From assembly GCA_040285855.1 (NCBI GenBank), contig JAUFOQ010000002.1:2728001-2792000 (forward strand): 64,000 bases of DNA. The letters run 5' to 3'. Within the stretch, counting starts at the first letter, position 1. Each line of letters starts with the position of its first letter. Below are positions 1 to 64,000 of the stretch, in pieces. Position numbers and translations under genes: made by a program. Origin of the DNA: Eukaryota sp. GEM-RC1. Taxonomy: Eukaryota. The notes under the pieces were generated by a model that ran no database searches, was not told the origin of the DNA, and worked only from the letters and a program-made list of their open reading frames with translations.

Positions 1-479
1 AAAGGATACTTCAATGTAGATCCAAGTCAACAACTATCCCATCTGAGCATGTATGCCTATCATTGATAGAAGAACTCAATCATTCTTCAAGAATTCACTC
101 ACAGTCACACTCTGAGGAATTCTCAAGATTATTGATCAACATTTGTGTTGTTTGAATTGATGTTATGTCTTGAAACTGTGTCATTCGTTAATGAACCATC
201 AAGCAAGTCCCTTGTAGCAGGCTTATAAACAGATAATGTTTCTTTTGCACTTTATTCTGGAGATAGCAGGAGCTTTTCAGTGTTTTGTTATAAATAACTG
301 TCTATATCTGATGTTTCACCTGTACAAGGAAGATGTAAGTCCCTCCATTTCGTTAGACGGCATTAAGAGTTGAGTTTGTCTACTATGTGAACCCCATGAA
401 CGATTTAGTTGGAGTTGTACTCACTTTATTTTTGCGTTCTGGTAAGACTATAAGCCCTATACGCTTTCACCCTCACTTC

Positions 480-1446
480 CAAAAGATCAGAGTGGAAACC
501 AATACCTCTTGGTGTTTGTAGTTTCTTTCACCAGATACACCATTCTGTGCCCCTTCGAAGAAATATCAATAGTAAAGAAATAGCATATTGTCTTGTGTGA
601 GATGTGATTGTTAGTTTCGGAATACTGTTGTGTATCCATAGTGATAATGGTACTCAGTTTGCCAATGCTATTTTCGAGGCAGTTTGTAACCTACTGGCGA
701 TTGAAGAAAGTCGTTCGATTCCTCATTTCTCCCAGAGTAATGGGCTGGTGGAACGACGTCACAGAGACGTTCTGCAAAGCCTACGTCGTCTCCTTGTGGA
801 CTTCAATGTTTGAGACAATTGGTCAACGTACATTCCAACTGTATAGTTGCAAATCAACGCTAGGCATACTCCCTACGAACTGATGTTTGGTAGCGACTTA
901 AGTCCTGGTGCAGATCCTAGTAGTTTACTAGATGCTGTTGAGAAATCAACAAAGAATGTTCCGTATATTGACGACATTAAAATGAAACTAGAACGACTAA
1001 CGAAAATGAGAGAAGAGGCAGAGGTTCGACAGACGTCAATCAAGCCCAAGAAGAAATCTGAATCTAGTCAATCATTTAAGATTGGTGATTTTGTGTTAAA
1101 GATCGCCAAAACTAGTAAGCTCCATGGTAATTACTTTGGACCTTTTCTAGCTGTATCAGTTGATTCGAAATCTTCTGTGTCACTAAAGAATCTGATCACT
1201 GGATATGTTAGTAAGACTAGCATTCATCAATGTAAGATCTTTCAATCAGATCTACCTGCTGATCATGATCTCCACAGAGTAGTTGCTTCTGGGGATTCTG
1301 TAGAACACATCGTGATTAAGATCCTAGACATGTTCGATACATTCGATGTTCAACATTGTACTGTCCTTTGGTTTGGTGGTGATACTTCATCAGTTCCCAT
1401 CAAAGACATCAAACACACCAAGGTGTATAGTGAATTTGTAATTTAG
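480..1446 (+). pseudogene. Degraded Ty3/Gypsy-type integrase (rve core and C-terminal extension)
   Basis: IHSDNGTQF and SQSNGLVERRH integrase motifs (604-813); GDFVLK..KLHGNYFGPF GPY/F-type motif (847-1446); stops and frameshifts; 5' boundary approximate. Confidence 0.85.
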
Positions 1447-1607
1447 AAAATGTAGATTTATTTCATAGTAATATTAGAATCGTGACTAGTAACAAGAAGC
1501 CTAAGCTTAAACGTACCTCAAGTAGTAAGAGTAGTCCTAAGTCACCCTCCAACGTTAAGACACCTGTGGCTAAGAGAACAAGGAGCTCGAAAGAAGAGAA
1601 GAGGTAA

Positions 1608-1707
1608 TGTTAGCCAAGGGTATTAGTATAGTTACGTAGTCATTATAATTCATTTATAAATATCTTTCCCTTTCCCTTTGTACTGAAGGTATCAAGTGTG
1701 TTCAACA
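1608..1707 (+). repeat. Putative 100-bp 3' LTR (TGTT...AACA) preceded by a polypurine tract
   Basis: Purine run gaaagaagagaagagg at 1589-1604, then TGTT at 1608 and AACA ending at 1707, directly downstream of the integrase; the partner LTR is not in the window. Confidence 0.65.
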
Positions 1708-1746
1708 AATGATTCAATTTTGACGGACTTACACATAACGTGAATT

Positions 1747-2578
1747 TAGTGTTACACCAATTTCAGCCCCAGCCCCCAGCCCAGCCCAGCCGCCCAGCCT
1801 CGCGGGCTGCAGTACAATTGGACTGGGCTGCAGAGAGTTTGTGGCTTCAGCCCATTTACAACTCTCGTTTTTTATTGCAACATTTATCAGAAGTAGATAT
1901 ATGTATCAATTTTGTAAGTATCGTTATGTCATTGACCAACAGTCATTACAATAGTTAAAAGATACTATTGTGTAGAAACTACTAATTACAAGAATCAATT
2001 TGTTTGTTGTGATGTACCTTAGTGTAAATTGCATGAACTCTAATTCATATTCTTTCACTGAAAGAAAATTCAGTAATTTCAGTAAAATACCAATCTTGAT
2101 TTCTTTGTAATACCCTCTCGCCAAGACATCTTAACAATAGTAGATGACACACCACCTCCTGCTTCTGTTACTTCGCCAAAGTCGAAATAAGCTCTCCACT
2201 GAGTCTTTGAGAGCTTTATTGAGCTTGAGATTTTGGATGAAAGTGGAGTTTGAACAAGTTTTACAAGAAATGAGGTCTTTAAAAATAGAACTTGATGATG
2301 ATGAAGAAAGTGAAGTAGATTAATTTAGTTTATATATTTAAATGAATTTATAGTTGATATTGCAACCAGACATTATGAATAAATTGATTATTCTGATAGC
2401 AAATGTAAAGAACTTAATAACCATACACTAAAAAGTTAGACACTACTATATCAATGTTTACTTGTTTGGGCTGGGGGATGGGCTGAGCTGGGCTGATGAA
2501 ATTATGGGCTGGGCTGAGCTGGCTAGTGATTTGATTGGGCGGACTGAAAGAAAAAGGGCTGAGCCCAGGTGAACACTA
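1747..2578. mobile_element. Non-autonomous hAT element
   Basis: TIRs tagtgttacacc / ggtgaacacta; exact 8-bp TSD cgtgaatt at 1739-1746 and 2579-2586; subterminal cagccc/gggctg arrays at both ends. Confidence 0.9.
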
Positions 2579-3181
2579 CGTGAATTTGTTCTCTTACTGC
2601 AACATGTATACGAGTTCGATAAGTTATGTAGTTGATCTGTGTTTAACTTAGTGTTTTTGTTCCATAATTGATTAAGACGAGAAAAAAAGTTATGTAGCGG
2701 TTACCACTTAACAAATAAGAAAAGGTCAATAGTTGTTTTCCACAGCTACAATGAAGGGTCGTTTGGCAAATTGTATGGCCATAAAAGCAATGAAGCCTCG
2801 TCATGGTAACATCTCTAAATTGCAAATTAATTTGTACAACCTTACAAACTATGTGCAGAATACATACTGCGACTTTTAATGCGGCTGTTATCTTCATTAT
2901 ATGATTTTTTATTATGGAAAAATATTGTATTACAAGAATTATCACACGATCCGTCCGGGTCAGCGAATTAACCACACCGTCTGTTTAACAGTTTATTGAT
3001 GGAGGGTACAAAACCCTCCACCATGTATTCTAAAATCAACACAACCAAAAAAAGTCGACCAAATTGGACAAATGAATAGTAGATCTACTTGTACATAAAA
3101 ATAATATCCATACAAAAACAAATCAGACTGTATTAACACCAAAATAACTTAACATCAAACAAAAACATAACATCAATTACT

Positions 3182-5042
3182 TCAACTCTTATCTGCAAAT
3201 CCAATTAACTGCCCCTTAGTTAATTTACGATACTCTTCAGAAGTCTCCAACAATTCGTCATGAGTACCTTCAGCAATTAATCCCCTGTTAATTACGGCAA
3301 TCTTATCGGCATTTCTGACAGTGGAAAGTCTATGAGCAATAACAATCATAGTACAAGACAAAGAAGACATCATTTCATCCAAGACTTCCTGAACCATTCT
3401 TTCAGACTCAGAATCTAAGGCAGAAGTTGGTCTAGAGTAAGAAAAAACATGAAACAAACTCATCTAATAGTAAAATCTTGGGGTCACGAATAAGAGCACG
3501 TGCAATAGAGATACGCTGCAACTGGCCACCTGAAAGTTCAGTTCCCTCATTGAGAGTGGTGTCAAAACCATTGGGCATATCCATAACGAAGTCGTAAGCA
3601 TTGGCCTTCTTACTAGCGTCTAAAACCTTAGCTTCAAGTTCCTCATCAGAATACTTCAAACCAGTACCAAACAGTCCAAATAGGATATTCTCCTTAATTG
3701 TACCAGAGAATAGCTTTGGTTGTTGTTCGACAAGAGCAACTTGCCTTCTAAACGCAGTAAGATTGAACTCTGATAAAGAAGTCCCATCTATAACGACATC
3801 ACCTTTTTCTGCTAAATAAAATCTTTGCAAAAGGTTGATGATGGTAGATTTTCCTCCCCCAGACGTTCCAACAAGAGCAACAGTGGTATGTGGTTCAACT
3901 TCAAGAGAGAAGTTATCTAAAACACCAACATCAGGCCGAGAAGGATAACGGAAAGTCACGTTATCCAATCTAATGTGACCCTTCAAATCTTTATTCAAGC
4001 CACTTTCATTCAAATCATCTTCGGGTTGCTTTATGAAGTCATAAATCGATGCGGCTGCACCTTTAGCCTTGTTAATGGGTGCGAAAAACCCTGCAGCGGT
4101 ACCCAGACCCATGATTCCCATCATAACTAAAAACATACAAGAAAGAACAACACCAGGGGAAACAGTTCCCGCAGCCACAAACAAACCAGAAATGTAAAGG
4201 GCAATGCCGTAAGTAACAAGCATCATTCCCATCATTGAGGCGATAGTCAAGGCCACTAACTTACTCTTCTTGATAGATAGCTTCAGTGGAAGAGCTGCAG
4301 ACTCAGCGTATTTTTCCAACATTGTCTGTTCATTGGAATAACTTTTTACAATGGTGATAGAAGCAAGGGATTGTTGAACAGGGACAAAGGATTTAGCCTT
4401 GACAGTGCTCAATTCCTTTGAATTGGCTTCTTGAAATTTACCTTCTATTAATCCAACAAAGATCAAAAAAGGAGTTAGAGCCAAAAGGGTTAGAGTAACT
4501 CGCCAAGACTCAATAAATGCCAGCACAATGCCCACAATAAATTGACCAAAAGAAAATGCAATCTTTGAAGGTTTATCGCCTAATCCTTTGTGAATAGTGG
4601 AAACGTCATCACCCAATCGATTGACAATCTCTGAAGGGGAGTGCTTATCGAAGAAAGCAATGGGTTTACGGATCATTGAGTTGAAGAAGCGAATGCGGAT
4701 ACTGTAAAGACAATGTTCAGCTAAGCGGCCAATAAGTAGCATACCCGGAAAGTTCAACGAAAAGAACACAACAGCAACGATGACGATCTGGAATACCTTG
4801 TTCCGAACAGTGTTGAGGACCTGGTCTGGTGGGAGATGCAGTATATCGAAAATGTCACCAAATACTTTAAAGAAGACGGGAAGCGCACCACCGGAGACGA
4901 AGCACATTAGAAAGCCAAAATAGAGTAACTTTTTGAAAGGGGGGTAGTTTGAGTAGACATCAAATAACGAAACTGAATCGAGCTTCTTCGGATCCGTGGC
5001 GTTGTCAGAAGAATCAATTGTGAGATTGACTTCAGAGGGCAT
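3182..5042 (-). CDS. ABCB-type half transporter (TMD-NBD), one 28-nt intron at 3432-3459
   Basis: Walker [15 protein letters not shown] signature; splicing GT..AG at 3459-3432 restores LLDE-PTSALD and joins the IAHRLST exon. Confidence 0.93.
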
Positions 5043-5071
5043 TGAGAAATGATTTGTTGCAGCCTTCTTTC

Positions 5072-6920
5072 ATGGAATCGTCCGAATCATCATCTGCAGC
5101 CGCTTCGTCAAACACTGAAGTCAAACCACCAAGTCTTTTAGAATTATATCGTTATTGTGAATCCTACAAGAAGTATCTGGCTTTTGGTGTTATTTTCTCC
5201 ATATTATCCGGAGCTTGCTTTCCGGCATTTGCGGAACTCCTTGGTGATATTTTTGGTATCTTTATGCTTCCTGAGGATGAACTCCGACCAGAGTTGCTCA
5301 AGTCATCGGCGACACTCTCCGCCTTTGGTGTTCTCTTTTTCGTCTCTGTTTATGTGGGATCTGTGTGCTTCTGTAAAATGGCAGAATTAGCTGTCCAAAA
5401 TCTTCGCATGTACTTCTTCTCATCAATGATGAAGAAACCAGTCGCCTTCTTTGATACTCACAACGTTGCTGATATAGTGGCTAAGATGTCTGAACATTCA
5501 TCCACAATTACTGATGGCTATGGTGATAAACCGGGCACAGCTGTCACTTTCTTTTTCCAGTTTGTGTTTTCCGCTTACGTTGCCATTTCTAATTCATGGC
5601 GCGTGTCTTTAGCAATGCTTGTAATAGCACCAATTCAAATCACTGCAGAATTTCTTGGGAACAAACTCATGTACCAGGCATCGGTGCAGGGAAATAAGGA
5701 TACTCAGGAATCGTCAGCATATGCGCAACAAGTACTGGATTCGTTATCTACTGTCAAAGCATTCTCTCTTGAGTCCGACTCCAGTAAACGTTTTTCCATC
5801 CTTGCAAAGAATCCTTTTAAATCCGGGTTAAAGCGTTCTCGGACTGAGGGTTTGATGCATGCTCTTGTCTATGGGCTCGTACTATTATCGTATGCTTCAT
5901 CTTTGTACATCTCCGGTTACTTCGTATCTAAGGAAATCGTGTCTCCTGCTGAAGTACTGTCTGTCTTCTTTGCAGTAGTTTTTGGTATGATGGGTATTGC
6001 AATGACAGGAGCACAAATGCCTGATATTATGAAGGCTAAAGCTGCGGCAAAGGAATTGATCGAGCTGATTGATGAACCAAACGATGAGTTGAATGAAAGT
6101 GGCTTGAATAAAGATTTGAAGGGTCACATTAGATTGGATAACGTGACTTTCCGTTATCCTTCTCGGCCTGATGTTGTTGTTTTAGATAACTTCTCTCTTG
6201 AAGTTGAACCACATACCACTGTTGCTCTTGTTGGAACGTCTGGGGGAGGAAAGTCTACCATCATCAACCTTTTGCAGCGATTTTGTTTAGCAGAAAAAGG
6301 TGATGTCGTTATAGATGGAACTTCTTTATCAGAGTTTAATCTTACTGCGTTTAGAAGACAAGTTGCTCTTGTTGAACAACAACCAAAGCTATTTTCTGGT
6401 ACAATTAAGGAGAATATCCTATTTGGACTGTTTGGTACTGGTTTGAAGTATTCTGACGAGGAGCTTGAAGCTAAAGTAATAGATGCCAGTAAAAAGGCCA
6501 ATGCTTACAACTTCATTATGGATATGCCCAATGGTTTTGACACCACTCTCAATGAGGGAACTGAACTTTCAGGCGGTCAGTTGCAGCGTATCTCTATTGC
6601 CCGTGCTCTTATTCGTGACCCCAAGATTTTACTATTAGATGAGTTTGTTTCATTTTTTTTCTTACTCTAGACCAACTTCTGCCTTAGATTCTGAGTCTGA
6701 AAGAATGGTTCAGGAAGTATTGGATGAAATGATGTCTTCTTTGTCTTGTACTATGATTGTTATTGCTCATAGACTTTCCACTGTCAGAAATGCAGATAAG
6801 ATTGCTGTAATTAACAGGGGATTAATAGCTGAGGGTACTCATGAGGAATTGTTGGAGACTTCTGAAGATTATCGTAAATTAACTAAGGGACAGTTAATTG
6901 GATTTGCAGATAAGAGTTGA
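5072..6920 (+). CDS. ABCB-type half transporter (TMD-NBD), one 28-nt intron at 6643-6670
   Basis: Same NBD motifs; first in-frame ATG at 5072; intron gtttgt...ctctag restores the Walker B/D-loop. Confidence 0.93.
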
Positions 6921-7654
6921 AGTAATTGATGTTATGTTTTGTTAAGTTATTTTGGTGTTAATACAGTTTGATTGGTTTTTGATCTGTTTTTTATGGTTGG
7001 TCTGGTATTATCTCACAAAACCGTAGACCAGGAGGCATTGGGGCAATTTATGGGCTTCCAAATAAAGACACCAATCTCTCTCCACGAAGGATTCGTAAAT
7101 CACTGCATACAATTTTTTGTAGTTGTTTCATTCCTATTCATTTCGTGCAATTCAATTTTTGAAAGTCCACTAAAACTGCACTTAAATTCCAAATTTTAGG
7201 CCCCCACATTTTGCACGCCAGTATTTATTACAATCAATTAATTGGCAATCAAATATTGATAATTGTAAGATATGTACATACATATTACAAAAATATATTC
7301 TAGATTCGTTACCCAATAAGGTAAACCTTCCTACAGAAGTGTTGATTTGTAAATAAAAGCAAGACTGAATCCTAATGACTTCATCCCGGTCAAAGAGTAC
7401 ATATTTCAACATTGACCTTCACAACAAACTGGTACAGTTTCTCAGTTAAGCAAGAGAAATAGAAACACATATTCCCATAAATGGAAAGCATAGTACGGTT
7501 TTTCCATTCAAAAGGTTCAAAACAATCGATATTGCTTCCATTTGTTGCAATACATTGGTTCATTACAACCATGCAACAACATCTACCCAAGTGACTGAAG
7601 TTTAGATAAAATTTCATGAAATATTTAATAATGGTAAATCAACACAGAAAAAAA

Positions 7655-8573
7655 CAGTGTTGTCAAATGCGCACTTTTTCCAGAAATGAAATGCGCCAAA
7701 ATGCGCCAAATGCGCGCATTTCTGCGCATTTTGACGCATTTTGATTTCGAACTTGAGACACCCCATAAATAAATTTCTTTTTCGTCATACTGATAGATGT
7801 ACTCGTAATTCTCTATATTCCATATCCGTTTCGAGATGTATCAAAATCCCACATCATTTGGCATCACGCTACAATTGTATACCAATCTCCTTCCAAAGGT
7901 TCTGTTGTTTCCAGAAGCTACAGTTCATTGTCATCATTGTGTCCACCAGTCCGTCACTGGAACTAATCGATTGAAACAACACTTTGAACCGGGGACGACG
8001 TAGTGTTTTCTTGTTCATAACTCGTTGCAAGTCTTTAAGCTGAGTTGAGAGCGAAAACGCACATCCTCTTCTCATTGACCAATCTCATTAAACAACTGTT
8101 ACCGTTGATCACATACTCTATACAGACAATGTGTTTCAACTTTAAGGACAAACAGTGGACGTGGGTGTCTAAATAAGTGGTCTTTACACCATAGTTTATT
8201 CAGTATTTTATACGATATTAACCGTTTACATTGTTCGTTAGTATGGGTAAAACAGATTTTTGATCAAAAGTTTTGCCGCTAACTTCACAGATTTTAAACC
8301 AATTCATTGTGATATCAAAAGAATGCTCATTGAATTGTATGCAGTACAACTTTGCATTTGTCCAACGAAAGAGGGACTGCATAACACTGTTTTAAGATCA
8401 ACATCACTGTTATTTGGTTATAGAGACTTATACAGAAGCACAACAAAAAAAATCTCAAAGTCAAAATGCGCAAGATCACAAAATCCCAAATGCGTAGTGT
8501 TATCAATTTTCAGAATGCGCCAAATGCGTCAAATGCGCGCATTTGGCGCATTTTGACGCCTTTTGGAAAAAAA
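7655..8573. mobile_element. Degenerate hAT-like element with aaatgcgc subterminal repeats
   Basis: Begins CAGTGTTGTCAAATGCGC at 7655; aaatgcgc/gcgcattt arrays at 7665-7740 and 8464-8560 are inverted relative to each other; right TIR not found. Confidence 0.6.
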
Positions 8574-8633
8574 TATACAAAATGTACAATACAACAAAAA
8601 CTTACTACTACTAGTAGTACCAGACGTTCTCTA

Positions 8634-9062
8634 ATGATCCACCAATCTTCTATCAAACTCAAAAGCAAATCTCGAGGATGTCATCTGATTACTTCAGAGT
8701 TGATGTCAAAGCTCGGAAACACACTTCGAACGTATCGTGCTGGAGTCTGCCATCTTTTTCTTCAACACACTTCTGCCGCTTTAAGTCTCAATGAAAATGC
8801 ATGTTCTGATGTACAGAGAGATTTAGCCCGAGAATTAGACCGGCTGGTGCCTGATCACAACTTTAATCCCCGATTTGAACACTCTTATGAAGGAGATGAT
8901 GATATGAGCGCTCATTGTAAGAGTTCTATTGTTGGCGCAAGTCTTTCGATCCCAATCACTGATGGAAAGTTAGCCCTGGGTACATGGCAAGGTATCTATT
9001 TTATTGAATGCAGAGATCAGGCTTCTACGCGTACTATAATGGTGACTATAATGGGAGAGTAA
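8634..9062 (+). CDS. yjbQ: YjbQ/UPF0047 family protein
   Basis: RGCHLIT, HTSAALSLNEN, EGDDDMSAHCKSS, LGTWQGIYFIE motifs; ATG at 8634 preferred because the upstream ORF part is transposon repeat. Confidence 0.9.
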   Translation: MIHQSSIKLKSKSRGCHLITSELMSKLGNTLRTYRAGVCHLFLQHTSAALSLNENACSDVQRDLARELDRLVPDHNFNPRFEHSYEGDDDMSAHCKSSIVGASLSIPITDGKLALGTWQGIYFIECRDQASTRTIMVTIMGE

Positions 9063-10408
9063 CTCCATCACACTAAAAGTTACGTTTATATTGTGTTGCC
9101 GTTGAATTCCGTTGCTCAACTCATTTTTAACAGTTTCTCCAGCAATGGTTGTATCTGTAGCCAAAATTTGTTTTGGGAAGGTTTTTACTAAACGACTGGA
9201 GCTCTTTGATTGTCGATGCTGTTATTGCCCATTAGTTACCAAGTGTTTTCTGAGTGCAATGCGTAAAGTTAAATAAATACGTACATTGTAATATATTCTA
9301 TTGTACAATTCGATTAATTGTTTTTTCGTATACGTTGGTACAATAAAGGCATTGTTATCAATTTTCAGAAACACGCTTTTCGAGAATCTAGACCAATTTT
9401 TGTACGTTTCAGGCATTTTGATTTAATAGAGATTTTTCCTCAACTATTTTCTACTATTCCCCCTTTGCTTCAGCTGATTTAGTTTGCATAAACAATTACT
9501 GATTAATTTATCAATTAATCGCCAATTCGAGTATGAGTACTGCTGGATATTAGACTACAGTCTCTGAGGCTCTTAGTAATGTGACAATGAAACAGTTTGG
9601 ACAACAAGAGAGTCCAACATGAGTTTATTGAAGAGGTTAGGTTCCTCATCTATGGAGGGTCTGCTAGTAAATAGAAATTTAAGTCAATGTTAATTAGCTT
9701 GTATCAGGATAAGTAGCCAGACAGCTGATAACATATTGTATCTCAGAAAATCTGAATACATGTACAATATTTTGCCATAATTGCAATAGTATATTTCAAA
9801 CCGATAAATATTGCTACAGTTTGTAAGAGCACAATAAATGATGTCTTCCAAAACCTGCTGAAAGTAAATCAGACGCCAGCAAAACAGCAACACACTTTCA
9901 AAAATATAATCCATACATGTACTGACCCAAAAATTGTACACTGTACTTGTCTAAATAGACAGTTGATGATCAAATGCAGAATCATTTCTACAAAAATTGA
10001 GTGAACCATGTAAAGTTGTCATCAGCTATGAATGACTCACTTAGATCAAAGAGAATTAATCGGAAAACCATTGAAGAAACTATATAGGGAAGCTGGAGTC
10101 AATACAACTCGGGTAGACCGGTAAGAGATGAAAGACCATGTGATGGTGATTTCATTTCAGCTACATGTATTACTACTATGGAAACTATAAAAAACAGTTA
10201 ACTGGGAAACCAGTCCACTGTACTCAGCAGAAGACTGAATATTTTGAGTCTGAAGGGAGTAAAGACGAGGACGTCTGTATTTGAAGATAAGCGTGGAGGA
10301 TGTGAAAGTACACGAAAGGGGATGGATGTTCAGATCAGCTTGAAGCATAGAATATATTAGTTGTATAATCAGTTGTTGGTTTAGAATCGATATCTATGGG
10401 GTTAGGAA

Positions 10409-10678
10409 TCATGCGAATGCCCAGTTAACATCCAAAGCCAAATTAGGTCGACACGGAAGAACATTAGATTGATGACAGTTGTTGATCGCTGATAGCGCTT
10501 CCTCATACATCTCGAACTGGATCAGAGCATATGATCCAGACAAAGACACTGCTTTTGAATGATGCAATTTGAGGAAATTGATGGTGCCAAAGTTATCAAA
10601 CAAACTGAGCACTGTATCTTCAGTTATAGTTGATACAAAGTTGGAAACAAATAATACCCATCCATTTGATGAAGACAT
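10409..10678 (-). CDS. RBM8A: Single-RRM protein, Y14/RBM8A-like
   Basis: GWVLFVSN...FGTI..LKL...YALIQFEMYEEALSAI...VNWAF matches the Y14 RRM pattern. Confidence 0.7.
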   Translation of the reverse strand: MSSSNGWVLFVSNFVSTITEDTVLSLFDNFGTINFLKLHHSKAVSLSGSYALIQFEMYEEALSAINNCHQSNVLPCRPNLALDVNWAFA

Positions 10679-10732
10679 TTTTTTGGAGGGTGAAAAATAA
10701 TCTTCAGTCGTGAGGACATTAACTTTCCTTGA

Positions 10733-13700
10733 ATGTCACGATTGTTAGTTCTTTTTACTCTGTTAGCGCTCGCTCTGGCGTGTGGCTGTCAGTCTACGTA
10801 TGTCGCAGAAGTGTTTTCATTGTAGTCCCGAACAGTTAAATGATGATAATGGTGTTGGTTGTTCAGTTTGTCTTTGGATCGGCTCTCAGGTTGAGGACCG
10901 CCTCAGTGATGAGACCACAAAGGAGATGATCATTCATCTCGTCGAAGGCGCCTGTGTTTACGCTCCCTCCTCAATTAAATCACTTTGTGAGGATACGGTT
11001 GAGAAGTACGGACCTCAGATTATCGATCACTTCGTTGAAAGATTCTCCGCGGAGGAAATCTGCCAGGTTCTTCGCATTTGCCCAACTGATTCTGAAGTCT
11101 TATTGGAATCTTCCGCCCCCGTTGACACTGATGTACTCTGCCCTGTCTGCGAGAACGTTATTGGATGGGTCTATTCTCAACTTACTTCTGAGACCACCGA
11201 AGCTGAAATCATTGAGTTACTTCAGACAGCTTGTTATTTTGCTCCTTCTGATTACGTTGAACTCTGCCGTGTCGTAGTAGCCCAAAAAACTCCTGAAATC
11301 ATTGATCTCATTGTGAACAGATGGTCTCCCTCTGTTGTTTGCCAAGCCATGAAGCTCTGTCCCACCGATCTCACTGACAACAACACTGGATGCAGCATCT
11401 GTGTTTTCATCATTGGAGCTCTTGAAGCCAAAATCGACGACCAATCTACCCGCGAGCAAATCCACAAGGCCCTTCTCGAAATCTGCAAGCCCGTCCCTAG
11501 CTTCATGAGATCATTGTGTCAAGACATTATTGATCAATACAGTGACAAAATTGTTGACCTCCTCTTGGAAAAATACTCTGCCCACAAAATCTGTGAAGAA
11601 ATTGGTCTCTGCAAAGATAAGGTTGAAGAATCTAATGACTCTAAATGTCTTGTCTGTACCTTCGTTGTTGGATGGTTAGAATCTCAAATTGATGACTCCT
11701 GGGGCCGTGAAGAAATCAAACAGGCCGTTTTACAAGCATGTGATCATGTCACTCCTCTCCTTAAGAGTTTCTGCCGTGATTTCATTAGCCACTATACTGA
11801 TCAACTCATTGACTTGTTGTTAGAAAAGTATCCCGCTGATGTCATTTGTCAAAAATGGGATTATGTATGGCACAAGAAGTTGAACAAGATAACTCCGTTG
11901 GATGTCAAGTCTGTATGTGGATTATTCGTGAAGTTGAGTCCAAAATCTCTGATGAAACCACCCGCAAGCAAATCTTTGAACTTGTCGAACAAGTCTGCAA
12001 CATCGTTCCCGCCACCATGAGAGCTCTTTGTTTTGAATATATTGAGCAATATGGTAACATGATCATTGATATGTTGGTTGAACGCTATCCAGCTGAAGTT
12101 GTTTGCCAGGCGATCCGTGCTTGTCCTAAAACTCCTGAAGCCGACAATGGTACTGGATGCAGCATCTGTGTTTTCATCATTGGAGCTCTTGAAGCCAAAA
12201 TCGACGACCAATCTACCCGCGAGCAAATCCACAAGGCCCTTCTCGAAATCTGCAAGCCCGTCCCTAGCTTCATGAGATCATTGTGTCAAGACATTATTGA
12301 TCAATACAGTGACAAAATTGTTGACCTCCTCTTGGAAAAATACTCTGCCCACAAAATCTGTGAAGAAATTGGTCTCTGCAAAGATAAGGTTGAAGAATCT
12401 AATGACTCTAAATGTCTTGTCTGTACCTTCGTTGTTGGATGGTTAGAATCTCAAATTGATGACTCCTGGGGCCGTGAAGAAATCAAACAGGCCGTTTTAC
12501 AAGCATGTGATCATGTCACTCCTCTCCTTAAGAGTTTCTGCCGTGATTTCATTAGCCACTATACTGATCAACTCATTGACTTGTTGTTAGAAAAGTATCC
12601 CGCTGATGTCATTTGTCAAAAATGGGATTATGTATGGCACAAGAAGTTGAACAAGATAACTCCGTTGGATGTCAAGTCTGTATGTGGATTATTCGTGAAG
12701 TTGAGTCCAAAATCTCTGATGAAACCACCCGCAAGCAAATCTTTGAACTTGTCGAACAAGTCTGCAACATCGTTCCCGCCACCATGAGAGCTCTTTGTTT
12801 TGAATATATTGAGCAATATGGTAACATGATCATTGATATGTTGGTTGAACGCTATCCAGCTGAAGTTGTTTGCCAGGCGATCCGTGCTTGTCCTAAAACT
12901 CCTGAAGCCGACAATGGTACTGGATGCAGCATCTGTGTTTTCATCATTGGAGCTCTTGAAGCCAAAATCGACGACCAATCTACCCGCGAGCAAATCCACA
13001 AGGCCCTTCTCGAAATCTGCAAGCCCGTCCCTAGCTTCATGAGATCATTGTGCCAAGACATTATTGATCAATACAGTGACAAAATTGTTGACCTCCTCTT
13101 GGAAAAATACTCTGCCCACAAAATCTGTGAAGAAATTGGTCTCTGCAAAGATAAGGTTGAAGAATCTAATGACTCTAAATGTCTTGTCTGTACCTTCGTT
13201 GTTGGCTGGTTAGAATCTCAAATTGATGACTCCTGGGGCCGTGAAGAAATCAAACAGGCCGTTTTACAAGCATGTGATCATGTCACTCCTCTCCTCAAGA
13301 GCTTCTGCCGTGATTTCATTAGCCACTATACTGATCAACTCATTGACTTGTTGTTAGAAAAGTATCCCGCTGATGTCATTTGTCAAAAAATGGGATTATG
13401 TATGGCACAAGAATCTAATGACTCCCGATGTACTGTATGTACCTTCGTTGTTGGATGGGTCGAGTCTCAAATTGATGACGGCTCAACTCGTGATGAAATC
13501 AAACAAGTCGTAATGAAGGCATGTAAAAATGTTCCTAAGTTACTTAAGAGTTTCTGCAAAGATTTCGTTAACCACTATGCCGATGAACTCATTGACTTAT
13601 TATTGGAGAAGTATTCTACTGATGTAATTTGCCAGAAAATGGGTCTATGTATGGCTCAAATGAAACCCGAAACTGATGAAAACAACACTGACTGTGCCGC

Positions 13701-14127
13701 CTGTATCTGGATCATTGGCTGGATGGAACAAGCTGATGTTGATTATTCCGATCATGAAAAAGTCATTGATTTCTTGAAGCATGGATGCGCCCTGGTTCCT
13801 TCCAATTTAAGAAAGAAGTGTTTGGACATTGTTTCTAACATTGAAACTGTTGCTGAATTGTTGGAACAAAAACTCGCTCCTTATGAAATCTGTCAACGTA
13901 TTGGAAAGTGTGTTCGTAACAGCGACCATTGTGCCACTTGTAAATCAGCTGTCCACAGCATCAAGGAAAGAATCGAAGATATTGATCCCGCTGTTGTTAA
14001 AGGTCTCTGTGAAAGATTCGTACCTAAGTATGCTGAAGCATGTTCTACTTTAGGACCCAAAATTGTTCATGAGTTCCTAGATCGTGTTGATGAAGAGTCA
14101 GTCTGTAGAATGATTCATGCTTGTTAG
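10733..14127 (+). CDS. Prosaposin-like precursor with ~13 saposin-B domains; 28-nt intron 10798-10825; two apparent 1-nt deletions
   Basis: Signal peptide MSRLLVLFTLLALALACG joins PEQLND after the gtatgt...tgtag intron; repeated CxxC..C..C..C..C saposin pattern; frameshifts at A5 runs (~11851, ~12618) where the third copy has A6 (13385). Confidence 0.88.
11385..13413 (+). repeat. 767-bp near-identical tandem repeat, ~2.6 copies (three saposin domains per unit)
   Basis: Unit starts actggatgcagc at 11385, 12152 and 12919. Confidence 0.93.
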
Positions 14128-14718
14128 GTTGTTACACCTTTTAGTTGTACATTCATATAATAAACTTATTGTCCTTTGGAGTTTATGAATAATCAGTCAC
14201 CATTCAAATTTGGTGCAATCTGATTTTGAGATTTTTTCAAATATCTTTGATAGACACCACCTTTAGGGACATGTATAGTACTTATTCCAAACGTTGTAAG
14301 GTTTGGAGAAGTCACAGGAAAGAAAAAAAGACTTTGAGACTTATACTGTATATCAGAGATCAACTACACTAAATAACATGGGGTGTGAAAAGCAATATTA
14401 TTTTCCCAACATGCTAAATAACACTGTATACAGTGTATACAGTGTTATTTATACTATACACTCATATATTAAATCAATTGTTGATAAACTAATCAAAATA
14501 GTTCAACAAATCAATTGAAGAAAGAAAAGCAGTTTATCGATGAAGAGCACAAAAATAGACACAAAAAATTCCTGGTCAACAGTACCAAAATTGAAGAAAG
14601 ATGGCCAATCTATTTTTTACCATTTTGCGGTGTTTACAAAAAACGTTTGAAATTCAAATGGATAATTTGGTGTAGACTTAGGTAAAAGTGTTTTGAAAAT
14701 TTGGATTTATGTAAGCTG

Positions 14719-15611
14719 ATGAATGGCTTGTCTCTCTTTCCTACACCTGTTCAACGCTGCTTAAGTGGTACTACTCGTCAGTTCCTTGCTGCAATCAATT
14801 CTAAGTCTGTTCCCTTTCTTCTTCGTATCAACTTCCAACTGGCTTCAATGTTATCCCCCAACAATCCTCCACAATCTGATTTTGACCATCTTTGTTCTAC
14901 TCTCGCATGTTCTAACTATCCTCGACTCATTGCCTTTCTGCAGAATCCTCCACCTTTTGAAGAGTTGCTGCTATCTTATGGTTGGTTAGTTCATGGATTA
15001 GATCTTCTTCTTTCCAATCCCTCCAAACGAAAACAAGATGTATTACCGATTCCAGTTGATCTTGTTCAACCGTCAGCTATTGCGTCGTCTGATAATGTAA
15101 TGTTTATATGGTCAAACTTCCGAAAAGTTGGAAAAACTCTCAAAAATCTGGTTTCGTCAACAAATATTCCAAAAAGACTGCACTTCTATCACGAGAATTA
15201 CAAATACCTCAGAGTTATTTATTTGATTTAGAAAATGATAAACTACAACCCCCAACCGATTATATTGAAAATATTCAATTTTGGGACAACTTGAATAATG
15301 TTTTGACCGATGCAAAACCTTTGAAATTTTCCGCAGAGGGTGTGGGATCTCAAATTGATCTTGATTTTTCAATTATTGATGAAATTGAAGAAACCTTGTC
15401 TAATTTTGATGATTTATCTGATTTTGAACAGAATATCAGTGACAATGGACGTGAAATTTCTGAAAATCTACCACATATTCACGATGATTTCAAATCGGAA
15501 GATTTAGAACTGTTTCAATCATTATCAAAAGATCAAGATTTGACAGAATTCGTCACGGTAATGAACAATTTGTATGATTTAATAGAGGAATCAGATATAT
15601 CAATTATTTGA
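14719..15611 (+). CDS. Hypothetical protein, weak TEDC1-like N-terminus; frame change near 15150-15230
   Basis: Two overlapping ORFs; LACSNYPRL...ELLLSYGWLV resembles the TEDC1 motif as recalled from memory. Confidence 0.4.
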
Positions 15612-17073
15612 ATAACATGGTCTCCTTGTCCAATAATTCAGTTTCATATTCATCTATAATTTCACTTGAATTTCTAATAATTTCTACAATTTTGGCATGA
15701 AATTCTTTCGGAATTAATGATGAAATATTTGAAGAATTTAAAGTCGTTGATTTAATCAACCTTGTAACTGAATCGATCGTTGTCCAAATTATTAAATTGT
15801 TATTATTTTGAGACAATAATTTGGTGTAAATTCGTTGCAAATGTTCTAGATATTGATCGACAGAAGTTGATAAATTGAGAGTTAATCCAGTTATTCGAAT
15901 AGCTTCGCTCAATTCCAAATTTGAGACATTTTCTAAATATTCCTCAGGTGAATTATGTAAGTGAATGCTGCATGCTTTCAAAAGATTTTGATTTTTCAGA
16001 CTTTCAGCTATTTTTGACACTTTTAATAAAGCTTGATTATTGCTTGTTAATGGTGAATTAATTAAATATAATGAATTTGCCAACACTTCACAAAATTGCC
16101 GTGAAAACCAGTTGATTTCACGAGGTATATCAGCAATAGATTCCAAAATAAAAGAAATCATGACGCTCTGACAGATTTTAATTTGCACCGACCAACTTCG
16201 TTGATTTTGAACAAGATATTTAAAAACCAATAAAGCTAAATCACTAGATCTGCGACAAACTTGGCCAATGATGTAGCTACTGGTTAAGGAAATTTTAAAA
16301 TCTTGGTGAAAAGTGTTTGCAAGTACTCGTTTAAATATTGTCAGATTTTTTGAGGCGAGCTGAATTCCCTTTGTATAAACTAATTCAAATGAACTTTTCC
16401 CAAAGTCTGAGCTCAATATGGAAAACAGGGGGTCAACAATGCTATCTGATTGATTGAATTCAATCAAGAGCTCTATCAGAAGTCGTGATCCAGGAATTGA
16501 TGACGTGCCTGGGCCCTTGTTTCCATTTACAATTACTTTAACAAAAGACGAATAACTAGCTAATTGACAGACTATTTTGGATAAAGTTTGGGAGATTTGG
16601 TGATTGTTAATCTCAGAGTTTAATTGCAAAACAGTACAGAGAGTGTTTCTAAACGACAATACAGTCTCGGGATGATAGTTGGGATGCGTAAGTAGTATCT
16701 GGGTTAGATCAAAAGAGCGGCAAAGGTAAAAGCGAAGAAGTTTAGCCAGATTGTCTATACACTGTCCGTTTTGATGAGAAGTAGTGATATCAAGGATCAG
16801 GTCATCAAGAAGCGTGCCGAGAGAACTGAGAGCATGAGCTAAGAAGGAGTGTGGGTAGGTATTGGTTTTGGCTAGATGACAGATCTTATGAAACAGTGCA
16901 TTGGTTGCCAGAGGATGACAGAGAGGACGCTGAACCAGATAGAGCAAAAGTCTAAAAACGTCATTGCAACTAAAACTCGCAAGAGAATCCAGAAATAGAG
17001 TGATGGATTCACTGCTAGGAGATACTGAAGAAACGAGCGCCTCTCCCTGTTTAAGAACTTCAGAAAGGGTCAT
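15604..17073 (-). CDS. Hypothetical alpha-helical protein, 489 aa
   Basis: Long uninterrupted ATG-initiated ORF; no recognised motif. Confidence 0.7.
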   Translation of the reverse strand: MTLSEVLKQGEALVSSVSPSSESITLFLDSLASFSCNDVFRLLLYLVQRPLCHPLATNALFHKICHLAKTNTYPHSFLAHALSSLGTLLDDLILDITTSHQNGQCIDNLAKLLRFYLCRSFDLTQILLTHPNYHPETVLSFRNTLCTVLQLNSEINNHQISQTLSKIVCQLASYSSFVKVIVNGNKGPGTSSIPGSRLLIELLIEFNQSDSIVDPLFSILSSDFGKSSFELVYTKGIQLASKNLTIFKRVLANTFHQDFKISLTSSYIIGQVCRRSSDLALLVFKYLVQNQRSWSVQIKICQSVMISFILESIADIPREINWFSRQFCEVLANSLYLINSPLTSNNQALLKVSKIAESLKNQNLLKACSIHLHNSPEEYLENVSNLELSEAIRITGLTLNLSTSVDQYLEHLQRIYTKLLSQNNNNLIIWTTIDSVTRLIKSTTLNSSNISSLIPKEFHAKIVEIIRNSSEIIDEYETELLDKETMLFK

Positions 17074-17092
17074 TGGTCATGAGGGTGCCGGC

Positions 17093-17235
17093 AGGGAAAA
17101 GTTGTGACAAACTTTCTTCCCTTACCCATCTGTGAATTTCTCCTAAGATGAATTCCCCATAACGAATTATGGACATTCATCTACACTCACAGTGCACATG
17201 GGCTGTGGCGGTTCTATCCCTTGCGGGTCCGCCAC
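17093..17235 (-). ncRNA. Candidate omegaRNA scaffold of Fanzor A, overlapping the ORF end
   Basis: Three consecutive hairpins: 17205-17235 (gtggcgg/ccgccac, GCAA tetraloop), 17124-17203 (long stem, ccataa-TTCG-ttatgg apex over the stop codon), 17093-17122. Confidence 0.65.
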
Positions 17236-20200
17236 TGTTTCTGTTATTGAATCTTCATTGTTGTTTGTAGTCTTTACTGATCTCTTCCGTCTTTCTTCAG
17301 CTAACTTGTCGGAGAAACACATTGGTCGATCCTCACCAGCGAGAGTACACTCAACAATCTTCAGAATATTCAAACAGCTATTGAAGTCTCGATTCCAGAG
17401 TTTATGACATTTTTTACAACGCACTAAACCCCAACACTTGACTTCATCGGGCTCTTCCTGCCACAACAGCTTGTCATCTTCGTCCGTCCAACTAGACCAA
17501 TTCATCAGCGCTGATAGGCGATTTGCCTTCTTTTCAACTCTTCGCTTCTTCTTCCTGAAGTTTGGATCCTTGACTTTAAGGAAGGTTTCCGTTTCCCCTT
17601 CGTCATCGTTGTTCTCAGAACATCCGTGGCACTGAAGAGATGTCCTGAATTCGTTAACCAGAAGAACCTGATAGCCAGCTTTTTTGAACAACTTTCTCGA
17701 TCCTTTCCCCATGGATGGAGGCTTGTATTTCCTATGCCTTGACTGACTCCAATCACCTATGGCCAACCACGTGTTGGTTGGATCTCCGTAAACTTGACGG
17801 AATCGATGGAGTATTTTACGTTCACTTTTTTCCTTGTATACTGATTTCCAATAGCTCCATTTGCGCCATTGAGATTGATGGTACAGAGACTCCATTCTAT
17901 TTGCATACTTGTAGAATTGTTGGACGTACGCTTTGAATTTTGAAAAATTTGTTGTTTTGGAAGTAAATTCTGAAAATTCTGTCTGAATCTGTTCAGCTGT
18001 CAGTTGTCTTCCTGAAATTTCGTTAAAAGAATAGTTTTTGAAGGCTTGGTTCTGAAATACATTGTATTTTTTTTGTTTTCCTTCGTGCCTTCGAGTTCCT
18101 TGAGTATATCTCATTTTTTTGAATTGATTTTTCTTTTGAAATGGTCTCTTTTTACTTGATTTTTTGACCTCATCATTCTCTTTTTGGAACTGGGCTTTAT
18201 GCCTTTTAATTTCTTTCAATCTCTTCTTTTTCGTATGTTTTTGAGATTTTTGGGTCAAGTGGGGAGCACAATGCACAGGATTATTAATTTCTTCCTGGGT
18301 TTTTCTTCCAACCAAGTACAGAATATCCCATTGGTTAGGATCCCCTACCACGACATTTTTTCTTTTTTAAATACTCTAATTTTTCAGGATGTAAATCTTC
18401 CACATACTCCTCTTTTTCCTCTGGAGACTTGGCAGAGTATGGTTTTAACAGAAGATCATTTCTGGTCATCATGAGACTGATGGATTCACCATTGGTAGTT
18501 ATCTGGTGACCAAATGAATACATCTTTTGAAAGTGTTCAAGTACTTGTGATCAAGATTCAAATAGTGACTCCAAATTTGATTTTTAAATAAATTAATGTT
18601 TTCGCTCAGATGTGTTAGATTATAACCTTGAACTTGAGGTTTAAATATATTAATCATAGCCATCGTATCCAATCGAAGGTGATCAGGAATTAAGCTGGTG
18701 GATTGTGGAAACATGCGGTACATCTTTGGTGGAATCTCATTACAGGAAGGGTTATTCTCAATCAATTTGTTGAGAACGAAGGCCTCTGGTAAGAGCTCCA
18801 AAGGCTTTACCTTTAATTGGTATTTGAGTCCTTTAGAGTCTGGCTTAAAGTTTTTGACAAATGTAATGAAATTTTGATGTTCATCTGATGGATTTTGCCA
18901 GATCTCGGTAAAATCAATATCGGATCCTCTGCCTTCTAAAATTTCTTTAAGGATATTATTGGACAACTTTTGCAACTGGTCTTTTTCGACTTTTTTCACT
19001 GCATTGTTTTTAATAATTTTTAGTTGTCCATTTAAATTAAAGAAGAGTTCCCATGTTTTTTCCAAATATTCAATAAAATGGGATGAAATATTATTTTGAT
19101 ACATTGTAACAATCTCAGTAGCTGTATAACTTAATGTACGATACATATCAGAGTACTTGACATTGGGAATTTCCATATCCACAGGGAGAAGATGTTGGAT
19201 ATAGAAGCATCCCAGTTGAATTTTCAAATCATTGTGCTTTTTGCCTGGAGTACTTTGAACAATCTCAGTTACCCATTTGAGAATTTCACTTCCCTCAATA
19301 TTTTCCTCATTTTTAAATCTTTGATGAGCTAATGGAGACAAGTATCCAATAGTCCAGAGCAATTGTTGGACACTTTCTTTATTCCATTCTACTGGGTTCA
19401 ATTCCTGATGATCAAAAGAATTCATGCAAAAGCCTTGAAGTAGCAGCAATGCACGTTGTTTAATTCGGTGATGATTTATAGAAATTTCATTTACCAATAT
19501 GTTGTTATCAGTCCAAACAGATTTAAGGGTTACTTTAACCGTTTTTTCACCCGGACATTTTAGCAATTCTTGTGTTTCGACTTGAAGGAAATACACAAAA
19601 AGGCTTTGTAATTCAACAATATCGTTAAAATGTTCACGTAAACATTTCAAGTTTTGTTCAGATGTGAAATCTGTAGAAACTGGTGTGGGAACTGAATAAC
19701 TTTCATTTTTTAAAATGTTCTTTACAACAGTAACCCAATTCAAAGATTTTCCAGTTCTAGGTCTGTAATAATTTCTAATAACACGGCCCAAATCTATTAG
19801 CTGAATTTTCGAATTTTTGAATTGTTTTAAAAAATATTTGTAAAAGAGAGGACACTGAATATTTGAACAATTCTCTGATTTTAAATTAAATTCATCCAAC
19901 GTAGAACTTTCATCATAACCAATTATCAGACCACAGTCAGTTAAAACTAAATAATCATTAAACGCACTTATCATAGATTCCTCTTGATTAAACGCTTGAA
20001 CATTCACTCTAGCATGCTCAGAATTAGGTGACAGAACTGAATCGCAACTTTGTTGTGTAGTGAATATAATTGATTCTACAATTGAAATTACTTGGTCCTG
20101 GACCTGAACTGTTTGAGTGATAATTGACGTGATTATTATTTTGTCTTTTTTCTTTTTTAGTTTCTTTAGTAGCTGCTGAAGCTTCAATCATTTTTACAAA

Positions 20201-20450
20201 AATGCACTTAATCGAGTGTTTGTGATCTAACATTAAGGTTACGTTTTCGAAAGGATCTTTTTCTTTTTTTAGACTTAACTGGTGATTCTTTTTCGTTTGT
20301 TTTTTCATTTGTTTTTACTGCCAATGGGCATTTTCTTATATCATGACCAGTGTTTCTACACTTTGAACATTTACGCCCTATTGGTTTTTTCACCAGTTGG
20401 GGTTCGTTTTCATTATTATTGTTTGATCGTTTTTGTTTTCTTGGAGGCAT
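17167..20450 (-). CDS. Fanzor (TnpB-like RNA-guided nuclease) with N-terminal CCHC knuckle and exonuclease-like domain; frameshifted
   Basis: RuvC-I VVGDPNQWDIL, AIGDWS, RuvC-II LLVNEFRTSLQCHGC, Zn ribbon RCKKC, RuvC-III WNRDFNSCLNI; frameshifts at A-runs near 20265, 20150, 18527, 18360. Confidence 0.88.
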
Positions 20451-21091
20451 ATTGCTGACAGTGGCAAGCCTTTTCCTGGATTAACGTGGCTGTCCAGTTT
20501 CAAGTTCAATCTGATACGAAATTGAGAGGGATCAAATTGATGATGCATAATTTCATTTTGAAAATCTGTCATCATTATACAGTGATCAATGTGACCAATT
20601 GTTTCAACATTAAATGTCTTAAATAATACTTCAATAAAAAACAGAACAAATATGCCACAATCATAACCATTGTCCTGTTTCACAGTATTAATGTGACAAT
20701 GGTAAAAGTGGTTTGGGCAAAACGATTGTATAAAATCAATTTTTGAGGACAACAAATTACTATTAGAGATAGAATCCATGAAGTATAACGTTTCAGTAAT
20801 GAAATCTATAACACATAGTCCCCAGTGAGTTCCCGCAAATCCGTCAATAATACCATTGTTCATGAGAATAAGAACAAGCCGACAATCTGCATTTTTTTCT
20901 CTTATATCATGATAAATAACATCTTTCTCTAACGTTAGAAAGTTATATACATGATAAAAATCCAATAGTTTGATTGGCGAGTGGGTAATCCAAACTGATA
21001 TTATTTATGGAAAAAGAAGATGGAATAGCTCTAACCATTCACATTCAAGCAACAATGTTATGTCTTCAAATTCATGTGAGTTAAATGATAC
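20390..21091 (-). CDS. Ulp1/SENP8 (peptidase C48)-like cysteine protease domain, following the 2A site
   Basis: GTHWGLCVIDF..YFMDS...KQDNGYDCGIFVL gives H, D, Q and C; one in-frame TAA at 21005-21007. Confidence 0.85.
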
Positions 21092-21136
21092 CGGTCCGGG
21101 ATTCGACTCGATATCACCATCGTTGGTTAAATCTTT
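21092..21136 (-). other. 2A/StopGo ribosome-skipping peptide KDLTNDGDIESNPGP
   Basis: Exact D(V/I)ExNPGP consensus in ORF 21005-21685. Confidence 0.88.
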
Positions 21137-21340
21137 CACAAACAAATGAATCAAACAAAATTTGAAATTGTGTTTATTCTCCAAATCAAAAGTGAATTGC
21201 TTTTGTCGAGTGTTACCACAAGACACGGACCACTGCGGTATTAACTCATCAGGAGTTGCAGATATCAAGCTGTTAGCCTCTTCTCTGCAACTGCCCTGAG
21301 TCGTTAATCCTGGGTTAGGGCCGTAGTCCCCACCCAAATT

Positions 21341-21624
21341 CATAACTGAAAGGACGGAACTTTCAGTCTCAACTGGATATGAAACATCCAGCCGAGGAGG
21401 ATTGGAACCTCTTATAGTGTTAGGAGGGTCGGAACCTCCTGAACACATAACTGAAAGGACGGAACTTTCAGTCTCAACTGGATATGAAACATCCAGCCGA
21501 GGAGGATTGGAACCTCTTATAGTGTTAGGAGGGTCGGAACCTCCTGAACACATAACTGAAAGGACGGAACTTTCAGTCTCAACTGGATATGAAACATCCA
21601 GCCGAGGAGGATTGGAACCTCTTA
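21341..21624 (-). repeat. 105-bp tandem repeat, ~2.7 identical copies, in frame (35 aa) and built from four hairpins
   Basis: Units start at 21341, 21446 and 21551. Confidence 0.95.
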
Positions 21625-22784
21625 CTGTGTGAGACATCAACAAACCTGATGGAGTCATGAGACGGAAATAAGTCACTGTCGACATTGTTATTGATTGTTC
21701 ATCACTTTCCTCTCAGCAGGATTCCGTTTCATAAGGGATTTTGATTTTGCCAACAGTTTTCTTTTCACTTTTTACTGCTACTGATGCAGCTTTCTCAGGT
21801 ATCAGCGTCTTGCTAGTCCTAACACGCTTTGATTGACTTACTTTCTTTCTTGAAGGTGTTCGCTATATCTGCACTGACTGGTGCTACAGGTCTTATTGCT
21901 GTCTTCTATCCTGCTGTTAGATTTAAGGAATACGAGCTTCTTCTCATTCTGGCTTTTGGAATTCTTTCACCATTTGCTGAACTTGTCTGCAAGGACGACA
22001 ATAGCTTCGACTCTTCTTCAGGTCTAGAAATCATGGGTAAGTTGCTGCGTTGTGTACAAGTGGTTTATGTCTTCCTATAATGCTATTCCACATTGACAAT
22101 ATAGCCGCCATCCCTCTAACTATTGATTTAAGCGGGCTATGCTTTTCTACTCCTCGGTATTCATTTTTGTTGAGAAAGTTGCTCCTGACAACGACTCCTT
22201 TTAGTTCCTGTTTTGTTCATTGTAGATAAACTCAATCAAACAGTATCCATTTTATCTTCGTATCCGTCTCTTCCTTATAGTGTCTCTGTAATAGTGTGAT
22301 TCCTTTGAGTGTGGGTATACACTTTTGACATGATCAATGCTAAATATCACATGTCAGTCTTGTTACTTGTTCTCTTCTTAAATCAAGACGCTCTTTCATA
22401 CCCTAGATAAACAAAATGATAGCTATGGATTGTACAGAGTTTATTGATTCTATACATCTAGATAATGCACACAAAACTTAAACGTTGCAAAACGGAGGTG
22501 TTAGTGGTAACCTATGTCTGTATAAAACACATCACATTTTAACAATGTCTACAAGGAGACATTGGCATTTGGCATTTGTATTGGCTATACGTCATCAGCA
22601 AATGTCACTAGCATTCGGTTTGGGGAGTCACAGAGCTCTAAAAGAACGAGAAGTACCAGAGTGTGGCTTCGTTGTGGATATGAGTTTGGATGATGAAAAT
22701 GTGGATGTGGAATTTATTCACACTGAAAGCAAAACACAGAACTAGAAATGCGGATTTTATTCACACTAAAACCGCAATTCACCC

Positions 22785-25127
22785 ATGGCTCTGGCACTTC
22801 AACCCAACGCTCTCTTTGATGAATTTCTTGAGGCTCACTGCTTGGAAGACATTACTGCTATGGTTGAAGCCAGTGAATTCACCCTTCGTATCGACTTAAG
22901 CATATTGGGTACGTTTGATCGTCAACTTCAAAAAGCTGTAAGATTACGCTTCTACCTTCTTGAACCTACTCTAAACCGAACACTTACTACATTCATTGCA
23001 TCACGTTTTCCTGAGTTTCTGGAGGCTCATCCATCTCAAACCTTCCGTGTAGCCTTCTTCAACGTTGAACATACCATCTCTGTACGTGACATCCGTACTG
23101 CTCGTATTGGAACCCTCTGTTCAATTACTGGTACAGTTATCCGTGTCTCTGACGTTCGCCCTGAACTCCTTGCTGGTACCTTCTCTTGTCCAAAGTGTCA
23201 TAATCGTATAGCCAACGTGGACCAACAATTCCAATACACACCTCCTACTTGCTGTCCAACTAACAACTGCCCTGCCACCTCCAAATTTCTCTTTCTCCCC
23301 ACTGCCTCCCAATGGTGTGACTGGCAACGTCTCCGTATCCAAGAAGATTCCTCCACCGTCCCCCCTGGTTCCCTCCCTCGTTCCATGGATGTTATCTTGA
23401 GGAATGAGCTAGTGGACAGGTTAAAGCCTGGTGATAAGGTTGTCCTTGCTGGAACTGTGGTTGCTCTGCCTGACGAGTCTTTGGTTTTAAACAAGAAGGA
23501 TCAAAAGATGGCGAAACAAAAGAAGAGAGGCGGGGATTTGTCTGGAGTGTCAGGACTTGCTGGTGGTATCCGTAGTGTGAACTTCAAACTCGCCTTTGTC
23601 ACGTCATCAATTCAATCATATTCTAGCTCAGGAATGGGTAGAAACTATGTCTTTACTGAAAGTCAACAAGAACGCATCGTTCAAATGCAGAGTTCTCCCA
23701 CCATTGAACAAGACCTAGTCAACTCTATTTGCCCTGCTGTCCATGGTCACGATGATCTCAAACGTGGAGTCCTTCTAATGATGTTAGGAGGTGTCTGTAA
23801 GAAAGGACAGACTATCAACCTAAGAGGGGACTTGAATGTCTGTGTAGTAGGTGATCCTTCTACTGCCAAGTCTAAAATACTCAAATGGGTCTCCTCCTTT
23901 ATCCCAAGAGCTATCTATACTTCTGGTAAGAGTGCGTCAGCTGCTGGTTTAACAGCTAGTGTTGTTAGGGATGTTGAAACTGGAGACTTTGCGCTTGAGG
24001 CTGGTGCAATGTTGTTAGCTGATGGATCTATTTGTTGTATTGATGAGTTTGATAAGATGGATCCTAAGGATTCTTCTTCTATTCATGAGGCAATGGAACA
24101 GCAGACTATTTCAGTAGCTAAGGCTGGTATTAGAGCTACGCTTTCTTCAAGAGCTAGTGTGTTTGCAGCTTGTAATCCTATTGGAGGTCGTTATGATCCG
24201 AGTAAGACTCTACGACAGAATCTGTCACTCTCAGCTCCAATCATGTCACGTTTTGATCTCTTTTTTGTACTTCGAGATACTTATTCTACAACTCATGATG
24301 TTTCCATTGCTCGTCATATCGTCTCAGTTCATCAGAATTTAGAAATGAACTTCTCTGTCGTCTATCAACCAACTGAGTTAGCTAGTTATGTGTTATTTGC
24401 TAAGAATATTGACCCTATTCTAACTCCTGAAGCAAAGAGAGAGATTATAGATCAATATTCACGTTTGAGACGTGACGATACGGGACTTACCAAGACTTCT
24501 TTCAGAATCACTGTTAGACAGTTAGAAGCTTTGATTCGGCTTTCTGAAGCCTTTGCTAGAATGTATTTGCTGGATCGTGTTTCTATTTATTGTGTTCAGT
24601 CAGCTGCTAGATTACTCAAAAGTACTAGATTATTTGTTGATTTGGAACCAATTCAGTTTTTAATCAATGCTAATGATGATTTGGAACAGGAAAGTGATGA
24701 CGAGAGCACGGTACCTATGGAGAATGCTGACGTTAGCGAGAGTCAGCCAATGGAAGAAGCGGAAAGTCAGGATCAGGCTGAAAGTCAATCACAATCACAG
24801 GAACCAACACGTGAAGGTCCACGTAGAACACGAACTGTCACTCGTCAGGATTATGAACGAATCTTACTGATTGCAGCTCAGTACATTCGTCAGCATGAGT
24901 CTGTAACTGGATCTGGTGTACTTCAACAGGAGGTCGTTGATCACGTTTTGCAAGAGTTTAGTGACGTTGTAACAATCGACGACTTGAGAATTAAGAGATT
25001 GTTGATTGGGAAAGTGATCATGAAGCTAACAGATGTTGATAAGATCTTTTTAGTCAGCAAATATGCTCCAAAAGGGGAAGAAGATTCTAGGTTGATTACT
25101 GTTAATCCTAACTTTTCTCTGGATTAG
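22785..25127 (+). CDS. MCM6: DNA replication licensing factor MCM6
   Basis: VRPEL, WQRLRIQE, PPGSLPRSMDVILR, VGDPSTAKS, YTSGKSASAAGLTA, IDEFDKM, APIMSRFDL, ITVRQLE, C-terminal VNPN. Confidence 0.93.
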   Translation: MALALQPNALFDEFLEAHCLEDITAMVEASEFTLRIDLSILGTFDRQLQKAVRLRFYLLEPTLNRTLTTFIASRFPEFLEAHPSQTFRVAFFNVEHTISVRDIRTARIGTLCSITGTVIRVSDVRPELLAGTFSCPKCHNRIANVDQQFQYTPPTCCPTNNCPATSKFLFLPTASQWCDWQRLRIQEDSSTVPPGSLPRSMDVILRNELVDRLKPGDKVVLAGTVVALPDESLVLNKKDQKMAKQKKRGGDLSGVSGLAGGIRSVNFKLAFVTSSIQSYSSSGMGRNYVFTESQQERIVQMQSSPTIEQDLVNSICPAVHGHDDLKRGVLLMMLGGVCKKGQTINLRGDLNVCVVGDPSTAKSKILKWVSSFIPRAIYTSGKSASAAGLTASVVRDVETGDFALEAGAMLLADGSICCIDEFDKMDPKDSSSIHEAMEQQTISVAKAGIRATLSSRASVFAACNPIGGRYDPSKTLRQNLSLSAPIMSRFDLFFVLRDTYSTTHDVSIARHIVSVHQNLEMNFSVVYQPTELASYVLFAKNIDPILTPEAKREIIDQYSRLRRDDTGLTKTSFRITVRQLEALIRLSEAFARMYLLDRVSIYCVQSAARLLKSTRLFVDLEPIQFLINANDDLEQESDDESTVPMENADVSESQPMEEAESQDQAESQSQSQEPTREGPRRTRTVTRQDYERILLIAAQYIRQHESVTGSGVLQQEVVDHVLQEFSDVVTIDDLRIKRLLIGKVIMKLTDVDKIFLVSKYAPKGEEDSRLITVNPNFSLD

Positions 25128-25231
25128 GTTGTCATTTCTCAGTTTAGTTGTATTTTATAAGTTAAAAGATTTTATTTATTTTCTAAAGAATATTTTTCTC
25201 AATATATATTTTTCCAAATATTGGCCTCTTT

Positions 25232-26248
25232 TCAAACTCTTGAATCACATTCTCTTTCTCTTGCGGTGCAATGACTTGAAAACAACATGTCAATAACACA
25301 TCTTGGTATTTCAGGGAGCTCAACTTTCTCCATATCAAATTTTGGTAACAAATTTAAAATTTGTTCAGCTGTTGGCCGCTTCTTTGGGTCCCAAGAAAGC
25401 ATAGATCGTATTAGATTCAACTCAGAAACACTAACTTTACCTTCAAGAATCTCCTCCAAAACCCCATCACTCTTGCTAAAACTCAATCCCTTGGCTCCAG
25501 GCAGATCCTTGGATTCTGGCCAATCAACTTCATCAAAAGTACCTAAGTAATCAACCATTTGACCTAAAACACCCAACTCAAAATCTGAGTCAAATAATAT
25601 CTTCCCAGTAACTAACTCAACCCAGATACATCCCAAAGAGAAGATATCAATTGGAGAGGAATAGAACACGTCACCAAAGAGGATCTCTGGAGCTCGGTAG
25701 TTAAGGGTGACTAAAGAAGGAGTGTTGGGGTTAGGAGGATCAAGGATCTTGGATGAGCCAAGATCACCAATCACTATTGATTGCTTCTTATGTGAGATGA
25801 AGATATTGGAGGGCTTGAGATCGCGGTAGAGAACGTCTTGGCTATGGAGGTAGGATAGGCCAGAAGCTATACTGGAAAGAAGAAATAGAACAGTATCATG
25901 TGATAATGTGGATTGTGTATTAGAAAAGATGTATTTAATTAAGTGCGCTAGGTCGTAGTCGTACAAGTCAAAACACAGGAAGATGTTATGGAATGGAGGA
26001 GGACCCACGGAGAAAGAAATCAGCTGGAGGACATTGGGATGACACATTTGAGAAAGAATGGTGATCTCACGTAGCTTCCTGTCACTGGAGGAAGAATATA
26101 TGGAAAGATGACGAAGTTCTTTAAGAACTACATCTTGACCCGAGGTAAGGTCATGTCCATGATGAATTATACCGAACGATCCTTCATCAAGCTGACAATC
26201 TAGGCGAAAGTTTTCGAATGGTTGAATGAAATGAGAGAGGTTGTCCAT
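25232..26248 (-). CDS. CDK-like (CMGC) Ser/Thr kinase
   Basis: EGSFG, LREITIL, YRDLKPSN, VTLNYRAPEILFG, IDIFSLGCI; DLG in place of DFG. Confidence 0.9.
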   Translation of the reverse strand: MDNLSHFIQPFENFRLDCQLDEGSFGIIHHGHDLTSGQDVVLKELRHLSIYSSSSDRKLREITILSQMCHPNVLQLISFSVGPPPFHNIFLCFDLYDYDLAHLIKYIFSNTQSTLSHDTVLFLLSSIASGLSYLHSQDVLYRDLKPSNIFISHKKQSIVIGDLGSSKILDPPNPNTPSLVTLNYRAPEILFGDVFYSSPIDIFSLGCIWVELVTGKILFDSDFELGVLGQMVDYLGTFDEVDWPESKDLPGAKGLSFSKSDGVLEEILEGKVSVSELNLIRSMLSWDPKKRPTAEQILNLLPKFDMEKVELPEIPRCVIDMLFSSHCTARERECDSRV

Positions 26249-26279
26249 CTACTTTTCTTCTTTGAAAAACGATCCTCAA

Positions 26280-26618
26280 ATGTCTCTTTTATCAGACAAT
26301 GTTAAACGAATGCGGTTTCTACAAAGAGCATCTAATGTATCAAAGGAAATCGCCCATATTCCCGTTGACCAATGGGTATTGATTAAACACCCAGAGTCTC
26401 CTCAACAACCTACTGTATTACCTTTCGTTGATACAACTTGTACAAAAATTGGTATCGGACGCTTCTCGTTCAACGGCTTCAATAAGGAAATCGAACTGCA
26501 GATGCAGGAGACTACTAAAAAACGGCGAAGTGGAGGTAATGATGTTGATATCTCAACGGAGGAGATGTCAAAACTTATGTCTAATCCTGTACCAAAGCCC
26601 AAGAGACGGAAACATTAA
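26280..26618 (+). CDS. MPP6: M-phase phosphoprotein 6-like exosome cofactor
   Basis: LSDNVKRMRFLQR and GRFSFNGFNKEIE motifs; ATG at 26280. Confidence 0.75.
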   Translation: MSLLSDNVKRMRFLQRASNVSKEIAHIPVDQWVLIKHPESPQQPTVLPFVDTTCTKIGIGRFSFNGFNKEIELQMQETTKKRRSGGNDVDISTEEMSKLMSNPVPKPKRRKH

Positions 26619-27011
26619 ACCGCAGCATGTATACATTTCTGTTCTTTGTGGAAGCTTGTACTTTCTCTCTTTACTCAGCTAGTCATTCAATTTCCACTAG
26701 CTTCCTCCAACTTTAGCTTAGTTCCTTATTTATAGTTTATTTTCTGAAATATTTACTATTTTAGAATCTTCCAGATATCAGTTCCTCCAAACTGAGGTTC
26801 AATTGTCTGGGTTTTTTGTGCCTGCTTTCTTAATAAAGAAGGCCTTTAATTACATGTTATAATTGGACATTGAGTAGACCATTAAACATTTCGAAAGGTA
26901 GTTTAGTACGTTGAATGAGTTCTGCATAAGCAGGAGACGATGGTCTGATTTGATGAAGAAGACATTTTGATTAAAATTTTGACTAAAAGCATTAGAATCA
27001 GAAAATAAAAA

Positions 27012-27083
27012 TTCGCATACCGGGAATCGAACCCGGGTCTAGCATGTGAGAGACGCTAATGCTAACCACTACACCATATGCGA
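27012..27083 (-). tRNA. tRNA-Glu(CTC)
   Basis: Acceptor TCGCATA/TATGCGA plus A; anticodon arm agcgt-ctCTCac-atgct; T arm ccggg-ttcgatt-cccgg; T-run terminator downstream. Confidence 0.93.
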
Positions 27084-27649
27084 TTAGATTCTGATAGCGG
27101 TTGCTTGGTGTCACCCTTTCCCTAAAATATATAATAAGGTAATGAAATCTAACCTTTATTTGATTACTACCCAACCTAAATACCTTCATTAACGATTTCG
27201 GAAACCCGTGTTCCGTCTCTCTATTGTCACTAAACGGGACATAGCTTGTTTGGTTCCTCATCCGTTGACATTTGTTCCTGTTTTCCAATCTTAATTGTTA
27301 ATTAGTTTCTTTTTATGTACCTAGGTCGATACTTACACACATTTTTTTGTTCTGGAACTAATTCAAATAGCAATTTCTAATGCTGGTTCAGGATATACTG
27401 ATCTTAAATTGTACTGTTCAGGAGTACTATATGGCCGTGGAAGACATATATATGTAGACATTACTCAGAAAGAGATGTTCACGTCTCAATTCAAAGAGAT
27501 GGTGTGGAATCGATTCAAAGTACTAAACATTGTTTTAAAAACGGAGACTAACAACACTACTCTTAATATACTTTGATTAACATTCTGTCCATAATTTTTA
27601 GACAACTTTTTGAAAGATGAGAGAAGTTTTCAAAAATGTAATACTTTCC

Positions 27650-28050
27650 GAATGTGATACATTTATCGAAAGGATTTTGATTTTACGACCCAGACTGTTG
27701 ATTCTTGCAAATCGGCTAATGTTTTAAATGCTTCAAATGATCCACTGAAGGATGCTGAGAACGCTACAGTGTCAAAGTACGTACATCAAGTTGCTGCATT
27801 GAATTCACGAAGTCACATTAATATTGACCTTCAGCCTTTTGTGATATCCTTATACGGAATTTTCGGTTCTGCTAAGGAGTTTTAAAATTTGTTTGCAAAG
27901 TTGTGTTCAGAATTTGGTAAAGTTTAACAGGCCGTTCTGGAAGAGTAAATTGGCTTTTTCGATTTCTAAGTCAGTGTATAAATGTGTTGATTCCATTTTG
28001 TCCAAAGTTGTTTGGAGCCAACTACTTTTCGAAATTAGGCGGTTCGTCTG
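27650..28050 (+). pseudogene. CRE-like non-LTR retrotransposon 3' fragment (REL endonuclease-like)
   Basis: Translates TVDSC...DPLKDAENATVSKY...LQPFVISLYGIFGS...FWKSKLAFSI, similar to ORFs at 32358 and 39014. Confidence 0.65.
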
Positions 28051-28179
28051 ACAATTGTTTGAATAGTGTTTATTTATTTTTTGTTTTCTTGTTGTGTGTT
28101 TTTCTCCGCACATAAATCTGTTTTTTTATGGAAAACAAATGGATTGTGACAAATTCTTCTTCGCAATTAAATAAGGAAA

Positions 28180-29557
28180 ATGTTCTCTTGTGCAAGTCTT
28201 CCATGTGTTTCATTCAACTCCACCACGTCTTGTAATTTATCCTCATCAATCGATGTACACAGTACTCTTGTACAGACTGTTCCTCTTGAATTCAAAAATG
28301 CTTTCACCGAACCAGAACGCAATACAGTTTCTACTCAAACTGTTTCACTATCTTTTCCATCAATACTGAATGTATAGATCATATCTTTCAATCAATGTAC
28401 CTTAATGGTGTTTTTTCGCGAATTCACGATATTCTTGAAGAAAACACTTCTCATGATACCTTGGAAATAGCATCCTACCGGTTCAAGAGCACTTCAATCT
28501 CCAGTTCTGCCATATTTGCTACTTTCTCTCCTTGTTCTTTCCCTGTCTTCCGCCTGACATCCTGCCCCTTCTCCTCCCACGTCTCCAAATCCAGAAACAT
28601 CATCTCCTGTCATTCTCACCTTTCCCATGACGGATGGTGCCCTCATTCATCATCAATTTACATTTACTATTCTCTTCGTTCCTCCTGGGAACAACCTCAA
28701 CTTACACATCTCTTTCCATCTTGTATTACTTACATTGCTCCACATCCCCAAAAACCCTCTGTCTTTTGTCTTGGCTTTTTAGATGGTTCAATTAGAATCA
28801 TTAATACTACCAAAATCGGAGATCCTCTTGTAGCAGTGTCAAAGAGATCTCCATCTTCTAAAGCTGTTGCTTTCCTCTCATGGTTTACAGATCCAGTTTT
28901 TAAAAATGTTTCAATCGTAGTCCATCAAGATGGTTTTGTTTCATTGTTTTCTGTTAAAAACTCACTTTCTGAACCATTAGCACAGTTTCAGTTGTCTGAC
29001 AGTGGAGCGTATGGCAGTTTGATTGGTGACATCACGTCATGTCAACTCATCACTGGTCAAGATGACTCTCAACAACCTGTTTTCCTAGTTGGTTTCTCAA
29101 GTGGACTGCTCTCCCATTTCTCCCTTCCCCTTACAGACTCTTCAGCTCTACAACAGATTCCCTTGGTTTCGGTGTCTTCTTTCTCCTCTTCTATCTCCGC
29201 CATTGCTACATCGCCTTCTTTAAGGTCGGACATTGCTGCAGTTTCATTTGGTGACACTGTGGCTGTCTTTGAGAACATTCTTGGAATTCGAGAGTGAAGT
29301 TTTCTGTTGGGGATTTTGAAATGGTGACGTCATTGTTTTGGCCTTGGTTCAATCCCAATGTTTTGGTTGTTGGTACTTCTAAGGGAAATCTGTGTGTTTT
29401 CAGAATAGATGAGGAACCAACGTGTTGTGAACGGTTATCTTTTTCTAATGAATCTGTTACTTCAATTTGTTCAACTGAGTGGGATGATCGCGATGTTCTG
29501 TGTGTTGGAAATAGGGCAGGAACTATTGGTCTAGTGGAAATGAAGATATACGACTAG
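28180..29557 (+). CDS. WD40 dynein-2 intermediate chain WDR34-like; split across three ORFs
   Basis: VSTQT, HDGWC, SCITYIAPHPQKPSVFCLGFLDGSI, WFNPNVLVVGTSKGNL; junctions near 28380 and 29290 unresolved. Confidence 0.6.
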
Positions 29558-29759
29558 TGATTGATTGTGATTGAGAATGATTGATGACGTGCAATATCCT
29601 GGTCCAATTTCATTGTTTTGATGTATGTGAACATGTAATTCGTTTTTAATTGTTTGGTATTGACTTGATTTGGTTAATTTTTAATAAGAATTAATCTAAT
29701 CAATTTGATTTTTTTGGTTCATGCCAATATTAAATTTATGTTGTACGGATCGGTAGGTA

Positions 29760-30220
29760 CCGATGTCATTTGATGTTGTATAAACAGCCTTAAGATTTGC
29801 ATGAAATAAATCGATTTAAATACTGATTCCAGAGTTCAGGTTCATCCACTCGTCAAACTCAGCATCATTAGGTGTCTTGGAAACCACACACAACTAGTCG
29901 AGTAATCATATGAATCAAAAGGGGGATTTCCTTGTTGGAATAGCTCAGCTACAGGATGATCAAATGGATTGAGGTTTCTCAGACAGCGGCTTGTTTCAAT
30001 CTATGGCCGCTTAGGAAAAAGTGCATTGAATTTTGGAAATGAGTTCGGAAAAATCGTAAAAAATAGGATGAACAAACGTTTTGATATGTTATGGTTGAAT
30101 TGTATCGTTTTGCTACTTTTCAAAAAATTCCCCTCATAATCTCCAAAGCTTTATAGGCAGTGAGTTCCTTTTATGAGGACAAAGCTGTTGTAAGATTTGA
30201 TAGCGACGGGTCTTGTTTTA
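29760..30220 (+). pseudogene. CRE-like non-LTR 3' fragment
   Basis: Translates SIYGRLGKSALNF...KRFDMLWLNCIVLLLFK. Confidence 0.55.
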
Positions 30221-30543
30221 ATAATATCAAATTTTAGTTGTTTAGTCTATTACATTTACAAGAAATTACTGTTATGTAAAAAATTCTTTTGAAAGGTATA
30301 TTTCTATTGTCATAAATAATCAATTACTGTCACTTATCTAATTAAAGAGTGTGTGATACTTGCCATATCATGTGATCTACATGTATATACACAAGGCAAC
30401 AGTATTTGTTTTGTGATTGCTTTGCGAGCATTTCATTAATCGATGTGTTGTTCAATAATGGCAATATTGGCTCATCAGAATAATGTGGCAACTGTTTATT
30501 TAAAAATGGAAAGCAACAGATCGTCCATTATAGTGGTCCATAC

Positions 30544-31378
30544 CATAGATGGGAAATACAGAATACATGTATTCTGTGTATTTGTATTTGTATTTGTTTG
30601 ATATTTTTAGTATCATTATTTATTTATTGGTATTTGGTCTTATTCATTCTATTTGTTTGCATATTCAATGCAGATTTTGACAAAAATACTGCTTGTGTAC
30701 CACTCACATTGTTTCTTCTGCAAAAGTACGTACAATTGTAGTATGAAGTTGTGTGTGTCCAGGAAATTCCAATTCATACCATTATGTTATGACTTCTGAT
30801 GATTCAAAACACTTGCTTCCTCTCCCACTATGCTGTTTACATCTCAACTGCGCGGATATCAGCACAAAAACGTAATCTCTGACAATCTCTTATGGATAGG
30901 TGCTCGTTGAGATGGAGAGTCAAGGGGCATGATATTTATTTCTCTTCAATTTTCTGAAAAGTCAGGGGAGAAACTTCATTTTTGGCTTTATTACATGCAC
31001 TTTTTGCACACACCATATTTAATCACATCAAAGACCTTAGTAGTTGAATCTACCAGTAGATGAAGTTGAATACTATTTAGTTCGTAAATATCTTGATCAC
31101 CCACTCTCTATCAAAATATTTGGTTTTTGGTGAGTTTCTATAGTATAAAAAAAAGTTCAACTACATTAGGCGTGACAACGATGAAACGTATACAGTTTCT
31201 CGCAATACCTATAGTTTAGTTCATCATTTTAAATGGTCTTATCAAAGTAACACATATGTTTCCACCTGGAATACAATTGAAATACACTCACTTGATAGAA
31301 GTAGTGTATTTGTATTCGTTGTATTTGTATTTGTATTTGTATTAATACAGAGGCATGAAGTTGTATTTCCCATCTATG
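30544..31378. mobile_element. Non-autonomous hAT-like element
   Basis: 17-bp perfect TIR catagatgggaaataca / tgtatttcccatctatg; subterminal (gtattt)n arrays; imperfect 8-bp flanks gtccatac / gcacatac. Confidence 0.85.
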
Positions 31379-32357
31379 GCACATACCCTTCAAATTACGA
31401 TTACTTCATGTTCAGTTATTTTGATTCAATTCTCAACCGTCTCGTTAAATTGAGATATGAAATTGCTGGACAATATATTCTTTATATTATTATAATGTAA
31501 TGTAACATCATCAAAATACATTCATCACTTAGATAAAACAGTTCGAGGTTATGTTTCTATACTCCACCTGTTCAGTGTTGTAAGCCAAGATTCAAAAACA
31601 ACAAGCGTTCCAAAATCTGGTAGGTCCAAGGGTGGATGGTATTCCCCAAGATGTCTCGACAAGACGCAATTATCTAATACTGTCAAAATAATCGAAATAT
31701 GTAACGGTTGTGAACGAAGTTACTTCCAGAGATCCAAAATTTAGCCAGTTAAAATTGACTGAGAGAGTGAACGTAACACACTGTTTGAGGAAATCGCCCT
31801 TTACAAGGTTTTAACGATTAAGTGGAAAGAATTTCTCAGTATGAAGCTGATACAACTCCTGTTTGGCTCAAGTCCATGGCTATACTAATGATGACGAAGA
31901 TGGAGGACTACTGGCAGAGGATGTTGTGTATGGCAATGTGTTGGATCCCCTAATTCCCTTTATTCGGTGAAGTAATGCTTAGATTATAACGATGTATTGA
32001 ACGCAGTTCTTTAACAAATGTTTTTATACAAATACTGTTTCCAATTATGGGCAGAATTAACTTTGATAATGATACCGTAAAATTCAGTGAAAAATGGTCA
32101 GGTTCGGAACAGTTCAGGTTCAAGTCTTCAATACAGTGAACTCGGACCGGTTTCAGTTTCAAAGGTGAGACCTCCCCACGCAGAATTTAAGAATAATTTG
32201 TCTTCGAATTTCCCATCATGGATATAATGTACATGCCAACGTGGAATGCTCCCACCTTCTGATGTGCCGCAATAAGAGAGAGATGTTTATACGGCACCCA
32301 ATAAGGTAACCTTCCTACAAACTATGAAATTGTAAAAACAAACAAATAATACTGAGA

Positions 32358-32780
32358 TTAAATCCAAACGACTTCATCACCACCCGGTAAAAGATTACGT
32401 TTATCAACATTAACCTTCACACCAAACTTGTACAATTTCTCAATTAACCTAGAGAAATAGAAAGGCATATTCCGATATATGGAAAACACTATACGGTTTT
32501 TCCATTCAGCCATTCTAAACTTACGCTTCTTTTCTTTACACAACTCTTCGAAATCCTTGAAAAATTGATCACCAGCAGGACTAATAGATCCAAAAAGAGA
32601 AAGAGCAAAAGGTTGAAACACAAATTTGGAATATGAGTTTCCATTTAATTCTTCTACTTGAGAGTCATACTTGGAGTGTTTGAGCTTTTCAGCAGCTGTT
32701 AATGGATTAAAAGAAGAATAATATGCCGCAATAATGTTCACCGTACACCATATGCGATTTTTGGTTCCATTAACCAACAT
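32358..32780 (-). pseudogene. CRE-like non-LTR 3' fragment (REL endonuclease-like)
   Basis: AAEKLKHSKY...FQPFALSLFGS...WKNRIVFSIYR. Confidence 0.7.
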
Positions 32781-33399
32781 TTTGTTACATAGAGTGATCT
32801 TTCATTTTTCTGATAGACGCCTACGCAAGTTAAATCAGCTACTACATCCTGTATCAGAACATTGGTGCCATTGATCACTCAATTTCACTGTCTATAGTCT
32901 AGACCCGCTTCCATTACTATTATGTTCCGGACACATTTCTTTGTCCAATCCAATGGAAATTGACCAGTTTGTGTTAATGAATCATTTGTTTTGCCATCCA
33001 GATTTAGGCGGTATTTGTTTCACTTTATCTAGGCGTCTTTGTAAAGCCACGTTTATTAGAGGCGGTGTGAGTTTTGTATTTGAGTTATGTAATCGTTTTC
33101 CTGAAAGAAGACCTCTTTTAATTTGCCTTTCCTTTCAATATCGCAGCGAGTTGGAAAGACAAATAGATTCACTATCTCCCTGAGACCTGGAATTCACGTT
33201 TCCCAAATAATGTTAAAGACATTCCATCTCTACTTTAGCAAATTTGCAGTTCTGTGTCAGAAAACTGCAAAATCATCTTACAAAAATATAACGAAAGCTT
33301 GCATTTTAAACTTCGTCTTAGCTCGGCTAAGAAAACAAATTCCGGTTTTACGAATTTTTATGTGATTTGAAGAACAGTTCTGCTTCTTCTCTGATAACG

Positions 33400-34200
33400 C
33401 AAACACCGATCGTTTATGGACTACTGCTTAATGATGAAGAATGTACGACCGTTGTGCGTGTGTGATGCTGTATAAATTGCCCAGTAACATTCCTAATAAT
33501 AAACTAGTAATTGGAAAATGTGGTCAGGGTATATCATCCATTTCATTGTTGTCGTTTTAAGGTTAACAGATCGGTTGTGAATAATGTAGTTCGAGATCAA
33601 ATATTGTTAATCTGTAAATCGTAACGTTTAGAATCTTTTCTAAAAATTGAGTGGGATCTTTTTGACATTTCTTTTGTTGGCTTGTTTGATCCCGAAGCCA
33701 AGAAATTGCTACAAAAATTTGGCGGCGTGGCACAACAGCATTGTAACAAGTCTTTCAACCAAAGATATTGGACTAACATATTGGTATTTTCTGTTTTCAA
33801 GACTGTTCCTCAGATGCTGAAAAGAAGCCTGATTTCTTTAGGCGACCATTTCTGCCGTCTTGTTTGTAGGCAAAAGAGATTTTGAGGATATTGCTTTTTG
33901 AAAGAGTACCATAGGTTTCTGTTTGTTTGTTGTATTAGCCTTTTAGCAATATATTTGACTTTGAGAATAATACTCTTACTGTAGATTGATTATAGAGATT
34001 TAGCACCATACATATAAATAAGGTGTTTAATAGCGCTGTATGGATTAATCGAATTATGTTCGCTCTTTATAGAAGCATTCCCAAGTATTTATGTTCCATT
34101 TATTCGAAGTTGTTTAGGGACAATTCTCGTGTTGATGTGGAGAATTTAACTTCTTTCATTTTCTGAATTACAATATAGTATGTATCAATTTATTGTTGCA
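33400..34200 (+). pseudogene. Two tandem CRE-like non-LTR 3' fragments
   Basis: FDISFVGLFDPEAKKLL...YWTNILVFSVFK at 33661-33800; WINRIMFALYRSIPKY at 34041-34090. Confidence 0.55.
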
Positions 34201-34437
34201 AATAAACTGTTATTATATCTATGGTTTTTATTTAAAACGTATTTGGAGTAACTGTAACAATCATTTCGATTTCATTCAATTTTATCATTAATACAAAATC
34301 TAGCAATTATCATAGAGAATACTCCAATCCTTTACCAGAGAATGGTGCCGTTCGGAAATCTAATTCCACAACAGCTTACAATTTACAGAACTTTCAACAA
34401 AAATACTACAATAGTACATTCACACACATTAGTTTTC

Positions 34438-35190
34438 TCATCGTCCTTTCTTTAGTTTGGTTAACTCACTACGTTGTTCCTGATTTAACTTACTCATCGC
34501 ATCATTAAGGGTACCCCAATAAATTTTCGTGTAATTCTGTCTCAGAAACATAAAGACAGTAGATGGATCGCTTTTAGAGGATTCTTTACATATCCAAGCA
34601 ACACATTTTCGGATTAAGTTATCCTTGCATTCCAAAAGAGTTTTAGTTACTTCAAGTGCAACTGGAACAGATGCAGCGATTTTCCTACACGGACGACAAA
34701 ATACAGCTATTGAAGTGCGACGCACAAACAGTTTGGATGATGAATTCCATTCCCTCACGTCATCAAGAAAAGGGCTTTCAAAAACAGGAAAACGACCTAG
34801 GTATTCCAGACATAACATGTCAACAGCCACCCAACTATCAGCAAACGGAACAAATCTCTTGATAGTATTCCACACATCAATGTTGGTAAAATCGGAAGGT
34901 TGTGAGATAGCAGTGAGTAGACATGGTATGAAAATATGGGGTTCTAGGTATTGTGTAGTTGAATATAGGTCAAAGAGAGCATCGCTGACATCCACAACGG
35001 TCAAGTTCTTTCTATAGCTCTTGCCTATGATAGTAGCTTGCTTCCGTAATGTGGGATTGGATAAACCGAAACTCAATCGGGTAGCATCTTTGCCTAGAAA
35101 AGGCTTCACACTGGTATCTCGTTCAGGAGGAAGAGTGAAAACCTCATTGACATCCTGAAGGAATCTTTCAATTGACAAGGAATCAGTCAT
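34438..35190 (-). CDS. AlkD-like DNA alkylation repair protein (HEAT-like repeats)
   Basis: FGLSNPTLRK, DSWVAVD, WNSSSKLFVRR, LIRKCVAWICKE. Confidence 0.75.
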   Translation of the reverse strand: MTDSLSIERFLQDVNEVFTLPPERDTSVKPFLGKDATRLSFGLSNPTLRKQATIIGKSYRKNLTVVDVSDALFDLYSTTQYLEPHIFIPCLLTAISQPSDFTNIDVWNTIKRFVPFADSWVAVDMLCLEYLGRFPVFESPFLDDVREWNSSSKLFVRRTSIAVFCRPCRKIAASVPVALEVTKTLLECKDNLIRKCVAWICKESSKSDPSTVFMFLRQNYTKIYWGTLNDAMSKLNQEQRSELTKLKKGR

Positions 35191-35218
35191 GAAGTTTTGT
35201 AAAAAAATCCACGTTTGT

Positions 35219-36921
35219 AGTTCGTATTACAAACCTCCTTCTTACGAATACATGACCACTGATTTGCTCCCTAAAGTAGAAGCTGAAATGAAGGAAAAAA
35301 TGAGTAAGCTCTTCAACAAAATTTTGATAACTGGGATGACAATAACTTCAGATGGATGGTCGGATGTCAGGTCAAGACCGCTCATCAATCTTATGGGTGT
35401 CTCGATGGATGGTGCATTTTTTCTGACCTCATTTGACACTTCAGGAAACATTAAGACTGGGGAGTATATTTCCACGCCAATTTCTAACTGGAAACTTGGT
35501 CCTGAAAAACCTCACACTTTGGTTACTGAAAATATCATCCAAGTAATCACCGACAGTGCTGCTAATTGTGTGGCATCCGGTCGTTTGTTAGAGAAAAAAT
35601 TTCCTCAGTTAAATTTTAGTCGGTGCTCTGCTCACATTATTGATTTGATTTTAAAAGATATTTCCAACTTGTACTTTATTACTCCGATTTTTGTAAAATG
35701 CCATCGAGTCTTACGTTTCTTCAAAAACCACAGTTTCCTTAAAACTGAAGTGGAAAAAAAGGCTAATCTTACATTAGTTAAACCAGGTGAAACACGATTT
35801 GCCACAAATTACTTGGTGTTGAGTCGTTTACTGAAAATTAAAGCTGCTTTAAAGCTTACAGTTATCGATGACCACGTTCGACACTGGGTTCATCTACAAG
35901 ATTCCAAGTCACAGAGAGAGTTTCTTGAAATTGAATCTTCTGTACTAAACGAATTGCTTTTCTGGGATGAAATTTCTGATCTTATCAAATTGTTAACTCC
36001 TCTTGTTATTTTTTTTGAGATTTGTAGATACAGATTCACCTACAATCTCCAAAATTGTCCCCCTCTTTTCCAAGGTATTAGAAAAATTGAAAACCGCCAA
36101 TTTACGTACGTTTTCACAAGAAGAAATTGAATTAATTGAGGAAATTAATGAGAAAAGAGAAGCCACAATTACTAATGACCTTCACTTAGTGGCATACGCC
36201 TTGGACCCATTTTATGCTGATGTCTGGGTCCATGATGATTCCAGAATCATCAATGCCGTTCCAAGAATTTGTTCAAAGATATTGGGGCAAAAGTTCAAAG
36301 AGAAGGAGCTTGAGTCCAAAGTTGAACTGGCAAAGAAGCAATTTTTACAATACAAATTGGGGAACGGTATTGTCATGAGAGAAGTTGTTCAAGAAGAGAG
36401 GAAAACCACTAATGGATTCGAATGGTGGATGGAATATGGCTGTCTGATGCCAGAACTGCAGTATGTGGCTCAGCGTATTCTTGCCCAAGTATCGTCAAGT
36501 TCTTCAGCGGAAAGAAATTGGTCTGTTTTCAGAGGAATTCATACAGACAAAAGAAATCGGTTAGGTGTTGAAGTACCAAAAAGTTTGGTTTTTGCAAACT
36601 TCAATTCTCAAGTGCTGAAGAAAATGGATGCCGTTGATTACAATTTCAACCACAAGATTCTGTGTGAACTGGAATCAGAAGAAGCAGACTAGGACCTAGC
36701 AATGGAACATAGTGATTTTGAAGATTCTAAAGCTGATGATTCTGATCAAACAAATTGGGAATTAGAAGCCAACATGGAGGATTTGAATGAAGAAGAAGAT
36801 TATGGTGATCCATTTTTCGTTGGAAAAAGCATGGTACCCACATTGGATTTTTGAAAAGAGGGTATCACGATGGTACCCAAATTTATGGTACCCGGGGTAC
36901 CATTGGTACCCGTCATCACTG
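35219..36921 (+). mobile_element. 5'-truncated hAT transposon (DUF659 region and dimerisation domain) with intact right end
   Basis: YKPPSY, ITSDGWSD, VITDSAAN, CSAHIIDL, TRFATNY, SSSAERNWS; frameshift at T-run ~36010; ggtacc subterminal repeats 36832-36911; ends cactg at 36921; flanked by a 17-bp direct repeat. Confidence 0.9.
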
Positions 36922-36925
36922 GAAA

Positions 36926-36980
36926 AAATCCACGTTTGTGCTAATGGACTTAACCAAATATGGCCGGGTTTCACCAGCCA
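36926..36980 (-). ncRNA. Candidate omegaRNA 3' hairpins of Fanzor C
   Basis: tggctgg-tgaaac-ccggcca (36961-36980) and aagtcca...tggattt (36926-36951), downstream of the stop at 37001. Confidence 0.4.
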
Positions 36981-37000
36981 GCTAACAAAAATACATAAAG

Positions 37001-38304
37001 CTAATTTCTACACAAATACTCCACTCTCTCATAACTACCACTCATCCAATGCTCGAACATGTTCATCATGTTCAAACAAGCCATCTTGTTGCGATTCCAA
37101 TAGAATTTGAATGGGCACTGTGTGCCCTTTCTTTTCCCCCCTTCAATCGCTTCTTGACTTCTCCCAGACAGTGTTTGCTCTTACACTCTAGTAAGCCATG
37201 TGGATGAATCCATTCTCTTTTCTCTCTTGATTTGGGCTTTGGGTTGACAACCTCAATGGAAGTTTCAAAAACATCTTCATGACATTCTGGACACTTGGAC
37301 GAAGTGTTTCTCTCATCATTCAACACTGTTAGAAAACCATTTCTCTGAAAGAATGAAGTCCAAGTCTTAGTTCTGGATGGTGGACTGTGTTTTAAGTTGG
37401 TGATTGGCTTCTGGCCTCAATCACCAATACATAGTACGATTTTGTCACGCTTACCAAAAGTTTTTACAATGCTGTTAACCAATTTAGACTCTGTCTTTTG
37501 CTTATGGACATGATTTTGGATTTTGTGAATCCTCCATATATGCAAAGCATAGAAGTCTTTAGTTGCATCGTAGTGAATACATTTAGCCAGAATAAACTTT
37601 CTAAATTTATTGTAATTAACAGTTTTAGAATTGTGATCTTCACCTAACCAAGTGTTCCATTCTTCAATAGTCTTCGTCTGACCTGAGGGACTAGTACCTG
37701 ATCTCCTTCTAACAAGGTACTGGTGGATTCTTTTATGCTTTCTGGAAACTCTAGACCACTCAGCATATGTCAATCGTAAGAAGTTATATTTTTTTAGAGG
37801 ATTTTGAGTTTCCCTATTTGATTTAGAGGCAAGTTGTAGCATATCTCTCTTTCCAATGTCCACATAAACCATTTGTTTAGAAATACAATCAGATCTATCA
37901 CATTCATTGAAATATTGTACTTTTACTGAAGCTTTACTTGGATCAGGTTTACATTTCATTCCTTTCAAATCCTTTCTCACAAATTGAAAACAAATCGAAA
38001 TTCCATCAGTTACAGCATAATTGTTGAATTCAAAATTGGCTTTCTCAAAACTTCTGTCATCACAGGTAAACCATCTTTTCCAGTAATCTTGTTGTTGAGA
38101 ATGGGTCATGTTGGTGATCTGATTAGCAGACATGTAATTAGTCACTTTTGAATGTAGAGGCCCAGTCTTCTTGTCATTATTCTTATATCCAAAACAGTGC
38201 TTAGCCAGTCCCCAAAGAGTTCTAGTATCTATTGGGAAAAAACAAGGAGTATTCTCTAAACTTAGAGGAATTACATTATACAACTTAGCACCCTTGGATT
38301 CCAA
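37001..38304 (-). pseudogene. Fanzor C, 5'-truncated and inactivated
   Basis: VTDGISI, VYVDIGKRD, CIGD*(W to TGA at 37417), NDERNTSSKCPEC, HGLLECKSKHC; after a frameshift, WNRNKMACLNM (catalytic D to N). Confidence 0.85.
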
Positions 38305-38339
38305 GTAATCTGAGATTTAATGCTAATGGTACGGTTCTT

Positions 38340-38460
38340 TCTGGTTCTGTAAATCGAATTGTGTTTGCTCATTACAGAACTAGAAGCATTACAAAGTATT
38401 TATGTTCCATTTATTCCAAGTTGTATATGGATAATGCTCATGTTCAGGGATTGGAAAAAT
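38340..38460 (+). pseudogene. CRE-like non-LTR extreme 3' fragment abutting the broken 5' end of Fanzor C
   Basis: Nucleotide similarity to 34048-34145 (aatcgaatt...agaagcatt...aagtatttatgttccatttatt). Confidence 0.55.
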
Positions 38461-38819
38461 ATTTTGATATTGCAATATATTACAATAAGTACAACAACAA
38501 TATGGTATTTTTGTTACATAAACAATAACAAAATCATTTTGTTGGTGCATGTACAATAACAATATATTGCAATATATTGATGTGTTATTGTTAGTGAAAT
38601 ACTTGATACGTCAGCGTTTTATAGAATCTTTGTGGGAGAAAACACTGGGTAATAGAATAGATGTCGCCTTTTTAAGCAGAAATAATAATGCATTTATTTC
38701 ACTGATTGATCATAAACCCCGTTTTTTAAAGATGATGGATACTAAACAAGACCATACAGTGAGTTCTAAAATCGCCTTCGACTGTCAACTTATTGTTTCA
38801 AGCACCATCAATTCAGGGT

Positions 38820-38980
38820 ACATTGACTTTTCAGGCATCCACCCTCCCTCCAATGAAGTTGAGAGGCTATTCAGTCACACAAAACTCACTTGAGGTTGTT
38901 ATTGTCATGCTTTTGATCACTTTATCATAGAAACACAATAGTTCTTGCTCTACAATCCTGCTTTCTGGAATGAAAAAACA
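38820..38980 (+). pseudogene. hAT-like C-terminal dimerisation fragment
   Basis: IHPPSNEVERLFS...FLLYNPAFWN with stops. Confidence 0.5.
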
Positions 38981-39013
38981 ATTGGCAGAATTTTCAACTC
39001 GTAGAAAAAACTG

Positions 39014-39697
39014 TTGTTGCAAATAAACACTACTGAGACCAAGAAATTGTTAGAAAACAAGAATAATTTCATATATTCCCACTTAAGAGAAATCTTGGAT
39101 TTAGATGTTGGCAAATACGTCTCTTTTGCAATGTTACAGGCCTGTTTCGCAGGAAAAATTAATCATTTTCTAGATCTTCCTCCTGAAGTGACTGGTGATT
39201 TTTCAAGAAATTTTAACAAAATGAGAAAATCTTTTATGGGTAGTTTAGTAGGCAGTGGTGATTCATTACCCAGTGATTTAATTGGCCCTTGGTTAAATTG
39301 TCAAGAAGTTGTTTTGGAGTTCGCCACTGTGGATCCATGTAATGATACTGCTAGTAGCATAATATTGGATGATCAATTTTCACCTTTGGATAATGCTCAA
39401 GACAAGAAATGTCTTCGTTTTTGTGACTATATTGCTATATTAAATTCACAAAGACATAATGCTTTGATGTTTCAACTATTCGATATTTCAATTTATGGAA
39501 ATTTGGGTTCTGCAGCTCAGACGTTGCTGTCATCGTTTAATCAATTGTGTTGTAAATTTGGCAAGAAGTTCATTATCATTAGTTTTTGGAGGGATAGTCT
39601 CGTTTTTCATATATTTCGTTTAATGTTTCAGTACTTCGACGGAATTTTGAAGAACCTCTTTGGGGTTCAAGATCATTTCAAGGAATATTATTGTTAA
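39014..39697 (+). pseudogene. CRE-like non-LTR 3' fragment (REL endonuclease-like)
   Basis: EFATVDPC...AQDKKCLRF...FDISIYGNLG...FWRDSLVFHIFR. Confidence 0.65.
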
Positions 39698-40037
39698 TTT
39701 TGTTTATGTCTGAAGACTTTATGTATCTTTAAATGATAAAAGATTTTTTCTCCAAAACGGCATAATTCATATTCAACACGTTTTACATGTTTAATAGCCA
39801 TCAATGATTTCTTGTACTTATTCTGTTTGGCTAGTTCAGAATTGTCTAAAGGAGAAGTTTCAGAATGAACATTTTTTTAAGGATGTCTTTTTGTAAACAT
39901 ACCACAACACACACTTTGTCTGAAGAAGAAGAGACAACAACATCTGCTCAAAAGTGGATTAAAGACTTTCTGTTATACATTGTAGAGAAATCCAAAAATT
40001 CTGTGCTTAAGTTGTTTAATCCAACTTTAATGTTCTT

Positions 40038-41639
40038 TTGCTCAAGAACTCCACATCTCCGACGACTTTAGACTTCAGTCAACTACCTCCGAATGCTAGT
40101 TTTGTCATTGATGCTTACTCCTTCTTAGATTCTCTTGTTTATCACTGTAAAGTCTCTCCATTTGACTACACTACTTTGACTATGCATATCCAACAATCAC
40201 TTGATATCTTCCTGAAACAAAACATTGACTTCTCCTTCATATTTCGTTCCGTCATTCATCCTATTTCAATCTCCTCTACAATCTCTTCCTACAGCAAGTC
40301 TCCCATATCCTTCACTCGACTTTCTGAACTTTCTCTCATCTCAGTTCTTAATCAGAACACAGTTCCTATACATATTCTTTCTAGCCACCACTCTCTACAA
40401 GAACTTTCCTCTCTCTGCAAGGCTTCTAATGCGGTTCTCATCTCCTCTCTTACAGAGACCCTTTTCATGTCTATCCCTGGCCTTGTACTTCCCTCTGACT
40501 TCTTTTCTTCTTCCAAGGTACCTGTCTACACTTCTGCTGTTCTTTGCTCAGTTCTAGGTGTTCAGCATGAACATCTTGTATATCTTGGAACTGTGTTTCA
40601 TTTGGTACAATTACCAGAATTTTGTGTAGCTACGAATGAGTTGGTTGTGCAAGGTCGTACGCTTGAAAAATTTAAATCTTTCAAAAATTTGGATGATTGG
40701 TCGTTTGTATTGATCGCTCTATCATGTTTTGTAGTCAGTATTGACCTATCGCTAAATGATTCACAAATTTTAAATGTTTTAATGGAATTTCTGCCTGGTA
40801 ATCTTTCTGTTAATTTTGATTTCTTGACAACTATTTTTAATTTTTTCAAGAGCTCTGATGCTAGCTTAATCGCTTCGCCGAAACCCTCAATCTTCACTGC
40901 TTGCCATCACTCACTCGTCAATATTTTAAATTTTTCCTACTATTTTCACTCACCGACTGTTTTTGATTCCAATATCCTTGGGATAATTATTTTACCTCTG
41001 CGACAGGCAATGTTTAGTCTTATTTCAACTGAAGATTCTATTATTGACTATAGTTGGTCAGGATCTAAGCTGGAAAAGAATTCGATTGGATTAATTAAAA
41101 ATTTATATTTTGAGGGTTCAAGTTTTAAAAATTCAGCGGAAGAAAAATTATCACTGTTTTTGAGTTTATGTGGAATTCCGTTGGATTCAGATTTATTCAA
41201 AATTATTAAAAAAATGCCAGCTGAATTTATGCCTTACATATGTTTGGTGAATTATTTAAAATATGTTGGTCATAACGTTTTTTCAGAAGTCGACTTATTG
41301 TCATGTGTATCCATGATTAGTTTTGATGCACCCCGAAATCTTTTCGGTGATTTAATTTCCACTTCTCTTTCCAGCAAACAAAAGAGGCAAGTCTCCATAA
41401 TTGATTGCACCCTTCATCACTTCTATCTATTGGCTCAATTTCTTCAAATTTTTGACAATTTTCAACCTTGGAATTCCTTCAGACCTTGCAGTTTTAAGAA
41501 CAACAACAATTCCTCTTTTTCTCCATTAGTTTCATGCATGTTTGACTTAAACTTGTTGGAGCGACCAGTACAGGTTACACCTCAATCTAATCAGACTAAG
41601 ATTAGTAATCACTTTAATAGATTTGATGCACTTTTGTAA
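40038..41639 (+). CDS. Divergent asteroid/XPG-like PIN-fold protein; start uncertain
   Basis: 533-aa ORF; FVIDAYSFL...FDY...FIF N-terminal pattern; most later acidic catalytic positions not evident. Confidence 0.45.
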   Translation: MLKNSTSPTTLDFSQLPPNASFVIDAYSFLDSLVYHCKVSPFDYTTLTMHIQQSLDIFLKQNIDFSFIFRSVIHPISISSTISSYSKSPISFTRLSELSLISVLNQNTVPIHILSSHHSLQELSSLCKASNAVLISSLTETLFMSIPGLVLPSDFFSSSKVPVYTSAVLCSVLGVQHEHLVYLGTVFHLVQLPEFCVATNELVVQGRTLEKFKSFKNLDDWSFVLIALSCFVVSIDLSLNDSQILNVLMEFLPGNLSVNFDFLTTIFNFFKSSDASLIASPKPSIFTACHHSLVNILNFSYYFHSPTVFDSNILGIIILPLRQAMFSLISTEDSIIDYSWSGSKLEKNSIGLIKNLYFEGSSFKNSAEEKLSLFLSLCGIPLDSDLFKIIKKMPAEFMPYICLVNYLKYVGHNVFSEVDLLSCVSMISFDAPRNLFGDLISTSLSSKQKRQVSIIDCTLHHFYLLAQFLQIFDNFQPWNSFRPCSFKNNNNSSFSPLVSCMFDLNLLERPVQVTPQSNQTKISNHFNRFDALL

Positions 41640-42069
41640 AGGTTGATATTGTTTAGTTTATCACAATCTACAACAGTTTCTTCTTGAATGGAAATTCCAA
41701 CTACGATTTGTTGGCTGATTGTTCAATTTCAAGGACTATTGTTTTGCTTTCCAAGAGAATTAGTTCTACCTCCTTGTTTCTGAATTAGTTGTTTGTTTTT
41801 AGCTTCTTGATGATTTCGTGGTAATGTGATATAGGTAGTGTTTTAACGTGTTTTTTTAGCACACCAACCAATTGAGTATCTTCACGAGGATCTATCTACT
41901 TATGATGTTTACTAACATACTAAGTAAAGTAGACCCTGTACCCGGAAATTATTCGTAGCCAACATTTAAAAATTGATTTTTTTTTGAAAATAAAATGATT
42001 TTATATGTTGATCAAAAACAATGCAAGATGCCATTAACATTAGAATAATTGAAAAGGGCAACATGAATC

Positions 42070-43607
42070 TTAAAGAAACAGACTCCAGGTTCCCACAATC
42101 GACAAAAAGGCACCACAAATAAAAGAACTATATGCAACAACTGTATCAAAAGCAGTTTTTTCAGCACCAGATTTCAATAAACAAAGGGCTGGGAATATGA
42201 AAACAATTACTCCTCCAAGTAAAGAACCTGTAAGAGAAAGTATAAATGAAATAGAGTCAGAAAGAGTTGCACATAATATTGCCAAAGTAACAGTAATAAA
42301 AGCAACCAAAGCAGTGAGGTTCTTTGGTAAAAGAATTGGCGCTGAATCAACGACACCTTCACCATCCACTTCAGAATGATCAATCATGACTGACACCTCA
42401 TCAGCAGACGCAATCATGAGCTCATCTAGTGTATGTGATGACGCGACATGTTGTACTGAGTACTTTCTAATTGTTGGATGAGAGAACAATGCGGAAGAAA
42501 CCTTTGGTATATCTACCGACAATCTGGGAATAAAATCCTTATCACCAGAATCTTCAGAAGAGTCTGAATCTCTACCAACCAAACCCAGATTTAGAGTGCT
42601 GGATCTAGTTCGGAGTCCGAAATCTTCATTAACTGACGAATGATCACTCAAATCAGCCGCATATGAGTCACCATCTTTTTGATTGATGAATGATCGTCAT
42701 TAGGGTCAGAATGAGCATGATGAAAGTGCAGAATGATGTCAATGATAGCTTCCCTCACAGCAGCATAAACGACAGGGAAGGAACATATCATAACCAAAGC
42801 CATGAGCAATCGAGCAGAGTTGACCAAGACAGAATCTGGAAGAGAGTTTAGAATGGAAGGTTCAACAGAATTACCATAAGTAAAGTAGCCGGTGTAAGCT
42901 ACAATGAAGTAGAAAAAACTGGCAGTACCAATACCTGATACACAGACAGTGAACATTCCCTTACGGTTTCTGGACTGGGCTGGTAACTCTCGGAAAATGT
43001 TTGGGGTCAGAAAGTGACAGGCAAAAGCGAAACCAACTGTACCTAGAGCAGCAACAGATTGAGTGTCAAATATGGCAGGTCTGACAATGATAGTGGGGTC
43101 AGAGTAGGAGAAAGAGGAGACTACGACAGAGAATGTGAGATAGGCAATGACAACAACAGTTGAAGCGGATGCGTATCGTAGAGAGTGGAGACTTTTGAGA
43201 AGGCACAGAGGGAAGAGGATCGAGTAGGAGAGAACGATGGCAAGAAAGAGCTTAGGAACATTGATGAAAGGGGAGAGGAAGGAGTGTGTAATGTCAGTTA
43301 ATAGGTTACAATAAGCAACTAAAAAACCAAACGAAAATGTGCCGACAAGAGCTGAAGTCAAAGGTCCAGCTGTCGAGCCAAAGAGGTGCTCAGCTAGAGA
43401 CTTAAATGACTGTTTGCCAGTAGTAATGACGGCTCGCGTGAGGAAGTCCAAACTTGCTAGAGAATATAGTGCGACTACTACAAAGATGAAAGTTCCGTAA
43501 ACATATCCTAGTTTGGAAAGAGCAAATGGGAGGGAGACGATTCCTGCGCCAAGGATCGAATTAGCTAGAGAAAGAGATGACGAGAACAGTGATGAAGACT
43601 CAGACAT
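42070..43607 (-). CDS. Amino-acid permease (AAAP/SLC38-like); apparent frameshift at the A-run ~42678
   Basis: NSILGAGIVSLPFA, FAFACHF, GYFTYG, SLTGSLLG..FIFP; ATG 43607 preferred over 43625. Confidence 0.88.
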
Positions 43608-43610
43608 TTT

Positions 43611-43717
43611 AACTGTGGATTTCATTTCAAATGCATAATTCTACACTCACACCTATATGCACTATCACCACAGTTTGACACATTGTGCCACTCATTTGCA
43701 AGCCTTTTAGGACGAGC
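43611..43717 (-). ncRNA. Candidate omegaRNA scaffold of Fanzor B
   Basis: Hairpins gctcgt...atgagt (43690-43717), tggcac-aat-gtgtca (43676-43690), aactgtgg..agtgcata...tatgcatt..ccacagtt (43611-43675). Confidence 0.55.
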
Positions 43718-43730
43718 TAACTTATAAGAT

Positions 43731-46700
43731 TCAGGATTCCGGTTCTTCATTCTCTACTTGTGAGTCTTTGGGTACATCTTTCTGGGCCTTACTTGGGCAA
43801 TTTCTTCTATCATGTCCTGGTTGTCTACATATCGTACATGTACGAGGACTTTTAGGAGGCACAGGTCTTTGAGGACACTTTGCCGTTGTATGGCCTTCCA
43901 TATGACAAAACTGACACTTACTCACACTCTTCTTCTTGGGAACCTGATCTGTAATCCCACCATCCTCGATAGTTATTGTTTGAGATTTTGGTCTCTCGAG
44001 GACAGCAGGTCTACCTTGACCTTGGATAATTCCATTTACAATGTTATAAATGTTAATAGCAGAGTTGAAGTCTCTATTCCAGAGGACATGACATTTAGCA
44101 CACTGAACTAAGCCCCATGGTGAGACTTTTTTGCTCTTTAGTCTTTCTTTCATGAATGGCAACTGTTTGGTCCATTCATCATCAAAATTACGTTTCACAA
44201 CATTGTCTAATTGATTGTGTTCCATAATTTCTTTTTTCAATTTCTTCTCCTCATTCTGTAACTTCTTCTTCCAATTAGGATCAGTGACTTTGATAAAGTC
44301 AGGATTGGAACAGATACCTTCCTGGTTTTCTTCAGCACAAGCAGAGCAACATTTGCTTGTCATAGAATTCATCAACTAAGAAAACTTTAAATCCAAATTT
44401 TCTTAGTAAGTTTCGAAGAGTAGCGCCTTTTACTGTACTTGCCTTACCCCTTCTTCTTCGGAATTGAGTGTCATTCCAATCCCCAAAACCAACCACGACT
44501 TCATCTGGATCACCATATTGGAGAGCTAATCTGTGGACCAAGTTTTGTTCACTTCGTTCTTTTCTTGAATATTGGGTAAGGCGTCTACGTCTAAAAAATT
44601 TCTCTTCATAAAGACCTTCAGCTGCATCAGGTATTTGTTGAGTTGGTCCTGTCTTAGGTAGTTTCTTTGATGGTCCTTTCTTTTTAGGTAATCCTTCAGC
44701 AGTTGCTTTTCCAGTTGTGGTTGATCTCATTAATGCACAGAAAACTTCATTGTTAACCATGTACCTTGAAAATTCTTCCAATTTACATGATTTTCTTCTT
44801 GGAGTATCAGAACTGTAGGAATCCAGTACTTTTGACCATTCCACACACTCTTCTCAAACTCAGTTGAGTACCTCTGTAAACGTTCACTTTCAGTCAATTC
44901 GACAATGTTTTTGTTACAGCGCTTTCTTTCAAGTTTTTTGAAATTTCTTTTTTTCTTTCGTTCCTTTTTAGCTTTTTTTCTTTTTTTGTTTCTTTGTCAA
45001 TTTTTTTGGAACTGTGATGGCTGATTTTTTCTTGGTTTCCATCTAGATTTGTTAATATCTGCCTTTCTCTCCCCAGCAGTGTATCGGAACACCTTCCATT
45101 TGTCACGATTTTTCCACTTTACAGGTTGTGGGTTAGTGTCTTGCTTCCAATCATTTAATTGTTTTTTCATTTTTTCAAACTTCTCCTTTTCTTAGAAGAC
45201 AATGGAGCAATCTTTCTTTTTCTAACTTGGGTAACTGACTTGGGCTCAATTTCCTTCTCACCTGAGGAATCATCCTTCTCAACTGAGGAATCAATAGATT
45301 GTTCATTGGAAGTAAGATCAATTTCTGTAACACAAGCATTGGCCATTCCATTTTCTATCAATTGTTTTGTTTCATCAACTTCAAATTTCTCACACGCCTC
45401 TTCCTCATCAGTTTTTAAACTTGCACAATACATGAGATCATGTTGGTTGGGGTCAACAGCAACAATTCTCTTAGATTTTAAATTCAGTTCTTCAATTTCA
45501 TCTTCACTTAAGGAATCAATATAACGCTCATTTGAAGCAAGATTAACTGCTGTAACATTTTCACGGGCATTTCCATTTTCATCAAGTAAATCTTTCCTCA
45601 TCATTAACAAACTACAACTTAAACCGTCTGACGAAATTGAAGTGTATTTAAAGTCATAGGATAATGACTCTGGAATAGCCTGAGGTTTTAATACTGAATT
45701 CCAAATAAGTTTCCGTACTTCATTATAGTTATAGGGAAGATCACTACAAAATATTTCGTGAAACCATTGCGTATCGAACCTGATATGATTTGGAATTAAA
45801 GATTTAGACAATGGGAAAGGATTGTTTGCTCTTACACCAGGACAATAGTCTTCAATGAGACGGTTCAAATACAATGCATGACTTAAAAAGTATAACGGAT
45901 CACTCTTTTCGGCATAGTAGATCGTTTTCTCCATCTTTCCTTCAAAATAATTAAACAAATAATTGAAGAATAATATACTCAAGTGAGATTCCGGATTGGT
46001 AAAAACTTGCTTGTCATCAAAATTAATTTTGGAAATTTCACCATTAATGATCAATTCTCTAACTTCATTAATCCTTTGACAGAGTTCTTGTCTTTGAGTT
46101 TTGTCAGTAAGAGCTTCCATTCTCTCTTTCTTTTGAGTAACCAAGTTAAAGACTTGAAAAACATATTCATGGAAGTGTTGGCTCATGTTGTTCTTATAAT
46201 TAGCAATAATTTCGGTTGCAACGTAACCGAGAGGATTAGCCAAATATAGTCCACTTGGAAACACGATCCTATCTTTACCAACCATTTCACCAGCAGTTTC
46301 TAACAGAGGGATGTAGTTTGATAGGAAGTGTTGGGCGAACTCCTTCTTTGTAGTTGTTGTTTTTGCATTAGAAATGATGTTGTTTAAAGAGTTTTCCACA
46401 GTTTTAATATGATCAGTGCTGTTGAAAAATTGGTGATTTGGAATCCACATCATGGCCAACAGTTGTCCCATTGGACCCTTCTTAAAGTAAGCTCCCCAGT
46501 CTGGTAATTCAAATTTGGTAATTTGAATTTTAGTAAAAAGGTCAAGTTCAGGTTCACCAGTTTCATTTTCAATACTGTCTTCTTCTAAAATTTCACCGTC
46601 TTCATCTAAAATTTCAAATCTAATTGTACGATCGCAAACAAAATGAGGGTCTGAAGATACAGACAATTCAGTTTCTTCTTCTAATTGTTGAGGCACAAAC

Positions 46701-47872
46701 TCTTCACTTAAAATTTCTGTTTGTTCAGTGTCTGAAACTTCAGTGTCTGTTTCAATTTCTTCTTTAACAGTGGGAGGTAGTATCTCTTTGACCTTGTCGA
46801 AAATTAAAGAGTTGTGAAACTTAGTAACGAAAAAATGTTTCAACATATGAGTACCACGAACTCTGACCTGATGAGCTCTCTTAGCACATGATTCCATCCA
46901 ATTCGCTTTGGTCTTTGATACAACATTATCTAATCGTTTTTTCACAACCTTCATTGGTGGTCGTTCTCTTAATTGTTGCTTCTTTTCATCGAGAAGATCA
47001 AAGAGAAGGTATTGTATCAGAAACAACTTATTGATTGAGTTCGATAACAAAGTGGCTCTCGAAGTGGTTCTCGAAGTTTTAGATTCCCAAAGTTCATTAA
47101 GTTTTGTTAATTCTGCTAACAATCGAATCTCCATTTCAGCCTTGGGTTTTAGTTTCAGAGATGGCGCTTTGTTTTGACGTTCATCAGTTTTAACCTTAAT
47201 TTCTTCATCTGACACTAGAGGATTGTCTAAAGAGTGAAATATTCTCTTAAGGAAGATATTTTCATTGTCAAAACTTTCAAATGTTCTTGAATGATTATTC
47301 ATGTCCATCATAATTGTGGTCACGTTTTCCAAAAACCGACCTCTTCTAAAGACATACAACTTCTTCAATACTGAATTCAAGTCAAGGGAATAAAAGGACC
47401 AATTTCCGTTGGTTTGCACCATCTGTGGAACCAAGTTGGAAGAGAAGAAATGTAATCATCAATTGTATAATCAATGTCAATTTCTAATTTTTTACATCGT
47501 GATAAAAAAAAACGGAAAAGTATCTAAATGCCAATCATAACTTATTAACAAACTGGGCTTGTTAAGATTTAAAAATGTAATGAAATTTGTTAACATTGAT
47601 TTTTCAGTTGTAAACGTGTGAACTACACAATTAGGAAGTGAAATTTCTGAAACATTATGGGTGAATAGGTGAGTTTCATTTGCAAATTTATCATGGGTAA
47701 ACTGAAGAGAGATTGACACAATTGGATCTAAATCTGGATCACGCTGAATTTCAAAAGTAGTATCCTGAATTTGTGGAATACCTTCTGAAGTTGATTCAAT
47801 CTCTTCGTCTACTTCTGGCTCCTGTTTAACTCGAACGACTTTAAGATTCAAGCGTTCAGGATCTGAGATCAC
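43731..47872 (-). CDS. Fanzor with N-terminal exonuclease-like domain and two C-terminal CCHC knuckles; frameshifted
   Basis: ISSDGLSCS, RuvC-I IVAVDPNQHDL, VGFGDW, RuvC-II FLVDEF/MTSKCCSAC, WGLVQCAKC, RuvC-III WNRDFNSAINI; CQFCHMEGHTTAKC and CTICRQPGHDRRNC. Confidence 0.88.
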
Positions 47873-48199
47873 ACTTTTTATCTCAATTACACAGAACTTT
47901 TGTGGTTGTTTGGGTTCTTGTTCTGTAATTGATGGTTTAGGAGTTGGAGACGTGGGAACGGGTTCAGATATTGGTGATGCAAGTTTGGGTTTACTTTTTT
48001 GGTGCTTAAACCAGTGGATGCTTTAGTGCTAGCTAGACGCAAACCTGTGAGAGACGCAGGAACAGGTTTTGATACAGTCGGTGGCAATAAGTTAATGGCA
48101 GAAACTTTAGTTTGAGGAGTGGCACCGGTTGAAACACTTGAACTGGACAAACGTTTTGGAGGGACGGCTGGCATTTTTGGCACATGCGACAAATCAACA

Positions 48200-49453
48200 G
48201 GACTAAAAGTTTCAAAATGTTCCAAAATTTTACTTCGAGACTCGTGAACAGCAATAGTGGTATTACCCAGCAGTTCTTTAACATCAGTCCACCTTATGAC
48301 CACAGATTGATCTAAATTCATTAAAAGATCAATGTATTCGAGAACACAAAAACCAGAGTCAGTTAGAGTATGTTTGATATTTGATGGAATAAATTCTATA
48401 TTTCTGGTTTCACACATTGACAACACTGAATAAATTTTTGACACAATTGTAAATAAATTGGAGGAAGATGGTGCAACTGGCGTTTGGTTAGCAGGAAATT
48501 CTCTGGCATAATCATCCTCAACGTAGGTCGGATCAATGAATAAAATATGACTTGTAGGAGATGAAATGATCAGAATAATTAAACCCCAATGACGACCATC
48601 AGCAGTAAGATCACACATTGCACTATTGACAGGAACAAGTAGCATTTGTTGGTTGTTTTGACCACATTGGAACAATTTCCGCGTCAAAAAATCTGAAAAT
48701 GGATATTTATTATAGGCTTGGTCACCATATAATAACGGATATAAATCAGTTGGCCCAATTACATAGTCATAAAAGATTAAACCTGTTGATTCCACAAGTA
48801 TTTTGGAATATTTGATGAACAATTGATCGTCAACATAAGTAAACAATTTTTGAATCTGTTTACGGAGATCTGCAGCATTAAGTTCATTGTTAACTTCACA
48901 CAACCTTTTTTCAAAAAAAATCAATCGATAGATTAGACAAACTTTCATGTGTTGTAAGAATTTGTAAGTACTTTTGAACATATGCAATGACATAAATTCC
49001 ACAATCACTTGGAGTCTGAGATTTCGGGACGTTTGCATAACGTATCGTGAAACTTGGCATTTTTTCACTGAATTTATCAACAATGGGGTTCAAAAAGTTG
49101 GAGTTCAGTATTGGATCAATAACTGTTGCAACATTTTGTACACAATCCAATAGAATAACACCCCAATGAGATCCTGAAAATGTGCGTGACGCAGACAGGG
49201 CAGTCATACCGTCGTTGATAGGAGCAATGAGGAATCGAGTACCGGTGGTTTTAGCACTAAAAATTTGATGATCTACAGTTTGTTTATGTTCAGGAGAAAG
49301 ATCAGTAATTAATCCATTCATCACACTAGAGAAGATACAGTATAGATCAAATGCTAGTCCAGCAGAGCTAAAAAGGTACTCACAATATTGAAAGATAGCA
49401 TCGTCATCTATCCATTGGCCAGGATTCAGATACTCTAGGGAGTCTTTGGACAA
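48200..49453 (-). CDS. Two tandem Ulp1/SENP8-like domains (first with catalytic Cys, second with Ser)
   Basis: Domain 1: LNPGQWIDDDAI..APIND..GSHWG..VIDP..SQTPSDCGIYV; domain 2: VPVNS..GRHWG..FIDP..TLTDSGFCV; joined across the T8 run at ~48915. Confidence 0.8.
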
Positions 49454-49498
49454 CGGTCCGGGATTGGACTCAATGTCACCGTCGGCGGTGAGGTCTTT
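49454..49498 (-). other. 2A/StopGo peptide KDLTADGDIESNPGP
   Basis: Exact consensus, in frame with both the upstream repeat and the downstream protease. Confidence 0.9.
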
Positions 49499-49581
49499 TG
49501 GGAACGGAGGATGGGAAGGGATAACACATGAATAGAAGTAGAGTACATACAACAGCAGAGATGGAAGTGTTTTCACAACAT

Positions 49582-49878
49582 AGAAAAAGCTATCCATATA
49601 TCGACTCAACGGAGATAGAATCCAAGCAGGGGATTCCGCCTCATATTGGGTCAAATACAAACAACAAGGTGGCAGCATGACATCAACGGGAGAGGAGAAA
49701 AAGCTATCCATATATCGACTCAACGGAGATAGAATCCAAGCAGGGGATTCCGCCTCATATTGGGTCAAATACAAACAACAAGGTGGCAGCATGACATCAA
49801 CGGGAGAGGAGAAAAAGCTATCCATATATCGACTCAACGGAGATAGAATCCAAGCAGGGGATTCCGCCTCATATTGGG
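49582..49878 (-). repeat. 114-bp tandem repeat, ~2.6 identical copies, in frame (38 aa)
   Basis: Units start at 49582, 49696 and 49810. Confidence 0.95.
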
Positions 49879-50280
49879 CCAAAAGAGGAGCCTTGTACGG
49901 AACAGAGTGTCTGTTAGAATGTAAAACAACCAACATTTGTGGAGAGAGGAAAATGAAATGTTTCAGTCATCCCTGTAGTCTAGACTACAGTACAATTCTA
50001 CTATCACTTGTAGTCAGTAGAGTGTCAAAACATCAAAACAACTCTTATGTTATACCATCATCCGTGACCATTAGTGATTACTTAAGAAGTCTTTAAGACT
50101 GTCAATCGTATAACCAAACTCATTGACTTAGTTAGTCCTCTTCTGAATTCATTTGCTATAAAGCCAGGTATAGTCGTAGACGAGAAGAAAATGAATTAAT
50201 TCCAATAAGTTATGAAGTAATGAATGTAAATTCACTTGTCTGGAACGAAATCTGTAATAAAGTCTATAGCAGAATTTCCC

Positions 50281-51150
50281 ATGTCCTACTCAATCTTCAA
50301 ACTCAGAAACACTTCTGAACAAGAAAGTCGTTCCCGTACCATCAAAACATATGTGAAACTTGTTGTAAAGCTTGCTGATAAGTATGCAGTTAACTTGTCA
50401 CTTGTTCTTCTTCCTTATGGAACATACCATTCTTGGAGAACTAAATCTATCCACATAACGGAAGTCTCAACCTCTGACTTACCAGATGATCTCAAAAAAG
50501 GTACCATGGATTTTTGCCTCAACTACAAATCAGCCGTTGCCATTGTGCTAGATGTTGATCTAGAAACTGTTCATCTCTTTCCTTTTGATGGTTCTTATGA
50601 GAAGCGTGACATATCTCTTCCACTTCCTTCAACAACTTCAACTCTAAATCATCTTAAGGATCTACTCAAAGACGTTAAACGAGTTACAATTGCTCTTTCT
50701 CCTCCTCCTCCTCCTCAGCCTCAATCTCCTAATCTTTTACATGATTGTGACATTACTGGCAATGACGATACTCCATCTCAAGTCGTTTTTCCTTCACCAA
50801 AACGTCGTATTGATAACTTCGCAATCAATCATATTCATTCTATTTTCTCTGAACCATCTGAAATAGTTCCTGTTCCAGTCAGTGATAATGCTAATTTATC
50901 TAAACCTATGAAACGCAAAAAACAACGTAACCCGTTGATTCTTTCTGTAGATTTAATCAGTGATCAGTTTTACATAAATTCAAAATTAAAATTTGGATTT
51001 AGTGATATTGAGAAAATGTTGACAAAGGATGATAGGGAAGGTAAAACACAACTCTTGCTGAGTTCTGAACTTGATTTCATTGTGATGCTTGCATTAAGAG
51101 ACATAGATGTTAAAACGAAATTTACTATTACAAAAAGAAGTCAGAAATGA
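50281..51150 (+). CDS. Hypothetical protein upstream of the PIF1-like gene
   Basis: ~290-aa ORF with a poly-Pro linker; no recognised motif. Confidence 0.5.
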   Translation: MSYSIFKLRNTSEQESRSRTIKTYVKLVVKLADKYAVNLSLVLLPYGTYHSWRTKSIHITEVSTSDLPDDLKKGTMDFCLNYKSAVAIVLDVDLETVHLFPFDGSYEKRDISLPLPSTTSTLNHLKDLLKDVKRVTIALSPPPPPQPQSPNLLHDCDITGNDDTPSQVVFPSPKRRIDNFAINHIHSIFSEPSEIVPVPVSDNANLSKPMKRKKQRNPLILSVDLISDQFYINSKLKFGFSDIEKMLTKDDREGKTQLLLSSELDFIVMLALRDIDVKTKFTITKRSQK

Positions 51151-51400
51151 TACATATAAACATACAAACACACATCCTCCATCACTACTACTGGTGTGAT
51201 ATAGAAAATTCTTGCATATGAATCGTATGGAAGGACAAATGTTCACAGAATCAATATAAAAGGACTTGAAGTCGTGAACTGCGGAAATGTGAGATTATAT
51301 TGAAATACAGTCCCATTTCAAGGATAAAGTCATAGTTTGAAGTGAAAGAGAAATTTGATGAAGACCAAGTTTCCCTGCGCTCAAACAATCCATCAACTCA

Positions 51401-52623
51401 ATGGCACCAACCACTTTACACAACATCAATCTCACAGATGACCAACGTGTGATCTTTAACGCAATCACTACCAGCAGACGCAACTTCTTTGTCACTGGCG
51501 GTGCAGGATCAGGAAAGTCTTATCTTTTACATGCTCTCAAAAACTGGTGGAATAACGTCGGATCTCGTCTCATGCGTGCTAATGGTGAAATCTTCTTCAC
51601 TGCGACAACTGGGGTTGCATCAACTGTTTTTGGTGGACAGACCATACACTCACTGTTTGGTTATAAGTTTATGAAAGAAGAAGAATCCATACATGATGTT
51701 ATTAAATGTATGCCATCAAATGTCAAATTATTGTTAAAAAAAATTACAGCAAGAAATACAATGTTAATCATTGATGAAATTTCAATGTTGTCCTCCAAAT
51801 TGTTTCAACGGGCGAGTGACATTTTGGGCGAACTTATGCACACGCAAAAATGTCACTCCCCGAAGAAACCATTTGGAGGAATTCAGATAATTTGTTTTGG
51901 GGACTTTCTTCAATTAGCCCCTGTTGTGAAAAGTCTTGATGGAAAAGGAAATCGAAAAGTGGTAATTTCTGATTTCGCTTTTTCATCAAGTGCTTGGAAC
52001 AGTTTAAATTTTAAATATTGTAAACTGGCTGGAAGTGTTCGGCAACAATCAGACTCACAATTTTTTAATTTTCTAAATCAATTGAGATTGGGTCTGTTAG
52101 ATAATTTTATGAAATCAATTCTGCGTACTCATTTCGAAACAGCAGAATCTGTTGAAAACCCAACAATTTTATACGGAAAGAATACTGATGTTGCTAGAGA
52201 AAATTTGAAACAATTCAAACTTCTGGCCAAAATTCAGATTCAATTGAATTTGTAGCTGTTGACAAATTCAATGAATCTGAATTAAAATCTCAAATTAGAA
52301 AAAGAAGTTGTAGATTTCCAGTCAATGAATCTAATTTGGAAAAATATTATGACATTGAAACTTCTGTGCTGACAAGTCGCTTGGATGACTTTGCTGAAAA
52401 AAAACTAGATTGCGTTGTGGGTGGACAAGTGATGTACACTCAAAATAAGCCTGAACTTGGACTAGTTAATGGTTCAAAAGGAGTTATTGTGAATTTTTCA
52501 GATTCATATATTGATGTTCGGTTCAACGCTGAAGCAGAACCGAAAAGAATCAGTCAGTCAAGGTTTGCTATCGAACACTTGAACGAAATCGGAAGACCTG
52601 TTCAAGTGGCGAAAAGAATATGA
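51401..52623 (+). pseudogene. PIF1: PIF1-family helicase, frameshifted and C-terminally truncated
   Basis: TGGAGSGKS, ATTGVA, GQTIHS, IIDEISM, PFGGIQIICFGDFLQLAPV, RQQSD, GLVNGSKG; frame change ~52230; stops before the TIHKSQG motif. Confidence 0.85.
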
Positions 52624-53064
52624 CTAAGTCCTAAGAACAAATACCTCCATACAGCACGTACTTTTGAGTCTTCTGAGGGTTTTAGGGGAAGAGATCGAAA
52701 ATCTTCGTGTGAAAGAAGAAGATCCCAAGTCAAACACATTTTAAGAACTTTGACTTGGCAAGAACTTTCTTTATTGGTCGTTTTCTTTCCACCTACTAGT
52801 ACAAATAGTGTTCTTCTGAGTTCTCACAATTTTCAAGTGTGTCTGGATTGATTAATTGGTCAAATATCTCCCAATTTATTTCGAAAAAGGTGCAAAGGTA
52901 CCATCAAAGTGTTTATTGCAAACATTACGAAATCACTATTCGATAGAGAAATCACAAAGGATTTACTGTACTAGTAAACATCGAGTAATCCACCACTCGG
53001 TATAATATCCACCACCAAAATGTAGATCACAAATCACAAAAATTTATTCACAACAAATCGTAAT

Positions 53065-56000
53065 CTAAACAACATTACCAGGAACGTTTCTTGGACCAGA
53101 CATTTCAATTCTCTGTCCAGCAAATGGATTTGAAGTCATAGAAGTAGGTGTTCGGGTAGCCTTTTTACGCCACAAAACAAAACCAACAGCACCTCCAATA
53201 GCAATTACTGCAATGACAACAAAGAGAATCCAAATTGAAGATCCTGAAGAAGGATCAGGTTTGGGACCATCTGGAATTTTAGAAACAATACCTGCAAAAG
53301 TAGTTAAATGACTGGTCTTACAGACAACTTCTCCATTGTCATAAACAGTTTCAACACCTTCAGTAGACCATCTCTTCTCATCACGATTCCAATACTTACA
53401 CTCAACAGTTTCATCATCCCCATGTTCTTCAGCTTTTCCTAGAGAAATTACAATAGGATCCTCAAGTTCAGCAACTTCAAGGTCATTATCAGTAGCTGAT
53501 GTTACAGACAAACTGAAGGATCCAGTGGCAGAAACACCACGAGATCGATGATCATTGGATACAGATACAGAACGGTAACCCAAGCAGTCATCTTCAACAA
53601 AGTTTACGGGTAATCTTGCATCTTCTCCACGAATACCAGTAAGTCCATCAGTTAAATCTTCATTCCAATGCTTTGCAGACTTAATTCCAAGAGATTTACC
53701 AGCTGCTTCAAAAGGTGCTTGTCCACAAACAAGTCTAGAGGTTGATCGTCTTGCAATCGAATCGACAGAGTCAACTACAGTCTCAGAAACCTCGTCATCG
53801 GAATCGGCAATCAATGAATCAGCAACGGAAACTAACACGACATCAGATTCTTCATCAGAATGATCGCTTTGGGCAAGAGTGGAAAGAGTTCGTCCAGAAG
53901 ATGAACGACTGTCTTGATCAAGCTCTTTACCATCATTTACAACTGATTGAAGAGCCCTGGAAGTAGAAGAAACAGACTCAGAATCTTTGGCGGCAGCAGA
54001 AGCTCCTTCTAGTTCAGTAGCAAGTTGTTGACGTACACGTCGTCTGACTTCTTCAGACCCATCGTCCCGATCCATGGAGTTGAGGGTTTCGGCAACAGTT
54101 GAGATTTGAGAACCAACGTCCTCATCTCTATCAATGTTATTGCTAACTTCTTCCATGTGCTCATAAACCTTCTCAGTATTAGCCACAGGTGGTGTGACAG
54201 TCGCTGTGATTGTGACTGGGTCAGAAACAACACCATGAGGGTCAATCAACCTTCCTACAATGGTCACTTGATGGTCATTTGATTGCTGACCGGGTGGTAA
54301 CATGACACGAATACTATTACTCTCAGTAGTTCTAGACAAGGAAACAAGAGCATTGCCTCTAGCTATGAACCATTGATAGGAATCTCTGTCAGAATCAGTG
54401 AAATGAGCAATAGTGAAGTAGTCTGTTAAGGCAACACCTGTAGATGGGGTGATGGTAAGTCTACCCGGGGTAGGTCTGGATCTGGTACTGACTTCGACTG
54501 AAGCAAAAGTAACAGTGTCAGAAGTAGAAGTGGCAGTAACAGTGAACTTTACAGTTTGGCTATGACTAAGAACGTTGGGTTTTAAAACTAGCACCCGTCT
54601 TCCTAGAGGAGATAGTAGGTTCTTTGGGAGGAGAACATCAGGTTCGGCAGTCCATTGGATAGACTTGAGAGCTCCATCGACTTCAGCTTCGAGAACTAAA
54701 CGTTCAGAAGAGGAAATCATTCGAGGAAGAGACTTGATTGAGACAGCAAATGCCTCTTGTGCTTTATTGGTACTTAAAGAGAAAGTAGCTGTGGCTTCAA
54801 CATCAGAGGACTGTTCAATTACCTTCACAGTAATGACCATGTGCTTGTTTGGTTCAAGATGACCAGAAGAGATCAATAACACGTGTTCATAGTCACTGAT
54901 GTTGGCGGGATCACTTGCAGTCCAAATACTAGGACAATCTCCACTACAATACCAGTAAAACTTACAGTTTTGTTTGGGAATACTGGTTTCTGCTTCTAAT
55001 CTAAAATCACGAGCAGAAGAAACCAAAGCTGATGAACCGGAAGTGAAAGAGACAACCAATGAGGGAGAAGCCAAAGTAACAGTAACAGAAGCGGACTTTT
55101 CGACTGTACGAGATTCTCCATTAAGAATAACGGTAGTTCGGACAGTTACTCCAAATGAATGATCTCCAGGAACAGCAAGTTTCCTAGGAATTATCAATCT
55201 ATTAGTACTAGAACTCACGTCATCAATTGAGCTGGTCCACGTGATTGTCTGGGAGTGGAAACGATAACTTCCACAGGTTAAAAGTTTTCTGTCAAGAGAC
55301 AAAACAAGAGGTTCATACGCTACTTCTTCTGATAACAGTCTGATGCTAACTTCAATATCAAAGTCCTCGTCATTCATCTCAACTGTAATGGATTTAGCAG
55401 CACTCCAATTCAATCCATTTCGACCACGAGCGTAGAGATCAAAGTCAGAAACTCCAGGGATTGACATCAGAATATAACTAGGAATAACTACTGAAGAGGG
55501 AGAAGCTGGAGTGAAGTTGATAATGTAGGAGGCGAACGACATGGAAACAAAGGAGTTCATTAAAGAGGAAGTAACGGTGAAGCCTTCTTGAATAGCAAGC
55601 ATTGGGATAGAAGTAGTTGTAGTTAAAGCCTTGTAGAAGTCTGCTCCAAACAAGTCAACTATTTCACACTCAAATGAGGTAACAAAGGAAGGAAGAGAAG
55701 GATGATGGTGGGCCATGGAATTTTCACCTTTAGAGAAGAACATACATTGAGAAAGTCGTTGGGAGAACGATGCACCGTTGCATTCATTATCCACAAAGTC
55801 AAAGAGATAAGTTGGGAAACCAAAAGTTCTAAGGAACATACGGTAATTCTTGGCTAATGAAGCTACGTTGTCGTTAGAGAGGGTTACAGCGATTGAGTTA
55901 AGGACACAAACAAGAGGAGACTGGTGTTTGAGGCAATGAGAGAACTGAGGATGGATTAAGGTGGAGAGGTAGTTATCAAGTAGGTAGATAGAGGAATAGG

Positions 56001-59000
56001 TGGGTTCAAAATGAGTTCCAGCGTGTAAAAACTTGCTAACAGTCTTTCCAGATACCAAATTCAAATCTCCAATAACAGAATCCACCATAGACGAAATCTT
56101 CTTGTGATTAGATTCAGTAGACAAGAAAGTCTTATAAACCGGATGAACCAGTCTATAAGTCTCTGGGTAATTAGTTCTAAGAGAAGTGACAATGGGTTTT
56201 AAAGATGACTCAAAGTTAGGACCATTCTCAACTAAACAAATAATGTAAGAGGAGAAAGACATGATCATATAGTCAGTCTTACAATGATGAAGAACTTTAG
56301 TTCCATGGGCAATTACTGGAGCAATGTTCTCTTGGATATCGGTGGCAAAGCAATCAGAACGAGCCATAGAATCAAGGATCACGTGGATAGGGCTCAAGCT
56401 CTCCCAGTGATTGACTAGATTCCGTTCTACAAAGAGAGAAAGCTCTCTGAGAATGTGACAACTAGAAACAGGAGGGTAGAAAGTCATGAGGAGGCTGTCT
56501 AAACTGATAGCAAAGTGAGCAATGTTTTGAAGAGTTTGGTGGGGAAGACTTGTCATAGTTCTAGCAACTTCAAAGAAAAGACGTTTCTCAATGAGTTCAG
56601 TCATAAGACAGACGGAATCAACCTTGGTACCAAAACAAGTTCCAACACTCGACTCAGATACTTTGGAAATGATAAGAACAAACAAATCTTGGTTGACATG
56701 GACGAAGTTAGCCGCATTCAATGGTGCACCGATCCAGGCAGGGTAGGAAACCAAAGAAGTATCTTGGAGGGAGTCCAAGGCTCTCAACAACTTACCTTCG
56801 AGTATAGATACAGACAGACCACAGGCTACTGATAAAGAGTCATATTCAACACATAGATTGGAGTCCATTGTATAACTCAAGGAAGGAATCGTAGACAGGT
56901 GAGTATTGAGCATTAGGACAAACAAATTGAGAAGTGATGGAGTGAAGTTTGAAGATGTGAATGCCAATGAAAGAGTCTGAGGGAATAAAACCATGTAGAT
57001 GAGGTTCAGACTGTTGAAGTTTCTCACAAATTGATAACTCATCATTAAACAAAATAGGTAGAGGTTTTCAATCAATTCTTTGACAAGAATTGCCTGATCA
57101 GAAATGATAGGAATCTCAGCATCAATGAGTGGAAGCAAGAAATCGATTGGAGAGTAGAACTCAGGATAATCCTTGCCTTCTTCACGGAAGGAAATAAGAT
57201 AGTAAGGTAAAAGGTCCAAGAACTTGTGGAAAAAGAAGTATACAAAAAGTCAACAAGCTCGGAAACTGCAGCAATTTCAGCATCGATTAACAAAGCAAAC
57301 ACTGGATCCATTACTTTTGATTGTAGATAGCATGTGACTTCGAAATCACAGTGACGTACAGCTTCCATAAGATTAATCACAAATTGCATAAAAGTATCTT
57401 GGTGATCACAGACAGTTTGAATAAGGAAAACAGAAGAATCATTATACCAAGAGTTATTCGATACATTAAAAGGTAGAACATGTCTAATAACATCGTCTAA
57501 ATTGGTCAAAAGCTGGCAAACGTCATCTGAATGTTGAACAAATACAGGTAGTAAATGTTTCTCAAAGATATTAATGACGTGAGCAACAAACTGGGCAGTC
57601 GGAGCAACAAAGGGAAGTCCTGATGAACTGAATAGATCAAGCACATCGACATAAACTCCATTAATCATGACATCAAGTAAAACACACTCAATTAGGGAAT
57701 AATTTACTGATGTAAGACACACATCAATTGATGGTGTGATCAACTCAATAGATTGACTGATCAAATGGTTTACAGGGCACACCATTGTGTTCACAATGTC
57801 AATGGCATCAAACAACATTGTTCCCAAGCTTGAAGACGGGTCTACTAAGGAGTCAAGTGAAATAGAAGAGAGATTACCAAAGAAGAGACAAATGTTGTCT
57901 ACTGAATCGAATTGAGAATACATTAGCAGAGGTAAAACCTCAGAAACAACAATCTCTGTCACGTCAGCAATCTTACTGGTCACGTCATGATCAAGACTAC
58001 GTAGAATTTCCAAAATGTCTTCGAAATGCTGGTCCAGCATACCAACCACAACACACTGAATGCTTGTATTACAATCATTAATAACAGGTTCAGCTAACTC
58101 TAAAAGTTGATAAGCAATTGGTTCTACTAACTTAGTAAAACTAACAAGATTGTCAAAACCTGGGAGAACAAACTGACCAATAGCACCCTCTTCATCAATC
58201 AAAATAGGCAACAAAGTCTGGATTGATTCAAAAAGTTCAGCAAACGTAGAATCAAGAGAGGACATGAAATGATGAAGAACAGGAAGTAGTTCCAATGTAA
58301 ACTGATGGAGAGGAACAGCAAACTCTGACACTAAAGGTAAGTCTGAAGCAGCAATTAGTTGAAGGGAATCAACGGTGAAATTAGTGAAGAGAAACAAACA
58401 CAGTAACTCACCCTCACCACCATCACACTGCTGAATTGACAAATCAAAGAGCTCAATCAGGTCAATAAAAAGTGTCATTGATTGACATGGAAGGGACATC
58501 CAAGACAAGAGTGCATCAATCGACTCAGAATTTCCCAGAACTGATTGAATCAAGGGAGCCACTGCTTCAATCCCTGCACAATAGTTGGAGAGGAAAGGAT
58601 CATCAGGGTCAACAACATGAATGATTCCAGAAACTTGATGGATAATTGCAGCAAGATGATCCAGTCCAAAATCACCAAGGATTTGATCCATTTCAGTCAA
58701 GAAATCTTCAGTAAATACTTCTGTGGACAGACAATCCAATGGTTGAGTAGAGTAAACACAATTGATAACGGAAGTAAAGGTGTTAGTTGCAGCGGCAGCC
58801 AGTTCCATTAAGGAATCTTCATGGGCACAAGTGAAGTCATAGGCAGATTTCCAGACAGAAACGAGAGGAGAGTCGAATGAAGACAAGATTCTATCAACAA
58901 ACGCCAATTTCTTACATATAGAAGTTTCAGTAGAGACACAATCCATTTCAATGATAACAGAAGCTACTTCAGTCCATGGAATTACACCACCAATTACCCA

Positions 59001-60860
59001 AACATTAGAAAGATCATCAGCAATAAGCATGACGTCATCAGATAGATCACATAAGGAAGTAGGAATGTCTGATTCAATGAACTTAATCAGTAAGCTTCCA
59101 GTAGAAACAAGAGGAGCCATAGTAGACTTAATAAAACCTTCTGGTAATTCTCCTACAGCGTGGGCAAACTCGGTGTAATTGGAAGAGACTGCAGTGTATA
59201 CACAGTATAAATCAGTCACGTGACAGTCTTTCAAAAGAGAAGCAAGACCCGTGTCTAGATTCTGTTCAATGACAAACTCAAAGAATTCAGCAATAGAACG
59301 AGCAACCGCAGCACCATTTTCATCAAGGGTTCTAGAACTCTCCAAAATATCAATAAGAAATCCTGCGTGGGAGTAAACAGGCTCGGGAAAAACTTGTAAA
59401 AAGAAGAATCGAATAGTAGCAAACACATCAGGTTGTGATGAAGCTTCATTCATAACGAACACATAAACGAATTGAACAGCAAGGGACGATGCGTATTCAT
59501 GGGCAACTTCATCAATGATTAAAGCAACTGGAACATTATAGATATAGACATCCTCAAACTCAATCAATATCTCATCAATACTAGTGAAGAATGTTTCAAA
59601 GTCATAGTCCATAGAAACATTGACAAAGACTCCAATTAAACGGGTATAGACGGACACTTCACCACCAAAGAGCAACTCTAACGCGGTAACAACTTCCTTC
59701 ATTCCTTGTGCAATGTCAGGATCAACAAACGATGAGATCTGTGTGACAAGTTGCATGGCCATAGACATTTTCCCATCAGTTTTGGAGAAGAGGGTCACGA
59801 GGGTTTCTTCAAACGACATTGGCTTACGGAGAACAGCATTGAGATCCAGAATAGATTTGATAGCAGGAGTAAGCACTTGGAATTCAGTGTTGTTGAGAGC
59901 AAACTCAATCACTTTGAAGATGCGGTCAGATCCAGTGAGCGTGGGATCGGGATCGGAGAAGCGACGAAGGACATCAAGGAGGTCTTTGAGAGAGTGAGTG
60001 GCGATGGTTAAGTGACCAAAGATTTCGGAAACAGGAGTGTTAAGGTGTTCGTTGAAGAGGAGGATGATTCGAGCAGGGGATTGGGCCTCGGGAAGTCCAG
60101 CGACGAAGAGTTGAATAGGTTCAGAGAGAGTCCGGAGAGCATGTTCGATATTGATTTCACTGCAGACGACATCTTTGATAAGAATATCAAGGGATGACTT
60201 GAGAGTGGGAGCTTCTGTCAAAAACACGTGATGCGCAAGACTGAAAACATTGGCGAGTGGAAGACAGCTTTGGAGAGCGGGGATATCTGTGATCTTAGTG
60301 TGAAACTGCAACAGATTCAACAAATCAGCGATATGTTGATTACCGAGTTTGTCAACATTGGAGAGAAGCGTGGGGAGGACGTGTCTAAAATCAATGTTGG
60401 GGAGTCTATCAGAAATGGAAGCAGCAAACTCTGTAACGGCTTTAGGGAACGAATCTTCAAAGATATTGTAATGATCAGCAGCAAACTTAGCTAGCGACTG
60501 GATATCGACGACGGTTTCCAACTTTGGAATGGCACGAATAAGGTCTTCAAGTTTCAATCCCATGAAGGAAGGGCATCCCTCGCGTGTTCTGGAACACTCC
60601 AATAAGTAGGATTGTAGTACATGAACGATAGAGTCAGCATTTCGATGTTGCATAGCACTAATGAATCGCAAAGGGTTTCGAGAAACAACGGCATCCACAA
60701 CAGCATTTGAGGATCCCCAGAGGCTAGCATCAAAAGTCTTCCGGGATTCGGACATGACACTAAACTCTGCGTGTGAGCAACGACTCACCGTGGAGTCACC
60801 AATGATAACCCCACCAGAGACTAAACATACAGTTACGAATAACAAGATTAACAACCGCAT
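53065..60860 (-). CDS. ~2600-aa type I membrane protein with REJ-like region, GPS/GAIN motif and single TM; apparent frameshift ~57230
   Basis: Signal peptide MRLLILLFVTVCLVSG; PTPGRLTITPSTGVALTDYF REJ-like; CKYWN..WSTEG..CKTSHLTTFA GPS; TM followed by WRKK. Confidence 0.8.
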
Positions 60861-61071
60861 CTGAAGGAGAGAAATGTCATTTTGACAGACCAAACTCACT
60901 TCCCAGAGACTCAATCAGATTTAGTTTAATGTCAGCAGTCACTTCTTGAAACTACTGAGACCCTACTTCAGTATAGTATGCTGGACGGTTATAGATCACC
61001 TAAATCTTAGAACATAAGAGTATCCTGTAGGATCTTTCGAGGTGTAAAATCTTTATCATAATGGGCTAGGG

Positions 61072-62430
61072 ATGTTCCTTCACCGTATTTTTCACGTCAC
61101 TATAAAGCGTTATGTGCCATCTGGATTCTTTGTACCCTGTCTAGTAGTTTGTTTTTTGTTGTTTCTCTTGCTGGTTGTTTGTGTCCCCAATTCAACACCT
61201 GCCACTTCTCACAATCATCACTTTCTAGCCAACTTCTCCTCTAATGAACCACTCAAATCTCTTACTGTCTATGGTGGTACAGATGTCCGTCTTTCAAACG
61301 CCGTCATCCGAGATCATTCTACTCTTCTTGTCTCTGGAGTTGTGTTACATTCTCTCCAAAATTCTGCAAAGACTGTTCAATGTACCTCAATTGAACTTCC
61401 TTCTTTTGTTTGCACCTTAGAAGTTGTTAGATTTTCGGCAGACCATACAACTGGGATGGCGTTTCATGCAACTCTTTGGAAATTCCACCTGAACTTCCCT
61501 ATTACTAGCGTTAAGCTGGAATTCCCTACATTTCACACCGTCTTCTCTATTTCAGTCATTGATCGCTCTACTGATATCATTACTGGTCCTAAAACATCTC
61601 TATGTATTCCAACAGTTCGAAATGTTGACCCTGTGCGATTGTTACAATTTTTAAAATATTATGAATTGAATCATTCCATCGACAATTTCCAAATATATTC
61701 GTCTTCCAGTGAAGCAGCGTACATGGCCAAAGTATTAGACTCCATTTCTACTTCTTCCACTTATTCATTAGTTGTGGTAAAAGATGATTTAATCTTAAAT
61801 GATATTCATTACTTTGGCCAGTCTTTAATCATTCTTGATTGTTTGTTGAATTCAATTGACCGTTATGATTATTTATTCTACAATGATATCGACGAATATC
61901 TCACACTACCGAAATTATTCCACTTTTCCAAATTATTTGAGGATGATACTGCAATCGTATCGTTTGGTTCTAAATCATTCTCCATCGATTATTGTACACT
62001 TTCTAATAGTTCTATCTCGTTTAACTCGACTTCTCCTGTTGATTTAATGCCTATTGAATCTTCCATGTTACCGTCTTGTCGAGATTTCAAACATACTTAT
62101 TTAAAATTTGATCCTGAATTCTGCGTGTTAGGAAAAGGACTCCGCAAGTACATTGTCAGGCCAAACAAAGTTGATATGGTCAACGTGCACTCAGGACTTC
62201 CTTCTAGTGGTTTTAAAGTAAAGGATGTTAGTACCAGACTAGGGGTTTACAGGCATTATCGTGAGTACCCTTTTAACAGGGAAATTTGTTCCAAGTCTGT
62301 GGATGACCTGGGAATTCTTGATGAATTGGTATATTCTTGGACTAGTTTTCCAATAGAAAAAGTTGTTAACTACAAACGAAGTTCATTCTACAGGTTTTGT
62401 AGGAGGATTTATAGGTTTTTTATAAGATGA
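61072..62430 (+). CDS. GT92/DUF23-like type II membrane glycosyltransferase
   Basis: N-terminal TM; GQSLIILDCL, DIDEY DxD motif, KYIVRP..V..VH, RHYR. Confidence 0.7.
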   Translation: MFLHRIFHVTIKRYVPSGFFVPCLVVCFLLFLLLVVCVPNSTPATSHNHHFLANFSSNEPLKSLTVYGGTDVRLSNAVIRDHSTLLVSGVVLHSLQNSAKTVQCTSIELPSFVCTLEVVRFSADHTTGMAFHATLWKFHLNFPITSVKLEFPTFHTVFSISVIDRSTDIITGPKTSLCIPTVRNVDPVRLLQFLKYYELNHSIDNFQIYSSSSEAAYMAKVLDSISTSSTYSLVVVKDDLILNDIHYFGQSLIILDCLLNSIDRYDYLFYNDIDEYLTLPKLFHFSKLFEDDTAIVSFGSKSFSIDYCTLSNSSISFNSTSPVDLMPIESSMLPSCRDFKHTYLKFDPEFCVLGKGLRKYIVRPNKVDMVNVHSGLPSSGFKVKDVSTRLGVYRHYREYPFNREICSKSVDDLGILDELVYSWTSFPIEKVVNYKRSSFYRFCRRIYRFFIR

Positions 62431-63011
62431 CTTTGTTTTACTGTATGTTGTGATTTGTCACTCCACTTTCACTGAGAGTAAGAGTACGTCACCTAGACGA
62501 TCTGACTAATCATCCATTGTGGTTAATGACTTTGATTAGTGATGACGTCATTGTGATTAGTGAGTTTCTTGTCTCCAATCAAAGTTTTCTGATCACAGTC
62601 AATTGATTACTTTTGTACATCTCTTTAATTTGTCCATTAGTGCTCGTATATTAAGTATAAAATAAAATTTACAAAATTAGTGATCGGTTAATGAACGCTT
62701 AATTGAGACTATTTCATTCTTAAATTTGAATTCTATTGTGAACCTGTCCTTACTTAGAGTTCTTTCTCTTAGTTTAAGTGTATGTACACTTAAATGATCG
62801 ACTGATGCTTCACGTAAATGACGTGAAGCAATATTAATTCTGGGACTAGGATTCATGACCTACACTGTAAAGTTAATACGATTACATTGTAGTAGAGTAG
62901 ACTTTGGTCAAATTATGAAAACACAGATAGTAATAAAATTTTATAAAAAAATCCAAATTCTATACACAAAGTCAATAAATCAATCAAATCCAAAACACAA
63001 TAGTCAAAAAA

Positions 63012-64000
63012 CTACAGAGATAGTCCAGTCACAGTGTTCAACATGTTCCTAATAGTGGCCATCTGACCTCCATATCTCACTGCGTAATCAGCCCCAGTAT
63101 AACCCCAGATATCCCAGCATCCCTTAGGATTGTAAGGTAGAAGAGAAGAGATATCAGCCTGAGGGAAGAGGACGATGATCCCCCTAGCTTCAGCCCATTG
63201 AGCATAGCCAGAGTGACGTACAAACACTTCTCCAATGACTCCAAGTCCTTGCCTGCAACCGTGGAATGCAACGTGGAGAGGGCAAGTACCAGGTTCAAGG
63301 CACTGCTCAGGAACGTAGACCATGCCAGAGGATCCTAGAGAGAGGTTAGAGAGAGTAAGACCGAAGGGGAGATGATCACGTTGAGCGAAGAAGTAGAGGT
63401 TCTTCTCTTGGAATAAACCTGGGACTGATGGAAGATCGCCAATGAGCCAGTCCAGTACTTCCCTGGCACCATCATAGTCACAGTTGTTGATGTATGGAGC
63501 GCCGTTGTAGAGACAATCGCTACCATACTTTTTAGTGGGCATTGCGTGTTCTCCTTGGTTGTTGAAGACAGCTTTGATGTTGGAAGGGTCAACAAAGTGC
63601 TCGTAATAGTCTACTAGTTTCCTTGCAACTCCAGGATTGACAGTGCTGTCATCAGATGGGGAGTAGACAAAGATCTTGGCGTCCTCCATATGAGAAGGGG
63701 AATCGATGGAGAGAGTGGTTCGCGCAAATCTAGTGGCGGCCACAAGCTCAGATACTATAATACAAACTGGATCGGCCATGCAACAGGTTTGTGCGATGAC
63801 GACGTTGGCATTAGCACACCAATATGGACCGCCAGCGAATGATCCCATTCCCTTGATATGCTTGGAGAAAGCAACGTGTAACTGAGTGCTCATAAAAGCA
63901 CCAGAACTCAGTCCAGACACAGTAATGTGAGAGGAGCTGCGGAATGAAGTAAGAGGAGTAGCCGTATGATTAAAGGAAAAGCATAGACCGATAAAGCCAA
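63012..64000 (-). CDS. PHB-depolymerase-like serine esterase; frame open to the window edge
   Basis: VSGLSSGAFMSTQLHVA, FAGGPYWCA, HVAFHGCRQ, IVLFPQ, NPKGCWDIWGY. Confidence 0.85.
   Translation of the reverse strand, partial: GFIGLCFSFNHTATPLTSFRSSSHITVSGLSSGAFMSTQLHVAFSKHIKGMGSFAGGPYWCANANVVIAQTCCMADPVCIIVSELVAATRFARTTLSIDSPSHMEDAKIFVYSPSDDSTVNPGVARKLVDYYEHFVDPSNIKAVFNNQGEHAMPTKKYGSDCLYNGAPYINNCDYDGAREVLDWLIGDLPSVPGLFQEKNLYFFAQRDHLPFGLTLSNLSLGSSGMVYVPEQCLEPGTCPLHVAFHGCRQGLGVIGEVFVRHSGYAQWAEARGIIVLFPQADISSLLPYNPKGCWDIWGYTGADYAVRYGGQMATIRNMLNTVTGLSL

Follow-up and report, generated by a model that had tools for sequence, protein, structure and literature searches.

Fanzor1 nucleases, exemplified by SpuFz1 of Spizellomyces, PpFz1 and GtFz1, are proteins of about 600–800 amino acids (PMC10711439). 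In the MCi-2 Fanzor1 family of Mucor circinelloides (Bao and Jurka 2013, PMC3627910), which is unclassified and lacks terminal inverted repeats (TIRs), several 5' regions occur on a near-constant, Fanzor-coding 3' region; this family has target duplications of 11–12 bp, and the passages of that paper devoted to it describe no 2A, protease or exonuclease fusion. 2A peptides of class A are found in non-LTR retrotransposons (L1Tc, Ingi, CR1, Crack), eukaryotic mobile elements in which the motif lies close to the N-terminal end of a single long ORF (PMC3708506). In IS605/IS607 elements, TnpB works by homing through break-stimulated recombination: the empty site is cut and recombination restores the element, while new sites are opened by the TnpA transposase (PMC10690162).

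The elements described here come from a window of 64,000 nucleotides (the whole stretch of DNA analysed; contig JAUFOQ010000002.1 of Eukaryota sp. GEM-RC1, positions 2,728,001 to 2,792,000). They belong to a family of Skoliomonas, which are culturable soda-lake protists. Two elements, A (17170–21685, minus strand) and B (43734–49936, minus strand), share one domain order: an in-frame tandem repeat, a 2A motif, a C48 protease, a PolB-type exonuclease domain and a Fanzor1 nuclease with a D-E-D triad. Coordinates, Pfam matches and direct reading of the RuvC residues all agree with this order, as given in a preliminary description of the DNA, and the coding lengths of ~1505 (A) and ~2067 codons (B), obtained by arithmetic from the coordinates with no joined protein built, match its estimates of about 1500 and 2070 amino acids. 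Literature searches, Repbase excepted, likewise found no account of a 2A–protease–exonuclease–Fanzor architecture, which that description had not known to be reported.

Domain architecture of elements A and B

Element A
21341–21685, minus: leader with the first ATG (21685) and an in-frame 105-nt tandem repeat (2.7 units, 21341–21624; unit stop-free in the ORF frame)
21305–21331, minus: degenerate second 2A-like motif, lacking E and ending NPG-L
21092–21136, minus: 2A ribosome-skip motif KDLTxDGDIESNPGP (motif scan)
20600–21091, minus: C48 (Ulp1/SENP8-like) protease, His ~20827, Cys ~20659; in-frame stop 21005–21007; Pfam E 7e-11, PDB Ulp1 1e-4 and SENP8 3e-4
20328–20369, minus: CCHC zinc knuckle (read from sequence)
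19600–20210, minus: degenerate PolB-type exonuclease domain, in the same ORF (18502–20187) as the Fanzor REC region
17167–19600, minus: Fanzor1 nuclease with RuvC D/E/D and C4 zinc finger; two frame breaks; PDB SpuFz1 E 2e-11, PpFz1 1e-10
17075–17240, minus: structured 3' tail that may serve as guide-RNA scaffold and stops just ahead of the next host gene

Element B
49973–49990, no strand assigned: perfect 18-nt palindrome, 37 nt upstream of the ATG
49582–49936, minus: leader (module R1) with the first ATG (49936) and an in-frame 114-nt tandem repeat (2.6 units, 49582–49883)
49454–49498, minus: 2A ribosome-skip motif KDLTxDGDIESNPGP (motif scan)
48914–49453, minus: first C48 protease, His-Asp-Cys intact; Peptidase_C48 E 2e-5
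48200–48900, minus: second C48 domain, Ser in place of the catalytic Cys
47000–47900, minus: degenerate PolB-type exonuclease domain; one ORF (45170–47455) holds the C-terminal half together with Fanzor REC, WED and RuvC-I
43990–47000, minus: Fanzor1 nuclease; RuvC D/E/D; long insertions, acidic and basic
43797–43916, minus: two C-terminal CCHC knuckles; stop codon at 43731–43733
43626–43730, minus: 3' tail

Searches against Pfam, PDB sequences and folds support the protease, exonuclease-fold and Fanzor1 assignments, with some Pfam matches (A's exonuclease, the TNB domain of B's Fanzor) below Pfam's cut-off. All three RuvC acidic residues claimed for the Fanzors were located by direct reading, at ~18342/17652/17388 in A and ~45454/44370/44072 in B. 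The triad is also complete in P0022, a relative introduced below, and the Glu lies just before the C4 zinc finger, a shifted position shared with Fanzor1. Cas12f1-like_TNB matches A with E 5e-7 and B with E 4e-3 (below the cut-off). The nearest solved structures are Fanzor1 proteins, with which the family also shares DP at RuvC-I and the TDG-type WED motif (TDG in P0022, SDG in B, TNG in A). It differs in its size of 1470–2070 amino acids, in having DPN rather than DPG at RuvC-I, and in the exonuclease, protease and 2A added N-terminally; SpuFz1 has 30-nt inverted repeats, whereas none were seen here. The Fanzor is likely to be RNA-guided.

The exonuclease domain matches DNA_pol_B_exo1 with E 6e-4 in A (below Pfam's cut-off) and 6e-6 in B (above it). 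In a fold comparison, using a model of mean pLDDT 41, the top 17 among 48,161 chains were B-family polymerases (Z 9.0–11.9, rmsd 3.3–5.7 Å over 135–188 residues). The proofreading domain of Pol delta is nearest by sequence (E 2e-10), with fold Z of ~11–12 for this low-confidence model; unlike in the polymerases, no polymerase domain accompanies it and the Fanzor follows directly. ExoI DxE, ExoII D and ExoIII YxxxD are missing from A and B and from a further two GEM-RC1 body types (4 of 4 examined), but intact in all three TZLM3-RCL proteins that span the domain. Its description as degenerate thus holds for A and B and not for the family. Since none of the four GEM-RC1-type bodies examined retains these catalytic motifs, the element must be able to do without exonuclease activity.

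The Ulp1/SENP8-like protease was recovered in both elements with Peptidase_C48 matches above Pfam's cut-off, B carrying the additional Ser-bearing domain. The His-Asp-Cys triad and Gln oxyanion residue of clan CE are present (the second domain of B has Ser), and the catalytic Cys of the first protease is kept in 27 of 28 complete cases. The best PDB matches are a mix of Ulp1, SENP8, SENP7 and NopD-like enzymes with weak E-values; by eye, no self-cleavage site after Gly-Gly was seen downstream of the proteases. CCHC knuckles are also present as reported, between protease and exonuclease in A and twice at the C-terminus in B.

The 2A motifs and in-frame repeats of the preliminary description were both found, and these 2A motifs are the sole full ones in six frames of the window. 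They conform to the class A consensus GD(V/I)ExNPGP with its upstream context; among the 34 stored motifs, 33 have NPGP at the end and one has NLGP. A 2A motif by itself is not sufficient for ribosome skipping (PMC3708506). The single 2A predicted to work would remove only the variable leader. The repeat units are also stop-free on the opposite strand, in one frame each, and the open frame is therefore weak evidence of selection; the repeats probably act in cis, as promoter or regulatory units, and not as protein.

A structured 3' tail had been claimed for both elements. That of A is structured (z −3.1, 0 of 200 shuffles; segment picked after a scan), while that of B is not significantly so (z +0.9). 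The tails have a 12-mer in common (17180–17191 in A, 43640–43651 in B), a match equalled in 51 of 3000 random pairs. An orphan ORF and a Pif1 gene upstream of B were considered as element parts and showed no sign of belonging; Pfam finds no Rep domain in this Pif1.

Copies, relatives and module exchange

The 2A is present in 34 stored proteins: one comes from the window itself, 30 bear the name Eukaryota sp. GEM-RC1 and are spread over 11 contigs, and three belong to TZLM3-RCL, a second Skoliomonas species. Half of them (17) continue into the exonuclease and the other 17 stop earlier; these sister proteins are gene predictions, in which false introns may bridge frame breaks. In TZLM3-RCL, 2A, exonuclease and Fanzor are encoded in an unbroken ORF, P0022 (KAL0225525.1, 1473 amino acids), without the protease; A is collinear with it. 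P0022 and P0170 (1479 amino acids) both have the 2A, DNA_pol_B_exo1 (E 5e-13) and TNB (E 2e-7). Because this species encodes the three parts in one ORF without the protease, the core of the family is 2A–exonuclease–Fanzor and the C48 protease is optional: present in A and B as first described, it is absent from all three TZLM3-RCL proteins reaching the 2A, and does not define the family.

Repeat module R1 (97–100% identity) precedes three proteases that are only 27–44% alike, and one protease pair is joined to two exonuclease types that are 37% alike, with identities within modules of 89–100%. Near-identical 5' repeat modules on such divergent proteases therefore show recent module swapping among copies. 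This takes place inside the ORF, unlike the exchanged 5' regions of MCi-2 (PMC3627910).

As assembled, A has one stop and ~5 frameshifts and B has ~8 breaks, of which the first three are read through in sister copies and one is common to four sister proteins. Most breaks are likely assembly errors, because they lie mostly at homopolymers and host genes here break in the same way.

With the exonuclease profile (E <1e-3), four of the best 150 of 190 phmmer matches were recovered, all four named Skoliomonas. No long homologue of A's exonuclease–REC ORF was found among 7645 candidates of 985–2810 amino acids, a weak negative, since the search overlooked P0022, itself a homologue of this kind. Viral contigs gave no relative for any of three queries. 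A degenerate pattern for the 2A class hit 88 viral and at least 121 metagenome loci, many of them short; by tblastn at E 0.1, none of the 209 such loci listed matches the protease, exonuclease or Fanzor. A quick tree search was run on the 106 of 159 candidates that passed a length filter; C, P0022 and the ORF of B itself were among those removed. In this tree the sister of B grouped with TZLM3-RCL and a TZLM1-RC protein (SH-aLRT 96). A fell in an unresolved fork with this group and two unnamed proteins; a single origin is neither supported nor contradicted.

Possible modes of spread

The preliminary description saw a selfish, RNA-guided element expressed as a virus-style polyprotein. The unbroken relative and the dozens of dispersed copies bear out a selfish Fanzor family that is multicopy and read as a single ORF; "virus-style polyprotein" overstates the case, since a single predicted 2A sheds only the variable leader and further processing is not indicated. 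Our preferred reading, whose chances we regard as evenly poised, is a multicopy Fanzor1 family of Skoliomonas with one long ORF (swappable repeat leader, 2A, optional C48, PolB-type exonuclease, Fanzor) that spreads by an RNA-guided cut and then host recombination. Spread by DNA cutting followed by copying-in through host repair is likely.

Translation would begin in the variable leader, which the 2A would drop, and this shedding would make any 5' module usable before any body. A guide RNA from the 3' tail and flank would direct the Fanzor to sites without the element, much as in the logic of IS605/IS607 homing, although no counterpart of TnpA was found in the family. Repair of the break would rely on recombination with a copy that holds the element, as is proposed because metamonads lack classical end joining (PMC8516963, whose passages on this loss do not include Skoliomonas). 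Switching between dispersed copies during repair would yield mosaics. The role of the exonuclease domain would be to trim the cut 3' end or, where the domain is dead, just to hold that end; a 3'–5' exonuclease does not generate the 3' overhangs needed for recombination. The protease would strip SUMO/NEDD8 from host proteins at the site, as an accessory anti-silencing function. Reaching wholly new sites is the weakest step, and would likely involve ectopic repair at partly matching targets.

Some observations run against a homing model: homing alone leaves at least 30 unlinked sites unexplained, B's tail is unstructured and the exonuclease motifs are lost in GEM-RC1-type bodies. Classified Fanzor1 elements also move mostly by transposase in DNA transposons (PMC3627910).

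It is possible, if somewhat unlikely, that A and B are non-autonomous DNA transposons (Helitron2-, MULE- or hAT-type) with a transposase elsewhere, the Fanzor only guarding against loss and the extra domains being captured cargo fused in frame. DNA transposons are the usual setting of Fanzor1 (PMC3627910; PMC10530073). Pfam finds a hAT transposase encoded in the window, but neither A nor B contains an exact match to the one hAT end seen. The palindrome upstream of B recalls Helitron2 5' hairpins and is a possible, weak candidate for a 5' end signal (11 such palindromes occur in the 64 kb), but none of that size lies upstream of A. Ulp1 proteases and C-terminal CCHC knuckles also occur in MULEs. 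Against this reading, the candidate end zones of A, and likewise those of B, show no inverted repeat between them that reaches 10 nt, and direct repeats there are at most 8 nt long, as by chance. In line with the preliminary report of no transposase, reverse transcriptase, TIR or target duplication, Pfam finds neither a DDE transposase nor a reverse transcriptase in A, B or P0022, and neither enzyme class appears in the 28 of 34 2A proteins with Pfam results.

Mobilisation by a non-LTR reverse transcriptase that copies the transcript in trans, possibly primed at the Fanzor cut, with the 2A and exchangeable 5' repeats derived from a non-LTR ancestor, seems to us distinctly unlikely. L1 has swappable 5' monomer repeats, and two remnants in the window resemble C-termini of what we take to be RLE non-LTR elements. 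The N-terminal 2A of non-LTR elements (PMC3708506) fits such an origin, as do the many non-viral matches of the 2A class, among those listed, that by eye precede APE-like sequences, and the variable 5' ends and 7–19 bp duplications of the MCi-2 and CRe-1/2/3 Fanzor elements (PMC3627910). In contrast to the 2A-bearing non-LTR retrotransposons, the elements here have no APE or reverse transcriptase and their nuclease is a Fanzor. Neither A nor B is followed by a poly(A) or simple-repeat tail, none of 14 2A+C48 proteins of 193–2000 amino acids has a reverse transcriptase, and Rfam finds tRNA alone and no ribozyme family.

A host gene family that has decayed or been domesticated, or else a chimera produced by mis-assembly and gene prediction, would account for the many breaks in A and B and the in-frame stop in A but is very improbable, given conservation in two species with an unbroken ORF in one, 89–100% identity within modules, sister copies reading through B's first three breaks, homopolymer breaks in host genes too, and an exonuclease–Fanzor junction within one ORF in A and B alike.

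Significance of the family

The family roughly doubles the published size range of Fanzor1, provides a natural nuclease–exonuclease fusion of genome-editing interest, and brings the 2A motif into an element that has no reverse transcriptase. A bolder proposal, which we consider unlikely, is a self-propagating element without transposase or reverse transcriptase, in which the Fanzor would break DNA, a captured Pol-delta-type proofreading domain would handle the 3' end, host polymerases would carry copies of the element to new sites that match in part, the protease would strip repressive SUMO/NEDD8 and the 2A would free promoter swapping. If true, this would be a new transposition mode and, for a eukaryote, a gene drive of natural origin that is guided by RNA. 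The family is a test case for what Fanzors do for elements in eukaryotes: it offers many recent copies, an intact single-ORF version and a lineage expected to mend breaks by recombination, together with natural comparisons between live and dead exonucleases and between zero, one and two proteases.

Layout and domains of elements A and B

Elements A and B lie in AT-rich, compact, eukaryotic DNA. Each runs from a tandem-repeat leader through a 2A ribosome-skip motif (KDLTxDGDIESNPGP) to a Ulp1/SENP-like protease, an exonuclease-like domain and a Fanzor nuclease.

Extent of the two elements
ATG 21685 to stop 17167-17169, minus strand: element A, about 1505 codons by arithmetic from the coordinates
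ATG 49936 to stop 43731-43733, minus strand: element B, about 2067 codons by the same arithmetic

The repeats at the ORF starts have units of 105 nt (A) and 114 nt (B). There are two full 2A motifs in the window, one per element; A also carries a degenerate copy. The common Pfam order is Peptidase_C48, DNA_pol_B_exo1 and Cas12f1-like_TNB, the second in A and the third in B matching under the curated cut-off. Both copies retain the D-E-D residues of RuvC, and the nearest solved structures for this part are Fanzor1 proteins; judged by sequence, the family belongs to Fanzor1. B contains two C48 domains, with Ser replacing Cys in the second. Ulp1 domains may also occur in MULE and NeSL elements, though the literature consulted gave no confirmation. 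The preliminary description was accurate on the shared order of parts, the three RuvC residues and stitched lengths of about 1500 and 2070 aa.

For the exonuclease domain, yeast Pol delta is the top match of an alignment profile (E 2e-10), followed by archaeal PolB. With a low-confidence predicted model (mean pLDDT 41; 60-80 in parts of the core), the top 17 of 48,161 chains are B-family polymerases (Z 9.0-11.9). The catalytic motifs are gone from A, B and two more GEM-RC1 body types; the earlier label 'degenerate' therefore suits A and B, but not the related TZLM3-RCL, where all three proteins that span the domain keep ExoI DxE, ExoII D and ExoIII YxxxD intact. Retention of a domain whose catalysis is dispensable would fit a role in end binding.

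A structured 3' tail had been proposed for both copies. This holds for A, where a stretch picked after a scan is more stable than all 200 shuffled versions of it, but not for B, whose tail folds no better than shuffled sequence. One 12-mer common to both tails is equalled by 51 of 3000 random pairs and is suggestive only. A ends (17075) and B ends (43626) no more than about 100 nt from where translation of a host gene on the same strand begins; a guide, if there is one, would therefore match the 5' region of that gene.

The frame of element A is interrupted by a single in-frame stop and some five shifts, and that of B by about eight breaks, mainly in A or T runs. Most of these are likely assembly errors, since the first three breaks of B are read straight through in sister proteins, homopolymers also break ordinary genes in the window, and the named sister genomes are Nanopore R9 assemblies with short-read polishing (PMC11316075). 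A 7.8-kb host gene has no homopolymer runs of six or more. Against this explanation, the fourth break of B is common to four sister proteins; the stop codon in A could be genuine decay.

Related copies in Skoliomonas and exchange of parts

The isolates concerned are Skoliomonas, anaerobic metamonads from soda lakes (PMC11316075; PMC11603281). The 762-aa ORF of B, searched against 1.84 billion representatives, gave 190 matches. Among the best 150, which were listed, only KAL0225525.1 of TZLM3-RCL exceeds 913 aa: a single 1473-aa ORF that encodes a 2A near residue 100, then DNA_pol_B_exo1 (E 5e-13), then the whole of a Fanzor, and that belongs to a cluster of four members. From the exonuclease onward, A is collinear with it. 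It has no protease, so that the coupling of protease to Fanzor stands for A and B but does not extend to this protein. Exonuclease carriers number only four among the 150 matches listed, all Skoliomonas.

Queries with the 2A and protease of B return 14 proteins between 193 and 2000 aa long: the one encoded in the window, and 13 that bear the name Eukaryota sp. GEM-RC1. With cluster members included, at least 34 database proteins carry the 2A: one from the window, 30 from GEM-RC1 (distinct locus tags, 11 contigs) and three from TZLM3-RCL; 17 reach the exonuclease within one predicted protein and 17 stop short. Two TZLM1-RC Fanzor fragments are also related. As first described, no reverse transcriptase or transposase is seen (none in the 28 of 34 2A proteins with Pfam results).

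Leaders are tandem repeats with mutually unrelated units, of period 27, 33, 38, 42-58 and 76 aa among database proteins and 35 aa in A. The leader unit of B is found, 97-100% identical, in front of three proteases only 27-44% alike, and one protease pair is joined to two exonuclease types 37% alike; the sister sequences are gene predictions, with only A and B read as DNA. Both patterns show that diverged copies have recently swapped modules; the joins fall at or close to two places, the 2A and a linker. Whichever leader is translated would be shed at the 2A, which would render leader exchange harmless. Of 28 complete first proteases, 27 retain the Cys.

The same 2A class occurs at 88 viral loci, on contigs all below 10 kb, and at least 121 metagenome loci; numerous non-viral loci run on, by eye, into APE-like sequence. 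Other element parts match at none of the 209 loci. The likely source from which the 2A was captured is either an RNA virus or else a non-LTR element.

Neighbouring features

Further features of the window
847-1443, plus: ORF resembling an LTR-retrotransposon integrase tail by eye; no Pfam support
3113-6981: pair of ABC transporter half genes in head-to-head arrangement, ATPase parts 95% identical
10767-14124, plus: long saposin-like repeat gene; 767-nt near-perfect internal duplications, homopolymer frame breaks
14415-14451, intergenic: perfect 37-nt palindrome
21720-22250, plus: interrupted frames upstream of A, hydrophobic and resembling a membrane protein; either a host gene or a remnant
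32361-32801 (minus) and 39005-39694 (plus): related remnants, 30% identical
34047-34133, minus: Fanzor fragment of the 37000-38450 type, 82% identical to 38352-38444
35159-36921, plus: hAT transposase (DUF659, dimerisation domain), palindrome-rich end
37000-38450, minus: third Fanzor1 remnant; stop within the GDW motif, 3' end abutting the hAT end at 36912-36921
50278-51147, plus: orphan ORF divergent from B; no Pfam or Atlas match
51410-52620, plus: Pif1 helicase without Rep domain, divergent from B, after the orphan ORF
63015-63998, minus: ORF resembling the PHB-depolymerase or esterase family by eye; possible bacterial-type gene

No 2A, protease or exonuclease is seen in the third Fanzor1 remnant, and no left end matching that of the hAT transposase was found. 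A DNA alkylation repair gene (34441-35190, minus) directly adjoins the transposase start. The two related remnants resemble C-termini of RLE-type non-LTR retrotransposons. Positions 7311-7510 and 32296-32508 are 78% identical.

Known Fanzor systems and mode of spread

Fanzor1 proteins, of up to about 800 aa (PMC10711439), are known in Mariner, Helitron2, IS4, Sola2 and MuDR elements (Bao and Jurka, PMC3627910). The closest precedent is MCi-2, which lacks TIRs and whose 5' regions vary (PMC3627910). The word 'exonuclease' is absent from PMC10432273 and the accessible part of PMC10711439; in the portions consulted, PMC10530073 names a protease in its methods only, and PMC6338049 and PMC5735166 contain nothing direct. 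Two recent 2A surveys mention neither Fanzor nor Ulp1 in the main text, while their supplements may list these peptides. Literature listings combining Fanzor with protease, exonuclease, homing or Skoliomonas, at abstract level and outside Repbase and most subscription journals, gave no such architecture, which we could not find described.

In bacteria, TnpB cleaves sites that lack the element, and the recombination this triggers puts the element back (PMC10690162). The metamonads covered by PMC8516963 lack Ku and DNA-PKcs and are thought to be recombination-dependent; the same may hold for Skoliomonas. Intact RuvC residues, the lack of a transposase, the absence of detectable ends in the candidate end zones of A and B, and the mosaic copies together favour, at about even chances, spread by cutting, after which host repair would copy the element in. 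A transposase acting in trans, the usual situation of Fanzor1, is a possible but less probable vehicle. Copying by a reverse transcriptase in trans would fit the 2A position and the 5' repeats, but not the missing tail, and is rather improbable. Artefact or domestication is very unlikely. Cutting followed by host repair would explain the retention and mosaicism of these elements better than their first arrival at new sites.
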